This document shows positions 1-64,000 of a stretch of DNA of 64,000 nucleotides, one piece after another. The notes under the pieces are model-generated. The model was not told the origin of the DNA. It did no database searches and worked only from the letters and a program-made list of their open reading frames with translations. Position 1 is the first letter of the stretch, and each line of letters opens with the position of its first letter. Made by a program: the position numbers and the translations under genes. The DNA is from an uncultured Actinomycetes bacterium (GTDB taxonomy: Bacteria > Actinomycetota > Thermoleophilia > RBG-16-64-13), in the NCBI GenBank assembly GCA_963706025.1, contig CAVPLM010000005.1, forward strand, positions 1,139,650 through 1,203,649, read 5' to 3'.

Positions 1-916
1 CCAGGCGGAACTGTTCGCGATCGGACGGTGTGGGCATCATGTCCACATCCGGTTCGCGGCCGATGGGCATGTAGAGAAAGTGCCAGGCGATCATCGCCCC
101 TTTGGCGACAAGAGGATCCACGAACTCGTCGCTGACGAGGACCTGCCAATTGTTCCTCGTGACCGTGGCCGAATAGCCGAACATCACGCCCGCTTCTCCC
201 AGGCGGTCCATGACGCTCATGACCTTCTGGTGAACACCGAGGCCCCTTCTTTGATCGGTGAGCTCGGGAGTCCCGTCGACACTCAACATGAGGGCGACGT
301 TGCCTATCTTCGCCAACTCGCCGATGATCTCGTCGGTGAGCAGAGTGCCGTTGCTGAAGATCTGGAACATCGAGTCCCTATTGGCCCGTGCGAAGCCGAG
401 CAGGTCGGGGTAGAGGAACGGTTCACCTCCCAGGAAGGTGAACAGGTACACACCCATGTCATTGCCCTCGTCGACGATACGCTGCAGGAGCTCGCGATCC
501 AGATCTTGATCGGGCGAGTACTCCCCCGCGTAGCAGCCCGCGCAGGTGAGATTGCAGCGCATCGTGGGGCTCATCAGTAGGGTCGTCGGGGCCATCATGC
601 CCGTGGTCTCGGTGAGTTCTTTCCTCTTGGCCGCACCCCTAAGGAGGGTGTTGACTACCAGGCACTCGATGAAGCGATCGCGGCACTCGGGGCTGAGCTT
701 GGTGGTCACGTGACGCGACATCAGAAGAACCGGATGGTCAGCCTCGACTTTGTCGCATAGGAACCGGACGGACCCTTTGTGGGCGTCGGGGGTGATCATT
801 TCGGCAAGCTTGAAGGCTTTGATGATCTTGGCTTTGTCCCCGCCGGCGGCAAGCGTGAGCATCCGACCGATCATGCGTCGCTGCATCCCGTTGTATAGCC
901 CGTCTACGTGACCCAC
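1..916 (-). CDS. Radical SAM protein (3' end runs off the window)
   Basis: Not in the ORF track. Read manually on the minus strand from GTG 916, after an AAGGAGGA RBS: ...LLMSPTMRCNLTCAGCYAGEY..., a CxxxCxxC motif. Confidence 0.85.
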   Translation of the reverse strand, partial: MGHVDGLYNGMQRRMIGRMLTLAAGGDKAKIIKAFKLAEMITPDAHKGSVRFLCDKVEADHPVLLMSRHVTTKLSPECRDRFIECLVVNTLLRGAAKRKELTETTGMMAPTTLLMSPTMRCNLTCAGCYAGEYSPDQDLDRELLQRIVDEGNDMGVYLFTFLGGEPFLYPDLLGFARANRDSMFQIFSNGTLLTDEIIGELAKIGNVALMLSVDGTPELTDQRRGLGVHQKVMSVMDRLGEAGVMFGYSATVTRNNWQVLVSDEFVDPLVAKGAMIAWHFLYMPIGREPDVDMMPTPSDREQFRL

Positions 917-1157
917 CCACTCCTCCTTGTCCGTTTCGCTGGGTCGTGCAGCCGACCGTGCTGAGACTTGGGGCCTCCATTCTACCCCCGCAAGCGTCAC
1001 AACGGAATCACATTCGCACCAAACACCCGCCAAATATGGGGATCGGCGTCACGGATTCCATGGCGGCCCCAGAACTGCTAGGGTTGATAGCAGTAGCATA
1101 GAGGGAACAACGAACCGACATCTGCCGGCGGCGACGGCCCGTCCAAGGAGAACGATC

Positions 1158-3971
<2,814 letters not shown>

Positions 3972-4025
3972 GCCGAGGCCCGACAGCGACCCCGCCGGCC
4001 GGCGAAGGTGACGAGCCCGGAAGGG

Positions 4026-5582
4026 CTAGTCCTCCACTTTCCAGCAGTCCGACGGGTTCTCTTGCCCCGCCTGACTGTTGGCCGGATGCGTTGCCAACCA
4101 CTGCTCCGGGTCCTCGATGATCTGCCGGACCGTGGACTGGACCAGTTCCAGATTCAGGATGTTGTAGCCCATCTCGTTTCTACCGGTGACGTAGTCGGGA
4201 GGCGTGAAACCCACGGCTATCATCTCGTCGGTCTTGACCTTGGCCCGCACCTTGATCAGGTCCGCCAGTCGGTCGATGGGGATATCCGTCTTCAAGTTGT
4301 CCTTGATGGCCCCCACGATGTCCGGGAACTTGAACGCTAGATCCCTCACGCCGTTCTGATAGAGCAAGGCCAGCAGGACGCAGCGCTGCCTCTGCATGCG
4401 GTGATAGTCGTCGCTCCCGGTCCGGGAGCGCGCGAAAGCCAGGGCTTCATGACCGTCCAGGTGCCGGATGCCCGGCTGGATGTCGTAGATCCGGGCCTCC
4501 TCCCCTTTGGTGAACGACGCCATCCGTACCCAGATCCGCTCCTTCACATTGAGCGTGACTCCGCCGAAGGCATCGACCAGGTCGATGAACCCGTTCAGAT
4601 CGACCACGGCGTAGTAGTCGATCGGGATGCCCAGCAGTCTGCTGACGGTCTCGCGCATCACCTGAGCCCCGGCGTCTCCTTCTCCCCCGGCCAGTTCGGG
4701 GTGGTTCTGCGCATCGAAGTAGAGACTGCTGATGAGGTCCAGATAGACGTCCGTGCCGAGAGCCTCGGCCGTCCGGTCGCTCAAAGCCAGCGAGCCGGTG
4801 TTGCGCGGGACACCGAAGAGCGCCACCGCCCCGGTCTTCAGATCGACCGTGGCGACAATGACGGTGTCCGCCCGGGCGCCGGTCCGGCGGTAGCCGGCGT
4901 CGGTGCCCAGAAGCAGGAACGTCAACCGCTCGTCATCGCCCGAGTCCAGCGGCGGCAGCGTGGTCGTGGTGGTCGAGCTGGTGGTAGTCGAACTGGTCGT
5001 GGTGGAGACCACCCCGGTCGAGGTCGTGCTCGCGATCGACGTGGTCGTCGTCGTGGAAGGCAGGCCCGACGTAGTGGTGGTCACTTCGTCGTCAGCCACG
5101 AACACGGTGGTCAGCAGATCGTGCGAGAGGAAGGCGTAGTAGCCGAACAGCGCGTGCGGCGCCACGGTCAGGAAGAGCAGCACCGCCAGCCCGACCCCGG
5201 CCAGTACTACCCGCAGTCTCGGGGGGGGATCGGCCGCCGCCGCGTACTGCGCCCCTCCCGCCCGGTACGCGTCCACGGCCGCATACAGCCGGAAGCCGAG
5301 CAAGAGGACGTTGAACCCGAGCAGCCCGAGTAGCACCTCGGGCTGGATCACGAAGGCGAGAACCTCGTCGATCCCCTGCAGCGCGACGACGATACCGACT
5401 ATGAGGAACAGCACGACCACCGCGAGCATGATGTAGCCGCGCCTGCGGGCTCCGGCGGCGATCTGCCCGGTCCCGGGGACCAACATGGAGAAAAAGGCGT
5501 ACAGCAGGCGACGCACGTAGCGGTCACGGCCGCGCGGGTGCCGGTATTCGTTCCGGCTCAACGGCTCATCAGTACTTGCCAC
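4026..5582 (-). CDS. LCP (LytR-CpsA-Psr) family cell-wall ligase with N-terminal TMs and a Thr/Ser-rich linker
   Basis: LLLGTD, RADT, VPRN, ALAFARSR, DDYHRMQRQ motifs. Start uncertain (ORF extends to 5663). Confidence 0.9.
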   Translation of the reverse strand: MASTDEPLSRNEYRHPRGRDRYVRRLLYAFFSMLVPGTGQIAAGARRRGYIMLAVVVLFLIVGIVVALQGIDEVLAFVIQPEVLLGLLGFNVLLLGFRLYAAVDAYRAGGAQYAAAADPPPRLRVVLAGVGLAVLLFLTVAPHALFGYYAFLSHDLLTTVFVADDEVTTTTSGLPSTTTTTSIASTTSTGVVSTTTSSTTTSSTTTTTLPPLDSGDDERLTFLLLGTDAGYRRTGARADTVIVATVDLKTGAVALFGVPRNTGSLALSDRTAEALGTDVYLDLISSLYFDAQNHPELAGGEGDAGAQVMRETVSRLLGIPIDYYAVVDLNGFIDLVDAFGGVTLNVKERIWVRMASFTKGEEARIYDIQPGIRHLDGHEALAFARSRTGSDDYHRMQRQRCVLLALLYQNGVRDLAFKFPDIVGAIKDNLKTDIPIDRLADLIKVRAKVKTDEMIAVGFTPPDYVTGRNEMGYNILNLELVQSTVRQIIEDPEQWLATHPANSQAGQENPSDCWKVED

Positions 5583-5851
5583 AACCGGTCGGAGCCTCGA
5601 GTCCCTTTCTTCCTGACACGACGAGAAGCGGGCCTGGTTCTGTCCAAGATTATAGGATTGCACGCGCGCCTCTGACTACCTGCACCCCATGAGCTGTCTG
5701 AGTAGCGTGTGAAGACTCCGCAATCCGGCGCAATTCGGACCGCATTCGCGCTCTGAGACGGAGTCTGGTCTCGCCTTGTTCCGCGTGACAGGACCGTGGG
5801 TCGTTTGCCGGTTCGGCGCAAAAGCAGTACCTTCTTCGTTCGGGGGGGACA

Positions 5852-6123
5852 GAGGGAAACAAGGGATTCGGTGCGCTCGTGGCACTTGGGCACCTTGTGC
5901 TTGCCAAGACCCATGACACTGCGACCACCGACGGCGATTCCAATCTGCATGCCGAATTCAAGGCCATCCGTGAGGCCACTACAGCTCTGGGTTCAACCAA
6001 TCTGTGCGGTACGGTGCTCTACTCCACCTGCGAACCATGCCCGATGTGCACCGGTCTCGCGGTGTGGGCCAACCTGACGAGCATCGTGTACAGGTTCTCA
6101 AAGAGAGGTGCGAGGCTCTCTAT
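5852..6123 (+). pseudogene. Nucleoside/guanine deaminase remnant (CDA fold)
   Basis: EGNKGFGA...HAE...STCEPCPMC...IVY, then a frame change to C-terminal-like VLKERCEALY. No plausible start upstream of the conserved N-terminal motif, and an internal deletion. Confidence 0.75.
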
Positions 6124-6154
6124 TCGCCGGGGCCTGGGGAGCCGGGAGAAACTG

Positions 6155-6556
6155 CTACAAGTTGATCACCTTGGCCGCGCGGAGCATGGTCTCGGAGATC
6201 GCGTACATGTTGGAGATCTCGCCGACCGCCACTTTCTCCTTGAGATCGAAGTGACCGAGACAGGTGCCGCACAGGAGTACCCGCGCCCCTCGGTCCACAA
6301 GGGCTCTGAGATCGTCGAGCGCTGGGGAGCCCTCGATCGCCAGCATCACCCCACTGTTGTAGAAGATGAGCAGGTCCGGTCTCGGCGTGACCTCGCCAAG
6401 GGTGTGCAAGAAGTTCCGGAGAAGCACCTGTCCGAGCTCATCGTCGCCCCGCCCCATCGTGTTGCTTGAGATAGCGACCACGGTCGATCCCCACTCTAGG
6501 TCCGCCCGGTCCCCAGGGCCCGCCCCGAGTTCACTTTTCAGCTTCTGATCGTTCAC
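6155..6556 (-). CDS. YedF-like DsrE-family sulfurtransferase (selenium metabolism associated)
   Basis: MGRGDDELG..L..F, FYNSGV, CGTCL, GEISNMY motifs. GTG start after GGAGAAGG. Confidence 0.85.
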   Translation of the reverse strand: MNDQKLKSELGAGPGDRADLEWGSTVVAISSNTMGRGDDELGQVLLRNFLHTLGEVTPRPDLLIFYNSGVMLAIEGSPALDDLRALVDRGARVLLCGTCLGHFDLKEKVAVGEISNMYAISETMLRAAKVINL

Positions 6557-6818
6557 CCGCCTTCTCCTCTCCTGGAAGTAGCATCTTGAGGTCGTGTATT
6601 GCCGATACCTGGACCCCGGTTGCCGCGAGCACCTTCTCGGCTCGTTCGCGATCACCGAGGCTCACCCGCAGGCAGACGCCGCACTGGGAACTGATGGCCC
6701 GGGGCACGGGGATAAGCGAGCATGAGACCCCTGCTCGGATGAGCGCGGCCTCGCCCTTGATCGCGTGAGAGGCCGAGGGCACGAGAAACAGACTATGGGT
6801 GGGAGCGGAGGGCCTCAT
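6531..6818 (-). CDS. DUF3343 family protein
   Basis: S.SHAIKGE..L..AG...LIPVPRAISSQCG.CL pattern; lies between the desulfurase and yedF. Confidence 0.8.
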   Translation of the reverse strand: MRPSAPTHSLFLVPSASHAIKGEAALIRAGVSCSLIPVPRAISSQCGVCLRVSLGDRERAEKVLAATGVQVSAIHDLKMLLPGEEKAGERSEAEK

Positions 6819-8000
6819 TCAGTTTCGCCCCTTGCCTCTGCTCCGTGCCAGATGGCGGACGGCCCGTAGGGCGAGATCTACGTCATTCGCGGTGGTGAAG
6901 GCACTGAGAGACAACCTCACCGTCCCGGCGGGGAACGTCCCCAGGGTCTTGTGAGCGGCGGGGCTGCAGTGAAGTCCCACCCGGGCGGCGATATCGAACT
7001 CCTCGTCCAAGCGCAGGCCGATCTCCCCCGGATCCGGGCCATCAAGGGTGAAGGACACCACCGGAAGCTGCCGGGAAGCATCGAGAGTCCCTTTGACCTC
7101 CACTCCGGGAATCTCGCAGAGACCCTCGATCAAGCGGGCGGTAAGGTCACACTCCCGGTCGCGCAACTCCTCCACTCCCTGCTCCACCAGCCAGCGGACT
7201 CCCGCTTCGAGCCCGGCCAGCCCCACAACGTTCATGGTCCCGCTCTCGAACTTGTCCGGTAGGAAACGGGGCTGGATCTCCGATTCGGAGTCGCTGCCTG
7301 TACCGCCGCGTATGAGCGGCTGCAAGCCGGCGATGTCCACTCTTTCGCCGATGACAAGGCCTCCCGTCCCGGTCGGTCCGTACAAGGCCTTGTGCCCGGT
7401 GAAGGCCAGAAGGTCGGCGCCCAGATCGTCCAGATCGATGGGTAGAGCACCGACGGACTGAGCCCCGTCTACGAGCAGAAGGAGATTCCGAGCGCGGGTG
7501 ATGGCCGCTACCTCTTTCACGGGAAGAAGCGTGCCCACGACGTTGGAGGCATGAGTCATAACAACCATCGTGGTCTCCGGGCGCAGGGCCTGCTCCACCG
7601 CGGCGACGTCGAGCCCTCCTTCTGGAGAGCAGGGGACCACCGTGACTGCGGTTCCTTCCATCTCAAGAGCGCGTAAGGGCCTCATGACCGAGTTGTGCTC
7701 CATGCTGGTGGTCACCACGTGCTGACCCGGTCCGAGGAGGCCGCACATGGCCAGGTTGAGGGCATGAGTGGCGTTGGCGCAGAAGACGACCCGCAGGGGA
7801 TCCGGCACTCCCAGCAGACCGGCCACCGCCTCCCGAGCCCGGAAGACCACTCGGGCGGCTTCGATCGAAAGACGGTGACCGGAGCGGCCGGGATTGGCGC
7901 CGACTTCGCCGAGGAAGTGCTCCATGGCCGCGATCACCGGGGGCGGTTTCGGCCAGCTGGTGGCCGCGTTGTCGAGATAGACGACGCGAGACGGTATCAC
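6819..8000 (-). CDS. Class V PLP cysteine/selenocysteine desulfurase family protein
   Basis: YLDNAATSWPKP, HASNVVG, FTGHKALYGP and RVGLHCSP motifs. Confidence 0.92.
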   Translation of the reverse strand: MIPSRVVYLDNAATSWPKPPPVIAAMEHFLGEVGANPGRSGHRLSIEAARVVFRAREAVAGLLGVPDPLRVVFCANATHALNLAMCGLLGPGQHVVTTSMEHNSVMRPLRALEMEGTAVTVVPCSPEGGLDVAAVEQALRPETTMVVMTHASNVVGTLLPVKEVAAITRARNLLLLVDGAQSVGALPIDLDDLGADLLAFTGHKALYGPTGTGGLVIGERVDIAGLQPLIRGGTGSDSESEIQPRFLPDKFESGTMNVVGLAGLEAGVRWLVEQGVEELRDRECDLTARLIEGLCEIPGVEVKGTLDASRQLPVVSFTLDGPDPGEIGLRLDEEFDIAARVGLHCSPAAHKTLGTFPAGTVRLSLSAFTTANDVDLALRAVRHLARSRGKGRN

Positions 8001-8847
8001 CGCTCCTGCTTCCGGCGCGGCATCATTGGGGCCGGGGATCCCGACAAACGATCTGACAAGGCCTGCACCCTACTCGGGGTCTCGGGGCCGGTCATAGGGA
8101 TCCCGTGCCCGCCGGCGACCACGAGGGGCCCCAGCTCGGCCAGAGCGGCGACCGATTTCCTTCGCCACCCGCCAACTCCAGGTGGCGTACCAGGGCGGGC
8201 CGGAGACCTCCTGCCTGCTTGTGAGAAGTCCCCACACCGAGTTGAGGGTCTACAGTCACCAGGGCGTCGCCCGTGATCAAGACCCGGTCGCTCCGCCGGA
8301 AGAACGCGACGTGCCCGGGCGTATGGCCCGGCGTGGGAACGGCCTCCCAGTCGGGAAGACCAGGGAGCTCGGCCACGCGGATCGAAGGGCCGGACCACGT
8401 CCTCGAGGCTCGCCCGCGCGACCATCGACTCGGTCCGCTTCGGCCCCAGGAGGCGCAGCCAGGGCAGGACGATCCAGCGGTCGAGCGGGTTGGCATACGT
8501 ATGGAAGACCGAGACGCCTCCAAGGACCAGCGGTAGCTCGTCGGGATGCACCCAGACGGGGCGATTCCAGACCTGCGCCAGTTCGCGGGCCGAGCCGGCG
8601 TGATCGGGGTGGTCGTGTGTGAGCAGGATCGAAGCCGGAGGCGAGTCCTCCCCGAACAAGGACTCCGCGGCCTTCTGGATCGAGCGGCCGCAGTTCGCCG
8701 ACGCGGCGTCGATGAGGGTCCACGATGGACCCGACCGCACGAAGTAGACGTTCGACCGGAGAAGCCCCTTTCCCACCTCCAGGTAGTACACGCCCGGGGC
8801 GATCTCCCGGGGCAGCCGGTGTCGGTCTCTCTCAGTCGCCAGGCCAC
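7997..8847 (-). CDS. MBL-fold metallo-hydrolase, split by three +1 frameshifts (~8373, ~8247, ~8157)
   Basis: THDHPDHAG, TPGHTPGH, LITGDA and GGHG motifs spread over different frames. Start uncertain. Confidence 0.8.
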
Positions 8848-9177
8848 AGCGTTCTCTCCTTCGACATGGTTCGCCTCTACTAGGGCCTCGAGCCGGCTAT
8901 GCCAATGGCCCCCACCGTCGCTCCCATATCTCCCCGCTTTTCCCTGGTTCAGTCAAGGCTCGCCCGGCCCTCCGACTCCGTTCCCGCGAACGGTCTATAC
9001 CTCGTTATGGCGCGAGAGGGGACGCAGAGTGCGAGGTCCGCTGGACAGGCGGACACGTGCCAGATACAGTCTGCATATCCCTCGAGCCGTGGGTGCCGCG
9101 AGGGACGAGGGACTTCAGAGTCACACGGCTGCACAGCCGTTGTAAGGCCGAGCAATCACAGCAGAGGAGAGGGTTGC

Positions 9178-10140
9178 ATGATCAGGGAGATCACTGCGCA
9201 CGAGCTTGACCCCGAGAGCTTCATCAGGGAGAAGGTAGAGGACATCAGGCGCACCGTAGGAGGCGGGTGGGCCATCAACGCCCTTTCCGGTGGCGTCGAT
9301 TCGTCCACGGTCACGATGCTGGGGCACCGCGCCCTGGGCGAGCGTCTGAGGACGGTCTTCGTCGAGAACGGCCTTATGCGCGCCGGCGAAGCCGAGCAGG
9401 TCACCGGCTTTTTCCGGGCCCTCGGCGTCACGGTCGAAGTCGTCGACGCGCGCGCGGAGTTCTTTGCCGCGCTCAAGGGCATCACGGACCCCGAGGCGAA
9501 GCGCGAGGCCATCACGCAGACCTTCTATCGCGAGGTCTTCGGCCGTCTCGTCCGGGAAAGCGGGGCGAATCACCTGCTCCAGGGGACCATCCTGACCGAC
9601 GTGGATGAGACCGTCGCCGGGATCAAGCGACAGCACAACGTCTTCGAGCAGTTGGGGATCGATCCGCAGGCGGCGTTCGGCTACCGGATCCTGGAGCCGC
9701 TCATCCAGTTGCGCAAGGACGGTGTGAGAAAGCTGGGTCAGGCGCTCGGACTGCCGGGCGAACTGTTCCAGCGCATCCCCTTCCCGGGGCCGGCGCTTGC
9801 CGCCCGCGTGATCGGCGAGGCGACACCGGAGCGCATCGAGACGGTCCGGCAGGCCACCCGGGTGGTCGAGCGGTTGCTCTCGGGCTACGGCACCTTCCAG
9901 TACCTGGCCATCCTGCACGAAGACCGGGTGACGGGGATGCGCGACGGCCGGCGCGACTTCGGCCAGCAGATCGAGGTGCGGTGTTGGGACAGCGTCGACG
10001 CCCGTACGGCGACGCCTGCCCGCGTCCCGTTCGAGATCCTCGAGCAGCTCGCGCAGGAGATCGTCGGCGCGGTGCCGGGAATCGTCAGTGTCACCTACAA
10101 CATAGCGACCAAACCGCCGTCGACCATCGAAGCTGTCTGA
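9178..10140 (+). CDS. GMP synthase ATP-pyrophosphatase (subunit B)-like protein without a GATase domain
   Basis: SGGVDS PP-loop, DPEAKR, LLQGT, PFPGPALAAR, KPPSTIE. ATG follows GAGGAG. Confidence 0.85.
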   Translation: MIREITAHELDPESFIREKVEDIRRTVGGGWAINALSGGVDSSTVTMLGHRALGERLRTVFVENGLMRAGEAEQVTGFFRALGVTVEVVDARAEFFAALKGITDPEAKREAITQTFYREVFGRLVRESGANHLLQGTILTDVDETVAGIKRQHNVFEQLGIDPQAAFGYRILEPLIQLRKDGVRKLGQALGLPGELFQRIPFPGPALAARVIGEATPERIETVRQATRVVERLLSGYGTFQYLAILHEDRVTGMRDGRRDFGQQIEVRCWDSVDARTATPARVPFEILEQLAQEIVGAVPGIVSVTYNIATKPPSTIEAV

Positions 10141-10317
10141 CTACCGATTGGCTTGCGCGGCCTTCGTGACTCGTGTGCTGGAGGGGCTGCGAGTTCCGCG
10201 CCATCCAGGAGTCCCCGGGTCGCAAGGACGTGCGTACGACCATGGTCCGCACTGGATGATGCTTGCTAGAAGGCCCGTCCCAGGGTTCGCGTTAGGGTGG
10301 AACGCCTTATTCGCGAC

Positions 10318-10337
10318 TGTACCAATTGTGGTACACT
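10318..10337 (+). promoter_or_regulatory. Palindromic operator overlapping a -10 box of the TA operon
   Basis: TGTACCA-attg-TGGTACA (10318-10335) overlaps TACACT (10332-10337) just before the toxin start. Confidence 0.65.
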
Positions 10338-10343
10338 CCTGAC

Positions 10344-10703
10344 GTGAGTCAGCCGGGCGAAAGCCAGCCGATCCTCTCCGTTGCGTTCTACGTGAGCGCA
10401 GCCGGGAACGAGCCCGTTCGGGAGTGGCTGCTAGCCCTGCCTCGCGACGACCGCAAAGCAGTCGGGCGCGACATCAAGACGGCTCAGTACGGATGGCCGC
10501 TGGGCATGCCGCTCATCCGGAGGCTCGAGCCCGGGCTGTGGGAGGTGCGATCTCGTCTCGGCGCCGGAATCGCGCGAGTGCTGTTCACGGTCGAGGCGCA
10601 GACCATGGTCCTGCTGCACGCGTTCGTGAAGAAGTCGCAGAAGACGCCGGCGACGGACCTCAAGATCGCCAGGCAGCGCCTGGCCGACCTGCGAAGGGAG
10701 TGA
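10344..10703 (+). CDS. RelE/ParE (HigB/Gp49-like) toxin
   Basis: FY...GNEPVREWL, GWPLGMP, LWEVRS, LLHAFVKKSQKTP motifs. Confidence 0.9.
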   Translation: MSQPGESQPILSVAFYVSAAGNEPVREWLLALPRDDRKAVGRDIKTAQYGWPLGMPLIRRLEPGLWEVRSRLGAGIARVLFTVEAQTMVLLHAFVKKSQKTPATDLKIARQRLADLRRE

Positions 10704-10708
10704 GTGAG

Positions 10709-10993
10709 ATGACCAACAAGCACATCGGCAGTGACTTCGACGAGTTCCTGCGCGACGAGGGCTTGCTCGATGACGCCGAGTCGGTGGCCGCTAAGCGCGT
10801 GATCGCCTTCCAGATCGCCCGCGAGATGGAGCGTGCTCACATCACGCAGGCTGAGCTGGCCCGTCGCATGAAGACCAGTCGTTCGGCTGTCGAGCGCCTG
10901 CTCGATCCCGCCAACCCGTCCGTGACGCTTTCCACGTTGGAGCGCGCCGCCAGCGCGGTGGGCAAGCGCCTGACGGTGCAGTTGAGTGCATAG
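10709..10993 (+). CDS. XRE/HigA-type antitoxin
   Basis: HIGSDFDEFL N-terminus and HTH TQAELARRMKTSRSAVERLLDP; directly follows the toxin. Confidence 0.9.
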   Translation: MTNKHIGSDFDEFLRDEGLLDDAESVAAKRVIAFQIAREMERAHITQAELARRMKTSRSAVERLLDPANPSVTLSTLERAASAVGKRLTVQLSA

Positions 10994-11002
10994 CCGCGGC
11001 AT

Positions 11003-11028
11003 TTCTAACAAGCGAATCGAGCAGACGC
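11003..11028 (+). repeat. Partial attC-like site (R''/L'' half only)
   Basis: TTCTAAC-AAGCGAATCGAGCAGACGC about 10 bp after the antitoxin stop; no matching L'/R' half seen. Confidence 0.45.
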
Positions 11029-11191
11029 CCAGAAGGCTCGCGACAGCCTCTACCTGCGCTTGCTTGCGAAATACTCAATACAGTGTAATCCTCAAGACCC
11101 AGAGCGCTCTTCAGCAAGTGAACTGGCGGCCAGGGTACCTCCGATGGAGTTCTCGCTGTAGATAGCTACCAGGAGGCTCGCTCTCTGAGTT

Positions 11192-11572
11192 ATGACATCG
11201 ATCGGTTACAAGCGGCTTAGCACAGGGCCTGATGGCAGGTCGCGCATCGAAGAGGGTCTGGAGATCGACATGGAGATCCTCGACTTCAGCCCGCCGGCCC
11301 CGCCATTCCACGTGTCGTCACATGCACCCGCTTTGGCATACGTGTTCCTCCGTATCCCGGTTGGGTTCTGGGGAGACTGGCACGTCAGTCCAAAGCGCCA
11401 ATGGATCTTCTGTCTCCAAGGAGAGATGGAGTATGAAGCCGGGGACGGCACAAGATGCGTTCTTTCTCCAGGAGGCTACATGCTGACTGAGGACACGAGC
11501 GGCCAGGGACACCGGAGCCGCGTCACAAGCGAGATCGACGCTCTTCTGCTGGCCGTCCAGTTGGAGCCGTAG
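11192..11572 (+). CDS. Cupin domain protein
   Basis: GDWHVSPKRQW..CLQGEMEYEAGDG...EDTSGQGH cupin pattern. Confidence 0.8.
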   Translation: MTSIGYKRLSTGPDGRSRIEEGLEIDMEILDFSPPAPPFHVSSHAPALAYVFLRIPVGFWGDWHVSPKRQWIFCLQGEMEYEAGDGTRCVLSPGGYMLTEDTSGQGHRSRVTSEIDALLLAVQLEP

Positions 11573-11574
11573 CA

Positions 11575-11955
11575 GTGCTGCTCGAGCGGCTGCCCAACAG
11601 GCAGTTCATATCCGAGGCCATCATCCCGGTTGATGCGTCGTTCATCACCTCGTCCATGTCCAGCGGTGAACCGGGCTTGCCGGCGCGGTTTCGTTGGCGC
11701 GATACCGAGTTCGAAGTGGCGGCGGTGCTGGAGAAATGGAAGACGACGGGAGACTGCCGCCACGGGAGCGGCGAACAGTACGTGCGCAAGCACTGGTTCA
11801 GGGTCGAGGTCACCGACGGAACACAGATGGACATCTATTTCGACCGGCAACCGCGATCGGGGCGGAACAAGCAGAGATGGTGGCTTGCCACCATTCTAGA
11901 GAGGGAGACGGACCAACCTACTATCGGAGAAGGGTTTCATGGAGGTCAGACTTAA
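11575..11955 (+). CDS. DUF6504-like hypothetical protein
   Basis: GEPGLP.RF.WR, V..W, KHWFRV and WWL pattern. Confidence 0.6.
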   Translation: MLLERLPNRQFISEAIIPVDASFITSSMSSGEPGLPARFRWRDTEFEVAAVLEKWKTTGDCRHGSGEQYVRKHWFRVEVTDGTQMDIYFDRQPRSGRNKQRWWLATILERETDQPTIGEGFHGGQT

Positions 11956-12793
11956 CGCCGGCGGGACGAACTCACTTGCGACCAAGGTCTTCTTCTGCGA
12001 CGAGGAGGGATTCGAAGTCGCCTCCGTCATCGTCATGGGAAAGACCGATGCGGTGCTGATCGACGCGCAATGGACGCTGTCCAATGCCCATCGGGTCGTC
12101 GCCGAGATACTGGAAACGGGCAAGGATTTGAAAACGATCTACCTCACGCATGCGCATCCCGATCACTACTTCGGAGTGGGCACGATCGCGCAGGCGTTCC
12201 CCAAAGCCCGGGTGGTGGCGGTACCCTCGGAGGCCGACATCATCAACAAGCAGTTCTTCGGCAAGATCGAGATCTGGGAAGGCGTGATAGGGGCTCACAA
12301 CGTCTGTAGAGAGACGGTGACGGTGGAGTCTCTGCACGAAGACCACTTGGAGCTGGAGGGGCAGCGCCTCGAGATCATCTCGAAAGTCATGGGCGACATG
12401 AGATACAACACCATGGTGTGGATACCGTCGACGAAGACCCTCTACGCCAGCGACGTCCTGTTCAATCAGGCGCACCCGTTCACCTGCGAGCTCACGGCGG
12501 ACGAGCGCAGGCAGTGGATAGCGGAAGTCGACAAGATAGAGAAGATGGGCGCCGAGGTGATCATCCCCGGTCACCAGAAACCCGGGATGCAGTTCGATAG
12601 GAGCTCGCTGGATTTCACGAGAGAGTACCTTGTTGCCACCGAAGAGGAACTGGCGAGAACGGCAGACGTCGCCGGTTTCTACTACGCCATGGCCGAACGC
12701 TTCCCCGAGGCCAATCTCCTTCATCTAAGCAACGAGATGAACGCGAACGTGTTCAAGGGAGACAGAGACTGGCACTGGCGCGAAGAGGACTAG
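11939..12793 (+). CDS. MBL-fold metallo-hydrolase
   Basis: LIDAQ, THAHPDHYFG, ASDVLF and IIPGH motifs. Confidence 0.9.
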   Translation: MEVRLNAGGTNSLATKVFFCDEEGFEVASVIVMGKTDAVLIDAQWTLSNAHRVVAEILETGKDLKTIYLTHAHPDHYFGVGTIAQAFPKARVVAVPSEADIINKQFFGKIEIWEGVIGAHNVCRETVTVESLHEDHLELEGQRLEIISKVMGDMRYNTMVWIPSTKTLYASDVLFNQAHPFTCELTADERRQWIAEVDKIEKMGAEVIIPGHQKPGMQFDRSSLDFTREYLVATEEELARTADVAGFYYAMAERFPEANLLHLSNEMNANVFKGDRDWHWREED

Positions 12794-12831
12794 GGGCTTG
12801 ACGGAGAGGCCTTTCGGCCGAAGGGGGCGCC

Positions 12832-14348
12832 GTGGCGAGCAGCGTGGGTTTCGACAACGAGAAGTACCTCGAGGAGCAGAGCCTTGCGATCGTCGAGCGC
12901 TCGGACCGCATCGGCGGCAGGCTCTACCTCGAGTTCGGCGGGAAGATCGCGTACGACTTCCACGCCGCCCGCGTTCTCCCCGGCTACGACCCGAACGTCA
13001 AGATCCGCCTGCTGCAGAAGCTGAAGGACCAGGCCGAGATCGTCGTCTGCATCTACGCGGGGGCGATCGAGCGGCGCAAGATGCGCGCCGACTTCGGGAT
13101 CCCCTACGACGTCGACGCGCTGAAGCTCATCGACGACCTGCGCGACTGGGGCCTGCTGGTGCGCGCGGTGGTCATCACCCGCTTCGAGGACCAGCCCTCG
13201 GCGCGCGTCTTCAAGGCGCGGCTCGAGCGCCGCGGCATCCCCGTCTACGCGCACCGCTCCACCAGCGGATACCCCACCGACGTCGATCGCATCGTGAGCG
13301 ACGAGGGCTACGGCGCCAACGACTACATCCCCACCGAGCGGCCGGTCGTCGTGGTGGCCGGCCCCGGCCCGGGCAGCGGCAAGCTGGCCACCTGCCTGTC
13401 GCAGGTCTACCACGAGCATCGCCGCGGCAACGCCGCCGGCTACGCCAAGTTCGAGACGTTCCCGATCTGGAACCTGCCGCTCAAGCACCCGGTGAACGTG
13501 GCCTACGAGGCGGCCACGGTGGAACTGCAGGACGTCAACCAGATCGATCCCTTCCACCTGGAGGCCTACGGCGAGCAGGCGGTCAACTACAACCGCGACA
13601 TCGAGGCCTTCCCGCTGGTCGCGCGGATCCTGCAGCGCATCGGTGGCGACGCGTTCTACCGGTCGCCGACCGACATGGGCGTGAACCGCGCGGGGTTCGC
13701 GATCGTGGACGACGCGGTGGTGCGCGCTGCGGCCGAGCAGGAGGTGATCCGCCGGCACTTCCGCTACGCCTGCGAGTACGCGGTGGGGCTGGTGGAGCGC
13801 GAGGACGCCGACCGCGCGCGGCTGATCATGAACGAGCTGGGCCTCGACGAGGACCAGCGGGTGGTGGTGCAGCCCCGCGCGCGAGGCGGCCGCCGAGGGC
13901 GAGGCAAGAGGCAAGGGCAACGAGGGCGTCTTCTGCGGCGCCGCCATCGCCCTGCCCGACGGCCACATCGTCACCGGCAAGAACTCCACGCTGATGCACG
14001 CCGCCTCCGCCGTGGTGCTGAACGCCGTGAAGCACCTGTCGCGCATCCCGGACGACATGCCGCTCCTGACCCTGAACGTCATGGAGTCGATCGCCGGGAT
14101 GAAGAAGGACATCCTGCAGATGAAGTCGGTGAGCCTCGACCTCGACGAGATGCTGATCGCCCTCGGCATCAGCGCCACCACCAACCCAGCCGCCCAGGCG
14201 GCCGTGGGGCAGCTTGACGCAGCTCTCAGGGTGCGAGTTCCACACGACCCACCTGCCGACGGCGGGCGACGAGGCCGGCCTGCGGCGGCTGGGCCTCAAC
14301 GCCACCAGCGACCCGCAGTTCGCCACCCGGTCGCTGGTCATCGGCTAG
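12832..14348 (+). CDS. DUF1846 (UPF0371) protein with two +1 frameshifts (~13875, ~14215)
   Basis: [41 protein letters not shown]. Later frames give [11 protein letters not shown] and GCEFHTTHL...[12 protein letters not shown]. Confidence 0.88.
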
Positions 14349-14406
14349 GGAAGGCACGTTTGGCGGGGCAAAGACCGAGCGAGTCCATCTGCAAGGAGGT
14401 CTCACC

Positions 14407-15312
14407 ATGGCGACCGAACTGAGCCGTGACAAGGTGTTCTTCGCGTTCTCTTCCAAGATGGCGCCGGTGATCCGCATCGCGCAGGGGGAGGAACTCGTGC
14501 TGCAGACGCACGACTGCTTCAGCGGGCAGCTGAAGACCTCGGCAGACACGCTCGAGACCCTCGACTGGAGCATCACCAACCCCGCCACCGGTCCGGTCTA
14601 CATCGAGGGCACGAAACCCGGCGATCTCCTGCGTGTCGACCTGCTCGAGGTCAAGGCTACGGGCCCGTCGATCATGGTCGCCGTGCCGCAGGTGGGGACC
14701 ATGGGCGACGCGATCACCCAGATGGAGACGACGGTCCTCGAGCACACCGAGGACGCCGTGGTGTTCAAGGGCCGGGTGAAGGTCCGCCAGAAGCCGATGC
14801 TGGGCGTCATCGGCGTGGCCCCCGCGCAGGGCGAGATCCCCAATTCGACTCCGGGCGGTCATGGCGGCAACATGGACTGCACGCTCGTCTCGACCGGCGC
14901 GAGCCTGTACTTGACGGTTGGGGTCGAGGGCGCGTTGTTCGGGTGTGGCGACATGCATGCCGTGATGGGCGATGGCGAAGTCATCATCTGTGGTGCCGAG
15001 ACGCCGGGCTACGCGCGCGTCACGGCACAGGTCGTCACGATTCCCGGGCTTCCCACGCCGTTCATAGAAAACGACGACCTGGTGGCCGTGATCGCCTCGG
15101 CCGAGACCGTGGACGAGGCGAAGGACGTCGCCATCCACCGCATGCTCGACTTCCTGACCGGCGTTGCCGGCATGCCGCTCAACGACGCGGCGATGCTCAT
15201 GAGCCTCACCGGCGATCTCAAGTTCTGCCAGGTCGTAGACCCACTCATGACGGTGCGCTTCGAGTTCCCCAAGTCGGTGCTCAAGGACTACGGCTTCGAG
15301 ATGCCGCGCTAG
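14407..15312 (+). CDS. Acetamidase/formamidase family protein
   Basis: NPATGPVYIEG, HGGNMD, GDMHAVMGDGE and QVVDP motifs. Confidence 0.92.
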   Translation: MATELSRDKVFFAFSSKMAPVIRIAQGEELVLQTHDCFSGQLKTSADTLETLDWSITNPATGPVYIEGTKPGDLLRVDLLEVKATGPSIMVAVPQVGTMGDAITQMETTVLEHTEDAVVFKGRVKVRQKPMLGVIGVAPAQGEIPNSTPGGHGGNMDCTLVSTGASLYLTVGVEGALFGCGDMHAVMGDGEVIICGAETPGYARVTAQVVTIPGLPTPFIENDDLVAVIASAETVDEAKDVAIHRMLDFLTGVAGMPLNDAAMLMSLTGDLKFCQVVDPLMTVRFEFPKSVLKDYGFEMPR

Positions 15313-15338
15313 GGCGGCATGCGCCGGCCCCGATAAGG

Positions 15339-15367
15339 CTCCGCCCTCCGGGTGAGGGAGGGCGGAG
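15339..15367. terminator. GC hairpin between convergent genes
   Basis: CTCCGCCCTCC-gggtgag-GGAGGGCGGAG, 11-bp perfect stem. Confidence 0.6.
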
Positions 15368-15419
15368 GAATCAGTCGCTCGTCTCTACGACGATCACGGC
15401 GCAGCTCACATGATTGCCC

Positions 15420-16532
15420 TTATAGCAGGGCTCCCACCATGGTGCAGGCACGGTCCTGGGAGATCCCCACCCCCTGGCAGGTCAGCTCTCCGTGCCAGAC
15501 GTTCGCTCCGAGAGCCAGGGCCGGATCGTCTTTCATGGCTTGGGCCACGCCCTTGTTGGCCAGGTCCAGCACGTAGGGCAGGGTGACGTTGGTAAGGGCG
15601 AGCGTCGATGTGCGCGGATAGGCGCCGGGCATGTTCGCGACGGCGTAGTGCAGAACGCCCTCTTCGTAGTACACGGGGTCCTGGTGGGTGGTGGCCCGGG
15701 TCGTCTCGAAGCAGCCGCCCTGATCCACGGCCACGTCTACCACCACCGAGCGCGGCTTCATCAGATGGAGCATCTCGCGCGTCACCAGCTTGGGAGCCAC
15801 GGTGCCGGCGACCAGCACCCCCCCGATCACGAGGTCGGCCGACTTGAGGTAGTGCTCCAGGCTGGAACGGTCGGAGTGGACGGTCTTGCAGTTGGCGGGA
15901 AGTACGTCGTCCAGGTACTTCATCCTCTCGGCGGAAACATCCAGGATGACGACGCGGGCGCCCAGACCGGCGGCCATCTTGGCAGCGTTGATGCCGACGA
16001 TGCCGCCACCGATGATGAGCACCTCGGCCGGGGCCACGCCCGGCACCCCGCTGGCAAGGAGCCCGAGCCCGCCGTTCGGGTACGCCAGGTAGTGGGCACC
16101 CACCAGCACCGACATCCGACCTGCCACCTCGCTCATGGGGACGAGCAGGGGCAGGCTGCGGTCGGCCAACTGCACCGTCTCGTAGGCGATGCCCATGATC
16201 CCGCTCTCGAGCAGAGCGTTAGTGAGATCGGGCACCGGGGCCAGGTGTAGATACGTGAAGAGAGTGAGGTCTTCGCGGAAGTACTGGTACTCAGACGGCA
16301 GAGGCTCCTTGACCTTCACCACCATCTCCGCCCGGGACCAGACCTCGGCGGCGCCCTCCACGAGCTCCGCCCCGTTCTTCAGGTAGTCCTCATCGGAGAA
16401 CCCGCTACCCAGACCGGCCGATCTCTCCATGAGGACCCGGTGACCGGCTTGGGTGAGAGCCCATGCGCCTGCAGGCGTCAAGCCCACCCGGTTCTCGTTG
16501 TTCTTGATCTCCTTCGCACATCCGACGATCAC
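15420..16532 (-). CDS. ald: Alanine dehydrogenase
   Basis: KEIKNNENRV, KVKEP, YLHLA, GGGIVG, DVAVDQGG and VANMPGA motifs. Confidence 0.97.
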   Translation of the reverse strand: MIVGCAKEIKNNENRVGLTPAGAWALTQAGHRVLMERSAGLGSGFSDEDYLKNGAELVEGAAEVWSRAEMVVKVKEPLPSEYQYFREDLTLFTYLHLAPVPDLTNALLESGIMGIAYETVQLADRSLPLLVPMSEVAGRMSVLVGAHYLAYPNGGLGLLASGVPGVAPAEVLIIGGGIVGINAAKMAAGLGARVVILDVSAERMKYLDDVLPANCKTVHSDRSSLEHYLKSADLVIGGVLVAGTVAPKLVTREMLHLMKPRSVVVDVAVDQGGCFETTRATTHQDPVYYEEGVLHYAVANMPGAYPRTSTLALTNVTLPYVLDLANKGVAQAMKDDPALALGANVWHGELTCQGVGISQDRACTMVGALL

Positions 16533-16631
16533 GTTACGACCTCCCTAGTGGTTTGCGGCACGGTTGCTGTGCCGTGGTTGCCTTATCCTCGGTCACTTCT
16601 CGATCCGTTATGCAGTTGTGCAGATCCTCCT

Positions 16632-16913
16632 CTATCCGGCCCCCAGCAGGGGGACCAGCACCAGCGTATCCCCGTCGGCCACCTGGGCATCCAGCGAAGG
16701 AAGCACGCGCCCGTTTCGGACCACCCGGATCGCACTCCAGGAACCATCTCCACCCGCCCGGAGGAGACCGCTCAGATCCTTGTTCTCAGCTTCGGCCACC
16801 GCGATGAGCACATCGCGAGCTGTCGGCTGTGTGATCCCGTCCATCTGCAGGTCTATCTCCTCTTTGCCAATAAGGTCCCTGGTGTTTGCCATGAAACGGA
16901 CCTTTATGGACAT
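16632..16913 (-). CDS. MoaD/ThiS-family ubiquitin-like protein
   Basis: Beta-grasp pattern (VRF.A, NG, DGD.L.L.P), adjacent to AOR; ends in GAG. Confidence 0.8.
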   Translation of the reverse strand: MSIKVRFMANTRDLIGKEEIDLQMDGITQPTARDVLIAVAEAENKDLSGLLRAGGDGSWSAIRVVRNGRVLPSLDAQVADGDTLVLVPLLGAG

Positions 16914-16940
16914 GGGCCACCACCCTCGGATGTACTCATA

Positions 16941-18809
16941 CTAGGCGACGATCGAACTCAGCCCCAGTTCGGCCAGCTTGTCCTTGGACGGGATCCCACC
17001 AGGCCAACCCCGTTCGCGATAGTACTCTCCTACCATCTCATCAAAGGGGAGCGGGACGCCGGCGGCGCCGCCCTCGGTGTGAGCGGTGAAGAACCGCTGC
17101 GGCAGCACATAGTCCCTGGCCGGAACGACTCCGTGCTTGAGGTTGAACATCTGCATGAGGTTGACGATGCGCTCGCCGGTCTTGAGAAGCTCGATCGGTT
17201 CCAGGTCCCAACCGGTCACGGCGTTCAGAAGGTCGGTCTGCAACGTGAAATCGAGCCCGGCGAACTCGTAGAAGAAGCAGACGACGGCCGAGTTGCACAC
17301 CGCCATCCGATCCTGGAACTTCATTTGGGCGAGCCCTTTGTATTCCGAGCTGTGAGGGGGCAGCGGATTCAGCATCTCGTCTCTGCCGGTTTCCGGAAAG
17401 GTGACACCGAGCTCGATGGCTTCGGGGAAGCCGTGCAGGTGACTCGCTCCCTTCATCGAGGTGGCGGTTTCGACCGCCATAGAGAGGAAGGCCCTCGGAT
17501 CGTGTGCCGGGACGGCCGCGCCACAGACGTGCAGCGCCGCGTCGGGGATCCCCAGTGCCTCTCCCGCCGGCCTCAGACCCTCGCCGAGAAGACGCGGGAC
17601 TCGGCCGTCACGTCTCGCGACCTTCTCCAGGAGGGCGATCATGGCATCGCCGTCGCCCCACTTGAGCTCGATCCCACCCAGATCTTCCTTGGTGATCGCG
17701 CCTCGCTCGTACGCTTCCATGGCGAAGGCGCAGACCCCCCCGAATTCGATCGTGTCGAGGCTGTATCTATTGCAGAGCTCGTTGGCCTTGTTGATCGCGA
17801 GGAGGTTGTCGATCAGACAGTCGGAACCCATCATGCCCAGAGTCTCGTATTCCGGACCGTAGCTGTCCATGGCATAGGGACCATCTGCAACGGTGATGCG
17901 CCGGTGGCAGCCCATGATGCAGTTGGAGCAGGCATCCGGCTTTGGCTTGAGAACGGGATTGAAGTCCTGACCCTCCCCCGCCCCCAGCTTGCGGGCCCCC
18001 TCCTGCCAGCGGTCCTGCAGGAAGTTCTTCATGGGAAGAAGCCCGTTTTCCTCCCGAGGCACGACCGCCATCGCTTGGCCGAGCTCCCGGTTCGCCTTGG
18101 CGAAATCGGCGTTCTTGGCGCGTTCGGCGTACTCTTTCTTGAGTGCAGAAAGCACATCGGGGCGAGCGATCGGCACGGTCTTCGTTCCGCGAAAAGCGAG
18201 CGCCTTCAGGTTCTTGGAGCCCATGACCGCTCCCATGCCGGTACGGCCGGCACAGCCATGCCCGTGGTTGCAGATGACCCCGGCGTAACGGACGAGGTTC
18301 TCTCCCCCGGGCCCTATGGGGGCGACTTGGATCTTCGGATCATCGAGCTCGGCTATGATGGCATCTTCGGTCTCGTAGGCGTCCGTCTTGCCCCATAGAT
18401 GCGAGGCATCACGGATCTCCACTTGTCCGTCGTGGATGAAGAGATAGACAGGCTTGGCGGCCTTACCCTTGACTACGAGAGCGTCGAATCCGGTCTTCTT
18501 GAACTCCTCGGCGTTGTAGCCGCCCCCGGTGGACTCCCCGAAAATCCCTGTCAGCGGGGACTTGGCACAGATCGAGAACCGCCCGCTGCCCAGGATCCTG
18601 CTCCCGCCTTGGAAGGGGCCCGTCGCGAACACCAGGACGTTATCCGGACCAAGCGCGTCTGCACCGGCTGGGATCTGCTCGTAGAGGATCTGAGCGGCCA
18701 AACCCGTGCCGCCAAGGAAGTTCCGCTGCGACTCTTCGGGAAAGGGGATCGTCTTGCTTTCCCCTTGGGTGAGATCCACCTCGACCATCTTTCCCCAATA
18801 CCCGCTCAT
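16941..18809 (-). CDS. Tungsten aldehyde:ferredoxin oxidoreductase family
   Basis: KSPLTG, GRTGMGAVMGSKNLKA, CxxCxxxC, EYET and DTIEFG motifs. Confidence 0.95.
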   Translation of the reverse strand: MSGYWGKMVEVDLTQGESKTIPFPEESQRNFLGGTGLAAQILYEQIPAGADALGPDNVLVFATGPFQGGSRILGSGRFSICAKSPLTGIFGESTGGGYNAEEFKKTGFDALVVKGKAAKPVYLFIHDGQVEIRDASHLWGKTDAYETEDAIIAELDDPKIQVAPIGPGGENLVRYAGVICNHGHGCAGRTGMGAVMGSKNLKALAFRGTKTVPIARPDVLSALKKEYAERAKNADFAKANRELGQAMAVVPREENGLLPMKNFLQDRWQEGARKLGAGEGQDFNPVLKPKPDACSNCIMGCHRRITVADGPYAMDSYGPEYETLGMMGSDCLIDNLLAINKANELCNRYSLDTIEFGGVCAFAMEAYERGAITKEDLGGIELKWGDGDAMIALLEKVARRDGRVPRLLGEGLRPAGEALGIPDAALHVCGAAVPAHDPRAFLSMAVETATSMKGASHLHGFPEAIELGVTFPETGRDEMLNPLPPHSSEYKGLAQMKFQDRMAVCNSAVVCFFYEFAGLDFTLQTDLLNAVTGWDLEPIELLKTGERIVNLMQMFNLKHGVVPARDYVLPQRFFTAHTEGGAAGVPLPFDEMVGEYYRERGWPGGIPSKDKLAELGLSSIVA

Positions 18810-19034
18810 CCTCGCCTCCTGACACCTTTCATGGACTCACAGCCACTGATGGGCCTCCGCCAGAACCCTCGGCACCACACGGCCGCGGGCGCCCTCCGCG
18901 CTCCGTCGGACCTGTCTTGAATTGTGGACTACGCCAGTCTAACATCCCCCTCTACTCGCTGAAACCTCGCGGCGGCTCTGGAGCTGCGATTTCAGGAGCG
19001 TGCCGAGGGCGAAGCCTAGACGTAAGGAACGGAA

Positions 19035-20445
19035 GTGCTCCCAGACGGTCTACTTGGCGAGTTGAGAGGACATCGTCGGCGCGGAAGACGTGCTCTGGAA
19101 GAGGGCCGATCTTCAGACCTACGAATACGATGGCTACGTGGAGAGGTCACTCCCCGATGCTGTCGTTTTCGTCGAGTCGACGGACGAAGTAGCATCAGTG
19201 GTGCGACTTGCCCAACGCGAGAACATACCGTTCTTGCCCCGCGGCTGCGCCACCAACTTGACGGGCGCCACCATCGCGGTGAGGGGGGGACTTGTCATCG
19301 AAATGGCCCGCATGAGACGAGTCGTGGAGATAGACCTGGCCAATGAGCGAATGGTCGTGGAGTCCGGTATCTACACTGAGGAGATCTCGGCCATCCTCGA
19401 GCCTCTCGGCTACTACTACGCTCCTGATCCGTCGAGCGCCAAAGCGTCTTCCATCGGGGGCAACATCGCGGAGAACGCCGGCGGCCCTCACTGCTTCAAG
19501 TACGGAGTCACGTTGAACCATGTGATCGGGGCGGAAGTCGTGCTCCCCCATGGCGAGGTGGTTTGGCTGGGAGGCAAGGCCGTCGATCTGCCTGGTTTCG
19601 ACCTCCTCGGTGGTTTCATTGGAAGCGAGGGCACTTTTGGGATCTGTACCAAGGCTGTTCTCCGGATCCTGCGAAAGGCTGAAGCCATCAAGACGTTGCT
19701 GGCTATCTACGACAGCATCGATGACGCCGCCAAGACGGTCACTGCCATAGTGGCCGCCGGCATGATCCCGGCGACTCTCGAGATGATGGACAAGCTCGCG
19801 ATCCAAGCGGTCGAGGATTCACAGGCTCTGGGGTTTCCCAGAGACGCTGCTGCGGTGCTCCTCATCGAGCTGGACGGGCTCGTCGATGGTCTGGAAGACA
19901 TGGCCGCCGACGTGCTTGCGATGTGCAGGCGCAACAACGCCCGCGAGGTCCGGGCGGCAGGCTCGGAAGAGGAACGGACCGCCCTTTGGAAGGGACGCAA
20001 GGGCGCGGTCGCGGCCGTCGCTCGCCTGGCCCCCAATTTCTTGCTCATCGACGGCACGGTACCTCGTACGAAGCTCCCCGACGCCTTGCGCAAAGTCTAC
20101 GAGATCGGGGACAAATACGATCTCAGGATCGCGAACGTAGCTCACGCCGGCGATGGGAATCTGCATCCGTTCGTGTTGTTCGACAGCAGGATCAGCGCGG
20201 ACAAAGAGCGGGCCATGAAAGCGGCCATGGAGATCCTTGCCGCCTGTGTGGCGCTGGGCGGCACGATAACCGGGGAACATGGCATCGGTATCGAGAAGAT
20301 GGAGGCGATGAGCATTCTCTTCACCGAGAACGATCTGAGAGCTCAGCAATGGCTCAAAGAGGTGTTCGACCCGGTCGGACTGTGCAACCCCGGCAAGGTC
20401 CTGCCTGCGCGAGTTGCCGTTGGGGGGGGTGCTCATGCCGCATGA
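19035..20445 (+). CDS. glcD: Glycolate/D-lactate oxidase FAD subunit GlcD-like (+1 frameshift ~19068)
   Basis: APDPSS, GGNIAENAGG, GSEGTFG, HAGDGNLHP, GEHGIG, NPGK. N-terminus MLPDGLLGELR is in another frame. Confidence 0.9.
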
Positions 20446-21790
20446 TGTCGGTGACCTCCTGGCCGAGCTGACGCTCCTTGCCCCCGGGGCCGCGGCGGAT
20501 GGAAACCCGCAGACCAGCGTGGCTGGACTCGTGCCGGCCGTGCGTGTGAGTCCGACCACAGTGTCCGAGTTGGGACAGATAGTGGGTTGGGCTTCCAGGC
20601 GCGGCCTGGCGATGGCCGCGCTCGGGGGCGGGACCAAACTGGGGATCGGAAACCCTCCTTCTCGCCTGGACCTGGCGCTCGACATGAGCGCCATGAGTTC
20701 CATCACTGAGTATGACGCAGCGGATCTTGTCCTGACCGCTCAGGCGGGGGTGACCATCCAGCACCTTCGGTAGATGGTGCGCGAGGATTCTCTGGTCTTA
20801 CCGCTCGATCCACAATCCAGAGACCGAGCCACCATAGGGGGAGTGATCGCCTGTGCGGACCACGGCCCCCGGCGACGACAGTATGGCGGTCTTCGGGACC
20901 TGGTCCTCGGACTGAAGGTCGTTCTCCCCGATGGCAGCCTGGCCGGTTTCGGCGGTCGGACTCTCAAGAACGTCGCGGGTTACGATGTGGGCAGGCTTTT
21001 CGTCGGTTCGCTGGGGACGATAGGGGTCATCGCGGAGGCCACAGTGCGTCTCCTGCCCATGCCCGCCTGTGAGGAGCTTCTGCTTGTCACGGTACCCGGC
21101 TTGGAGCAGGGGCGCCGGCTGGTGGCCAGGATCCTGGGATCGGTTCTGATCCCCTCTTCCCTCGAGCTCCTCTCACCGGCATGCGTAGGATTGCTGGGCT
21201 TCGATCAGCACCTTGGATCTTCCGACACCGAGAGCCTTCTGCTTATCGCCCTTGAGGGACACCCCGCCGCGGTGGAGCGCCAGGTGCGCGACCTCTCCGC
21301 CTTCTGTGCTGAGCTGGACTCGGGAACGGAGATGGTCGAGTCTCGCCGCGCGTCGGAGCTTGGATTGCCCGTTGATGAAGCCTGGGATACCTTCGCAGGA
21401 CTCCGCGAGAAGGCGCTCGGCAACGGGTCTGGGGTCGGTTTGCGCTGTACGGTGCCGCTCGCGCGTGTCTGGGACCTGGCCGCTGCCGCGGAGGAGCGTT
21501 CTCGGGCGAGTAGCGTTGACCTGTCGTACACGATGAGCTGCGGGACAGGATACCTCGAGGCCTACGCTGCCGGTTCCCCGGCCGATCTGCGGACGTTCGC
21601 GGAAGGGGTGCGGGAAGACGCGGAGTACCGAGAGGGTGCGATGTCCGTGCTTGACGGCTGGTCTGTCCTCGGCGAGGAGTTCGACGCCTGGGGAGGTCAG
21701 CGGACCGATTTCGGCCTCATCAGAGCTGTGAAGGAGAAATTCGATCCCCAGGGCCTCATGAATCCCGGTCGCTACCTGGGAGGGCTGTGA
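20435..21790 (+). CDS. glcE: GlcE-like FAD-binding subunit interrupted by an in-frame TAG (20771-20773)
   Basis: GGGTKL, AQAGVT, LPLDP, ATIGG, KNVAGYD and FDPQGLMNPGR in one frame with a single stop. Confidence 0.85.
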
Positions 21791-23191
21791 GCATGGGACC
21801 CCAGCCCTCGACAACCGCCGAAGGTGCGGCCGCTGCGACAGCGCCCGGTGGGGTCACCGAACTCCTTGATCTCTACGACGAGGTCGCCAAGTGCGGGCGG
21901 TGCGGATTCTGTCAGCCCACGTGCCCTGTGTATACGGCCACGAACAAGGAAGCTCACGTGGCGCGAGGCAAGAACGCGCTGTTCCGCAATCTCATCGAGG
22001 GGGAGACCCCGCTGGATCCCGATCTCCGGGAGGCCTTCGAGAACTGCCTCTTGTGTCGCGCTTGTACTGCGAACTGCTTTCCAGCAGTAAAAACGGACCA
22101 GTTGGTCATCTCCCTTCGGGAGACGTACGGGCAGCAGCTGGGGCGGCCCACGATTCAGCGGTGGATATTTCGCAGACTGCTCCCCCATCCGAGACTCATG
22201 TCCTGGATCGTCGGCACCATGTGGATGGGGCGCCGGCTCGGTCTGGCGGGGGTCGCGAAGCGCCTCGGTCTGCTGAGGATGATCAATCCCAAGCTGGAGA
22301 ACGCGATGGAGATCCGGGAGGAGGTGCCCAGCAGCTTTCTGAGGACCAGGCTGAAGAAGCGCGGCTCGGCCGGTGAAGGCTTCCTCCGGTCTCAAGGTCG
22401 GGTACTGGATCTCCTGTGGCTACAACTACATGCTGCCCGAGGTGGGCGAGGCTACGGTAGACGTCCTTGAGCAGAACGGGATCGAGGTGACGGTCCTGCC
22501 CAACGCCTGCTGCGGTCTGCCGGTGTACTGCTACGGGGACATTGAAGGAGCACGGCTTCTTGCCAAGAGTAACCTCGACAAGCTCGGTGACTTGGGTCAA
22601 TACGACTACATCGTGTCCGACTGTGGCAGTTGCTCGGGTCATCTCAAGGAATACGCCGACCTCCTGAAGGACGACCCCGAGTACGCCGAGAAGGCCACGG
22701 CCCTTGTCGGCAAGGTACGGGCTTTCAGCGAGTTGATGCACGCTTTGGGCGTCGGCGTTCCTCTCGGTGAGCTTCCGGCCACGGTCACCTACCACGATCC
22801 GTGTCATCTCGGAGCCCGCTACCAAGGCATCGTGTCTCAACCCCGGGAGCTCATAAAGTCCGTTCCCGGCGTCGACTACCGAGAGCTCCGCGAGGCCGAC
22901 TGGTGCTGCGGCGCAGCTGGGTCATACAACTTCATGCACAACGACATCTCTATGAAGATCCTTGACCGCAAGGCAGAGAATGTCGAGAAGTCCGGTGCGG
23001 ATGTCCTGGTGACGGAGTGTCCTTCGTGCATCATGCAGTTGTCGCTTGGAGCCAAGCGTCGCGGCCTGCCTACGCGGGTTCTCAGTGTCTCTCAGCTGCT
23101 CCAGGAGGCCGAGCAGGCGGCACCGCCCGCGGGGACGAAGGCGACCTCGACAACGTCGACTGCCCGCGACCACGAGAGCCCGGGGCGGTGA
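21787..23191 (+). CDS. glcF: GlcF-like Fe-S/CCG-domain subunit (+1 frameshift ~22372)
   Basis: Two CxxCxxCxxxC(P)-type clusters, then CCG, YHDPCHL, CCGAAG and ECPSC. Confidence 0.88.
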
Positions 23192-23215
23192 GACTCAGCT
23201 AAGGATCACCTGTGA

Positions 23216-23260
23216 AAGACCCGGCGCCGGGCTCAGGATCTGAGCCCGGCGCCGGGTCTT
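23216..23260. terminator. Bidirectional terminator-like hairpin
   Basis: Perfect 21-bp stem AAGACCCGGCGCCGGGCTCAG-gat-CTGAGCCCGGCGCCGGGTCTT between convergent glcF and gldA. Confidence 0.8.
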
Positions 23261-23335
23261 CGCGTTATTGCACCTTGTCCTGCTTCTTCGTCCTCGCCCG
23301 TGCGCTAGGACCGCAGCCGGCCTTTCGCGGGCGGA

Positions 23336-24451
23336 TCAGCTCTTCGCGGCCAGGTACGCCCGGCCGAGCGCATCCGCGCCCTTTATGGCGTACATGGCGG
23401 TCTCGGGAGTCACGGGCATCGGCTCACAGTACATAGTGTCTCCGGGAGCACAGGCCGCCTTACCGACCTCCAGCAGTTTGCGGTCGAGCTCGGCTCCCTC
23501 ATCCTTCACGTTGAGCTGAGCAAGCGTCATGGGAAGGTCCACCGAGTGAAGGAAACCAAGCACCTCGTCGATCTGCGTCTTGGCCCGGTTTTCCAGCACC
23601 TGCATCGCCAGCACGGAGAAGGCGACCTTCTCACCGTGCGAGAGCGAGTGGGTCTCCTCGAGGACGGTGAAACCGTTATGAATGGCATGAGCAGCGGCCA
23701 GGCCGGTGCTCTCGAAGCCCAGTGCGCCCATCAGCAGGACGGCCTCGACGACCTTCTCGTACACCGGGGTCGCCGCTTGGACTTCGGCCGCCCGCATCGC
23801 GTCCAGGCCATAGGTGATCAGGGTCTCGTAGCATAGCTTGGCGATGGCTAGAGCCGTCGCTGAGGCCGTACCTCCAGCGAAGTTGGGTTTCCCCGTGAGC
23901 GCGCACGTCTCACCCTCGATCCACCCGGCCAGGCAATCTCCCATCCCCATCCTCAGCATGTGCGCCGGGTTCTTGATAAGGATGCTCGTGTCGGCCACAA
24001 CGAGATCGGGGTTTCGCGGGAGGAACACGTACTCTTCGAACACGCCCCCCGAACTGTAGACGACCGTGACCGCGCTACAGGCGGCGTTGGTGGCCACAGT
24101 GGTAGGAACGTTGATCCAACGCGCTCCCACATCGCGACCAACCACTTTGACCGTGTCAAGCGCTTTGCCGCCACCGGCGCCGATCACTACGTTCGCCTCG
24201 GCCGCCTTCGCGAGACCCGTCAGCCGACGGATCTCCTCCCAGGACGACTCGCCGCGGAAGAGCTCTACGCTGACCTTGACTCCAGCCGCCTCGAGGCTGC
24301 CGACCAAGGGCTCCTGGACTGCCTGAAGGGCTGTCTTGCCACCGATGATCAGCGCCCGCTGACCCATCTGGGCCGCGTACTTGCCTACCTCGGCCACCGC
24401 TCCAGGGCCCTGAACGTACTTGCTCGGGCTGATCAGTGTCTTCATCAACAT
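23336..24451 (-). CDS. gldA: Glycerol/1,2-diol dehydrogenase
   Basis: SPSKYVQG, GGGKALD, PTT, GFESTGLAAAHAIHNG and HGEKVAF motifs. Confidence 0.92.
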   Translation of the reverse strand: MLMKTLISPSKYVQGPGAVAEVGKYAAQMGQRALIIGGKTALQAVQEPLVGSLEAAGVKVSVELFRGESSWEEIRRLTGLAKAAEANVVIGAGGGKALDTVKVVGRDVGARWINVPTTVATNAACSAVTVVYSSGGVFEEYVFLPRNPDLVVADTSILIKNPAHMLRMGMGDCLAGWIEGETCALTGKPNFAGGTASATALAIAKLCYETLITYGLDAMRAAEVQAATPVYEKVVEAVLLMGALGFESTGLAAAHAIHNGFTVLEETHSLSHGEKVAFSVLAMQVLENRAKTQIDEVLGFLHSVDLPMTLAQLNVKDEGAELDRKLLEVGKAACAPGDTMYCEPMPVTPETAMYAIKGADALGRAYLAAKS

Positions 24452-24509
24452 TGCCGATACCTCACATAGCCCTAGACGTCACTCGAAACGGTGGCGTCTC
24501 GAGCCCTCG

Positions 24510-25835
24510 CTAGAGCGATTTCTCGTTCTCGGCTATGGATTCCTCGAGGATATCCAGAGCTTTGTCGGCTTCCTCATCGGTCAAGACCAGAGGCGGCTTG
24601 AGCTTGATGATATTGCCGTTGCCGCGCGCGCCGTTGGTGCCGAACAGTGCCCCCTTGCCGAGAGCCAGACCGAATATGTTCCCGGCCCCCGCATACCACG
24701 GCTCCTTGGTGGCCTTGTCCTTGACGATCTCGACGCCGATGAACAGACCCATAGACCGGACATCGCCTATGGACTTGTACTTGGGCATCATCTCGTTCAG
24801 CCGCTTGGACAACCGTTCACCCTGCCGCGCCGCTTTTTCGGGTAGCTTCTCCTCGTTGATGACGTCGATGGTCGCGATCCCGGCCGCGCAGGAGATCGGG
24901 CTCCCGCCGAAGGTGAAGATGTGCCACTGGTCGTCGATGATGTTCTCGGGGAGGAGGCCTTCCCTGATCACGGTGGCTGCGATGGGCATGCCGCCACCTA
25001 TGGCCTTGGACGTGGTGAAGATGTCGGGTTCAACGTCGAAGTACTCGGACGCCCACCACTTGCCGGAGCGTCCGACCCCGGTCTGAACCTCGTCCAAGAT
25101 GTAAAGGACGCCGAACTCGTCGCAGATCTCGCGTATGCGCTTGAAGTAGCGCTTGGGCGGGACCATGTGTCCGCCGTTACCAGGGACCGGCTCCTGTAGG
25201 AAGGCCGCCACGTTGCCGGCGGAGCCGTACTTGATGGCGTAGCGAAGCGCCTCGGCGCATTCGAGATTGCACTTGTCGGGCCCCGGCTGGCCGAAATAGC
25301 AGCGATAGCAGTAGGCGTTGGGGATCTGATGGAACCCGGGGAAGCGGGGCCAGGGGCCGACCCGGCTGTAGGATTGACCCAGCAACGACAGCTCGGCAAG
25401 CGTGCCGCCGTGGTACGAGAAATAGGTCGAGATCACTTCGTTCTTGCCGGTGGAGAGCATCGCCATCTTCAGGGCCACTTCGTTGGCCTCAGAACCGCCG
25501 CTGGAGATGTACATCTTGCAGTTGTTCTTCATCTTACCCGGGGCGACGGCGGCGAGTTTCTCCGCGAAGACGATCCGGACATCGTTGACGAAGGAAGTCA
25601 AGATGTGGAACGACCTGTCCGCCTGCTCCTTGACTGCCGCCACGACCTTGGGATGGCAGTGCCCGATCCCGACCACCCCGGCCGTCTGAGACAGCATGTC
25701 GATGTACTCTTTGCCGTCGCAATCCCAGAACTTGGAGCCCAGCCCCTTCACGACGTTGATGGGGATGTTGCCCCAGCCGTGGGTCAGGTACTTGCTGTCA
25801 CGTTTACAAGCGTCTTGCGTTGACATCTCTGGCAT
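24510..25835 (-). CDS. Class III PLP aminotransferase
   Basis: GHCHP, SGGSEANE, YHG, DEVQTG, TSKAIGGG (PLP Lys) and TFGG. ATG follows AGGAG. Confidence 0.93.
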   Translation of the reverse strand: MPEMSTQDACKRDSKYLTHGWGNIPINVVKGLGSKFWDCDGKEYIDMLSQTAGVVGIGHCHPKVVAAVKEQADRSFHILTSFVNDVRIVFAEKLAAVAPGKMKNNCKMYISSGGSEANEVALKMAMLSTGKNEVISTYFSYHGGTLAELSLLGQSYSRVGPWPRFPGFHQIPNAYCYRCYFGQPGPDKCNLECAEALRYAIKYGSAGNVAAFLQEPVPGNGGHMVPPKRYFKRIREICDEFGVLYILDEVQTGVGRSGKWWASEYFDVEPDIFTTSKAIGGGMPIAATVIREGLLPENIIDDQWHIFTFGGSPISCAAGIATIDVINEEKLPEKAARQGERLSKRLNEMMPKYKSIGDVRSMGLFIGVEIVKDKATKEPWYAGAGNIFGLALGKGALFGTNGARGNGNIIKLKPPLVLTDEEADKALDILEESIAENEKSL

Positions 25836-26082
25836 CGGATAACTCCTATCGCTCGAGGTCAGCAGGTCCATGATGGCCGCGGTCACCCGGGATGCGTCGG
25901 GCACATACGGCCTCCGCGAACGAACTGCCCCACCCACAGTGAGGCATTCACCCGCAGAATACCATCGGGACTCCGAGTTGTAAGTCGGGGTTTATCATAG
26001 TTCAATCCCCGCAATAAGCTATAATGGCCCGGGGAGACAGGTCGCGGGCTGAAGGATCCGATGCGACAGGGACGGAGGAAGT

Positions 26083-27678
26083 GTGCGCGCAGTGGCGGAC
26101 ACTGCACAGATTCGACAGGCTCTGACGACAGTGCTGGGGTGGCGGAGCGCTCCTGCGCTCGCCGTCAGCCACGACGCAGTTGTGGTGAAATCAAGCCGAC
26201 CCGGCGTTGACGCGGCAGAACTTGGAGCAGACTCCCTAATGTCTCGAGCGTTCGAATTCGGCGGCATGTCTCTCCGGCTGGTCACCGACTCCCTCGTCGG
26301 TAATGAGCCGATGAAAGAGATACCAACGATCGTTATCGATACGATGCTCAGGAGTATTGTCCAAGCGCATTTCGCCGTGTGGTACGTGTGGCATGTTCCC
26401 ACGGGGACGATAATCGTCCCGGGCATGCAGGAGTTGCTGGACATACCAAACCGCGACGTGCCCACGATCGTCGAAGAGTGGTTCGCGCGCGTGCATCCCC
26501 AGGACCTCGCCAGGATGGTCGCCGAGAACGACGAAGCACTTCGTGCCAATTCCGCCTTTCGAAGCGAGTATCGACTGCGCCGCAGCAGCGGCAGCTACAT
26601 CTCGGTCAGCGATTGGGGAATCGTCATTGCCGGAGATGATGGGAACGCAGAGTGGATGGCTGGAGGGCTGCGTGATATCACCGTTGAGAAAAGCCTCGCC
26701 CAAGCCCGCGAGGAGTCGGCCGGGCTTCGCGAGGGGCTATTCCAGAAGGCTCTCATGCCCGCTTTCTTGATAGACGGGAGCGGCTTGGTGGTCGACGCCA
26801 GCCAGTCCGCAACGAGTCTCTTCCGCGCGCCACGCGACATGCTCTTGGGGCAACCTGCCACCGCACTCTTCCCTGAAGACCTGATCTGGAGAACAAGGGG
26901 CCCGGGTGTTTCCGAAACGGCCAAGGGGGATGTCCCACAGGCTCGCGAGATCGAGGTGGAGATCGGGGGCACCCGTAAGTGGCTCCTTTCTACGGTGGTG
27001 CCGTTCGTCGTCGGAAACGAGCAGATGGCGTTCGTGCTCGGTGTCGATGTGACCGAGCGCAAGCGTGTCGTCAAGGCCCTCGCCGAGTCCGAGGCCGCCC
27101 TTAGAGAGAAGACACGCGAACTTGAGAGGCACAACGTGGCGCTCCAGGTCCTCATGGAGCAGAGACGCCGCGACCTCGAAGAGCGTGGACGGGTCCTGGC
27201 GGAGAACATCGAACGACTCGTGTTACCTACGTTGGACCGCCTTGGCGTCGCCTTCTCTGAGCATCCAGAGGCCTCTCTTCTCGAGGTCGTGAAACAGACT
27301 CTCAACGAAATCGCGAGCCCGCTGCTGGGGACTACTGGTTCTCGGCTGGCCCAGTCGCACGGTCTCACCCGGCGAGAGCACGAGGTTCTACAGCTCGTTA
27401 GGGTTGGCAAGACAACGTCGGAAATCGCCCGTGTCCTGCACTTGTCGCCTGCCACCGTGACCTTCCATCGTGGCAACATTCGGCAGAAGCTCGGACTTCA
27501 TGGAACGGGCGCCAGTCTGTCCCAAGTTACGGTCAGCACCGTGACCGTTCCGGCGGAGACGACCTCACGGGCGGATGTCCTCACCCGGCCAGAGAGCGCC
27601 CTCGAACCGGATGTAGTTGCGCTGCTCAGGCTCGTCGACCAAGAGGGCAGCAACGACATGCCGCCCGTAGAGCCGTAG
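26083..27678 (+). CDS. PAS-PAS-LuxR transcriptional regulator (start uncertain)
   Basis: VHPQD...EYRL PAS/PAC, DVTERKR, LTRREHEVLQLV...EIA..L..S..TV.FHRGNIRQKLG. TATAAT at 26020-26025. Confidence 0.88.
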   Translation: MRAVADTAQIRQALTTVLGWRSAPALAVSHDAVVVKSSRPGVDAAELGADSLMSRAFEFGGMSLRLVTDSLVGNEPMKEIPTIVIDTMLRSIVQAHFAVWYVWHVPTGTIIVPGMQELLDIPNRDVPTIVEEWFARVHPQDLARMVAENDEALRANSAFRSEYRLRRSSGSYISVSDWGIVIAGDDGNAEWMAGGLRDITVEKSLAQAREESAGLREGLFQKALMPAFLIDGSGLVVDASQSATSLFRAPRDMLLGQPATALFPEDLIWRTRGPGVSETAKGDVPQAREIEVEIGGTRKWLLSTVVPFVVGNEQMAFVLGVDVTERKRVVKALAESEAALREKTRELERHNVALQVLMEQRRRDLEERGRVLAENIERLVLPTLDRLGVAFSEHPEASLLEVVKQTLNEIASPLLGTTGSRLAQSHGLTRREHEVLQLVRVGKTTSEIARVLHLSPATVTFHRGNIRQKLGLHGTGASLSQVTVSTVTVPAETTSRADVLTRPESALEPDVVALLRLVDQEGSNDMPPVEP

Positions 27679-27703
27679 CTTCAAGACTAGACTCGAACGT
27701 ACT

Positions 27704-28492
27704 CTACATCAGGTGCTCGGCGCGCTCCACCTCTTCGACGTCGTTGTACCACTTCTTCTTGGTGCCCACCCTGGCCCTGAGCTTCCAGCCGACCGACTTC
27801 GGCTCCTTCTCGATCATGTCGAGCAACTCGCTGATGCGGCCGGAGATGATTTCACGGTCGTCTGGAGACAAGACCTCGTAGTTTCCCAGGTGTGATTTCA
27901 CCTTGTTCAGATTGGTCGTGGACGTGTGGTAGAAGCCCCAGTCCTTGCACAAGATCCAGCTTAGGTACGCGCCGTTGATGACCTCGTTGTCATGGTTACC
28001 GATCTCATGCTCCCGAAGCAGCATCATCAGATCTATGACGTCCTTTTCATTGATATGGACGATCTGCAGCTTCTCCAGCATCAGATCCGCCAAGCTGAGG
28101 GTCAGCTTGTCGATCTCCAGACGCCCCTTCTCCCAACTCACGACGTGGCACATGTTCAGCTTGTCGAAGAAGACGTCGATGTGAGGTCGCGCGTCCCCGG
28201 GGTCGTCGTAAATCTTCCGGCCCATCATGAGACCGGGCGTCAGGGCCGCCTGCTGCGACACGAACCCCAGGTCATTCACGAAGAACTTGTCTATCGCCTT
28301 CTCCTGCTTGTAGTAGGCGGCGAAATCGAGGTCCGTCAGGACCCGATGCATCGAGATCTGGAGGTGCTGATAGAGAGGGCAGTGAACGCGAAACGCCATG
28401 GCCCCCAGCAACCGAAGGTGAATACCCTTCTCCTCGGCTGAAGCGATGATGTCCAGCGCGAGTCTTTCGCACTCCTCGTATTCTAGTGCCAT
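27704..28492 (-). CDS. Hypothetical protein with nucleotidyltransferase-like motifs
   Basis: RLLGAMA, TDLDF and IDVF (third acidic residue), plus LEKL..D..D, resembling a Pol-beta-superfamily NTase. Confidence 0.6.
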   Translation of the reverse strand: MALEYEECERLALDIIASAEEKGIHLRLLGAMAFRVHCPLYQHLQISMHRVLTDLDFAAYYKQEKAIDKFFVNDLGFVSQQAALTPGLMMGRKIYDDPGDARPHIDVFFDKLNMCHVVSWEKGRLEIDKLTLSLADLMLEKLQIVHINEKDVIDLMMLLREHEIGNHDNEVINGAYLSWILCKDWGFYHTSTTNLNKVKSHLGNYEVLSPDDREIISGRISELLDMIEKEPKSVGWKLRARVGTKKKWYNDVEEVERAEHLM

Positions 28493-28521
28493 ATCCTTCG
28501 CATTCCCCCTCTACCTTAGAA

Positions 28522-28679
28522 CTCGTTTCGGAATGAAGTCTTGGCCGCCTCATTCCGCGCTGGGCGGAGCGATCCATCGTCCTCAGTCGCGCCCGTAGCG
28601 CTGCTACGACCTCTCCCTGCGTCCTCGCCTCACTCGCGCCGATCGCACCCTGTCGGCAAAGACTTCATTCCGAAACGAG
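28522..28679. mobile_element. MITE-like element with 21-bp perfect terminal inverted repeats
   Basis: CTCGTTTCGGAATGAAGTCTT (28522-28542) / AAGACTTCATTCCGAAACGAG (28659-28679); internal CGTAGCgctGCTACG inverted repeat; non-coding. Confidence 0.65.
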
Positions 28680-28743
28680 CTTTTGTGGACCTAACCCGAA
28701 TTCAGATTGGTGATCACTATTCGCCGCGCGAGACAAGCACATC

Positions 28744-29700
28744 TTATCCAGAGGTGAAGGTCACGCTTTTGATGCCTTTCTTTTCGATATCCACTATGAC
28801 GCCTCTCAACACCCCTTCACCATATTCACTGCCTGGATTGAGGCACACTGTGCGCCCCAGCTTCTGTGTCCCTCTGCTCTCGTGTATGTGACCGTGCAAC
28901 CCCAGTCGGGGCTGGTACTTGTCTATGGCCTGGCGGACGGCGCGGCTGCCAACCGGGACCATGTGCGGTTTACCGCCCAGCTCGAGGGTGGGCCGCATCT
29001 GGTCGTCTAGTTGCGGAGCTTGGTCCAGCACGGTGTCGCGGGGTGGACAGTGGAAGTTGAAGATGCAGTGCTCGAAATCCTTGACCTGGCCGGCCATCGA
29101 GTCGATTATGGCCTCGAGTTGCTCCTCCGGAACGTCCCGCGGGCATCGCCACGGCGTGATGTTGCCGTAGCCGGTACTGATCATCGTGTAGTACTCGTCG
29201 ATCTGAATAACCTTACCTTCGGGATTCGAAGCGTTGGTGCCGCCGTCGAAGAGCTCATCGATGTAGAACTCATCGTCGTTGCCGGGCTGGACGTAGCATC
29301 TGATATTGGTTCCCTCCAATCGTTCCTCGGCGAATTGGAGAGACTCCCTGATGCGCTCCTTCATTAGACGCGTGAAGATGGCGTCTTGAGCTGCGGAATC
29401 GCCGGCAAGTGCTTCCAGCTCCTCCGGGTCGGTCATATACGGGTAGTAGCCCATGTCGATGATGTTCCGCTTGAACGCCTCGAGCTGCTCTCCCTCCTTG
29501 ACCACGTGCTCGCGATCGAGGTGATTGATCTTGAACGACCCATCGGATTGTCGCACGAACGGGATGACCTTTTTGCCGGTGATGTCTCCCCCCAGAATGA
29601 TCACCTGGGCCTCGTAGAACTTACCGGCGTTGATGAACTTCCTGAAGCAGACGTTGGACCCGTGCGTGTCGGTGGCGAAAAAGACGCGCGTTACTCCCAT
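28744..29700 (-). CDS. Calcineurin-like metallophosphoesterase (Icc-related)
   Basis: TDTHG, GGDITG, PGNDD, HCPP and HGHIHE motifs. Confidence 0.9.
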   Translation of the reverse strand: MGVTRVFFATDTHGSNVCFRKFINAGKFYEAQVIILGGDITGKKVIPFVRQSDGSFKINHLDREHVVKEGEQLEAFKRNIIDMGYYPYMTDPEELEALAGDSAAQDAIFTRLMKERIRESLQFAEERLEGTNIRCYVQPGNDDEFYIDELFDGGTNASNPEGKVIQIDEYYTMISTGYGNITPWRCPRDVPEEQLEAIIDSMAGQVKDFEHCIFNFHCPPRDTVLDQAPQLDDQMRPTLELGGKPHMVPVGSRAVRQAIDKYQPRLGLHGHIHESRGTQKLGRTVCLNPGSEYGEGVLRGVIVDIEKKGIKSVTFTSG

Positions 29701-29717
29701 GCATGTCAACCTATTCC

Positions 29718-29748
29718 GGGCTGGGTCGGGGAGCTCCCGACCCAGCCC
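29718..29748. other. Intra-operon hairpin
   Basis: GGGCTGGGTCGGG-gagct-CCCGACCCAGCCC, 13-bp stem between the permease and phosphoesterase genes. Confidence 0.6.
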
Positions 29749-29794
29749 ATTTTGACTACCAATACCCTGAGACTCCAGTCACCGAAAGATTACC

Positions 29795-31423
29795 TCAGTC
29801 AGGCGGAATCGTCTTGAAGCGCTTGTCCATCGACACACCCTTGCTTTTCTGCCAGATCGTGGCGATGAAGTAGATGACGATGGGAAGCAGGATGAAGAAG
29901 AGCGCCGTATACAGGAGGTTCTTGGTGTTCATGGTAGGAGTCGTGCCCGTTAGGAACGTGGCGTAGACGGTGACCCCGGCCACGATAGCCCCTATGGTTC
30001 CGAGAATAGTGATGACTGGTATGCCGAGGAATCTCGACTGCACAAGAGCCGGGGACTTCTCGAAGATGTCCTTGCGAACGTACGGGAACACCATGGCGGC
30101 GATACCGAGGATAAACCAGCCGACCATCCAGATGGTCACCGTGTAGGTGATGTAGGCGTACCAGGTGGTGAAGGTCGACACGGTCAGTACCAGCCAGGCG
30201 ATAACGAAGGCCACAAGAACGCAGCGGTTCGGAGAGCCGTTTCGAGAGACCTTGTTCATCCACGCGGGCAGCAGGCCGTCAAAGGAGAAGGCAAACAGGT
30301 TCCGGACCGGACCGAAGGACAGCCCGAGGATACCACCCCAGGTGGCGACCATGAAGCCGATGGGGCCGGCGAGAGCTACCAGGAACCAGTTCTGGGTCAT
30401 CCACACGACCTGATAGCTGATGAGCGGGTATGTGCCGATAAGCGCGCTGGCCCCTCCCGCGCTCTCCAGGGTGGCCAGGGTCCGGATCGTGTCTTCGCCA
30501 AGGCCGTAGTTCGCCACCGAGGAGAAGACGATCCAGTACACGAAGAAGAGGGCCATAGACCCCAGTTGGGCGAGGGGCATGGCCACGTTGACCTTCTTGA
30601 TCTCGCCGGAGATGTTGGCGGCATAGGTGGACCCCAGAGTGCTCAGGTTCACGAAAGCGAGACCGGCCCAAACGGTGGCCGCGATGGCGAACGGCGGCAG
30701 GCCTCCCATATCGTTCAACGTGGCCGTCACATCGGACCACTTGAGGTTCTGGAGGGCCTCGAATCCGGCGATGGTTTGGGCTTCCCCCGCAGACAGAGCG
30801 ACCGCGATGAACGCGATCAACATAGCCCACTGGATGACGAGGACGACCCACATGGCCCTCATCACGTGCTTGGTGCCCATAGCCATGACGCCGAATGCTA
30901 TGGCAAGGACCCCTGAGGCCAGGAGCCATATCGCCCATCTGTTGTCTGGAGTCGTGATGCTGAGATACTGGCCCCATTTGATGAGAGTCTCGTTTTGCGT
31001 CGCCAGTCCCTCTGCCAGGAAGAAGTTGCCGAACCCCCAGTTCACGAGCCACTGGGAGAGCAGCCCCGACCAGTTGATGCCCACGATGGTGAGGGTCCAG
31101 GACGCGATAAAGCCCAAAAGCGGGTGCAGGATACGACTGACATAGATGTACTCGCCGCCGGACCTCGGCATGCTGAGCGACATGAACACGTAGACGGCGG
31201 CGATCGGGAAGAGCAGGAGGATGGTGAAGCTTGCCCAGAACCCGTTGGCACCGAGATAGAGCGTCTGTTGCTGAGTGTAGTAGAGGAACGCAAACGTCAT
31301 CGTCGGGCAGACAAAGGCGTAGACCAGAGCGCTCCACGGACTGACCGATCTCGTCAGGCCGGAGGCGCGCCGCACGAACAGTTCCCCTCCTGTTCCTTGT
31401 CCTTCCTTGCTTTCTGTTGCCAT
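29795..31423 (-). CDS. APC-superfamily amino acid/amine permease
   Basis: LFVRRASGLTR, MPRSGGEYIYVSR, SGEIK, FDGLLP and many TM segments; ends in IPPD. Confidence 0.9.
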   Translation of the reverse strand: MATESKEGQGTGGELFVRRASGLTRSVSPWSALVYAFVCPTMTFAFLYYTQQQTLYLGANGFWASFTILLLFPIAAVYVFMSLSMPRSGGEYIYVSRILHPLLGFIASWTLTIVGINWSGLLSQWLVNWGFGNFFLAEGLATQNETLIKWGQYLSITTPDNRWAIWLLASGVLAIAFGVMAMGTKHVMRAMWVVLVIQWAMLIAFIAVALSAGEAQTIAGFEALQNLKWSDVTATLNDMGGLPPFAIAATVWAGLAFVNLSTLGSTYAANISGEIKKVNVAMPLAQLGSMALFFVYWIVFSSVANYGLGEDTIRTLATLESAGGASALIGTYPLISYQVVWMTQNWFLVALAGPIGFMVATWGGILGLSFGPVRNLFAFSFDGLLPAWMNKVSRNGSPNRCVLVAFVIAWLVLTVSTFTTWYAYITYTVTIWMVGWFILGIAAMVFPYVRKDIFEKSPALVQSRFLGIPVITILGTIGAIVAGVTVYATFLTGTTPTMNTKNLLYTALFFILLPIVIYFIATIWQKSKGVSMDKRFKTIPPD

Positions 31424-31715
31424 AAATCCACCTCTCTTCAGACACCATTGCAGTCTAGAGGTCGACACAGTACCGGCCTTAGCCAAGGGACGATATGCAG
31501 GAGTTCTTGTCTGTCGTCAGCCTGTCGGCACCGGCGCCGGAACCGATAACTCAAACTTCCCCGTTCAACTGACCCGGGTCCGCCGCGGTAGGTAAGGCGA
31601 TCACAGACTACCCCCCTCCTGTCTCACCTCCCTTCCGTCCCCAATCCGGTTTCTGGGGCGCTCAGGAAACAGTCCCCTTCGTGATCTCAGGTCGGACCGC
31701 TCTGGAGCTAAAGCG

Positions 31716-31744
31716 ACTGTACACAACGGAACGCATCCCCGCAA
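31716..31744 (-). promoter_or_regulatory. Sigma70-like promoter for the permease operon
   Basis: Minus strand TTGCGG-17 bp-TACAGT with an extended TG. Confidence 0.45.
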
Positions 31745-31918
31745 GAGTTTTTTGCCTTGTCCTGCGGTGCAGTAACCGTGGAGTCTTCCCGGCTTTGGAG
31801 GCATGAGGGGGCCCCGCCATCCGGACACTCCGGTTGTTGTCCTCGCAGCGGTTCAAGCTGTACAGTGAAGCGCGCGACAAGCTGACGCGACAGTAAGACC
31901 TTGGGGAGAGATCGACTC

Positions 31919-32575
31919 ATGGGGTTGTTCCGGCGAACAAAGGAAGAAGACCGGAAGCAGACAGCGGTGCTGTTGGAGGATCAGCACCTCATGCACCGGA
32001 TAGACTCCTTCCGGTCAGGCGAGTGGCAGGGAGACAGGGACAAGCACCCCGACATCTGCCGTAGCTGCGGGTGGATCGAGCCGGGCTTTCGCTACTGTAG
32101 GCGTTGCGGGCAGGAGATAAGGCGTAAGGCCAAATACGGTGGCTTCTATGGTGGCTTCTGGTTCCAAGAGGTAACAGGCGAGGGAGACGGGCAAGAGGCA
32201 CTTGAGCGAGTGGTGGCCGAAGCGGAGCGGGAGGCGGACGGGGGTGTGCGTAAGTGGGTGAACGCCATTCTCGTCCCAGAACCCGATAACAGGGACGACA
32301 AGAACGCGGTCAAGGTCATTGTGCTTCACGGGGAAGATCTGGATCACGTGGGTCACATCCCCCGGGATGAAGCGCCCGACTTTCAGAAGGTATGCCTTCA
32401 GGTGTATGCGGCGCACCAGAGATTCGTCGCATGCAAGGGGTTGATCCAAGGCGGCTGCCAGCGCGAGCACGGCCTCACCGAGTCTTACGGGATCCGGCTG
32501 CTGCTGCCTCTCCCGCAGAACATGCTCAACGCGACGAACGCGGCACTGGTGCTACGACCGGAAGGGGTCGTCTGA
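31919..32575 (+). CDS. Zinc-ribbon plus HIRAN domain protein
   Basis: CRSCG...YCRRCG followed by LVPEPDNRDDKNAVKV...VGHIPR. Confidence 0.7.
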   Translation: MGLFRRTKEEDRKQTAVLLEDQHLMHRIDSFRSGEWQGDRDKHPDICRSCGWIEPGFRYCRRCGQEIRRKAKYGGFYGGFWFQEVTGEGDGQEALERVVAEAEREADGGVRKWVNAILVPEPDNRDDKNAVKVIVLHGEDLDHVGHIPRDEAPDFQKVCLQVYAAHQRFVACKGLIQGGCQREHGLTESYGIRLLLPLPQNMLNATNAALVLRPEGVV

Positions 32576-34519
32576 CCAGCTCGCCCGCGGGCGGAGCGTC
32601 ACCATCGTCTGATGCATCGCCGCCCCGTCACCGATGTCGGTCAGGGCGGCTTCGCGCAGCTGATTGACGCCGCTCAGGTCGCCCTTCCAGAGCGCAGGGT
32701 TGAAAAGCAACACGTCCCGGCGCACCAACTCGTCGGCGGCCACCCGAACCTTGACTCTGCCGACTTTGCTCACCACCCAGGCCTCACCACCATCGGCAAG
32801 GCCCTGCTCGGCAAGAACCGCCGGGTTGACCCGCACGACCGGACCCTCGGGCACATCGCCCGGCAAGACCTGGGAGTTGAGCGTTCTGAGCGTCTTCGTG
32901 GCGACAAGGTGTAGAGCTTCACCGTCAGCGACCGCAGCCGGGGTGAACTCGCCGACAAACTCGAACTTCCCGGACGGCGTGGCGAATTCGCGGTTCGCAA
33001 ACGGCACCGCGACTGCCCTCGGGTTTCGTCGCGGCCTTTCCCGCAGCATGTCGAGCGTCAGCCCGGATTCCTCCAGGGGCTTGAGCGCCCGGGCCGCCCA
33101 TTCCGACATCTCGCCCGCCAGGACCCGCCCAAAGCCCAACCGCTCCGCCAGCAACTGCAGGATCTCGCCGTCGCTCTTCGTTTCCCCCTGCGGGGGCACG
33201 ACTTCTCTGGTCAATCCCAGCCAGTTGTGGCCATAGGCATCCACCAAGTCGTCCATTTCCAGGTAGGTCGTGCAGGGGAGGACCAGGTCGGCCAGCTCTG
33301 CGGTCGCCGTCATGAACTGCTCGACGACGACCAGGAACTCCAGCGAGCGCAGCCCCTCCTTGACCCGATTCGTGTCCGGCGCAGTGCTGGCCGGGTTGGC
33401 GCCCGCTATCCAGCCCATCTTGAGCGGCGGATCCTTGGCGCCAAGAATACCCTCGCCCAACCGGGGCAGCAGAACGGCTCTGCGCTCCACCGACGGTACC
33501 TCGCCGCCCGCGGTGAGATCCAAGCCGCGAGCACCCATCATGTTGGTGCCCGCGCCGCCGCCGGGAACGCCGATGTTGCCGCTGATGGCGGCGAGAGCGT
33601 CGATCAGCCGTACTGTAGCGCCGCCATTTTCCCAATACGATGGACCCAGGCCTACGAGCGTGGCCAGAGGCTTCTTCTCCGCATACAGTTGGGCGAGATC
33701 GGCGATCTGCTCCGCCGTCAGGTCGGTGGCGGCCATGACCTGCTGCATACTGTGCGAGAAGACCAGTTCCCGGTAGGCTGCGAAGCCACGGCTGTGGTCG
33801 TCGATGAACGCAGCATCAACACGCTCGCTCTCAAGGAGCAGGCGAGCGACCCCAATGGCCAGCATTCCGTCGCTGCCCGGTCGGATCTGGTAGAAGCGGT
33901 CGGCCTTCTGCGCTATCGAGCAGCGCACCGGATCGATCACCACCAGCGGCGCGCCTTTCTTCCGCGCCTCGTCGATGAAGGCCATCCAGTGATGATGCGT
34001 CACGGGGACGTTCTTGCCCCAGACGGCAAAGGCGGCGCTGTTGACCAGATCCTCGGGCTCATGTGTGTCGTCGCCGCCGAAGTCGAGGTTCTGAGCCGCT
34101 TCGTTCGCTTCAATGCTCAAGCCACCTACGCTGAAGGTCGCTCCACCAAAGTGGGACCAGAAGTGGCGGCCCAGCGCCTGGGCCGCCTGGCCGCGCACTG
34201 CCGAGTAGTTGACCACCAACACAGAAAGGGGACCGAAGGTGCTGCGGTAGTGCGTGAGCCTCTCGGCGACGAGCTCGAGGGCGTCGTCCCAGGATAGACG
34301 CTGCCACCCGTTCTCGGTGCGTCGCAGCGGATAGAGCAGGCGGCTTGGATCGTAGAAGCGTTTGAGATAGTTGTTTCCGCGCCAGCAAAGGACCCCACGG
34401 GTGACCCCGTGGGCGGGGTCGCCTCTGTGGCTGACTATCTTCCCGTCTTCCACAGTCGCAATGACGCCGCAGGAGTCGGGGCAGTCACGGTAACAGGTGG
34501 TGCGCTTCTCTTCCTTCAT
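32552..34519 (-). CDS. Molybdopterin oxidoreductase (DMSO reductase family), no TAT signal seen
   Basis: CxxxCxxxC...C Fe-S motif, YPL, WDDAL, WGKN, IDP, IRPGSD, ADLVLP and a C-terminal MGD-binding domain. Confidence 0.92.
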   Translation of the reverse strand: MKEEKRTTCYRDCPDSCGVIATVEDGKIVSHRGDPAHGVTRGVLCWRGNNYLKRFYDPSRLLYPLRRTENGWQRLSWDDALELVAERLTHYRSTFGPLSVLVVNYSAVRGQAAQALGRHFWSHFGGATFSVGGLSIEANEAAQNLDFGGDDTHEPEDLVNSAAFAVWGKNVPVTHHHWMAFIDEARKKGAPLVVIDPVRCSIAQKADRFYQIRPGSDGMLAIGVARLLLESERVDAAFIDDHSRGFAAYRELVFSHSMQQVMAATDLTAEQIADLAQLYAEKKPLATLVGLGPSYWENGGATVRLIDALAAISGNIGVPGGGAGTNMMGARGLDLTAGGEVPSVERRAVLLPRLGEGILGAKDPPLKMGWIAGANPASTAPDTNRVKEGLRSLEFLVVVEQFMTATAELADLVLPCTTYLEMDDLVDAYGHNWLGLTREVVPPQGETKSDGEILQLLAERLGFGRVLAGEMSEWAARALKPLEESGLTLDMLRERPRRNPRAVAVPFANREFATPSGKFEFVGEFTPAAVADGEALHLVATKTLRTLNSQVLPGDVPEGPVVRVNPAVLAEQGLADGGEAWVVSKVGRVKVRVAADELVRRDVLLFNPALWKGDLSGVNQLREAALTDIGDGAAMHQTMVTLRPRASWSDDPFRS

Positions 34520-34712
34520 CGGCTACTCCGTGGCCCCCTCGCGCGCCAGAATCCCAGGTCGATGGAGCTGATCATCGCATCATACCTCTGGACTCCATCC
34601 GATAGCGCCACCAACAGCCGAGCTTTTGACAAGCACCGGCGCCCGGCCCAAAATGGTCTCTCTTAGCTGGGTGGCGATCACCGTCAAGCCAGGAAGGAAA
34701 GAGGTATGCACC

Positions 34713-36473
34713 ATGGCAGCGAAGACAGCGATACCGCGAGCACAGGAAGGTCCGGAAATACCGTTTGTCGACGGGATCCCCCTGCCGCCGCCGGTCAGGC
34801 CGGTCATTATCCTGAGCGGCTCCGACTATCAGATCGGGTACCAGTACTTCCAGCAGCTCGTGGAGATATACGGCACCTGGATACCAGCCCATAAATGGGG
34901 ATACCTGTACTTCTGTACTCCGTTACATCGGGAGGAGTTCTCGGCGGAGGAGAAGGCGGCGCTCGGGGAGTTCGAATCTTGTATCAGCAAGCACACCCCG
35001 GAGTGGATCGACATCTTGAATGGGATGGCAGCCGGCGCGACCGAGGCCAGCATCCCCGTCACCTATGCCGATCTACTCGCCTTTTTCGTCCTCTATGAGG
35101 AACTGTGTCCCTTGTCGCCAGACGCGTCGTTGGTGGTCCCTGACCCTCCGCTTGAAGGCGGCGACAAGAAACCTGGGCCGGCATGCAGCGGGTTCGCGGC
35201 CTGGGGAAAGGCCACCAAGGACGGCGGGCTTCTCTGCGCGGGAAATGGCGATGACAACGCGGGGTTCTTCGCGAGTACCGTGATGGTGTTCCCCGAGACG
35301 GGCAACAACTTCATCGCCTCCCCCTACAATATGCCTGGATTCGGCGGGTTTCCTTCACATCCGGGCATGAACAACAAGGGCGTGGTCCACGTTCATCACG
35401 GCACCGGGACCTTTGCCATCCCCAAATGGGGCTACACGGTGCCCCGGGGCATGGCCGACATGCATATTCTCCGATTCGCGAACACAGCCCAGGAAGCGGC
35501 GGATATGCATCTCGGCTACCCGCCGGCCGTCAACTACAAAGAAGGCAACTTCTTGGCAGACGTGGGCGGGGACGCGATCGTCATCGAGAGTCGGGATCCG
35601 ACGGTCATCCGCAGAGCGGGATACATGGGCGAGACCGACTTCCTCTATGCCACCAACAACTATCAGTCAAAGGAGATGGGGAACGAAGAGCAGCAGGACT
35701 ATCTCCCCCACGGTGGGTGGATCAGCAGAGCTCTTTCGGGAGATATGGATCTCACAGCCTGGTCGGTATCCCGGAACTTGTTCATGTGGAACATGCTCCA
35801 CAACTATCAGGGTAAGGTCGACCTCGAATTCGCGAAGATGATGTACAGATTCCCCAGCGCGATCACTCATCCCACCCTGGAAGCTGCGGATGCCGCGTAC
35901 CTACAGGAGAAGGGTAGAAGCTACCAAGCGCGGATAGGGAGCCTGGATAACTCGGTCATCGGCATCGCAGTGCCGGATGATGGCGACAACGGTTCGTACT
36001 ACCTATGCTCCGGACCCGCCACCAGGGCCACCGGTCCTGCTATGCCGACACTGCACAACTACGCCCCGGGGCAGACCTACTCGTTCTACGAGCTCAAGCT
36101 GGCCTCCAGCCCGCGCGGGGTCGCAGAAGCGGCCTTGGGCCGGGCGCGGTATGACCTGTACTACGCGAACACGGCGCTGGCGAAGCTGACGTACGCCGAG
36201 GCGGCGCCCCTCGAGGGGGCGTTCGACAAGGCTAAGACCGAGTACTTCAAGGGCCATTACTATCTCAATGCTGTTCTGGCCGGCAGAGTCAGCGGCGAGA
36301 GAGAATCCGTGTCCCACTACGCGAAGGCGACCAGGGCGTTCACCCGCTGCCAGGTCTACGCGAAGCAGGTGCGCGAGGCGATCGTTCCCCCGCCAAGCAA
36401 GCCCGAAGACCTTGGTCTGAGGCCATGGCTCGGGGAGTGGGGTGACTGGGACGCCCTTTTTGAAGACGAGTAG
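34713..36473 (+). CDS. C45-family Ntn-hydrolase/acyltransferase
   Basis: ACSGFAAWGKATKDG autocleavage Cys, GMNNKG and ATNN motifs. Confidence 0.8.
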   Translation: MAAKTAIPRAQEGPEIPFVDGIPLPPPVRPVIILSGSDYQIGYQYFQQLVEIYGTWIPAHKWGYLYFCTPLHREEFSAEEKAALGEFESCISKHTPEWIDILNGMAAGATEASIPVTYADLLAFFVLYEELCPLSPDASLVVPDPPLEGGDKKPGPACSGFAAWGKATKDGGLLCAGNGDDNAGFFASTVMVFPETGNNFIASPYNMPGFGGFPSHPGMNNKGVVHVHHGTGTFAIPKWGYTVPRGMADMHILRFANTAQEAADMHLGYPPAVNYKEGNFLADVGGDAIVIESRDPTVIRRAGYMGETDFLYATNNYQSKEMGNEEQQDYLPHGGWISRALSGDMDLTAWSVSRNLFMWNMLHNYQGKVDLEFAKMMYRFPSAITHPTLEAADAAYLQEKGRSYQARIGSLDNSVIGIAVPDDGDNGSYYLCSGPATRATGPAMPTLHNYAPGQTYSFYELKLASSPRGVAEAALGRARYDLYYANTALAKLTYAEAAPLEGAFDKAKTEYFKGHYYLNAVLAGRVSGERESVSHYAKATRAFTRCQVYAKQVREAIVPPPSKPEDLGLRPWLGEWGDWDALFEDE

Positions 36474-36587
36474 GGAGCGATTCGCCGGCGAAGCGCTGGA
36501 CTTGTGAAGGTAGCGAGGCGCCGGCCATTGCGCCCGCGCCTTGCGTGCCGTACCCTATCCGTCCCCAGCGCGCGGAGGTAATCATCG

Positions 36588-36797
36588 TTGAAAGGGCATA
36601 TCCAGATAGACAAAGAGCGCTGCAAAGGCTGCACCCTTTGTATTGAGTTCTGTCCGAAGGAGAGCATTCTCCTTTCCGAGGAACTGAATCTCAAAGGCTA
36701 TTTCGTCGCCGCCTTTGACGCTGAAGAGGAATGCACCGGTTGCGGCAACTGCGCCGTCATGTGCCCCGAAGTTGCCATCGAGGTGGAGAGAAGATGA
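36588..36797 (+). CDS. 2x[4Fe-4S] delta subunit of a 2-oxoacid:ferredoxin oxidoreductase
   Basis: CKGCTLCIEFCP and CTGCGNCAVMCP. Confidence 0.9.
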   Translation: MKGHIQIDKERCKGCTLCIEFCPKESILLSEELNLKGYFVAAFDAEEECTGCGNCAVMCPEVAIEVERR

Positions 36798-37873
36798 AAC
36801 GTCTGATGAGCGGGAATACCGCATTGGGTGAGGCAGCGGTGCTTTCTGGATGCACCTGCTACTTCGGGTATCCCATCACCCCTCAGAACGAGCTTACGGA
36901 GTACATGGCAAAGAGGATGGCCGACGTGGGCGGAGTCTTCATCCAGTCCGAGAGCGAGATCGCCGCCATCAACATGGTCCTCGGCGCGTCGGTGGCAGGA
37001 GCACGGGCCATGACCTCGTCGAGCGGCCCCGGCATCAGTCTCAAGCAGGAAGGCATCTCCTATCTCGCCGCCGACGAGCTTCCCGCCGTCATCGTCAATA
37101 TCGTTCGGGGCGGCCCCGGCATGGGAAACATCTCGCCGTCACAGTCGGACTACTTCCAGGCGACGCGTGGGGGCGGCCATGGTGATTACAAGACCATCGT
37201 CCTTGCTCCAGCGTCCGTCCAGGAACTGACAGAGCTCGTGCCTCTCGCCTTCGACCTCGCCGAGAAATACCGCAATCCTGTAATCATCCTCGGCGATGGC
37301 ATGCTCGGACAGATGATGGAGCCTGTCGACTTCGACCTCCTGAAACGTCCCCCCGACTGTGAGAAGGACTACATTCTGACGGGAGCCAAAGACAGACCGG
37401 CCCGGAAGGTCCACTCCCTGATCTTCGACACCAAACTTCAGGAAGAACACAACTGGAAACTCTTCCGGAAGTTCCAGCGCATGGAACAGAATGAGGCCCG
37501 ATACGAGACGTATTTGACCGACGACGCGGAAATGGTCGTCGTTGCTTACGGCATGGGCGCCCGGATCGTCAAGGGCGCTATCAAGAGACTCCGCGAGGAG
37601 AACCTGAAGGTCGGTCTGCTCAGGCCCATCACGCTCTGGCCCTTTCCCGGGAAGGCCCTGCAGGAGATGGCGAAAACCGTGAGCGATTTCTTCGTCTTCG
37701 AGATGAGTGCCGGTCAGATGGTGGAGGACGTAAGGCTTTCGCTGGAAGGGAAAGGGCACGTCCATTTCTACGGAAGGCCCGGGGGCGTCATCCCGATGCC
37801 TATCGAGCTCTCCAGGATCATTTCGCGCCATTACTACCAGGCACAGGCCGGCGGTGAGAGAAGGAAGCAATGA
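36794..37873 (+). CDS. vorB: 2-oxoacid:ferredoxin oxidoreductase alpha subunit (VorB-like)
   Basis: GYPITPQ, QSESEIAA, TSSSGPG, RGGPG and RGGGHGDY motifs. Confidence 0.9.
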   Translation: MKRLMSGNTALGEAAVLSGCTCYFGYPITPQNELTEYMAKRMADVGGVFIQSESEIAAINMVLGASVAGARAMTSSSGPGISLKQEGISYLAADELPAVIVNIVRGGPGMGNISPSQSDYFQATRGGGHGDYKTIVLAPASVQELTELVPLAFDLAEKYRNPVIILGDGMLGQMMEPVDFDLLKRPPDCEKDYILTGAKDRPARKVHSLIFDTKLQEEHNWKLFRKFQRMEQNEARYETYLTDDAEMVVVAYGMGARIVKGAIKRLREENLKVGLLRPITLWPFPGKALQEMAKTVSDFFVFEMSAGQMVEDVRLSLEGKGHVHFYGRPGGVIPMPIELSRIISRHYYQAQAGGERRKQ

Positions 37874-38613
37874 AGACAACCCAGACGAGACCGAAGCTTC
37901 TGAAAGAGGCGCACTTCCATTACTGCCCCGGATGCGGTCACGGCATCATCAACCGCCTTCTTATGGAAGTGCTCGAAGAGATGGACCTTCAGGGGGAAGC
38001 CATATGCGTCGCTCCCGCCGGGTGCGGCATGCTTCTCTACAACTACTTTGAGATCGATGTCCTCGAGTCGGCGCACGGCCGCGGAGCCGCCGTGGCGACC
38101 GGGATCAAACGGGTAAGACCTGAGAACCTGGTCTTCTCCTATCAGGGTGACGGCGATCTTGCCGCTATCGGCACCGCTGAAGGGTTCCACGCCGCCAACA
38201 GGGGGGAAAACATCACGGTGATCTTCGTGAATAACGGCGTATACGGCATGACAGGCGGCCAGATGGCGCCGACCACACTGCTCGATCAAGTGACAACAAC
38301 CACCCCGAAAGGGCGGGACTCCGTTATTGCCGGTCATCCGGTCAGGATCTGCGAAGTGTTTTCCATGCTCGACGGCGCGACCTATCTTGAACGCGTCGCA
38401 GTCAACAAGCCCGCGGCCGTTCGTAAGACGAAAAAAGCCATTGCCAAGGCATTCCAGCGACAGCTTGACGGGTGCGGCTTTTCCCTGGTCGAGATACTTT
38501 CCCCCTGTCCGACAAACTGGAAGATGGGCCCTCGTGAGGCCTGCGGGTGGATCGATGAAGTCATGAGTAAGCAATTCCCGTTGGGTGTCTTCAAAGAGGT
38601 GCCATGCTCATAA
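37870..38613 (+). CDS. 2-oxoacid:ferredoxin oxidoreductase beta (TPP-binding) subunit
   Basis: YCPGCGHG, HGR, GDGD...NN..YGMTGGQ and SPCPTNW motifs. Confidence 0.92.
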   Translation: MKTTQTRPKLLKEAHFHYCPGCGHGIINRLLMEVLEEMDLQGEAICVAPAGCGMLLYNYFEIDVLESAHGRGAAVATGIKRVRPENLVFSYQGDGDLAAIGTAEGFHAANRGENITVIFVNNGVYGMTGGQMAPTTLLDQVTTTTPKGRDSVIAGHPVRICEVFSMLDGATYLERVAVNKPAAVRKTKKAIAKAFQRQLDGCGFSLVEILSPCPTNWKMGPREACGWIDEVMSKQFPLGVFKEVPCS

Positions 38614-39158
38614 GGACCATATTCTCGGGATTCGGAGGGCAGGGCGTTCTCTCCATGGGATCGACGCTGGCTACCGCGGCCATGCTCGAAGGAAGATACG
38701 TCACCTACCTGCCGACCTACGGCGTTGAGGTGCGGGGCGGCACGGCCAACTGCACGGTCGTCGTCTCCGACGAGGAAATCGCTTCTCCTGTGGCGTCTGA
38801 GCCGGAATACCTCGTTGCCATGAACCAGCCGTCCTTCGCCCGGTTCCAGAGTATCCTCCAGGCCGGAGGTCTTCTCTGCGCCAACTCGTCTCTCGTCAAC
38901 ACCGATTCGGCGCGGAGCGACATCGAGATCCTCGCGATCCCCACCAGCGAGCTGGCGGAAGAACTGGGCACCATCAAGGTGGCCAATATGATCATGCTCG
39001 GGGCCCTCGTCAGGGCAAGCAACATGATCTCCTATGACGCCATGCTGGAAAACCTCGTGGAGATACTCGGCGAAGGCAAAGCGAGACTCATAGAACTCAA
39101 CAGGGAAGCCCTGGGGTTGGGATACAACTACGCAAAGGATAGGGCGTATGGTCATTAA
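38604..39158 (+). CDS. 2-oxoacid:ferredoxin oxidoreductase gamma subunit
   Basis: GFGGQG, YGVEVRGG and NMIMLGA motifs. Confidence 0.92.
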   Translation: MLIRTIFSGFGGQGVLSMGSTLATAAMLEGRYVTYLPTYGVEVRGGTANCTVVVSDEEIASPVASEPEYLVAMNQPSFARFQSILQAGGLLCANSSLVNTDSARSDIEILAIPTSELAEELGTIKVANMIMLGALVRASNMISYDAMLENLVEILGEGKARLIELNREALGLGYNYAKDRAYGH

Positions 39159-39576
39159 GCAGTTGTCCGTGAGCCTCGACAATGTACCGGGGAGCCTCTC
39201 CACCGTCAGCGAGATCTTGGGGCGAGAAGGGGTGAATATCAGGGCCATCTCCGTGGCCGATACCTCCGATATCAGTACGGTCCGCTTTGTCGTGGATGAC
39301 CCGGAGAAGGCAAAGAACATCCTCACCGGCAACGGCTACAATCCCAAAGAGACCGGTGTGCTCGCCGTTGAGACGCCAGACCATCCGGGCGGCATGAACG
39401 CCGTGCTGAAGCCACTCAAGGCCGCCGGTATTAATGTCCACTACCTCTATCCCCACCTGGGAAGGATCGACAACAACGCTATCGTCATCCTTGGCGTGGA
39501 TAGGACGGAAGAGGCCCAGAAAGTGCTGGCGCAGAACTGGGTCAAGACCCTGGGGCGCGACGTCTACAACGTCTAA
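39148..39576 (+). CDS. Double ACT-domain protein
   Basis: QLSV.LDNVPG, GVNIRA, DHPGG and GINV.YLY. Confidence 0.85.
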   Translation: MVIKQLSVSLDNVPGSLSTVSEILGREGVNIRAISVADTSDISTVRFVVDDPEKAKNILTGNGYNPKETGVLAVETPDHPGGMNAVLKPLKAAGINVHYLYPHLGRIDNNAIVILGVDRTEEAQKVLAQNWVKTLGRDVYNV

Positions 39577-39582
39577 GTCCTG

Positions 39583-40362
39583 CTACTGAGCGATGAACCC
39601 GCCGTCGATCACCAGTTCGGTTCCGGTGCTGAACCTGGACTCGTCGGAGGCTAGGTAGAGCACGCCGTAGGCGACATCGATGGGGTCGCCGTAGTGACCC
39701 AGAGGTACGTGGCTCAGTATCCGCTTGTGGAACTCCTCCGGTCCCTCGGTCGCGTTCTTGCCGACCTCCTCCAGCATGGGCGTCCAGAGCCAGCCGGGGT
39801 GAATGGAGTTGACCCTGATCTTGTCTTTGGCGTAGCAGAGCGCGTCCGATTTGGTCATCAAGCGCACGGCGCCTTTGGCCGCGTGGTAGAGAAAAGGCGG
39901 GGGAACGTCCATCCCGCCGACGATGCCGTAGACGGAAGAGATGTTGACGATGCTGCCTCCGCCTCCCCGCATCATGAAGGGCACGGCATGCTTCGTGCAG
40001 AGAAAGACTCCCCTGGCGTCCACGTTGAGGATCTGGTCCCATTCGGCGATGGTGATCTCGTGAGTGGGTTTGGGCGCCCCGGTGATGCCGGCGTTGTTCA
40101 CCAGGATATCGATGCGCTGACGGCTGGCGAATATACTCGCGCAGACCTGCTTGATCTCATCTTCCGAGGTGACGTCCATGTGGAAGTACTGGGCCGAGCC
40201 ACCGCGGCTCTTGATCTCCTCGGCCACTCCCGTTCCCATCTCGTCCTGGATGTCGGTGACCGCCACCCAGGCTCCTTCAGTGGCCAACAACATGCACGTG
40301 GCCTTGCCCAGGCCCGTGGAGCCACCGGTCACAATAGCTACTCTGTCCTGCACCCTGCCCAC
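39583..40362 (-). CDS. SDR family oxidoreductase
   Basis: TGGSTGLG, NNAG, YHAAK, IHPG and IDGG motifs. Confidence 0.93.
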   Translation of the reverse strand: MGRVQDRVAIVTGGSTGLGKATCMLLATEGAWVAVTDIQDEMGTGVAEEIKSRGGSAQYFHMDVTSEDEIKQVCASIFASRQRIDILVNNAGITGAPKPTHEITIAEWDQILNVDARGVFLCTKHAVPFMMRGGGGSIVNISSVYGIVGGMDVPPPFLYHAAKGAVRLMTKSDALCYAKDKIRVNSIHPGWLWTPMLEEVGKNATEGPEEFHKRILSHVPLGHYGDPIDVAYGVLYLASDESRFSTGTELVIDGGFIAQ

Positions 40363-40406
40363 GCGCTCCTCCTAGGTGGAAGATTCCATAACTCGTCTCC
40401 AGAGTA

Positions 40407-41363
40407 TCAGACCGCCGGCCCGCAGCCCTGCTCCCACTCCTCCATGATCGCCTCGACCGGGATGCCATCGGGGTCCCTGACGTACATGTACCAGTAGGTG
40501 CCCTTCATCTCTCCCTGGAGCAGGGCGAAATGAGGGCGATGCATGAACTCGAGCCCTTCGCTCAGGAAGTGGTCGGCAAGGGCGTGGATGTCGTCGCACA
40601 CGTGGGCCAACTCGAACATGCCGAAATCACCCCACATCGCATTGAGGGGCACCGATCTCCCTCGGGATCTCGAGATCTCGTAGAGCTCGAGCATGTCGCC
40701 CCCATTGCTGTTGGCCAGGAGGCAGGAAAGAACTTGAGTGCCGCTCTCGCCCGAGATCTCACCTACCAGCCCGGAGAACTCATCATGTGGTCCCAACACC
40801 ACCGTGTCGTAGCCCAGATGTCTCTTGTAGAACCCGAGGGAGCGCTCAAGGTCCGTCACACTTATTCCCAAGCTGCAGATGTGCTCCCTTTTCAACCTGG
40901 AGCTCGACGCGAACTCCAGCAAGTTGCCCTCCGGGTCTCTGGCATAGACGAAACCATAGTCGCCCCCACCGGGTATCGTTGCCGACTTCGGCGCAGATAC
41001 AAAAGCGAGCCTATCCCTGTTGCCGGCATAGAACTCCTCCACATCGGCCACTGCGGTCGTCAGTTTGTTCACCCCGATATCGCCGAACCTGATGTCTCTG
41101 CGAAGGGGGCGCGGGGCGGGACTGTGCATCTGGACGAGCTCGACGATGATGCCGTCTTCTTCCTGCCTGATCATGGAAGCGCTGAGCACATGAGGCTGAT
41201 CCCGAAAGAAGTCGGGGACGGGGTTCGGAAGCTCGACCCAATCGGCGTACACCTTGGTGCATCTCATCGCCTGCACGTAGAAGGCCCTCATCGCGTCCAG
41301 GTCTCTCGTGCCTATCGCCATGTGATGGATTCCCTCCACCTTTACGCCACCGACACATGCCAT
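40407..41363 (-). CDS. VOC/glyoxalase family protein (tandem domains)
   Basis: HHMAIG..DL...FY, RDPEGNLLE, SVTDLERS..FY and RDPDGIPVE. Confidence 0.85.
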   Translation of the reverse strand: MACVGGVKVEGIHHMAIGTRDLDAMRAFYVQAMRCTKVYADWVELPNPVPDFFRDQPHVLSASMIRQEEDGIIVELVQMHSPAPRPLRRDIRFGDIGVNKLTTAVADVEEFYAGNRDRLAFVSAPKSATIPGGGDYGFVYARDPEGNLLEFASSSRLKREHICSLGISVTDLERSLGFYKRHLGYDTVVLGPHDEFSGLVGEISGESGTQVLSCLLANSNGGDMLELYEISRSRGRSVPLNAMWGDFGMFELAHVCDDIHALADHFLSEGLEFMHRPHFALLQGEMKGTYWYMYVRDPDGIPVEAIMEEWEQGCGPAV

Positions 41364-41401
41364 GAACGTCCTCCTTCCAGGCCTCGCGGCCGCGCTTGGG
41401 A

Positions 41402-44400
41402 CTATCGGGCCAATTCCACCTCAACGTAGTGGTCGCGCCGGTCATCCACGAGAGGGATGGTGCTCTGAAGGGGCCCGCTCTGGTCGAGATCTACGCCATC
41501 CACGGTGACGAGTCTTACACTCTGCACCCCGAGCGGCTCGGGTTGCTGTTCAGGATCACCCGGCCGGCTTTCGGTCAGCTTGAAAGTGATGTGATAGAAA
41601 GTCTCGCGATAACGGTAGTGGATCTTGCATGATTCCCAGTCCTTCGGGATCAGCGGCGCCAGGCGCAGCTTGTCCACCTCCAAACGGAGGCCGATCAGCG
41701 TCTCCACGGCCAACCTGTACATCCATCCCGCTGCGCCCGTGTACCAGGTCCAACCTCCCCGACCGGTATGCGGCGGGGCACCGTAGATATCAGCGCTCAT
41801 GACGTAGGGTTCCACTTGGTACAGTTCGCTCTCCCCCGGCTGATCCCCATGATGGATAGGATTGAGCATCGAGAACAACTCCCATGCCCGCTCCCGGTCA
41901 CCGATCATGGCGAACGCCATCGCAGCCCATACTGCGGCATGGGTGTACTGGCCCCCGTTTTCGCGGACGCCGGGCACGTAGCCTTTGATGTAGCCGGGCT
42001 CCAGGGAGGAGGCGTCGAAGGCTGGATCCAGCAGCTTGATGAGACCCGCGTCGCGCATAACCAGGAGCCTATCTACCGCCGCCATAGCCTGACGGGCGCG
42101 CAGAGGGTCTCCGGCCTCGGATATCACCGCCCAGCTCTGGCTGATCGAGTCGATACGGCATTCTTCGTTGGCAGAAGAACCCAGAGGCGTGCCGTCGTCG
42201 AAGTATGCCCGCCGATACCAGCCGCCGTCCCAAGCATGCGCCTCTATGTTGGCCCTGAGTTCCTCCGCCTGTCCCGTGCACAACCGGGCCAGTTCATCGT
42301 CTCCACGACCGCGGGCCAGGTCCCCGAACAGGCGGAGGTTCTCGTGAAGGAACCAAGCGAGCCACACGCTCTCCCCCTTGCCCTCACGACCGACGCGGTT
42401 CATGCCGTCGTTCCAGTCGCCGGTCCCCATGAGCGGCAGTCCGTGGCGACCGAACCGTAGGCCGTGCTTGATGGCCCGCACGCAGTGCTCATACAGGGTC
42501 GCGATATCGGGGGAGCGTTGCGGGAGGTCAAAGTAGGCCTCTTCTTCCGGAGTCAATTCTCGACCTTCAAGAAACGCTACCGGTTCGTCAAGGACCCCCG
42601 TGTCACCGGTCGAGGACACATACCGGCACGTCGCATAGGGCAACCAGAGATAGTCGTCGGACGAATGCGTGCGCACGCCCTGGCCCCCGGGTGGATGCCA
42701 CCAGTGTTGGACGTCACCCTCGCGAAACTGGCGCTCGGCGCAGCGGAGCAGCTGCTCGCGCGCGAGCCACGGAGTCGTGTGAATCAGAGCCATCGTGTCC
42801 TGCAATTGGTCCCGGAAGCCGTAGGCACCACCCGATTGGTAGTAGCCGCTGCGCCCCCAGCACCGGCAGGAAAGGGTCTGATACACCAGCCATCCGTTGG
42901 CCAGCACGTCGAGCGCGCGGTCCGGAGTCTCGAGATACACGGCGCCCAAGACGTGGTTCCAGTGCGCCCAGACCGCCTCTAGGGCTTGGCGGGCGCCGGC
43001 CGGGCCCCCGAAGCGCTGCACGAGCTGCCGGGCCTGGTCGACGTCGTCTGCCGCTCCGACGACGAAGACGACCTCCCTCTCCTGTTCGTCGTCCAGTTCG
43101 ACTTGGGTCTGCATCGCCGCGCAGGGGTCCAGTCCGGCGCCCGTCTTGCCCGACAGGCGCATGCGGCTCATGGCGGCTGGGTCGGCCAGGGAGCCGTTTC
43201 GTCCAATGAACTCGGTGCGGTTTCCGGTGACAGTCCGCCGCACTTCGCTTGCCTGGACGAAGGCCACCCGGTTGGGCCACTGACGAGAATAGGGGTTGCG
43301 AGCGAAGATCGCCCCACTGTGGGCATCCTTTTCGGTCAGAACGTGCATCAGGTTGGCGTGCCGCCATTCGCCCAGTACCAGTTCCCAGTACCCCGTAAGC
43401 GAGAGTCGCCGAGGCCGTCCAGAGTGGTTGCGGAGCTTCACAGAAACGAACTTCACAGGCGCGTCCATCGCGACATACGTGGACAACTCCGAGAAGATGC
43501 CGGACTCGTCATGCTCGAACAAACTGTAGCCGAACCCGTGCCGGCAAACGTACCCGGACCGGCCGGGAGCCGGCAACGGTGTGGGCGACCAGAAGGCGCC
43601 CGTTTCCTCATCCCGAATGTAGAACGCCTCCCCACTGCTGTCGCCGACCGAGTCGTTGTGAAAAGTGGTCAGGCGGTATTCGTGAGCGTTCTCCACCCAC
43701 GTATACGCGCTCCCGCTCTCGCTGACCACCGTTCCGACGAAGGGGCTCGCGATCACGTTCACCCACGGTGCAGGCGTGCTCCGCCCGGGTTCCAGGCTGA
43801 TGACATACTCGCGGCCGTCGGGCGTGAAGCCGCCGAGGCCGTTGTGGAAGATGCTGTCTCGCTCCGGTAGCGGCTCGATCGCTTCGGCCGCCGGCTGACG
43901 CGAGGGCTCGAGGCCTCCCGGCAGGCGCTCGGCCGGCGCGCGACGTTGCGCCTGCTCGGCAAGTGTCTCGGTGCCGGCGAGCACCACGCGGGCGACGGTC
44001 TGGAACAACACCCGATCCTCTTCGGATAGCTCCTCCGCGCGCCGGACGAAGACGCCCCCGGGTTTGTCGATAACGGCGGCTTCGGGCCCTGCGTTGATCA
44101 GGCCCATGATCTCGTCCTGGAGGACCGCTCGGTAGCCCGAGAAGTCCTCGTTCAGAATTACCATGTCCGCAGCCAGGCCCTTGATCCTCCAGTAAGCGTG
44201 AGCCTGCAGGGCCTGCTTCACCAGGTCGATGCGACTCAGGTCGGCGATGCGTACCAGGACGATGGGTAGGTCCCCCGAGACGCCGAAGCGCCAAAGCCCA
44301 GATTGCCCAAGCTGGTTGCGCGCCATGATGCTGGGATTGGCACGCCTAAGAGCACTGCCGTGGATGATCGAGGTAGCCAGCCGGCCGTAGACCTGGGCAT

Positions 44401-47400
44401 CCGCCTCGGTGACATTGAGGACGCGCAATACCTCCTGGCTCTGGAACCAGGCCATCTCGAACGCGCGCTCTACGAAGCGCCGATCGCCATACTTCTCGAG
44501 CAGAGCCAAGGCCGCTTCGCGGCTCTCCGCGACGCCGGAGATCATGTGCACGGTGGCCGACCCGTCGGGAGACAGCGCCACCGAGCTGCGGATGGCCACG
44601 ATGGGATCAAGAACCGGCCCCTCAGTGTTGGACAGTGCCACCCGTCCGGGGGCTTTGTCGAATACCACCGGGTTCGTCGCTGTTCTCCCCCGGCCTATGA
44701 ACCGAGCGCGGTCGGTCTCATATGAGGTCTGACCGGCGGCCGTTCCAGGCGCTACCAACTGGTGGAACATCCACGGTGTCTGCTCCTCGGGAGTTCGGGG
44801 CCGCCGCTTGCAGAGAATGGCTCGATGCCGGGGAAGGATCTCGGTCTGCACGAACAGGTTGCTGAAGGCGCGATGGGCCAGATCGGCATTCGCAGGCGCC
44901 ATGACTACTTCCGCATAGCTCGTCACCTCGATCTCGCGGGCGTCGTCGGACAGATTGGTCAGAGTGACACGGCGGATCTCGACGTCGTCTTCGGGCGACA
45001 CACTGATCTCTGTATGCGCCTCGATGGCATGATCGACTCTACGGTATTCGGCGCGTGCCTGTACGAAGATCGCCTCGTAACGCTCGGCTTTGCTTCGCGT
45101 TGGCTGATAGGCGGTCGACCAGTAGCTCCCCGTCTTGAGATCGCGTAGGTAGATGAACGTGCCATAGCTGTCGCACGTCGCATCCTCGCGCCAACGCGTC
45201 ACGGCCAGGTCTTGCCAGTTGCTGTAGCTCCCTCCCGCGTGGGTAGCCATAACGTGGTAGCGACCGTTCGACAGCAGGTGAACCTCGGGTAGCGGCGTGT
45301 TCGGGTCGGTGAGCACGCGATGGATGGCCCCCGCCTCCAGGACGGCGGCGCGGCCCGCCTCGGCCACCTCACCCGCACGTGGGCGCACAGCGACGGCATG
45401 TTTCGGCACCCGTTCCTGCAGCAGTAGTTCGGTGGTGCGGACAACCGGGTCAGAGAGAAATCGGCGCTGCATGGGTGCATCGAGCAACACGTGGTCGAGC
45501 GCCAGCAGACTCATCCCCTGGTGGTGGGCCATGAAGCAGCGCACGACAGAGTGGTTCGTCCCCGGCAACACGCGCGACGGCGTGTAGTCGATGGCTTCGT
45601 ACAGCCCGTAGTCGCCGAGAAAACCAGCGGCGGTGAGGGTCTGTAGATTGCGACAAGCGTCACGGGGGACGACCGTCAGCGCGAGCGCAGTCGCATAAGG
45701 AGCGATGACCAGGTCGTCCGCCAGTCCGCGCTTGAAGCCCAGCCCGGGGATGCCGAAAGCCCGGTACTGATAGACCTGATTCATATCGACGGCGTTGTAA
45801 CACGACTCAGAGATGCCCCAGGGGACGTGACGCCGCCGTCCGTAATCGATCTGGCGCGAGACAGCGGCCTGGCAGGCCTGTTCCAGCAGTGTGTTCTCGT
45901 AGCTGGGCAGGAACAGCCGCGGCATGAGGTACTCGAACATCGAACCGCTCCACGAGATCAAGCTGACGTCGCCACCATGACTCGTCAGCAGGCGGCCGAG
46001 AGCGAACCAGTGTTTTTGGGGCACCTGACCCTCGGCGATGAGCAAGAAACTCGTCAGGCGGGCTTCGGATGCCAGCAGGTCGTACCAGGCGGGGTCTCGC
46101 CGCCGCTCGCCCATGTCGTAGCCGATGCTCAGCAGGTCTCGCGCCGGATCGTAGAGAAACTCGAAATCCATCGCCGAAAGCTCACGGCACCGCGCGATCA
46201 GACCGTCGATCATCCTCAGCCGTTTTTCGGCCGGGGATCTCCCCTCGGGGAACCGTTCGCCCAGTTCATCGGGAACGGTTTCTGCTGCGGCCACCTCCTC
46301 CAAGGTAGGGAGCCTGCCTGAGTATCGAGGTTCGGGTACCAGCGACCTCAGATCGTCTCGGAATCTGCGGCATTGGCGGTTGAGCGCGCGGGCCCAGTAC
46401 TTGAGCTCGCCCCCATTCCTCGCGGACGGCGCGGCCACCAATGCCTTGGTGGCCCCATAGAGCTCGTCCAGCAGCGCCTGCGCGCTTGCCAGCGTGTCCC
46501 CGCCACCATTCGCCGAGTGAAGCGTGCTCTGCAGATGCTTGATCTGCTGCTCTAACTCTGGAGCAACGGGCGAGCCCGTGTGGGCGGCCAGCGCAAGAAG
46601 AGTGTCTTCGAGGCCGTCGAAAGCGCGCCTGCCAAGCACCGGCTGGTTCTTCAGCTCACTGAGGGCCGCCCGCAGGGCGAGCAGGCTCCCGACCAGATTG
46701 CCGCTATCGACTGAGGAGATGTACTGCGGGTGGAGTGGTAGCAAGGTGCGCGTGTCGTACCAGTTGTAGAAATGGCCGCGGAAACGCTCGAGTTTCTCCA
46801 TCGTTCTCAGGGCCCGATGTGTCCTGCGCAGGAGCTCGCCGGTGGAGATGTATCCGAAATCGTGCGCGGCCAGATTCGCCAGAAGCGCCATTCCCATGTT
46901 CGTCGGAGATGTGCGCGGGGCGACCGTGGGAGTCGGATACTCCTGGTAGTTGTCGGGCGGCAGCCAGTTGTGCTCGGGACCGACGAAATCTGTGAAGTAG
47001 CGCCATGTCCGCCGGGCAAGTGCCCGCAGGAACACCTGCTGGGGGGCGCTCAGGCTCTCTGCCGGCCGGCGCAGGGGCCTGCTGATCCACCAGCCGACGA
47101 TGGGCGACACCACCCAGAGCATCAGGATCGGGAGAACAAAGGGCCAATCGATCAAGCGGAGGTTCGGCACGAAGACCAGGATCACCCCTAGGCCGACGGC
47201 CAGAACCGGGGCGATCCACATCTCCCGAAGGAAGCCCCGCCATGTGCGGCGTGCGTTGCGGCGGCCATAGGAGGGCATGTGCCACAGCAACAGGCCGCGC
47301 CGGGTGAAGAGCATCTTCACGCCCGAGCGGAGAATGGCGTCCAGGCAGATCAAGGCGTCGTACGGCAGGAAGACCAGCGTCAACAGCGCCCGCGTGAGTG

Positions 47401-50128
47401 GACGGACGGAGGACCTGCCCGTCAACGACACGTGTACCGGCCATTTCCGTTCCTTGGGCTTTCGGATGAACTCGAAGGCCAACGTCAGCAGAGGAGGCAG
47501 GAACAACACCCCAAGAACCAGCAACTCCCACAGCCACGAGGATCCTGGACCCCACAGCCATCCCCCCAGCAGCAAGGCGACGAGCGCCGCCGGCACGAGG
47601 CTGCGGCGCAGGTTGTCGAGAAGCTTCCAGATCGACAATGCCGACAGTGGATTCGGCCGCCGCTTCCCATCCGGCCCGGGCACGCGTGGAAGCAGCCAGC
47701 CGGCAAGCTGCCAGTCACCTCTTATCCACCGATGCCTCCGACTGGCCTCCATGGCATAGCTGGTCGGATGCTCTTCGATGAGGTCGACGTCCGTAACCAG
47801 AGCCGAGCGCGCGTAGCCGCTCTCCAGTAGGTCGTGGCTGAGGATCAGGTTCTCTGGAAAACGCCCATGTACGGCCAGTGAGAACGCCTCGACATCGTAG
47901 ATGCCCTTGCCGACGAAAGAACCTTGGCCGAAGAGATCCTGATAGACATCGGATACCTCGCGCGTGTACGGATCGATGCCTGCTTCGCCGGCGAACAGAC
48001 GCGTGAACCAAGAACCGCTGGTGCTCGTGAGACTGATCGAGACGCGCGGTTGCAGGATCGCGTACCCCTCGACCATGCGCCCCTTCTTCGCGTCGTACAG
48101 CGGTCGATTGAGCGGGTGAGCCATGTTGCCGATGAGCGTGTACGCTGCGTCCCGGGGGAGTTGCGTATCGGTGTCGAGGGCGATGACATACCTGATGGAC
48201 CCGAGGACGGACCGATCACCGACTATGTCGGAAAACGCCGAGTCCGCCCCACCCACGATCCCGGTCGGCGGGGCCCCTTCCGACCGTGCCTCCAGCAGGA
48301 GCGCGTTGAACTGCTCGAGCTTGCCCCGCTTCCGTTCGTAGCCCATCCAGATCCGGTCGTAAGGATTCCACACCCTCGGGCGGTGAAATAGATAGAAGAT
48401 GCCGGGGCGGTCCTCGCTGTACGCATCATTGAGCGCCTCAATGCCGGCGCGAGCCAAGGCGACCAGCTTCTCGTCGCCCGGCTGGGTGGGCTCAGGAGCG
48501 TCCCGGAAGTCCGTGAGCAGAGCGAAGAACATGTTCGAATCGCGATTGCCGAGATAGCGGATCTCCAAGGCTTCCAGAAGGTTCGACACGTCTTCTTCGC
48601 AGCTGATCAAGGTGGGGACTACCACCATGGTCCGGTGGTCAACCGGTATGCCGCCGGAGAAATCCAGTCGGGGCAATGTGCGCGGGGGCACGGTGACCGT
48701 GATCATCATGTTGACGATGGGAACGACCAGCGCCGAGGCGGAAAGAAGGCCGACAATGGCGAAAAACACCGACCAGCCGTAACCCTGCTCGAATGCACCG
48801 CCATAGACCAACAGCAAAGCCACGGCCAGCCCGGTGAGAAGCAGAATGGGCGCAAGGTACAAGAACAGGCGAAGAGGCCGCGCAGCCCGGGTGGCCCGCG
48901 CCATGAGCGGCACCTTGCTGTCCATCGCCCGCTCCAGCGCCGGCCGGCCCCTACCGATGAGATAGTAACCGACGTGGGCGGTGCGATCTTCTGGGCCCGA
49001 TCGGTGGGCGGCGGCTTGGGCAAGAGCGATGGCCGCCCGCGTCACTTCCAACTCGCTATGCACGCTGCCGCTCGTTACCGCCTCGATAGCGTGGCGGTAG
49101 CGGTCGCGGGTAGGGAAGTCCTGAAACGCGTAGACTCCTGCGGGATCCAGGCGCAGTAGATGCTCGATGAGGCTGAGTTCCTCGACGAACTTGCCCCAGT
49201 CCATTGCGGATATGAACCGCAGGCTCCCCACGCTGTTCGCAATGGAGATCTGGTCGACCGCCGCTGTGTGGCCGGCCGCCTCCATGAGCTGTACTGCGCT
49301 CACTTCCTGCTCGGAAAGTCGATGCTCCAGCCAGGCCTGGACGAAAGTCAGGGCCGGCCATTGGCCCTGCAGCCGCGCATAGAAGTCCTCCACAAACGGG
49401 GCGGTCAGCGGCACGTCGGCGTCCGCGAACTCCGCCAGGACGTGGATGAGCCGTCCCGGCTCCTTTTCGGCGACTGTGAGCAGACGATCGGCCCAGGCGA
49501 TGGCCCTGTCCCGGTCCTCGCGACGACGGGCGATGCGCACCCCCACCCGGCGAACGTTTTCCAGCAAAGCCAACCGCAACATGATCGGGAAAGCCCACAA
49601 CTCCCCCAGGTTCAGCGGTGCGGCGGTCTGATAAGCGGCCACAAAGGCCCTGGCGTTGTCCCGGTCGACCCGACCATCCTGATGCGAGATCAGCTCCAGG
49701 GCGACGTCATAGATCCGCGGATAGTCGTCTAAGGTGCCGCCGATCAGTCGCGGCAGCTGCCGGCTGTAGCGGCGGGGCAGGTCCCGGCGGGCCAGGGCGA
49801 TCTGCTCCTCGATGAGATAGAAGTTGTCGAGCAACCAGGTCTCTGCCGGCAGGATCCGCTGTCCCTGTGTCCCGGCGGCGGTGAGCACGTCATAGGCGGT
49901 CACCAGCACGCGCTCGTTCTCCGCCAGCCGGGAAAGCAGCCTGTCCCTCCCAGGACGTCGATCGACCCTGTGGCTGTCCGCCAGCGCCACGGCGTGGTGC
50001 TTCAACTGGTCGGCACTGAGCAATTCCAAACGCAGCAGCTCAGAATCGAGTCCGGTGTGCAACCGATCTCGCTCTTGCGCCGTGGACCCGAGCATTCGGG
50101 ATACTATGAGCTGCCCCTTTCGTAACAC
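41402..50128 (-). CDS. ndvB: Cyclic beta-1,2-glucan synthase (GT84 plus GH94 phosphorylase)
   Basis: 2908 aa; WMGYERKRGKL, LDTDT, LSHDLLE, RWIRGDWQ, SWSGSMFEYLMP, GAYGFRDQLQD, GDWNDGMN and RENGGQYTH. Confidence 0.95.
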   Translation of the reverse strand: MLRKGQLIVSRMLGSTAQERDRLHTGLDSELLRLELLSADQLKHHAVALADSHRVDRRPGRDRLLSRLAENERVLVTAYDVLTAAGTQGQRILPAETWLLDNFYLIEEQIALARRDLPRRYSRQLPRLIGGTLDDYPRIYDVALELISHQDGRVDRDNARAFVAAYQTAAPLNLGELWAFPIMLRLALLENVRRVGVRIARRREDRDRAIAWADRLLTVAEKEPGRLIHVLAEFADADVPLTAPFVEDFYARLQGQWPALTFVQAWLEHRLSEQEVSAVQLMEAAGHTAAVDQISIANSVGSLRFISAMDWGKFVEELSLIEHLLRLDPAGVYAFQDFPTRDRYRHAIEAVTSGSVHSELEVTRAAIALAQAAAHRSGPEDRTAHVGYYLIGRGRPALERAMDSKVPLMARATRAARPLRLFLYLAPILLLTGLAVALLLVYGGAFEQGYGWSVFFAIVGLLSASALVVPIVNMMITVTVPPRTLPRLDFSGGIPVDHRTMVVVPTLISCEEDVSNLLEALEIRYLGNRDSNMFFALLTDFRDAPEPTQPGDEKLVALARAGIEALNDAYSEDRPGIFYLFHRPRVWNPYDRIWMGYERKRGKLEQFNALLLEARSEGAPPTGIVGGADSAFSDIVGDRSVLGSIRYVIALDTDTQLPRDAAYTLIGNMAHPLNRPLYDAKKGRMVEGYAILQPRVSISLTSTSGSWFTRLFAGEAGIDPYTREVSDVYQDLFGQGSFVGKGIYDVEAFSLAVHGRFPENLILSHDLLESGYARSALVTDVDLIEEHPTSYAMEASRRHRWIRGDWQLAGWLLPRVPGPDGKRRPNPLSALSIWKLLDNLRRSLVPAALVALLLGGWLWGPGSSWLWELLVLGVLFLPPLLTLAFEFIRKPKERKWPVHVSLTGRSSVRPLTRALLTLVFLPYDALICLDAILRSGVKMLFTRRGLLLWHMPSYGRRNARRTWRGFLREMWIAPVLAVGLGVILVFVPNLRLIDWPFVLPILMLWVVSPIVGWWISRPLRRPAESLSAPQQVFLRALARRTWRYFTDFVGPEHNWLPPDNYQEYPTPTVAPRTSPTNMGMALLANLAAHDFGYISTGELLRRTHRALRTMEKLERFRGHFYNWYDTRTLLPLHPQYISSVDSGNLVGSLLALRAALSELKNQPVLGRRAFDGLEDTLLALAAHTGSPVAPELEQQIKHLQSTLHSANGGGDTLASAQALLDELYGATKALVAAPSARNGGELKYWARALNRQCRRFRDDLRSLVPEPRYSGRLPTLEEVAAAETVPDELGERFPEGRSPAEKRLRMIDGLIARCRELSAMDFEFLYDPARDLLSIGYDMGERRRDPAWYDLLASEARLTSFLLIAEGQVPQKHWFALGRLLTSHGGDVSLISWSGSMFEYLMPRLFLPSYENTLLEQACQAAVSRQIDYGRRRHVPWGISESCYNAVDMNQVYQYRAFGIPGLGFKRGLADDLVIAPYATALALTVVPRDACRNLQTLTAAGFLGDYGLYEAIDYTPSRVLPGTNHSVVRCFMAHHQGMSLLALDHVLLDAPMQRRFLSDPVVRTTELLLQERVPKHAVAVRPRAGEVAEAGRAAVLEAGAIHRVLTDPNTPLPEVHLLSNGRYHVMATHAGGSYSNWQDLAVTRWREDATCDSYGTFIYLRDLKTGSYWSTAYQPTRSKAERYEAIFVQARAEYRRVDHAIEAHTEISVSPEDDVEIRRVTLTNLSDDAREIEVTSYAEVVMAPANADLAHRAFSNLFVQTEILPRHRAILCKRRPRTPEEQTPWMFHQLVAPGTAAGQTSYETDRARFIGRGRTATNPVVFDKAPGRVALSNTEGPVLDPIVAIRSSVALSPDGSATVHMISGVAESREAALALLEKYGDRRFVERAFEMAWFQSQEVLRVLNVTEADAQVYGRLATSIIHGSALRRANPSIMARNQLGQSGLWRFGVSGDLPIVLVRIADLSRIDLVKQALQAHAYWRIKGLAADMVILNEDFSGYRAVLQDEIMGLINAGPEAAVIDKPGGVFVRRAEELSEEDRVLFQTVARVVLAGTETLAEQAQRRAPAERLPGGLEPSRQPAAEAIEPLPERDSIFHNGLGGFTPDGREYVISLEPGRSTPAPWVNVIASPFVGTVVSESGSAYTWVENAHEYRLTTFHNDSVGDSSGEAFYIRDEETGAFWSPTPLPAPGRSGYVCRHGFGYSLFEHDESGIFSELSTYVAMDAPVKFVSVKLRNHSGRPRRLSLTGYWELVLGEWRHANLMHVLTEKDAHSGAIFARNPYSRQWPNRVAFVQASEVRRTVTGNRTEFIGRNGSLADPAAMSRMRLSGKTGAGLDPCAAMQTQVELDDEQEREVVFVVGAADDVDQARQLVQRFGGPAGARQALEAVWAHWNHVLGAVYLETPDRALDVLANGWLVYQTLSCRCWGRSGYYQSGGAYGFRDQLQDTMALIHTTPWLAREQLLRCAERQFREGDVQHWWHPPGGQGVRTHSSDDYLWLPYATCRYVSSTGDTGVLDEPVAFLEGRELTPEEEAYFDLPQRSPDIATLYEHCVRAIKHGLRFGRHGLPLMGTGDWNDGMNRVGREGKGESVWLAWFLHENLRLFGDLARGRGDDELARLCTGQAEELRANIEAHAWDGGWYRRAYFDDGTPLGSSANEECRIDSISQSWAVISEAGDPLRARQAMAAVDRLLVMRDAGLIKLLDPAFDASSLEPGYIKGYVPGVRENGGQYTHAAVWAAMAFAMIGDRERAWELFSMLNPIHHGDQPGESELYQVEPYVMSADIYGAPPHTGRGGWTWYTGAAGWMYRLAVETLIGLRLEVDKLRLAPLIPKDWESCKIHYRYRETFYHITFKLTESRPGDPEQQPEPLGVQSVRLVTVDGVDLDQSGPLQSTIPLVDDRRDHYVEVELAR

Positions 50129-50305
50129 ATGGCGCGAGAATCCGCGCTTTCTGAGGTCTTTAGTACCCAGATCAATGCCCGCCGACGCCCACTCGTGTGA
50201 ACGCCTCGGCCACGGCCCTCTCCCCCAGTCCCATCATTGTCGTATTTGTTCACGATCAGACCGGGCGCTAGACTCATAGGCACCACCTAGCAACTGAGGT
50301 TCACC

Positions 50306-50818
50306 ATGGATTTTCTCGAACTAGTCGCGTCGCGGTATTCGGTCCGCTCCTACCAGCCTCGGCCGGTCGAACAAGACAAGCTGGACCGCATCCTCGAGGC
50401 CGCCCGCCTGGCCCCGTTCGGGTCGCGTCAACAGCCCTGGAAGTTCGTGGTGGTGCGCGACGCCGAGATTCGTGGCCGGCTGGCGGCAGCCTGCTCCAAT
50501 CAGCAGTTCATCGCCCTTGCCCCGGTGGTCATCGCCGGGGTGGGCTTGATGCCCGACCGCATCATGCGCTGCGGGGTTCCCGGCGATCCGGTGGATGTGG
50601 CTATTGCCATGGAACACCTCGCCCTCGCGGCCACGGCCGAAGGGCTGGGCACCTGCTGGATCGGGGCCTTTCATCAGGATCAGGTCCGCGAGCTGTTGGG
50701 CATCCCGGAGTCGGCCAAGGTGATCGAGGTCATGACCCTGGGTTACCCGGCAGACCGCCCGCCATCCAAAGACCGCAAGCCGATCAGCGAGATCGTCTGC
50801 TACGATCGCTGGCAATGA
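50306..50818 (+). CDS. Nitroreductase family protein
   Basis: RYSVRSY, AP.G...QPWKF, GLGTCWIG and LGYP. Confidence 0.92.
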   Translation: MDFLELVASRYSVRSYQPRPVEQDKLDRILEAARLAPFGSRQQPWKFVVVRDAEIRGRLAAACSNQQFIALAPVVIAGVGLMPDRIMRCGVPGDPVDVAIAMEHLALAATAEGLGTCWIGAFHQDQVRELLGIPESAKVIEVMTLGYPADRPPSKDRKPISEIVCYDRWQ

Positions 50819-51052
50819 GCGCGCACGCGGGATCGGCCTCGATCATTTCGGCCGAGCATACCCCCGCCGGTGGCCGTTCTTTCAACGAATTCACAGCATG
50901 CCGAGCGGTTCGCTCTGAGGGGTGGTCTTCTCATGGACGCCTGGAGCGCCTCCAGACGTATGCGCGACCGAGGTCGCATCCGGCAGGCTCACCTATGATG
51001 GTGACCGCAGTGATACTCGAGGCGGTTCCTGCGGAGGAGAGGGATGCATGCG

Positions 51053-51811
51053 ATGAAAGTCTGCGTAGTCGGGGCCTCTGGGAAGCTTGGCCGGTACATG
51101 GTGCAGCACGCGCTTGACCGGGGCTACGAAGTGGTCGGCGTCTGCCGGGAGCAGAGCGCAGGCAAACTCGATGCGTTTAAAGGGCGTATCACCGTCATTC
51201 CCGGCGCTACGAACGACCGCCAGGTCATCAAGAAGGCGGTCGAGGGGTGCGACGGGGTACTCACCGTGCTGGTCCCGTGGGGGGTCCACCACTACTCGTC
51301 GGGAACGGCCCAGGCGGTGCTCGACCACGCGCGTCCGGACGCGCGTCTCGTATTCTCCTGCGGCTGGCATATCACCCGGGACGGCCAGGACGTGTACTCG
51401 CGGAGATTCAAAGCGCTCGTGAAAGCCGCCGGCCGGCTCGGACGGCTGCTTCGCACCGTGGACATCGACGACCAGGTGGAAGCGTGCCGGCGGGTGTTTG
51501 CCAGCGATACCCGTTGGACGGTCGTGCGCGGGAGCGACCTCGAAGAGGGCGAGAGCCAGGGCCTGCCGGTGTGGAGCAGGCACGTGGGCGACCCCATCCT
51601 CGAGAGCAACATCACGCGCCGCGTGGACTTCGCCCTCTTCATGGTCGCGGCTCTCGAGAACGACGAGCTCGTCCACGAAGCCCCGGCGATCGTCGGCTGC
51701 CGGACACCCTCGGCGCTCGCATACGCCGCCGTGGAGAAGGCGATCGCGACGTGTGCGCCAAAGGGAGGCTGCTCGCCATCTAAGGCACCTCCCCATGGAC
51801 CTGCGGAGTAG
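51053..51811 (+). CDS. NAD(P)H-binding (atypical SDR/flavin reductase-like) protein
   Basis: VVGASGKLG, WTVVR and RVDFA. Confidence 0.85.
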   Translation: MKVCVVGASGKLGRYMVQHALDRGYEVVGVCREQSAGKLDAFKGRITVIPGATNDRQVIKKAVEGCDGVLTVLVPWGVHHYSSGTAQAVLDHARPDARLVFSCGWHITRDGQDVYSRRFKALVKAAGRLGRLLRTVDIDDQVEACRRVFASDTRWTVVRGSDLEEGESQGLPVWSRHVGDPILESNITRRVDFALFMVAALENDELVHEAPAIVGCRTPSALAYAAVEKAIATCAPKGGCSPSKAPPHGPAE

Positions 51812-53186
51812 CCGCAGTAGCGTCGCGCGGCCCTACCAGCGATGCGGCTACGCCTACTACGCAGAGCACTGTGAAGATAGCGAAGGTGATGCGCACGCTG
51901 GTCAGCACGTTGCCGTAGTCGGCCGGCCCTATCGGGTGCGAGCCGACCACGACGGCCAGGACCAGCGTGGCCAAACCCATGCTGATGTTCTGGCCCGTCA
52001 GCCTCATCGTGCCAATGGTGGCCGACGCGACACCGGTGTACCGCCTGTCCACGCTGCCCATGATGGCGTAGATGATCGGAGTGGCAAAGAAGGCGAAGCC
52101 GAGGCCCAGCACGCAGAGGGTCGCGATGATGTACCAGTAAGGAGTAGTCGCGGTCAGGAAGACCAGGGCCAGAAGCCCGAGGACGCAAACGCCCATCCCG
52201 GCCGACGCCACATAGCGAGCCTGGACCCGGTCGGACAAACGCCCCGACACCGGCGAGAAGGCGGTCTGCACGACGGTACCGGTGACGAGGACGAGCCCCG
52301 CGGCCTGCGGGTCGAGACCCCTGTTGTACTGGAGATACAGACTCATCAGGAAGGTCATTGCATACGTGGCCGCGTAGTTGATGAACGTGGCCGCGTTAGA
52401 GTAGGCGAACACCCGGTTTCGGCGGATGAGGTCGACGTTGAGGACCGGGTCTGGCGCTCGGGTCTCCCACCAGAGAAAGCCCGCTATTCCGGCGGCGCCG
52501 GCGATGATGAGCACCCAGCCGAGAGCACCGGGCAGGACTGAGAAGCCGATGAGGAGCACGGTGAGCGCGCCCGCCCACGCGACGGAACCGGTCACGTCGA
52601 ACGGCGCCCGCTTAGGCTCGCGCCATTCGACCCCCCGCAGCCGCCAGACAGCAAGCAGGCAATCGATAGCACCGACGATACCGACCAAGACGAAGATGAA
52701 CCTCCAGCCCAGGTTGTGGATGATGACGCCTCCGAGCGCCGGCCCCAGGGTGAGTCCCAGATAGACGCCTCCCACCTGGAGGCCGAGCGCCCGTCCCCGG
52801 GTCTCGGGCGGATGGGCAAGGGTCACCATGGCCGTGGTGCACGCGAGCAACACCGCCATGCCGATCCCCTGCAGGATGCGAAGGAGGATCAGCACGAAAG
52901 CGTTGGGAGCGAGGGCGGCTGCAAAGGTGATGACGGTGAACGCAATCATCCCCATGATGAAGAACCGCTTACGCCCGTAGAGGTCGGCAAGCCGGCCGGC
53001 GGGCATGAGGAACGCGGCTGCCGGCAGGATGTACGACAGCGAGATCCAGCTCAGCGTGACGGCCGAGACGTTCCATTCCTCTTCGATGAGGGGCAGGGCG
53101 ATGTTGACGGCCGAGGTCATGAAGGTGCCGAGAAAGCCGGCCGTCGTCGCGACCAGGAGCACCATTCTTTGCGTCGACCGTTCCAT
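51780..53186 (-). CDS. MFS transporter (DHA2/EmrB-like)
   Basis: GRLADLYGRKR, RILQGIG, GP.LGG and many TM segments. Confidence 0.92.
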   Translation of the reverse strand: MERSTQRMVLLVATTAGFLGTFMTSAVNIALPLIEEEWNVSAVTLSWISLSYILPAAAFLMPAGRLADLYGRKRFFIMGMIAFTVITFAAALAPNAFVLILLRILQGIGMAVLLACTTAMVTLAHPPETRGRALGLQVGGVYLGLTLGPALGGVIIHNLGWRFIFVLVGIVGAIDCLLAVWRLRGVEWREPKRAPFDVTGSVAWAGALTVLLIGFSVLPGALGWVLIIAGAAGIAGFLWWETRAPDPVLNVDLIRRNRVFAYSNAATFINYAATYAMTFLMSLYLQYNRGLDPQAAGLVLVTGTVVQTAFSPVSGRLSDRVQARYVASAGMGVCVLGLLALVFLTATTPYWYIIATLCVLGLGFAFFATPIIYAIMGSVDRRYTGVASATIGTMRLTGQNISMGLATLVLAVVVGSHPIGPADYGNVLTSVRITFAIFTVLCVVGVAASLVGPRDATAATPQVHGEVP

Positions 53187-53372
53187 GGCTCCCCAGCGTA
53201 CACTAGACGGGTGACAGGTGATGAACCAAGGTGATACGCCCCGAGCCGGCAAGACTGAGGGAGTGGCTCATGTGGGGCGAGGGGACCCAGTGGACGCCGT
53301 CTGGGAACTCGACTGCGCGCTGATCGCAGCCCCGGCCCTTCCTACATGACCACGCGAGAGAAGGAGACAAGG

Positions 53373-54641
53373 ATGGAGGCGACCAGGAACCTGTTGGAAG
53401 TCAAGCTGCGGGAGTTCGATCCCGTAGTCAATGAGCTGATCTGGGACGAGATGCAGCGCAATGAGGAGACGATCAATCTGATCGCTTCGGAGAACTACCC
53501 GCCCAAATCGGCGATGAAGGCGATCAGCTCAATGCTCTCCGGCGTCTACAGCGAAGGATATCCCGGGGAACGCTACTATCGCGGCCTCGAAAACGTCGAC
53601 AAGATCGAATCCCTGGCCCTAAACAGGGCGAAAGAAATCTTCGGTGCGGAACACGCCAATGTCCAGGCTCTCTCCGGCTCGGGGGCGAACATTGCCGCCT
53701 ACCTCTCTCTCCTTCAGATAGGCGACCGCATCTTGAGCATGGACATCGATGCCGGCGGGCACCTGAGCCACGGGGCTAAGGTGAGCATCGTCTCGAAGCT
53801 GTTCAAGGTGACCCAGTACGGCGTCGATCCGCAAACCGGCCTTTTGGACTATGACGAGATCCGCGCAATGGCCTTGGAAGTGAACCCCAGGTTGATCATC
53901 TGCGGCGCCAGCGCCTACCCGCGAATCATCGATTTTGCCCGCTTCGGGGCGATCGCCAAGGAAGTGGGAGCCTACCTGCTGGCCGACATGGCGCATATCG
54001 CCGGCATGGTCGCTACGGGAAACCACCCGAGCCCAGTGCCGCATTGCGACATCGTGACGACGACCACCCACAAGACCCTGCGCATGACCCGCGGTGCCCT
54101 GATCCTCTGCCGCAAGGAACACGCCGCCAAGCTGGATCGGGCGGTCTTTCCTCTGATGCAGGGCGGTCCCCATCAGGCGAACATCGCCGCGATTGCCGTG
54201 GGTCTCAAGCATCTGACGACGCCCGAATACAAGGACTACATCCGAAGAGTGCTGGCAAACGCACACCTGCTGGCTGCGGAGCTTCAGAAGTTGGGATTCA
54301 AGATCGCCAGCGGCGGCACGGACAACCATCTGCTGCTGCTCGATCTCTCCCCTCAGGGGATCGATGGCGACCGTGCCTCGATCCTCCTCGAGGAGGCGAA
54401 CATCATCGTCAACAAGAACCGCGTCCCAGGCGACAAGGGAACGGCCACGAAACCCTTCGGCATCCGGCTGGGAAGCCCAGCCATGACAACCCGGGGGATG
54501 GGACTGGATGAAACCCGCTGGATCGCCCGGTGGATCACGGAAGTCATCCTCCACCCCGAAGACGAAGCGCTCCGCAAGCGGGTCAAGGCCGACGTGATCG
54601 ATCTCTGTCGGAGGTTCCCGATTTACCAGTCGACTTTTTAG
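53373..54641 (+). CDS. glyA: Serine hydroxymethyltransferase
   Basis: LIASEN, YSEGYPG, GGHLSHG, TTTTHKTLR, GGTDNH and NKN. Confidence 0.96.
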   Translation: MEATRNLLEVKLREFDPVVNELIWDEMQRNEETINLIASENYPPKSAMKAISSMLSGVYSEGYPGERYYRGLENVDKIESLALNRAKEIFGAEHANVQALSGSGANIAAYLSLLQIGDRILSMDIDAGGHLSHGAKVSIVSKLFKVTQYGVDPQTGLLDYDEIRAMALEVNPRLIICGASAYPRIIDFARFGAIAKEVGAYLLADMAHIAGMVATGNHPSPVPHCDIVTTTTHKTLRMTRGALILCRKEHAAKLDRAVFPLMQGGPHQANIAAIAVGLKHLTTPEYKDYIRRVLANAHLLAAELQKLGFKIASGGTDNHLLLLDLSPQGIDGDRASILLEEANIIVNKNRVPGDKGTATKPFGIRLGSPAMTTRGMGLDETRWIARWITEVILHPEDEALRKRVKADVIDLCRRFPIYQSTF

Positions 54642-54717
54642 CAGTGACCGCGTGAATACCGAACCATGTCTCCTGCACGGCCGGGCGGGGCTCGTCGGTG
54701 GACCGCCGAACGGGCGC

Positions 54718-54774
54718 CTACCGCACCACGAGGTTGACGAGCCTGCCCGGCACATGAATCTCCTTCACGACGAC
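54718..54774 (-). pseudogene. 3'-terminal remnant resembling the leucyl-tRNA synthetase C-terminus
   Basis: Minus frame VVVKEIHVPGRLVNLVVR* immediately after the katG stop; resembles the LeuS C-terminal motif K.I.VPG(K/R)LVN.VV. Confidence 0.65.
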
Positions 54775-54776
54775 GA

Positions 54777-57431
<2,655 letters not shown>

Positions 57432-57461
57432 GGTCTTGCCTCGCTTGTTGCGATCACTCCT

Positions 57462-57476
57462 TATCTAGTATAGATA
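57462..57476. promoter_or_regulatory. Candidate Fur/PerR operator
   Basis: AT-rich palindrome TATCTA-gta-TAGATA overlapping minus-strand TATACT upstream of fur-katG. Confidence 0.5.
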
Positions 57477-57675
57477 CGCAATAAACTTCCCGCAAGAGGC
57501 TATTGGGCAGCTGCAGGTCGTACCGGGACACGGCAGAGCCATCCGTTGGCACGCGCCTCTCGGCGCCAGCCGTGCCTCTTCAGCAGCCTGCTGAGGTATT
57601 TTGGTAGACAGACCGGACACGCAGCGGCTGCCTCCGATGCGTTCAGGCTGGATGCGCAAAGAAGGGAACTACCTG

Positions 57676-58872
57676 GTGGATTTCCGCGCTACTCGAAGCC
57701 AGATGGGCAACCGGGCAATGGCCGTCTTCATCGCCTGCTTCTTCACCGTATTGGCAGCCTATTCCATTCGCTACTCCTACGGCACCTTGATGCCCGAGAT
57801 GTTGCCGGACCTGGACATCACCAAAGCCCAAGCCGGCTCCATCTACGCCTCCTATTTCTTCGCCTACACCCTATTCTCCCCGATCATTGGCAGGCTGGCC
57901 GATCGCTATAGCATCAGGCTCATCGTCTCGTTCTTCATGGCCATCATGGGGTTGGGTACCTTTCTGATGCAATACGCCGGATCGCTCTGGCAGGCCAGCG
58001 TCTTCTTCGGGATTGTCGGGTTGGGGTGCGCCGCTTGTTGGGCGCCCGTAATGGCTTTGACCCAGAGATGGGCGAGCACCACAAGACGCGGCTTGAGCTT
58101 GGCGCTGGTAGACGCAGGTAGCACTATCGGTGTAATGGCAGCCGGTGCGTTGATTCCTTTGCTGGTGTCCGTCGCCGATTGGCAATTGGGTTGGCGGGTG
58201 CTGGGGATTTTCGGATTGCTCTTGGCCGCGGCCAATTTCATCCTGATTCGAGACCGGCCGGCCTCCGGTCTGCAAACACAGATTGCCAAAGAACCTAGTC
58301 ACATCAGGTACATACAGCTACTCTCCGACCGTCGTTTTTGGTTGATAGGGATAGCCTATTTACTGCTCGGGGTCTCCATTCAGATCCCTTTCTCTTTTCT
58401 TAGCACCTACGCCGTTCAAGAATTAGCAATGCCCTATGAAACGGCCACGAGCTTGATCACAGTGATAGGTGCGGCCGGTCTAATAGGCAAACTGACTCTT
58501 GGCCCACTTTCCGATCGATTAGGGCGTATCAAAATGATGATACTGGCATCGCTCCTGATCACGGTCGGTTGCTTGGGGATCGCCTTTGGCCGAAGCTGGC
58601 TTCTGTTCGTTGCGAGTCTCGTCTTTGGCGCAGGATACGGTGCCTGCTGGTCCATGTATGCAGCCTGTGCTGGCGACTTTTTCTCGAAGGAATCGTCGGG
58701 GGCCATTATCGGGCTTTGGACGGTGTACCTAGGTATTGGTTTGATTGTCTCTCCGATTGTCGCCGGTTGGGCGGCCGATAGCAGCGGAACACTGATGTGG
58801 GGTTTCATCATCGCCGCTGCCGCTGGTCTGGGGACCGTCATGGCGCTGGCGCCCTTGTATGGAAAGAAGTGA
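57676..58872 (+). CDS. MFS transporter (OFA/MCT-like), visibly lower GC
   Basis: GRLADRY and GPLSDRLGR motifs with ~12 TMs. Start uncertain. Confidence 0.9.
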   Translation: MDFRATRSQMGNRAMAVFIACFFTVLAAYSIRYSYGTLMPEMLPDLDITKAQAGSIYASYFFAYTLFSPIIGRLADRYSIRLIVSFFMAIMGLGTFLMQYAGSLWQASVFFGIVGLGCAACWAPVMALTQRWASTTRRGLSLALVDAGSTIGVMAAGALIPLLVSVADWQLGWRVLGIFGLLLAAANFILIRDRPASGLQTQIAKEPSHIRYIQLLSDRRFWLIGIAYLLLGVSIQIPFSFLSTYAVQELAMPYETATSLITVIGAAGLIGKLTLGPLSDRLGRIKMMILASLLITVGCLGIAFGRSWLLFVASLVFGAGYGACWSMYAACAGDFFSKESSGAIIGLWTVYLGIGLIVSPIVAGWAADSSGTLMWGFIIAAAAGLGTVMALAPLYGKK

Positions 58873-59075
58873 TGGGCGAGTGAGGTCGCCCCAAAACGCC
58901 GCCGTTCGCGTGCCGGGCAACCAGGCCCGGTCCCTCTCCCGCCGGCTATTGCGCGCGGACGGCCGAGACCCTGTTCTTCAGCAGCCTTTCAAGGTAGGTT
59001 GCCACGCCCGAGCGGTAGTCTCGATACTTGAGGTCGATGTGGCGGTTGAGGCGGTCCAGTAGCCGCACGCGCTTG

Positions 59076-59831
59076 TTAGGCCGCAGAACGCGATCTGAAC
59101 ATGTAGATCGCCCAACCAAGCGTATCGCGCCCCCAACGCAGGTATGCCGCCTTCGCCTTCTCCACGCGCTCAACCACCTCCGCCAAGTCCGGATCATCTG
59201 GATGGGTGCGGGCGTACTCGGCTGTCGCGTACCATTGCAGGCCTTCGTACCTGTCCCAGTCGTCCTGGCTGCTCACGATGGTGTGAACGAGATCCAATCC
59301 TCGCCGCTCTCCGGCTTCCGCATTCGAGGAGTGGCTCCCGAAGTCCTCTCGCGCGCACCCGGAGGCCTCTAGGTAGTCCTCGGGCGGCTCCTGGAGCCAG
59401 TATGGCTCTCCCACGATCACCCAGCCGCCGGGCTTCACCATGTTGATCAGCGCGTCGAGAGTACCAGCGTGCCCCCCGAAGACCCAGCTGGCGCCAATAC
59501 ATGACGCCAGATCTAAGCTGTGCGGCTTGTCTGGCTTGAAATCCGCACCATTCATCTGGGTGAAGCTGATGCCGGCACTCGGTGCCCGCGCCTCGAGCCT
59601 TCCCCTTGCATCGGCAATGTGGAAAGGAGAGAGGTCGATGCCCATGCCACGAGCGCCATAGGCTTCCGCCAAGCGAATCAGGAACTCGCCCTTTCCACAG
59701 GCAATGTCGACCACCTGCGCGCCAGTCGGGAGGCGCAGAAGCTCCACGAGACGCGCCAGTTTTCCCTCGCTCGTGGGATTGCATACCACATGTTCACGGT
59801 GAGTGATGTCGTAGAACTTCCATGTGTCCAT
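59076..59831 (-). CDS. Class I SAM-dependent methyltransferase (integron-cassette-like)
   Basis: VDIACGKGE, GIDLS and KPGG motifs; stop codon lies inside GCCTAAC. Confidence 0.9.
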   Translation of the reverse strand: MDTWKFYDITHREHVVCNPTSEGKLARLVELLRLPTGAQVVDIACGKGEFLIRLAEAYGARGMGIDLSPFHIADARGRLEARAPSAGISFTQMNGADFKPDKPHSLDLASCIGASWVFGGHAGTLDALINMVKPGGWVIVGEPYWLQEPPEDYLEASGCAREDFGSHSSNAEAGERRGLDLVHTIVSSQDDWDRYEGLQWYATAEYARTHPDDPDLAEVVERVEKAKAAYLRWGRDTLGWAIYMFRSRSAA

Positions 59832-60243
59832 GATTCTCAATCCTTCGACGGCCTAGCAAGCACTAGCCAGTCTGCATAATCCACCGAAACAGCCAAGGAG
59901 TGTCTACGTCACACTGATGGCGTCGGCCGCCGAAACCGGCGGAGGAGCCTCCGTAGCAGCATACCCTGTTCCGAGGGCACTCGCCCTATCGGGATTGACG
60001 AGAACGGGATGACCGCGCTCTTCTTCGAAGACCCTTCTCGTCGGTCCTCACGGGCATGTTCTCGTGTCAATTGTGAACCACGACCGCAGTTCTCGTTTTC
60101 CACGGTTCGTTTGCAGAATGTTTGCAGTGAATTGGGCGGGGCGAAACGCCTATCGTGCGAACTCCATCCCCGGCGAATCGACCCGGAAGAAAAGGCCCTG
60201 GCTAGAGGGCTCCGTCCTCGGCCCAGTCACTACGCGCTTTCTC

Positions 60244-62009
60244 TTACTCCTGAGGCATCACCGGCAACAGCAGGTGCGACGGATACTCCGCGTTGTGGAA
60301 GACCTTGTGAAGCACCGTCTTGCTGGAGCAAACGTGGTTGGGGATGTACTCCGCGAAAGTCTCACCGGCGACGCCCTCCGCCAAGTCGAGGCTGGTGATC
60401 TCCAGACAGATGCGGTGGCCGCGCTCGAACAGGTTGGCCGTCGAGAGGATCTCCACCTGGTACTCGTTGATCTCGCCCGGCACCACCGGCCGGATGGTCT
60501 CGGGGCTCAGGGTGTGCCAGGGCTTCCAGGGCTTGGAGCGCTCCGGGTCGAGCTCCCGGCGAGAGGCCTTCAGCCAGCCCGCGGGTCAGCTCCCGCTCGG
60601 GTAGTCCCGGCGGCACCTCACGCTCGCCGGGGCGCGCCGACTGCACCGACACGTCCGGGCCCACGTCCTTGAGGATGATGATCCAGTTGGTGTCATCCTG
60701 GTCGAGCGAGGCCCAGAAAGTGAGGGAGATAGGACCGACGACCAGGGTGTCTTCGGCGAGGGGCTCGGTCATGTAGCGTAGCCGCTCGATCTTGTTGGTC
60801 TGCGTGGGCGGCATCTGCACGAAGGCGTCCGGGGGTTCGTTCACGAAGGTGTGAGCCGCGGGCAGGTGAGCGCGTGTGCTGAGCTTCTCCCAACTGTGCA
60901 GGTAGTACTTCGTCCACTTGCGTCTCCGGCGCGGGCCAGCCATCGAAGGTGCGCCACTTGTTCTCGCCCATGATCCAAATCTTGACGGCCGGGTCGTTTT
61001 CGACCCCGTTGTCGATTCCCTTGAGCCAGTGGTCGTACCAGCGGATGATCTCCTCGTGCCACTCATGGAAGGGACGCTCGGCGTGGGCAGGCGGCGTGAC
61101 TAACAGGTGCTTGTGCGGCTGGTCGATGCCGTAGAAGAAATTCTGCGCTCCCTGCCAGTGCATCTTGTAGGTATAGGCGCCCTCGAAGGCCCCGGTCACA
61201 AAGGGGATCTTGATCTTCTTGAGCATTTCCTCGGTCTGCTCGATGGTCCCGGGGCGCTCGAAGGGGAAGAGCAGGGGATAGAACATCCCCGCATCCCGCT
61301 GCCCGCGCAACGTAAGGATGTTGTAGAGGTTCACGTACATCATGTAGTCCGGGTCCTGCATGGCTGCTTCCCACGCGGCTTCCACCGGGGGCGGCAGCTC
61401 GGGAGGAGTGCCGATGTTCGTGCGCAGGCTGTTGAAGAGGCCGATGTGGTAGGGCATAGTCTGGATCACGCCACCCGGGTGCTGGTCACGGAAGCCCTCG
61501 AGGCCGCCATAGCAGCCGCCAGCATCCAGGGGAAAGATGGCTTTGAGGGCGGGGTGACCCTGGGCGGCCGCCCGCCACTGCTCGGCCGCAAATGCCGAGA
61601 GGCCGACCATCCCCACATTGCCGTCGCACCAGGGCTGTTGGGTGATCCACTCGATGGTGTCGTAGTGGTCCCAGTCGTCACCCATGAAGAGCTGGCCCTC
61701 CGATTTGTGGCCGCCCCGCACCTGGCCGATCACGTGGACATAGCCGTTGGCCACGAACCGCTTGGAATCGCCGCCCTCGATGATTCCGTACCACTGCGTG
61801 GACCAGGCCGGCTGCCCGACCTTGAGGTTCTCCGCCACCTCCACCCGCTGCAGATCCTTGTTGTGCATGGCGCAGGTGTAGAGCACCGGGAACTCCCCGG
61901 GAGCGTCGGGGCGGTACACGTCAACCCGGAGCGTCACTCCGTCCCGCATGGGGACCGCCAGGTCGTACTCCTTGATCATCTTGTCGTAGGAGAGGCGCTC
62001 TTCGGGCAT
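60244..62009 (-). CDS. CocE/NonD family alpha/beta hydrolase with two +1 frameshifts (~60918, ~60579)
   Basis: MRDGVTL..D.YRP, QPWCDGNVGM.GLS, RWYDHWLKG; later frames TRGWLKAS and GHRI.LEI...S.LLLP. Confidence 0.88.
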
Positions 62010-62024
62010 GAGAATCCTCCGGAA

Positions 62025-63746
62025 CTAGGGCTGAAAGGGATAGTGGTCGATCGGGACATCTTCGGTGGAGAGGAGCATCTCCCCGTCTCTGTCTTCGAGT
62101 AGGATCCACTTGAGCCATGTGCGGTCGTCGCGCTCGGGACAGTCCTCCCGCAGGTGCCACCCCCGCGACTCCTCTCGAGAAAGCGAGGCCCGGTAGTACA
62201 TCTCCGCACATAGAACCATCGCCCTCGCTTCGTGAGCCGCAGCCAGATAGTGCGGATCTTCTGCCGCGAGCTCGGGGATCCGCTCGCGGGCCTGGAGAAC
62301 CAGCTCGAGCGCTTCCTCCATCCGCTCTCTCTTCTTGTAGATCGAGTACCCAACCGGCGCGATGGCAGCCTGCACCTCCCGCACCAGGTCGATCGGCTTG
62401 ACACCGGTCCCTCGACCGAGCGGCGCAAAAATCTGGGTCCTAAGAGCGGCGGCCAGGTCGGCGTCGGGCCGCCCGACCGGTACCTCGGCGGCATACTCAA
62501 GGACGGCCGCCGCGGCTTGGATGCCCATCCAGGTCGATGAGGTGAGGGCCTTGCCGCGGACCCGCCCGGGGGAGGCCGGGACGGCCCCGGCCATGGCCGA
62601 GCCGCTCGTTGCGGTGTTGCCCACCGCGTAGAGACCGGGGACCGTTGTCGCCATGCGGTGATTCACTCGTACTGGGGAGAGCTCGCCAAGGAACCCTGGA
62701 AAGACCTCCGACACCGGACCGCGCCCGTCGGCCTCCGCCGTCTTGGAAAGGAGCCGCCCCCAGAAAGCCTCGGCCTTAGGGCGGTCCCACAGCTCAGGCG
62801 CGTCGTCGCCGTGACCGCCTTTCTCCGTGTGCTTGGTGGTGTGCTGGAGCAGCCAGTTCTCGTCGTTATGGGTCACCATGGGACCATTGCCAGCCATCAT
62901 CTCCCGGTACCACACGGCGCCGACAACGGAATCGACGTCGGGCTCGAACTCCCGCCTCCATGTGGAGAGAAAGTCGCCTTTGGCGTTGTAGAGCGCGTCC
63001 TCGGCTCCAAGGAGCGGCTCCTTGCTGCGCTTGTTCACGAGTTGCATGAAGGAGCCGAACTCAGCGTTCCTCATCTGCGCACCGGCCCGGTATGCGGCGG
63101 CTATCCCGTCTCCCCGGGCCCCGCTCCACATGGAGAGTATGCGGTAACTCTGGCCACCCGTCGCAAGGATGACGGCCTTCGAGCACAAGAGGCAGCACGA
63201 GCCGTCGAGCATGCTGAAGCCGATTGCCCCCGCCGCGCGCCCTTGTTCCTTAAGCACGTCGACCACCATGGTCTTGTCGAGGAACTCGACGCCCAGCCTC
63301 TTGGCGTGGCGCTGTACTTTCATCTGGGTGTCGAGCTCAGCCGCAGTGAGGCGCCAGGGAAGCCCGGGCTTGAATGTGTCTGTGGCCAGGCTACCGTCAG
63401 CGCTGCGACAAAACGCCTGACACCATGAATCTAGTCTCTCGATGGTGGCCTGAGACTCGGATGCGAACACGCGCAGGAGTTCCTGGTCTTCTAGGAACAT
63501 CCCTATGTTGCGGGTGTGATAGTCGAGAAACCGGTCGACCGGGTCGTCCGGGCCGAGGAACATGAAGATGCCCGCTCCCTTGTTGGCCTGGCCGGCCCAG
63601 CCGCTGAAATTCTTCTCGACTACGAGCACACGGGTTGCGGGAGATTCCTCCTTGACCGCAACCGCCGCTGCCAGTCCGGCTATTCCGCCGCCGACCACAA
63701 GGATGTCGGTCTTGAGAACCGTCCCCAGCTCGTGAAGGGCGCTCAT
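62025..63746 (-). CDS. AprA/SdhA-superfamily FAD flavoprotein
   Basis: DILVVGGGIAG, ILATGG, GDG.AAAYRAGA, VPGLYAVG and REESRG.H.RED. Confidence 0.88.
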   Translation of the reverse strand: MSALHELGTVLKTDILVVGGGIAGLAAAVAVKEESPATRVLVVEKNFSGWAGQANKGAGIFMFLGPDDPVDRFLDYHTRNIGMFLEDQELLRVFASESQATIERLDSWCQAFCRSADGSLATDTFKPGLPWRLTAAELDTQMKVQRHAKRLGVEFLDKTMVVDVLKEQGRAAGAIGFSMLDGSCCLLCSKAVILATGGQSYRILSMWSGARGDGIAAAYRAGAQMRNAEFGSFMQLVNKRSKEPLLGAEDALYNAKGDFLSTWRREFEPDVDSVVGAVWYREMMAGNGPMVTHNDENWLLQHTTKHTEKGGHGDDAPELWDRPKAEAFWGRLLSKTAEADGRGPVSEVFPGFLGELSPVRVNHRMATTVPGLYAVGNTATSGSAMAGAVPASPGRVRGKALTSSTWMGIQAAAAVLEYAAEVPVGRPDADLAAALRTQIFAPLGRGTGVKPIDLVREVQAAIAPVGYSIYKKRERMEEALELVLQARERIPELAAEDPHYLAAAHEARAMVLCAEMYYRASLSREESRGWHLREDCPERDDRTWLKWILLEDRDGEMLLSTEDVPIDHYPFQP

Positions 63747-63985
63747 GACGGATACCGAGGCCCATGCTCAAGGAGCGACGGAAAGGGCTTGTCCCAGTCC
63801 ACTACCACGTCGATCGCGTCCACGGGGCAGTTAAGCTCACACAGATTGCATTGGACGCAGTCCTCCGGGTAGGCGACAACGGGCCGCTTGGCGCTCTCGT
63901 CCCAGCGGATCGCATCGACGAAGCAGGCCTTGTAGCAGAGCCCGCAGCCGTTGCAGGTCTCGAGATCGATGTCGATGACGTTCAC
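63743..63985 (-). CDS. AprB-like 2x[4Fe-4S] ferredoxin
   Basis: CNGCGLCYKAC and YPEDCVQCNLCELNCP; overlaps the flavoprotein start. Confidence 0.88.
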   Translation of the reverse strand: MNVIDIDLETCNGCGLCYKACFVDAIRWDESAKRPVVAYPEDCVQCNLCELNCPVDAIDVVVDWDKPFPSLLEHGPRYPS

Positions 63986-64000
63986 GGCTTCAGCTGTTCT

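Follow-up and report, generated by a model that had tools for sequence, protein, structure and literature searches.

The window, by which we mean the whole stretch of 64,000 nucleotides that was analysed, contains a gene cluster made of two parts: a triad of permease, metallophosphoesterase and nucleotidyltransferase (NTase), and a catabolic part with a class III PLP enzyme, an aldehyde:ferredoxin oxidoreductase (AOR), Ald, GldA and GlcDEF (Table 1). The linkage of these genes is real and beyond chance, as rearranged versions of it recur in relatives, with the full set in one genome of another genus, and we tentatively interpret the region as a conserved cluster that serves to break down a small hydroxylated amine by an amino-alcohol route. 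Judged from gene content, the breakdown would probably proceed without oxygen or vitamin B12 in this sediment bacterium, and an amino alcohol (ethanolamine, 1-amino-2-propanol) is the most economical guess for the substrate. All 13 reading frames were found in the window, the genes listed in the original prediction lie at the coordinates given there, and the proposed four transcription units are consistent with gene spacing and strand. The units are drawn from spacing and strand alone, because pattern scans for promoters and terminators found sites no more numerous than in shuffled sequence.

Table 1. Features of the cluster and its surroundings, with positions in the window
Feature	Position	Strand	Remarks
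Ald	15420-16532	-	Alanine dehydrogenase, last gene of aor-moaD-ald unit; TIGR00518, PF01262, PF05222
MoaD/ThiS-like small protein	16632-16913	-	PF02597
Aldehyde:ferredoxin oxidoreductase, tungsten-type AOR family	16941-18809	-	PF02730, PF01314
GlcD-like FAD-linked 2-hydroxyacid oxidase/dehydrogenase subunit	19090-20445	+	PF01565, PF02913
GlcE-like subunit	20414-21790	+	In-frame TAG at 20771-20773
GlcF-like Fe-S/CCG subunit	21787-23191	+	Split over two frames
GldA, glycerol dehydrogenase family	23336-24451	-	NF006941
Class III PLP enzyme, uncharacterised clade, ~441 aa	24510-25835	-	PF00202
PAS-PAS-LuxR(GerE) transcription regulator	26083-27678	+	PF00196, PF08447, PF08448; divergent from PLP enzyme gene
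Nucleotidyltransferase-like protein, predicted Pol-beta fold, 262 aa, triad member	27704-28492	-	AF2 fold comparison
Dispersed repeat, ~170 nt, inverted ends	28500-28720		Between phosphoesterase and NTase genes
Metallophosphoesterase, triad member	28744-29709	-	Motifs, AF2 fold
Divergent APC-superfamily permease, triad member	29795-31423	-	PF13520
Cytoplasmic-type molybdopterin oxidoreductase, possible upstream member	32552-34519	-	PF04879, PF00384, PF01568

Co-occurrence of the genes in relatives had been set beforehand as a condition for the prediction, and it was found in a genome of another genus and on a metagenome contig. Among 40 relatives, an ortholog of the PLP enzyme was present only in that genome (G015; 90% identity, next best 41%), where each of the twelve genes has an ortholog (72-91% identity) but the gene order differs. 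On its contig C197, one strand carries LuxR-glcDEF-permease-phosphoesterase-NTase, with glcDEF immediately upstream of the permease, and the opposite strand PLP enzyme-AOR; contig C245 carries the 3' end of AOR followed by MoaD and Ald, and C79 the 3' half of the NTase gene followed by GldA. On metagenome contig L113 the genes permease-phosphoesterase-NTase-PLP enzyme-GldA-AOR-MoaD form a string on one strand, without Ald or GlcDEF in the 17 kb analysed. The molybdopterin oxidoreductase scores under all NCBIfam cut-offs; in L113 its ortholog (89%) immediately precedes the permease on the same strand. Nine metagenome contigs extend 800 nt or more upstream of the PLP enzyme gene, whose direct upstream neighbour was the NTase gene in seven of them, LuxR and then NTase in one and GlcD in one. 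GldA does not follow the PLP enzyme gene in G015 C197, L107 or L129, and the LuxR regulator, present in G015 and L102, does not stand between the NTase gene and that of the PLP enzyme in L103 or in six more contigs. Among close relatives, the membership of gldA, the regulator and glcDEF varies.

GldA, GlcDEF, LuxR and Ald are each absent from some close-relative loci, which could suggest a looser neighbourhood, where the triad would be a general uptake/regulatory cassette, the PLP enzyme, AOR and Ald would degrade a non-hydroxylated amine or amino acid (polyamine, beta-alanine/GABA-type or similar), and GldA (glycerol/diol) and GlcDEF (lactate/glycolate) would be unrelated and nearby by history. 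The damage to glcE and glcF in the window while the rest is retained, the many other pathways that the triad accompanies, the similarity of AOR to a broad aldehyde oxidiser type (1aor) and the match of the clade profile to the polyamine:pyruvate transaminase 9j4z in the PDB (270 bits) also fit such a history. Nevertheless, we regard it as improbable: the set of twelve genes is preserved despite three or more rearrangements between two genera, glcDEF precedes the permease on the same strand in G015, the PLP enzyme scores under the putrescine and GABA cut-offs and has no distal-carboxylate Arg, and relatives of the enzyme occur with polyol or hydroxy-carbonyl dehydrogenases in every context type seen. 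Distant members of the clade (44-59% identity) adjoin permease and phosphoesterase in L116, L117, L119 and L022, Ald in L114 (as a divergent pair) and L115, and AOR in L114 and L022, and are flanked by SDR, AKR, GFO/IDH or xylose-isomerase-like genes. Three contexts, namely the window with G015, L114 and L115, have Ald beside the PLP enzyme, and in L114 and L115 there is neither the triad nor a kinase.

The triad itself is recognisable by profiles, motifs and predicted folds. The permease matches PF13520 (95.6 bits), has ~12 hydrophobic spans, lacks any large soluble domain, and gave no PDB sequence match at E<=0.001; its homologs begin aligning at residue 22 of the long frame. The translated metallophosphoesterase contains the motifs DTHG, GGD, GNDD and GHIHE and scores 21.3 bits with PF00149, marginally under the cut-off of 21.5, and its AF2 model (pLDDT 92.5) is best matched in Foldseek by aq_1956 (2yvt, E 2.3e-11) and TT1561 (1uf3). 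No Pfam, NCBIfam or PDB sequence match was found for the 262-aa protein, and its AF2 model (pLDDT 87.7) suggests a Pol-beta-fold nucleotidyltransferase-like protein. The model shares the Pol-beta core with ANT(2'')-Ia (VIA-align Z 12.1), MenT1 of the MenT/JHP933 group (11.6) and LnuA (10.0), including the G...DxD...D pattern, whose G30, D54, D56 and D106 are invariant across 34 sequences. Unlike those enzymes, to which it has no detectable sequence similarity, it stands outside a resistance or toxin-antitoxin context and is always paired with the metallophosphoesterase and APC permease. In encoding a transporter with a predicted nucleotide-adding enzyme and a possible remover of the modification, the triad resembles transporter control by nucleotidylation of the AmtB-GlnK-GlnD type, but it has no PII protein.

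The triad is self-standing and widespread, and it travels with other pathways. On its own it is found elsewhere in the same genome and in 41 out of 301 genomes from the phylum, in the latter mostly next to choline/betaine-type genes. In 8 of 12 annotated loci it adjoins aldehyde dehydrogenase/OpuAC or DAO-GCV_T genes, neighbourhoods whose gene content would suit choline-type amino-alcohol or methylamine catabolism. Since homologs of the PLP enzyme, AOR and GldA were not found in 18 other triad loci of the phylum, the triad says little on the substrate of the pathway. The originally proposed dephosphorylation of an imported amino-alcohol phosphate has thus gained no specific support. A literature search found no paper describing the triad or the catabolic module.

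The PLP enzyme matches PF00202 (326.9 bits) and scores under every NCBIfam equivalog cut-off, including those for GABA, ornithine, acetylornithine and putrescine. It has YHGGT instead of the FHGRT of its relative 7vno, lacking the Arg that binds the distal carboxylate; a standard GABA, ornithine or acetylornithine enzyme is ruled out on these grounds, in agreement with the original prediction. In its four closest solved relatives the carboxylate is bound by an Arg, at whose position this enzyme has a Lys (GNIIKLKPPL aligned to NVLRIAPPL, SAIRLIPPL and NILRFQPPL), and this K411 is present in at least 90% of 35 sequences. The closest solved structures are amino-acid racemases or epimerases and not amine transaminases: the best match is the broad-specificity racemase of P. 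horikoshii (9wrf, 267.7 bits), with isoleucine 2-epimerase (~254 bits) and alanine/serine racemase 9wqz (246 bits) among the other top matches. That the enzyme would itself be a racemase or epimerase in a cluster for D-amino-acid use is nevertheless very improbable, as its score with the Leu/Met racemase model NF045634 is 323 bits against a cut-off of 800, the solved racemases retain the Arg, and such a reaction yields no aldehyde for AOR, which accompanies the enzyme in the window, G015, L113, L107, L129, L114 and L022.

The same Lys, in a K-x-K/R-P-P motif, was found in 5/5 PRK06148-like (phospho-lyase-like) proteins examined, one of them a full-length kinase fusion (L188). It occurs in just 11 of 77 class III tree sequences, seven from the enzyme's own clade and four of the five PRK06148-like proteins, and every clade member adjoining the phosphoesterase carries it. 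Because Lys replaces Arg as in phospho-lyase-like proteins, we keep a lyase reading in mind, unlikely as we consider it: the amino alcohol would be esterified at its hydroxyl, the ester being either imported as a phosphate or made by the NTase and trimmed by the phosphoesterase, and the PLP enzyme, in the manner of ethanolamine-phosphate phospho-lyase, would eliminate a phosphate-type leaving group and ammonia to give an aldehyde, which AOR would convert to the acid. Such a sequence of reactions might represent, though this too is doubtful, a kinase-free variant of the old amino-alcohol kinase/O-phosphate phospho-lyase route. The structure 6tor of ethanolamine-phosphate phospho-lyase is among the PDB matches (217 bits). 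The nearness of the NTase fold to O-nucleotidylating enzymes of amine-rich small molecules, ANT(2'') and LnuA, points in the same direction. In the tree, however, this clade and the PRK06148-like one are separate (SH-aLRT 93 and 100), and the enzyme reaches 268.8 bits with NF004799 against a cut-off of 1128. Ald, its neighbour in three contexts, would be needless for a lyase, two of these contexts have no triad or kinase, and 18 loci have the triad but not this enzyme. A product such as acetaldehyde or propanal would also leave GlcDEF without a role and GldA with only a weak one. Given this Lys, the transamination originally assigned to the gene is a putative reaction.

We keep the amino-alcohol route as the best reading, as it is the sole scheme that uses all five of PLP enzyme, Ald, AOR, GldA and GlcDEF. 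In this route the divergent permease would import the compound, and the NTase and metallophosphoesterase, its fixed partners, may have either the permease or the imported molecule as their target. The PLP enzyme would strip the amino group, with transamination to pyruvate as the likeliest reaction, and Ald (TIGR00518, 496.4 bits, cut-off 391.85), whose ortholog in G015 (91% identity) is also downstream of AOR-MoaD, would turn alanine back to pyruvate and free ammonia. AOR (PF02730, 246.7 bits; PF01314, 356.6 bits) could turn the (2-hydroxy)aldehyde into the acid and pass the electrons to ferredoxin. Its closest solved chain is P. furiosus AOR 1aor (410.9 bits over the full length), and AORs of this type oxidise a broad range of aldehydes during amino-acid fermentation. 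The MoaD-like gene (PF02597, 25.1 bits; TIGR01687, 34.9, under the cut-off of 49.5) comes after AOR also in L113 and G015. GldA (NF006941, 413.2 bits, cut-off 336), closest to solved glycerol dehydrogenases such as 1kq3 (318.9 bits), may interconvert the hydroxy-aldehyde or ketone and the diol, or the amino alcohol and the amino ketone. A GlcDEF-type enzyme could finally convert the 2-hydroxy acid to the 2-oxo acid, either glyoxylate or pyruvate, the latter closing the cycle. The predicted B12-independence agrees with the finding that EutB was not found in the genome (92% complete).

The glcDEF genes are present as predicted, but they vary among close relatives and the GlcEF step is broken in the assembly as given. 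The glcE translation reads ...QHLR*MVRED... at the in-frame TAG, where the intact 453-aa frame of G015 has TCG, run X1 has GAC and one X8 contig has GAG. In glcF one surplus base inside 22363-22368 causes a +1 frameshift, leaving the Fer4 dicluster part in 21787-22470 and, in the second frame, the CCG part (22373-23191); the base is missing from G015, where the ortholog is a single 458-aa frame, and from the contigs of 4/4 public runs. The GlcD-like subunit scores 469 bits with TIGR00387, under the cut-off of 567.9.

The enzymology of the amino-alcohol kinase/O-phosphate phospho-lyase route is that of Erwinia and Pseudomonas, and we take the RMM genes to have been assigned the same kinase/phospho-lyase role. 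The RMM1 locus of Mycobacterium and Rhodococcus encodes a class III aminotransferase-like enzyme, a phosphotransferase and a short-chain amino-alcohol dehydrogenase, together with an amino-acid permease and an aldehyde dehydrogenase (PMC4207490). With these systems the cluster would share B12-independent amino-alcohol breakdown by a class III PLP enzyme, an amino-acid-type permease, an aldehyde oxidiser and an alcohol dehydrogenase that takes the amino alcohol or ketone as substrate. In contrast, profile matches revealed no kinase or shell-protein genes in the cluster, and the NTase/phosphoesterase pair takes the place of the kinase. The cluster also differs from RMM1 in a ferredoxin-linked AOR instead of an NAD/CoA aldehyde dehydrogenase, in the additional Ald and GlcDEF and in a PLP enzyme of another clade.

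Taurine catabolism in Bilophila (Tpa, Ald, SarD) combines amine:pyruvate transamination with recycling of alanine by Ald, and the proposed route follows the same logic, in which the aldehyde is the substrate of a metal-dependent alcohol dehydrogenase. However, GldA is not SarD (NF050025, 36 bits, cut-off 700), profile matches showed no sulfonate-specific genes in the window, and AOR with GlcDEF points to oxidation of the aldehyde and not to its reduction or to desulfonation. With Pyrococcus furiosus the cluster would share ferredoxin-linked oxidation of aldehydes from nitrogen compounds; there the aldehydes arise via decarboxylation of 2-oxoacids, whereas here a single dedicated PLP enzyme and a MoaD-like gene are operon-linked to AOR.

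The repeat in the window has inverted arms visible in the sequence and 55 matches in its own genome, with copies of ~160-175 nt at 83-94% identity. It fills the gap between the phosphoesterase and NTase genes, which is only 14 nt in L113.

The catabolic cluster is real and conserved, and its grouping is more than chance. Frame calls and family profiles recovered the same long reading frames that the original prediction had listed for 15420-31486 (see the table of features), in a window with a G+C content of about 63%. The contig that holds the window measures 1.2 Mb, and the genome, with 92% completeness and 7% contamination, amounts to 3.66 Mb in 30 contigs. The true starts of the class III PLP enzyme and the permease are placed at about 25835 and 31423, because homologs of the former are about 441 aa long and those of the latter begin to match the long frame at its residue 22. 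Scans of the window for promoter and terminator patterns gave site counts no higher than in shuffled sequence.

Features of the cluster and its surroundings, in window coordinates
Feature	Position	Strand	Profile result or remark
DUF1846 gene	12832-14422		N-terminal domain in frame 12832-14217, Pfam match to residue 336; C-terminal domain PF20921 in other frame, from 13994
Acetamidase/formamidase-family gene	14407-15312		301 aa
Alanine dehydrogenase (Ald)	15420-16532	-	TIGR00518 496.4 bits, above cut-off 391.85
MoaD/ThiS-like protein	within 15420-31486		
Aldehyde:ferredoxin oxidoreductase (AOR)	16941-18809	-	nearest P. furiosus AOR, 1aor
GlcD-, GlcE- and GlcF-like genes	19090-23191	+	GlcD 469, below TIGR00387 cut-off 567.9
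In-frame TAG in glcE	20771-20773		
Extra base in glcF	within 22363-22368		
GldA, glycerol dehydrogenase family	23336-24451	-	NF006941 413.2 bits, above cut-off 336
Class III PLP enzyme	24510-25835	-	PF00202 326.9 bits, cut-off 30.5
PAS-PAS-LuxR regulator	within 15420-31486		
NTase-like protein (triad)	27704-28492	-	262 aa, no family match
Dispersed repeat	28500-28720		
Metallophosphoesterase (triad)	28744-29709	-	
Hairpin	29718-29748		
Divergent APC permease (triad)	29795-31423	-	
HIRAN-domain gene	31901-32575		
Molybdopterin oxidoreductase	32552-34519		under every NCBIfam cut-off
GH94-type frame	41402-50128		2908 aa

Conserved synteny, which the original prediction called for, was found both in a relative of another genus of the same family (G015) and in metagenome contigs. 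The PLP enzyme has 11 matches in its own genome, and among 40 relatives an ortholog occurs in G015 only (90% identity; next best match 41%). G015 carries the whole set in a changed order: on its contig C197 one strand carries NTase, phosphoesterase, permease, glcF, glcE, glcD and LuxR and the other the PLP enzyme and AOR, contig C245 has the 3' end of AOR followed by MoaD, Ald and a formamidase-family gene, and contig C79 has the 3' half of the NTase gene and then GldA. The exact join in G015 is uncertain, since C79 starts with a 141-nt stretch that recurs unchanged at the end of C197, and the 127 nt preceding GldA on C79 match the PLP enzyme gene at its 3' end with 88% similarity; strain variants may lie behind this ambiguity. 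The formamidase-family gene is convergent with Ald in the window, and its G015 ortholog (89%; locus L194, 586-1488) stands in tandem 13 nt behind Ald, where it may be part of the Ald operon. A local inversion at these two genes separates the window from G015.

Scanning metagenomes yielded 28 loci. Among the contigs of close relatives, nine include 800 nt or more of sequence before the start of the PLP enzyme gene, and the NTase gene is directly upstream in seven of them (L103, L104, L106, L108, L111, L112 and L113), LuxR and then NTase in one (L102, essentially the window's own population) and GlcD in one (L105). Downstream of the PLP enzyme gene follows GldA in L102, L103 and L113 and AOR in L107, L129 and G015, and the 875 nt downstream in L111 hold no match to the query gene set. 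In L113 a single strand carries molybdopterin oxidoreductase, permease, phosphoesterase, NTase, PLP enzyme, GldA, AOR and MoaD, and the gaps between them are short. Three gene orders with the same membership and with enzymes 87-91% identical are good evidence for functional coupling of the cluster genes. The presence of GldA, LuxR, GlcDEF and Ald varies more than that of the core genes, and the cluster could be a looser neighbourhood acting on another amine, a reading to which we give a low probability.

The class III PLP enzyme belongs to the fold type I superfamily, its PF00202 domain covering the full length and including the Schiff-base Lys, with K277 and D248 invariant in 35 sequences. 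Its clade is uncharacterised and graded, metagenome proteins running from 91% down to about 45% identity, and includes proteins of metagenome-assembled genomes labelled Odinarchaeia, Bathyarchaeia and Thorarchaeota (57-59%); the scan of genome contigs returned no close relative, the best match being at 52% in a Bathyarchaeia metagenome-assembled genome. A standard GABA or ornithine enzyme, the outcome under which the original prediction would not hold, is not what was found. The enzyme scores under every NCBIfam cut-off, those of the GABA, ornithine, acetylornithine and putrescine aminotransferases included (TIGR00700, 272.6 vs 506.65; TIGR01885, 237.2 vs 378.4; TIGR00707, 269.9 vs 410.05; NF008570, 263.8 vs 612), and it has YHGGT where the P. 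horikoshii structure 7vno has FHGRT, the distal-carboxylate Arg being absent. Its nearest structures are 7vno and archaeal and lactobacillal amino-acid racemases or epimerases, followed by dialkylglycine decarboxylase and ethanolamine-phosphate phospho-lyase 6tor (11th PDB match, 217 bits). The four nearest structures have an Arg in a C-terminal motif (NVLRIAPPL, SAIRLIPPL, NILRFQPPL), whereas the PLP enzyme reads GNIIKLKPPL. In this family the Arg binds the carboxylate of the oxo-acid or amino-acid partner, and it would be expected in a class III transaminase, in a motif of the form (V/I)(L/I)R(x)xPPL; in the clade its place is held by Lys (K411) in at least 90% of 35 sequences. That the enzyme is a racemase, as its nearest structures are, seems highly improbable to us.

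Among the 77 class III sequences of the tree, this position is Arg in 32, Phe in 13, Lys in 11 and another residue in the rest, and the 11 Lys rows comprise seven clade members and four PRK06148-like proteins. Lys is present in all five PRK06148-like proteins (NVLK(V/I)(K/R)PP or DVLKIRPP), which all score below the family cut-off; the PRK06148 family includes kinase fusions related to phospho-lyases. The two Lys groups form separate clades in a quick maximum-likelihood tree (SH-aLRT 93 and 100), which places the PLP enzyme outside the phospho-lyase family as judged by sequence, and its NF004799 score is 268.8 bits vs a cut-off of 1128. The enzyme and the phospho-lyases may have an active-site feature in common. 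The available portions of PMC8154272 and PMC6750192 contain no list of residues distinguishing phospho-lyases from transaminases. A Cys motif (CxxC...C...C) that is absent from the nearest structures was considered as a clade feature and rejected, as it is common among the wider class III paralogs.

Anaerobic amino-alcohol-type catabolism is a plausible and partly supported role for the cluster. According to the transaminase scheme of the original prediction, which we hold tentatively and at slightly less than an even chance, an amino alcohol and pyruvate would be converted to a 2-hydroxyaldehyde and alanine, Ald would regenerate pyruvate from the alanine, AOR would turn the 2-hydroxyaldehyde into a hydroxy acid and the GlcDEF-type enzyme would turn the hydroxy acid into an oxo acid, with GldA serving the diol or amino-ketone side. 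With 1-amino-2-propanol as substrate, pyruvate would even be regenerated. The scheme uses all five catabolic enzymes and is supported by their membership, conserved in two genera, by the nearness of Ald to members of the clade in three contexts (the window and G015 together; a divergent pair in L114; L115) and by a polyol or hydroxy-carbonyl dehydrogenase in every type of PLP enzyme context. However, glcE and glcF are broken in this assembly, and dephosphorylation of an imported amino-alcohol phosphate, a step of the same prediction, is unsupported and is one possibility among several. The Lys would be accounted for, and the NTase/phosphoesterase pair given a role, if the PLP enzyme acted as a lyase and the pair as a substitute for a kinase. 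This variant leaves Ald and GlcDEF idle and fails at L114 and L115, where both the triad and a kinase are absent, and we consider it unlikely.

AOR is a member of its family by its AFOR_N and AFOR_C domains and its likeness to 1aor over the full length; it is predicted to be of the tungsten type, and it misses the E. coli-type equivalog NF007354 (189 vs 868). GldA falls under the narrower equivalogs for glycolaldehyde reductase (356 vs 550) and propanediol/glycerol dehydrogenase (335 vs 700). Three intact GlcDEF subunits with GlcD above its cut-off are not present in this assembly: glcE has an in-frame TAG, and one extra base puts glcF in two frames. Both genes are intact (453 and 458 aa) in G015, the sole close relative among the 40 genomes searched, where the TAG codon is TCG. 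The extra base is absent from contigs of all four public sequencing runs, which represent four studies of sediment and freshwater metagenomes (contigs mostly 95-99% alike), and the codon at the TAG is GAC in run X1 and GAG in one contig of run X8. A recoded TAG was rejected, the position being Ser, Asp or Glu in relatives. The DUF1846 gene changes frame too, and a second NTase gene copy elsewhere in the genome is also split, which suggests scattered pseudogenes or local assembly errors. Considering these other split genes together with the 8.7-kb GH94-type frame and other long frames, which are unbroken, we moderately favour genuine loss of glcEF in this strain over an assembly error. The 8.7-kb frame combines GH94 supersandwich and catalytic domains with a glucoamylase-like domain, and its product is putatively of the cyclic beta-1,2-glucan synthase or phosphorylase type.

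The permease, the phosphoesterase and the NTase-like protein (the triad) form a unit of their own. A second copy is located 510 kb away in the same genome (G000:C5:655700-659300; L138, 7145-11342), with an AsnC-type regulator, a permease, a phosphoesterase of 45% identity and an NTase of 41-43% identity split in two, and with neither PLP enzyme nor AOR beside it. A profile search of a phylum sample found the phosphoesterase family in 41 of 301 genomes and 27 of 199 genera, the 41 including two unpublished genomes (G057 and G152). With the window's own locus excluded, 23 of 27 published loci have a neighbouring NTase homolog and 20 a neighbouring permease homolog (25 and 22 of 29 with the two unpublished loci), often in the order NTase-phosphoesterase-permease, the reverse of that in the window. 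Homologs of the PLP enzyme, AOR and GldA were found at none of 18 other triad loci, covering up to about 9 kb on each side; Ald was found at one and GlcD/F-like genes at one.

Eight of 12 annotated triad loci are beside choline/betaine- or demethylase-type genes, with an aldehyde dehydrogenase and/or a glycine-betaine/choline-type binding protein at L172, L173, L176, L177 and L178 and DAO and GCV_T demethylase-type genes at L181, L186 and L187; the remaining ones have amidohydrolases, a D-serine-dehydratase-like gene, sugar-type genes or unknowns. At two distant loci, L116 and L119, the permease and phosphoesterase lie between a clade PLP enzyme and MttB-type methyltransferases with a corrinoid protein, which hints that a methylated amine is demethylated before deamination there. 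In these stretches (L116, 5674-9856; L119, 8316-9752) the genes for the MttB-superfamily methyltransferases and the corrinoid protein are divergent from those for the Lys-type PLP enzyme, permease, phosphoesterase and an Amidohydro_2 protein. A bolder idea, which we regard as quite improbable, is that NTase and phosphoesterase replace a kinase: O-nucleotidylation of the imported amino alcohol, followed by trimming, would yield a phosphate-type ester, the Lys-type PLP enzyme would eliminate this ester and ammonia, the tungsten-type enzyme would burn the aldehyde, and in hundreds of other bacteria and archaea the triad would likewise make choline-type substrates ready for use. If true, this would be a kinase-free and B12-free amino-alcohol deamination.

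Fold and motifs agree in making the phosphoesterase a calcineurin-like metallophosphoesterase. The metal motifs DTHG, GGD, GNDD and GHIHE are conserved in 32 sequences, the PF00149 score is just under the cut-off (21.3 vs 21.5), and the model (pLDDT 92.5) matches 2yvt with a Foldseek E of 2.3e-11, one of 164 matches at E<=0.001; the nearest ones, aq_1956 and TT1561, are structural-genomics proteins without assigned function. The model of the NTase-like protein (pLDDT 87.7) has a Pol-beta nucleotidyltransferase core and places it in that superfamily, with Z scores of 12.1 to ANT(2'')-Ia, 11.8 to 5uvd, 11.6 to MenT1 and 10.0 to LnuA (eight chains at Z>=8); Foldseek alone gave weak matches (best E 3.1e-3), and the language-model neighbours are clusters auto-named nucleotidyltransferase. 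The protein is probably active, since 34 sequences all keep G30, D54, D56 and D106. The permease lacks a large soluble domain, and its hydrophobic spans number about 12. Sequence searches of the PDB with the three proteins gave no match. The triad poses the more general question. Its two enzymes are without functional annotation, and no paper on it was found in open-access full text. Once worked out, its function would give an annotation to thousands of "hypothetical" genes.

Ethanolamine, aminopropanol and other free amino alcohols derive from cell debris, phospholipid head groups included, and in anoxic sediments they commonly serve as sources of nitrogen and carbon. The textbook anaerobic route for them is the B12-dependent ethanolamine ammonia-lyase inside microcompartments. 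EutB (PF06751) has no match in the genome (92% complete), while a control search detects it in E. coli, and this fits a B12-independent route. The Pfam matches of the window's frames include neither RMM1-type shell proteins nor an APH-type kinase. Those described systems that come closest to the cluster are the RMM1 microcompartment locus (PMC4207490) together with the amino-alcohol kinase/phospho-lyase route, the Tpa-Ald-SarD logic of taurine use and the AOR-linked amino-acid fermentation in Pyrococcus. None of them is known to join AOR, Ald, GldA and a GlcDEF-type enzyme to a class III PLP enzyme. Searches of open-access full text found no paper on AOR with a class III aminotransferase or on an aminotransferase-AOR-Ald ethanolamine route, and a natural transaminase-pyruvate route from ethanolamine to glycolaldehyde is not described in the titles and abstract starts of the matching open-access papers. 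The cluster would show a ferredoxin-linked alternative made of a PLP enzyme and a tungsten-type aldehyde oxidoreductase, and this would extend over uncultured bacteria and, via homologs, over Bathyarchaeia and Asgard archaea. As the enzymes are few and soluble, the question is directly testable at the bench.

The phosphoesterase and NTase genes are separated in the window by a dispersed repeat that measures about 170 nt and has inverted ends of roughly 19 nt, and the same gap is only 14 nt in L113. The repeat has 55 matches in its own genome, several of them nearly full-length at 83-94% identity, and it resembles a miniature inverted-repeat element. The 85-nt gap between permease and phosphoesterase contains a perfect 14-bp GC-rich hairpin, which could be an mRNA processing or stability element. 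The molybdopterin oxidoreductase is of the cytoplasmic type. Its counterpart in L113 (89% identity) shares a strand with the permease and immediately precedes it, and in the window and L102 the HIRAN-domain gene stands between the two on the opposite strand.
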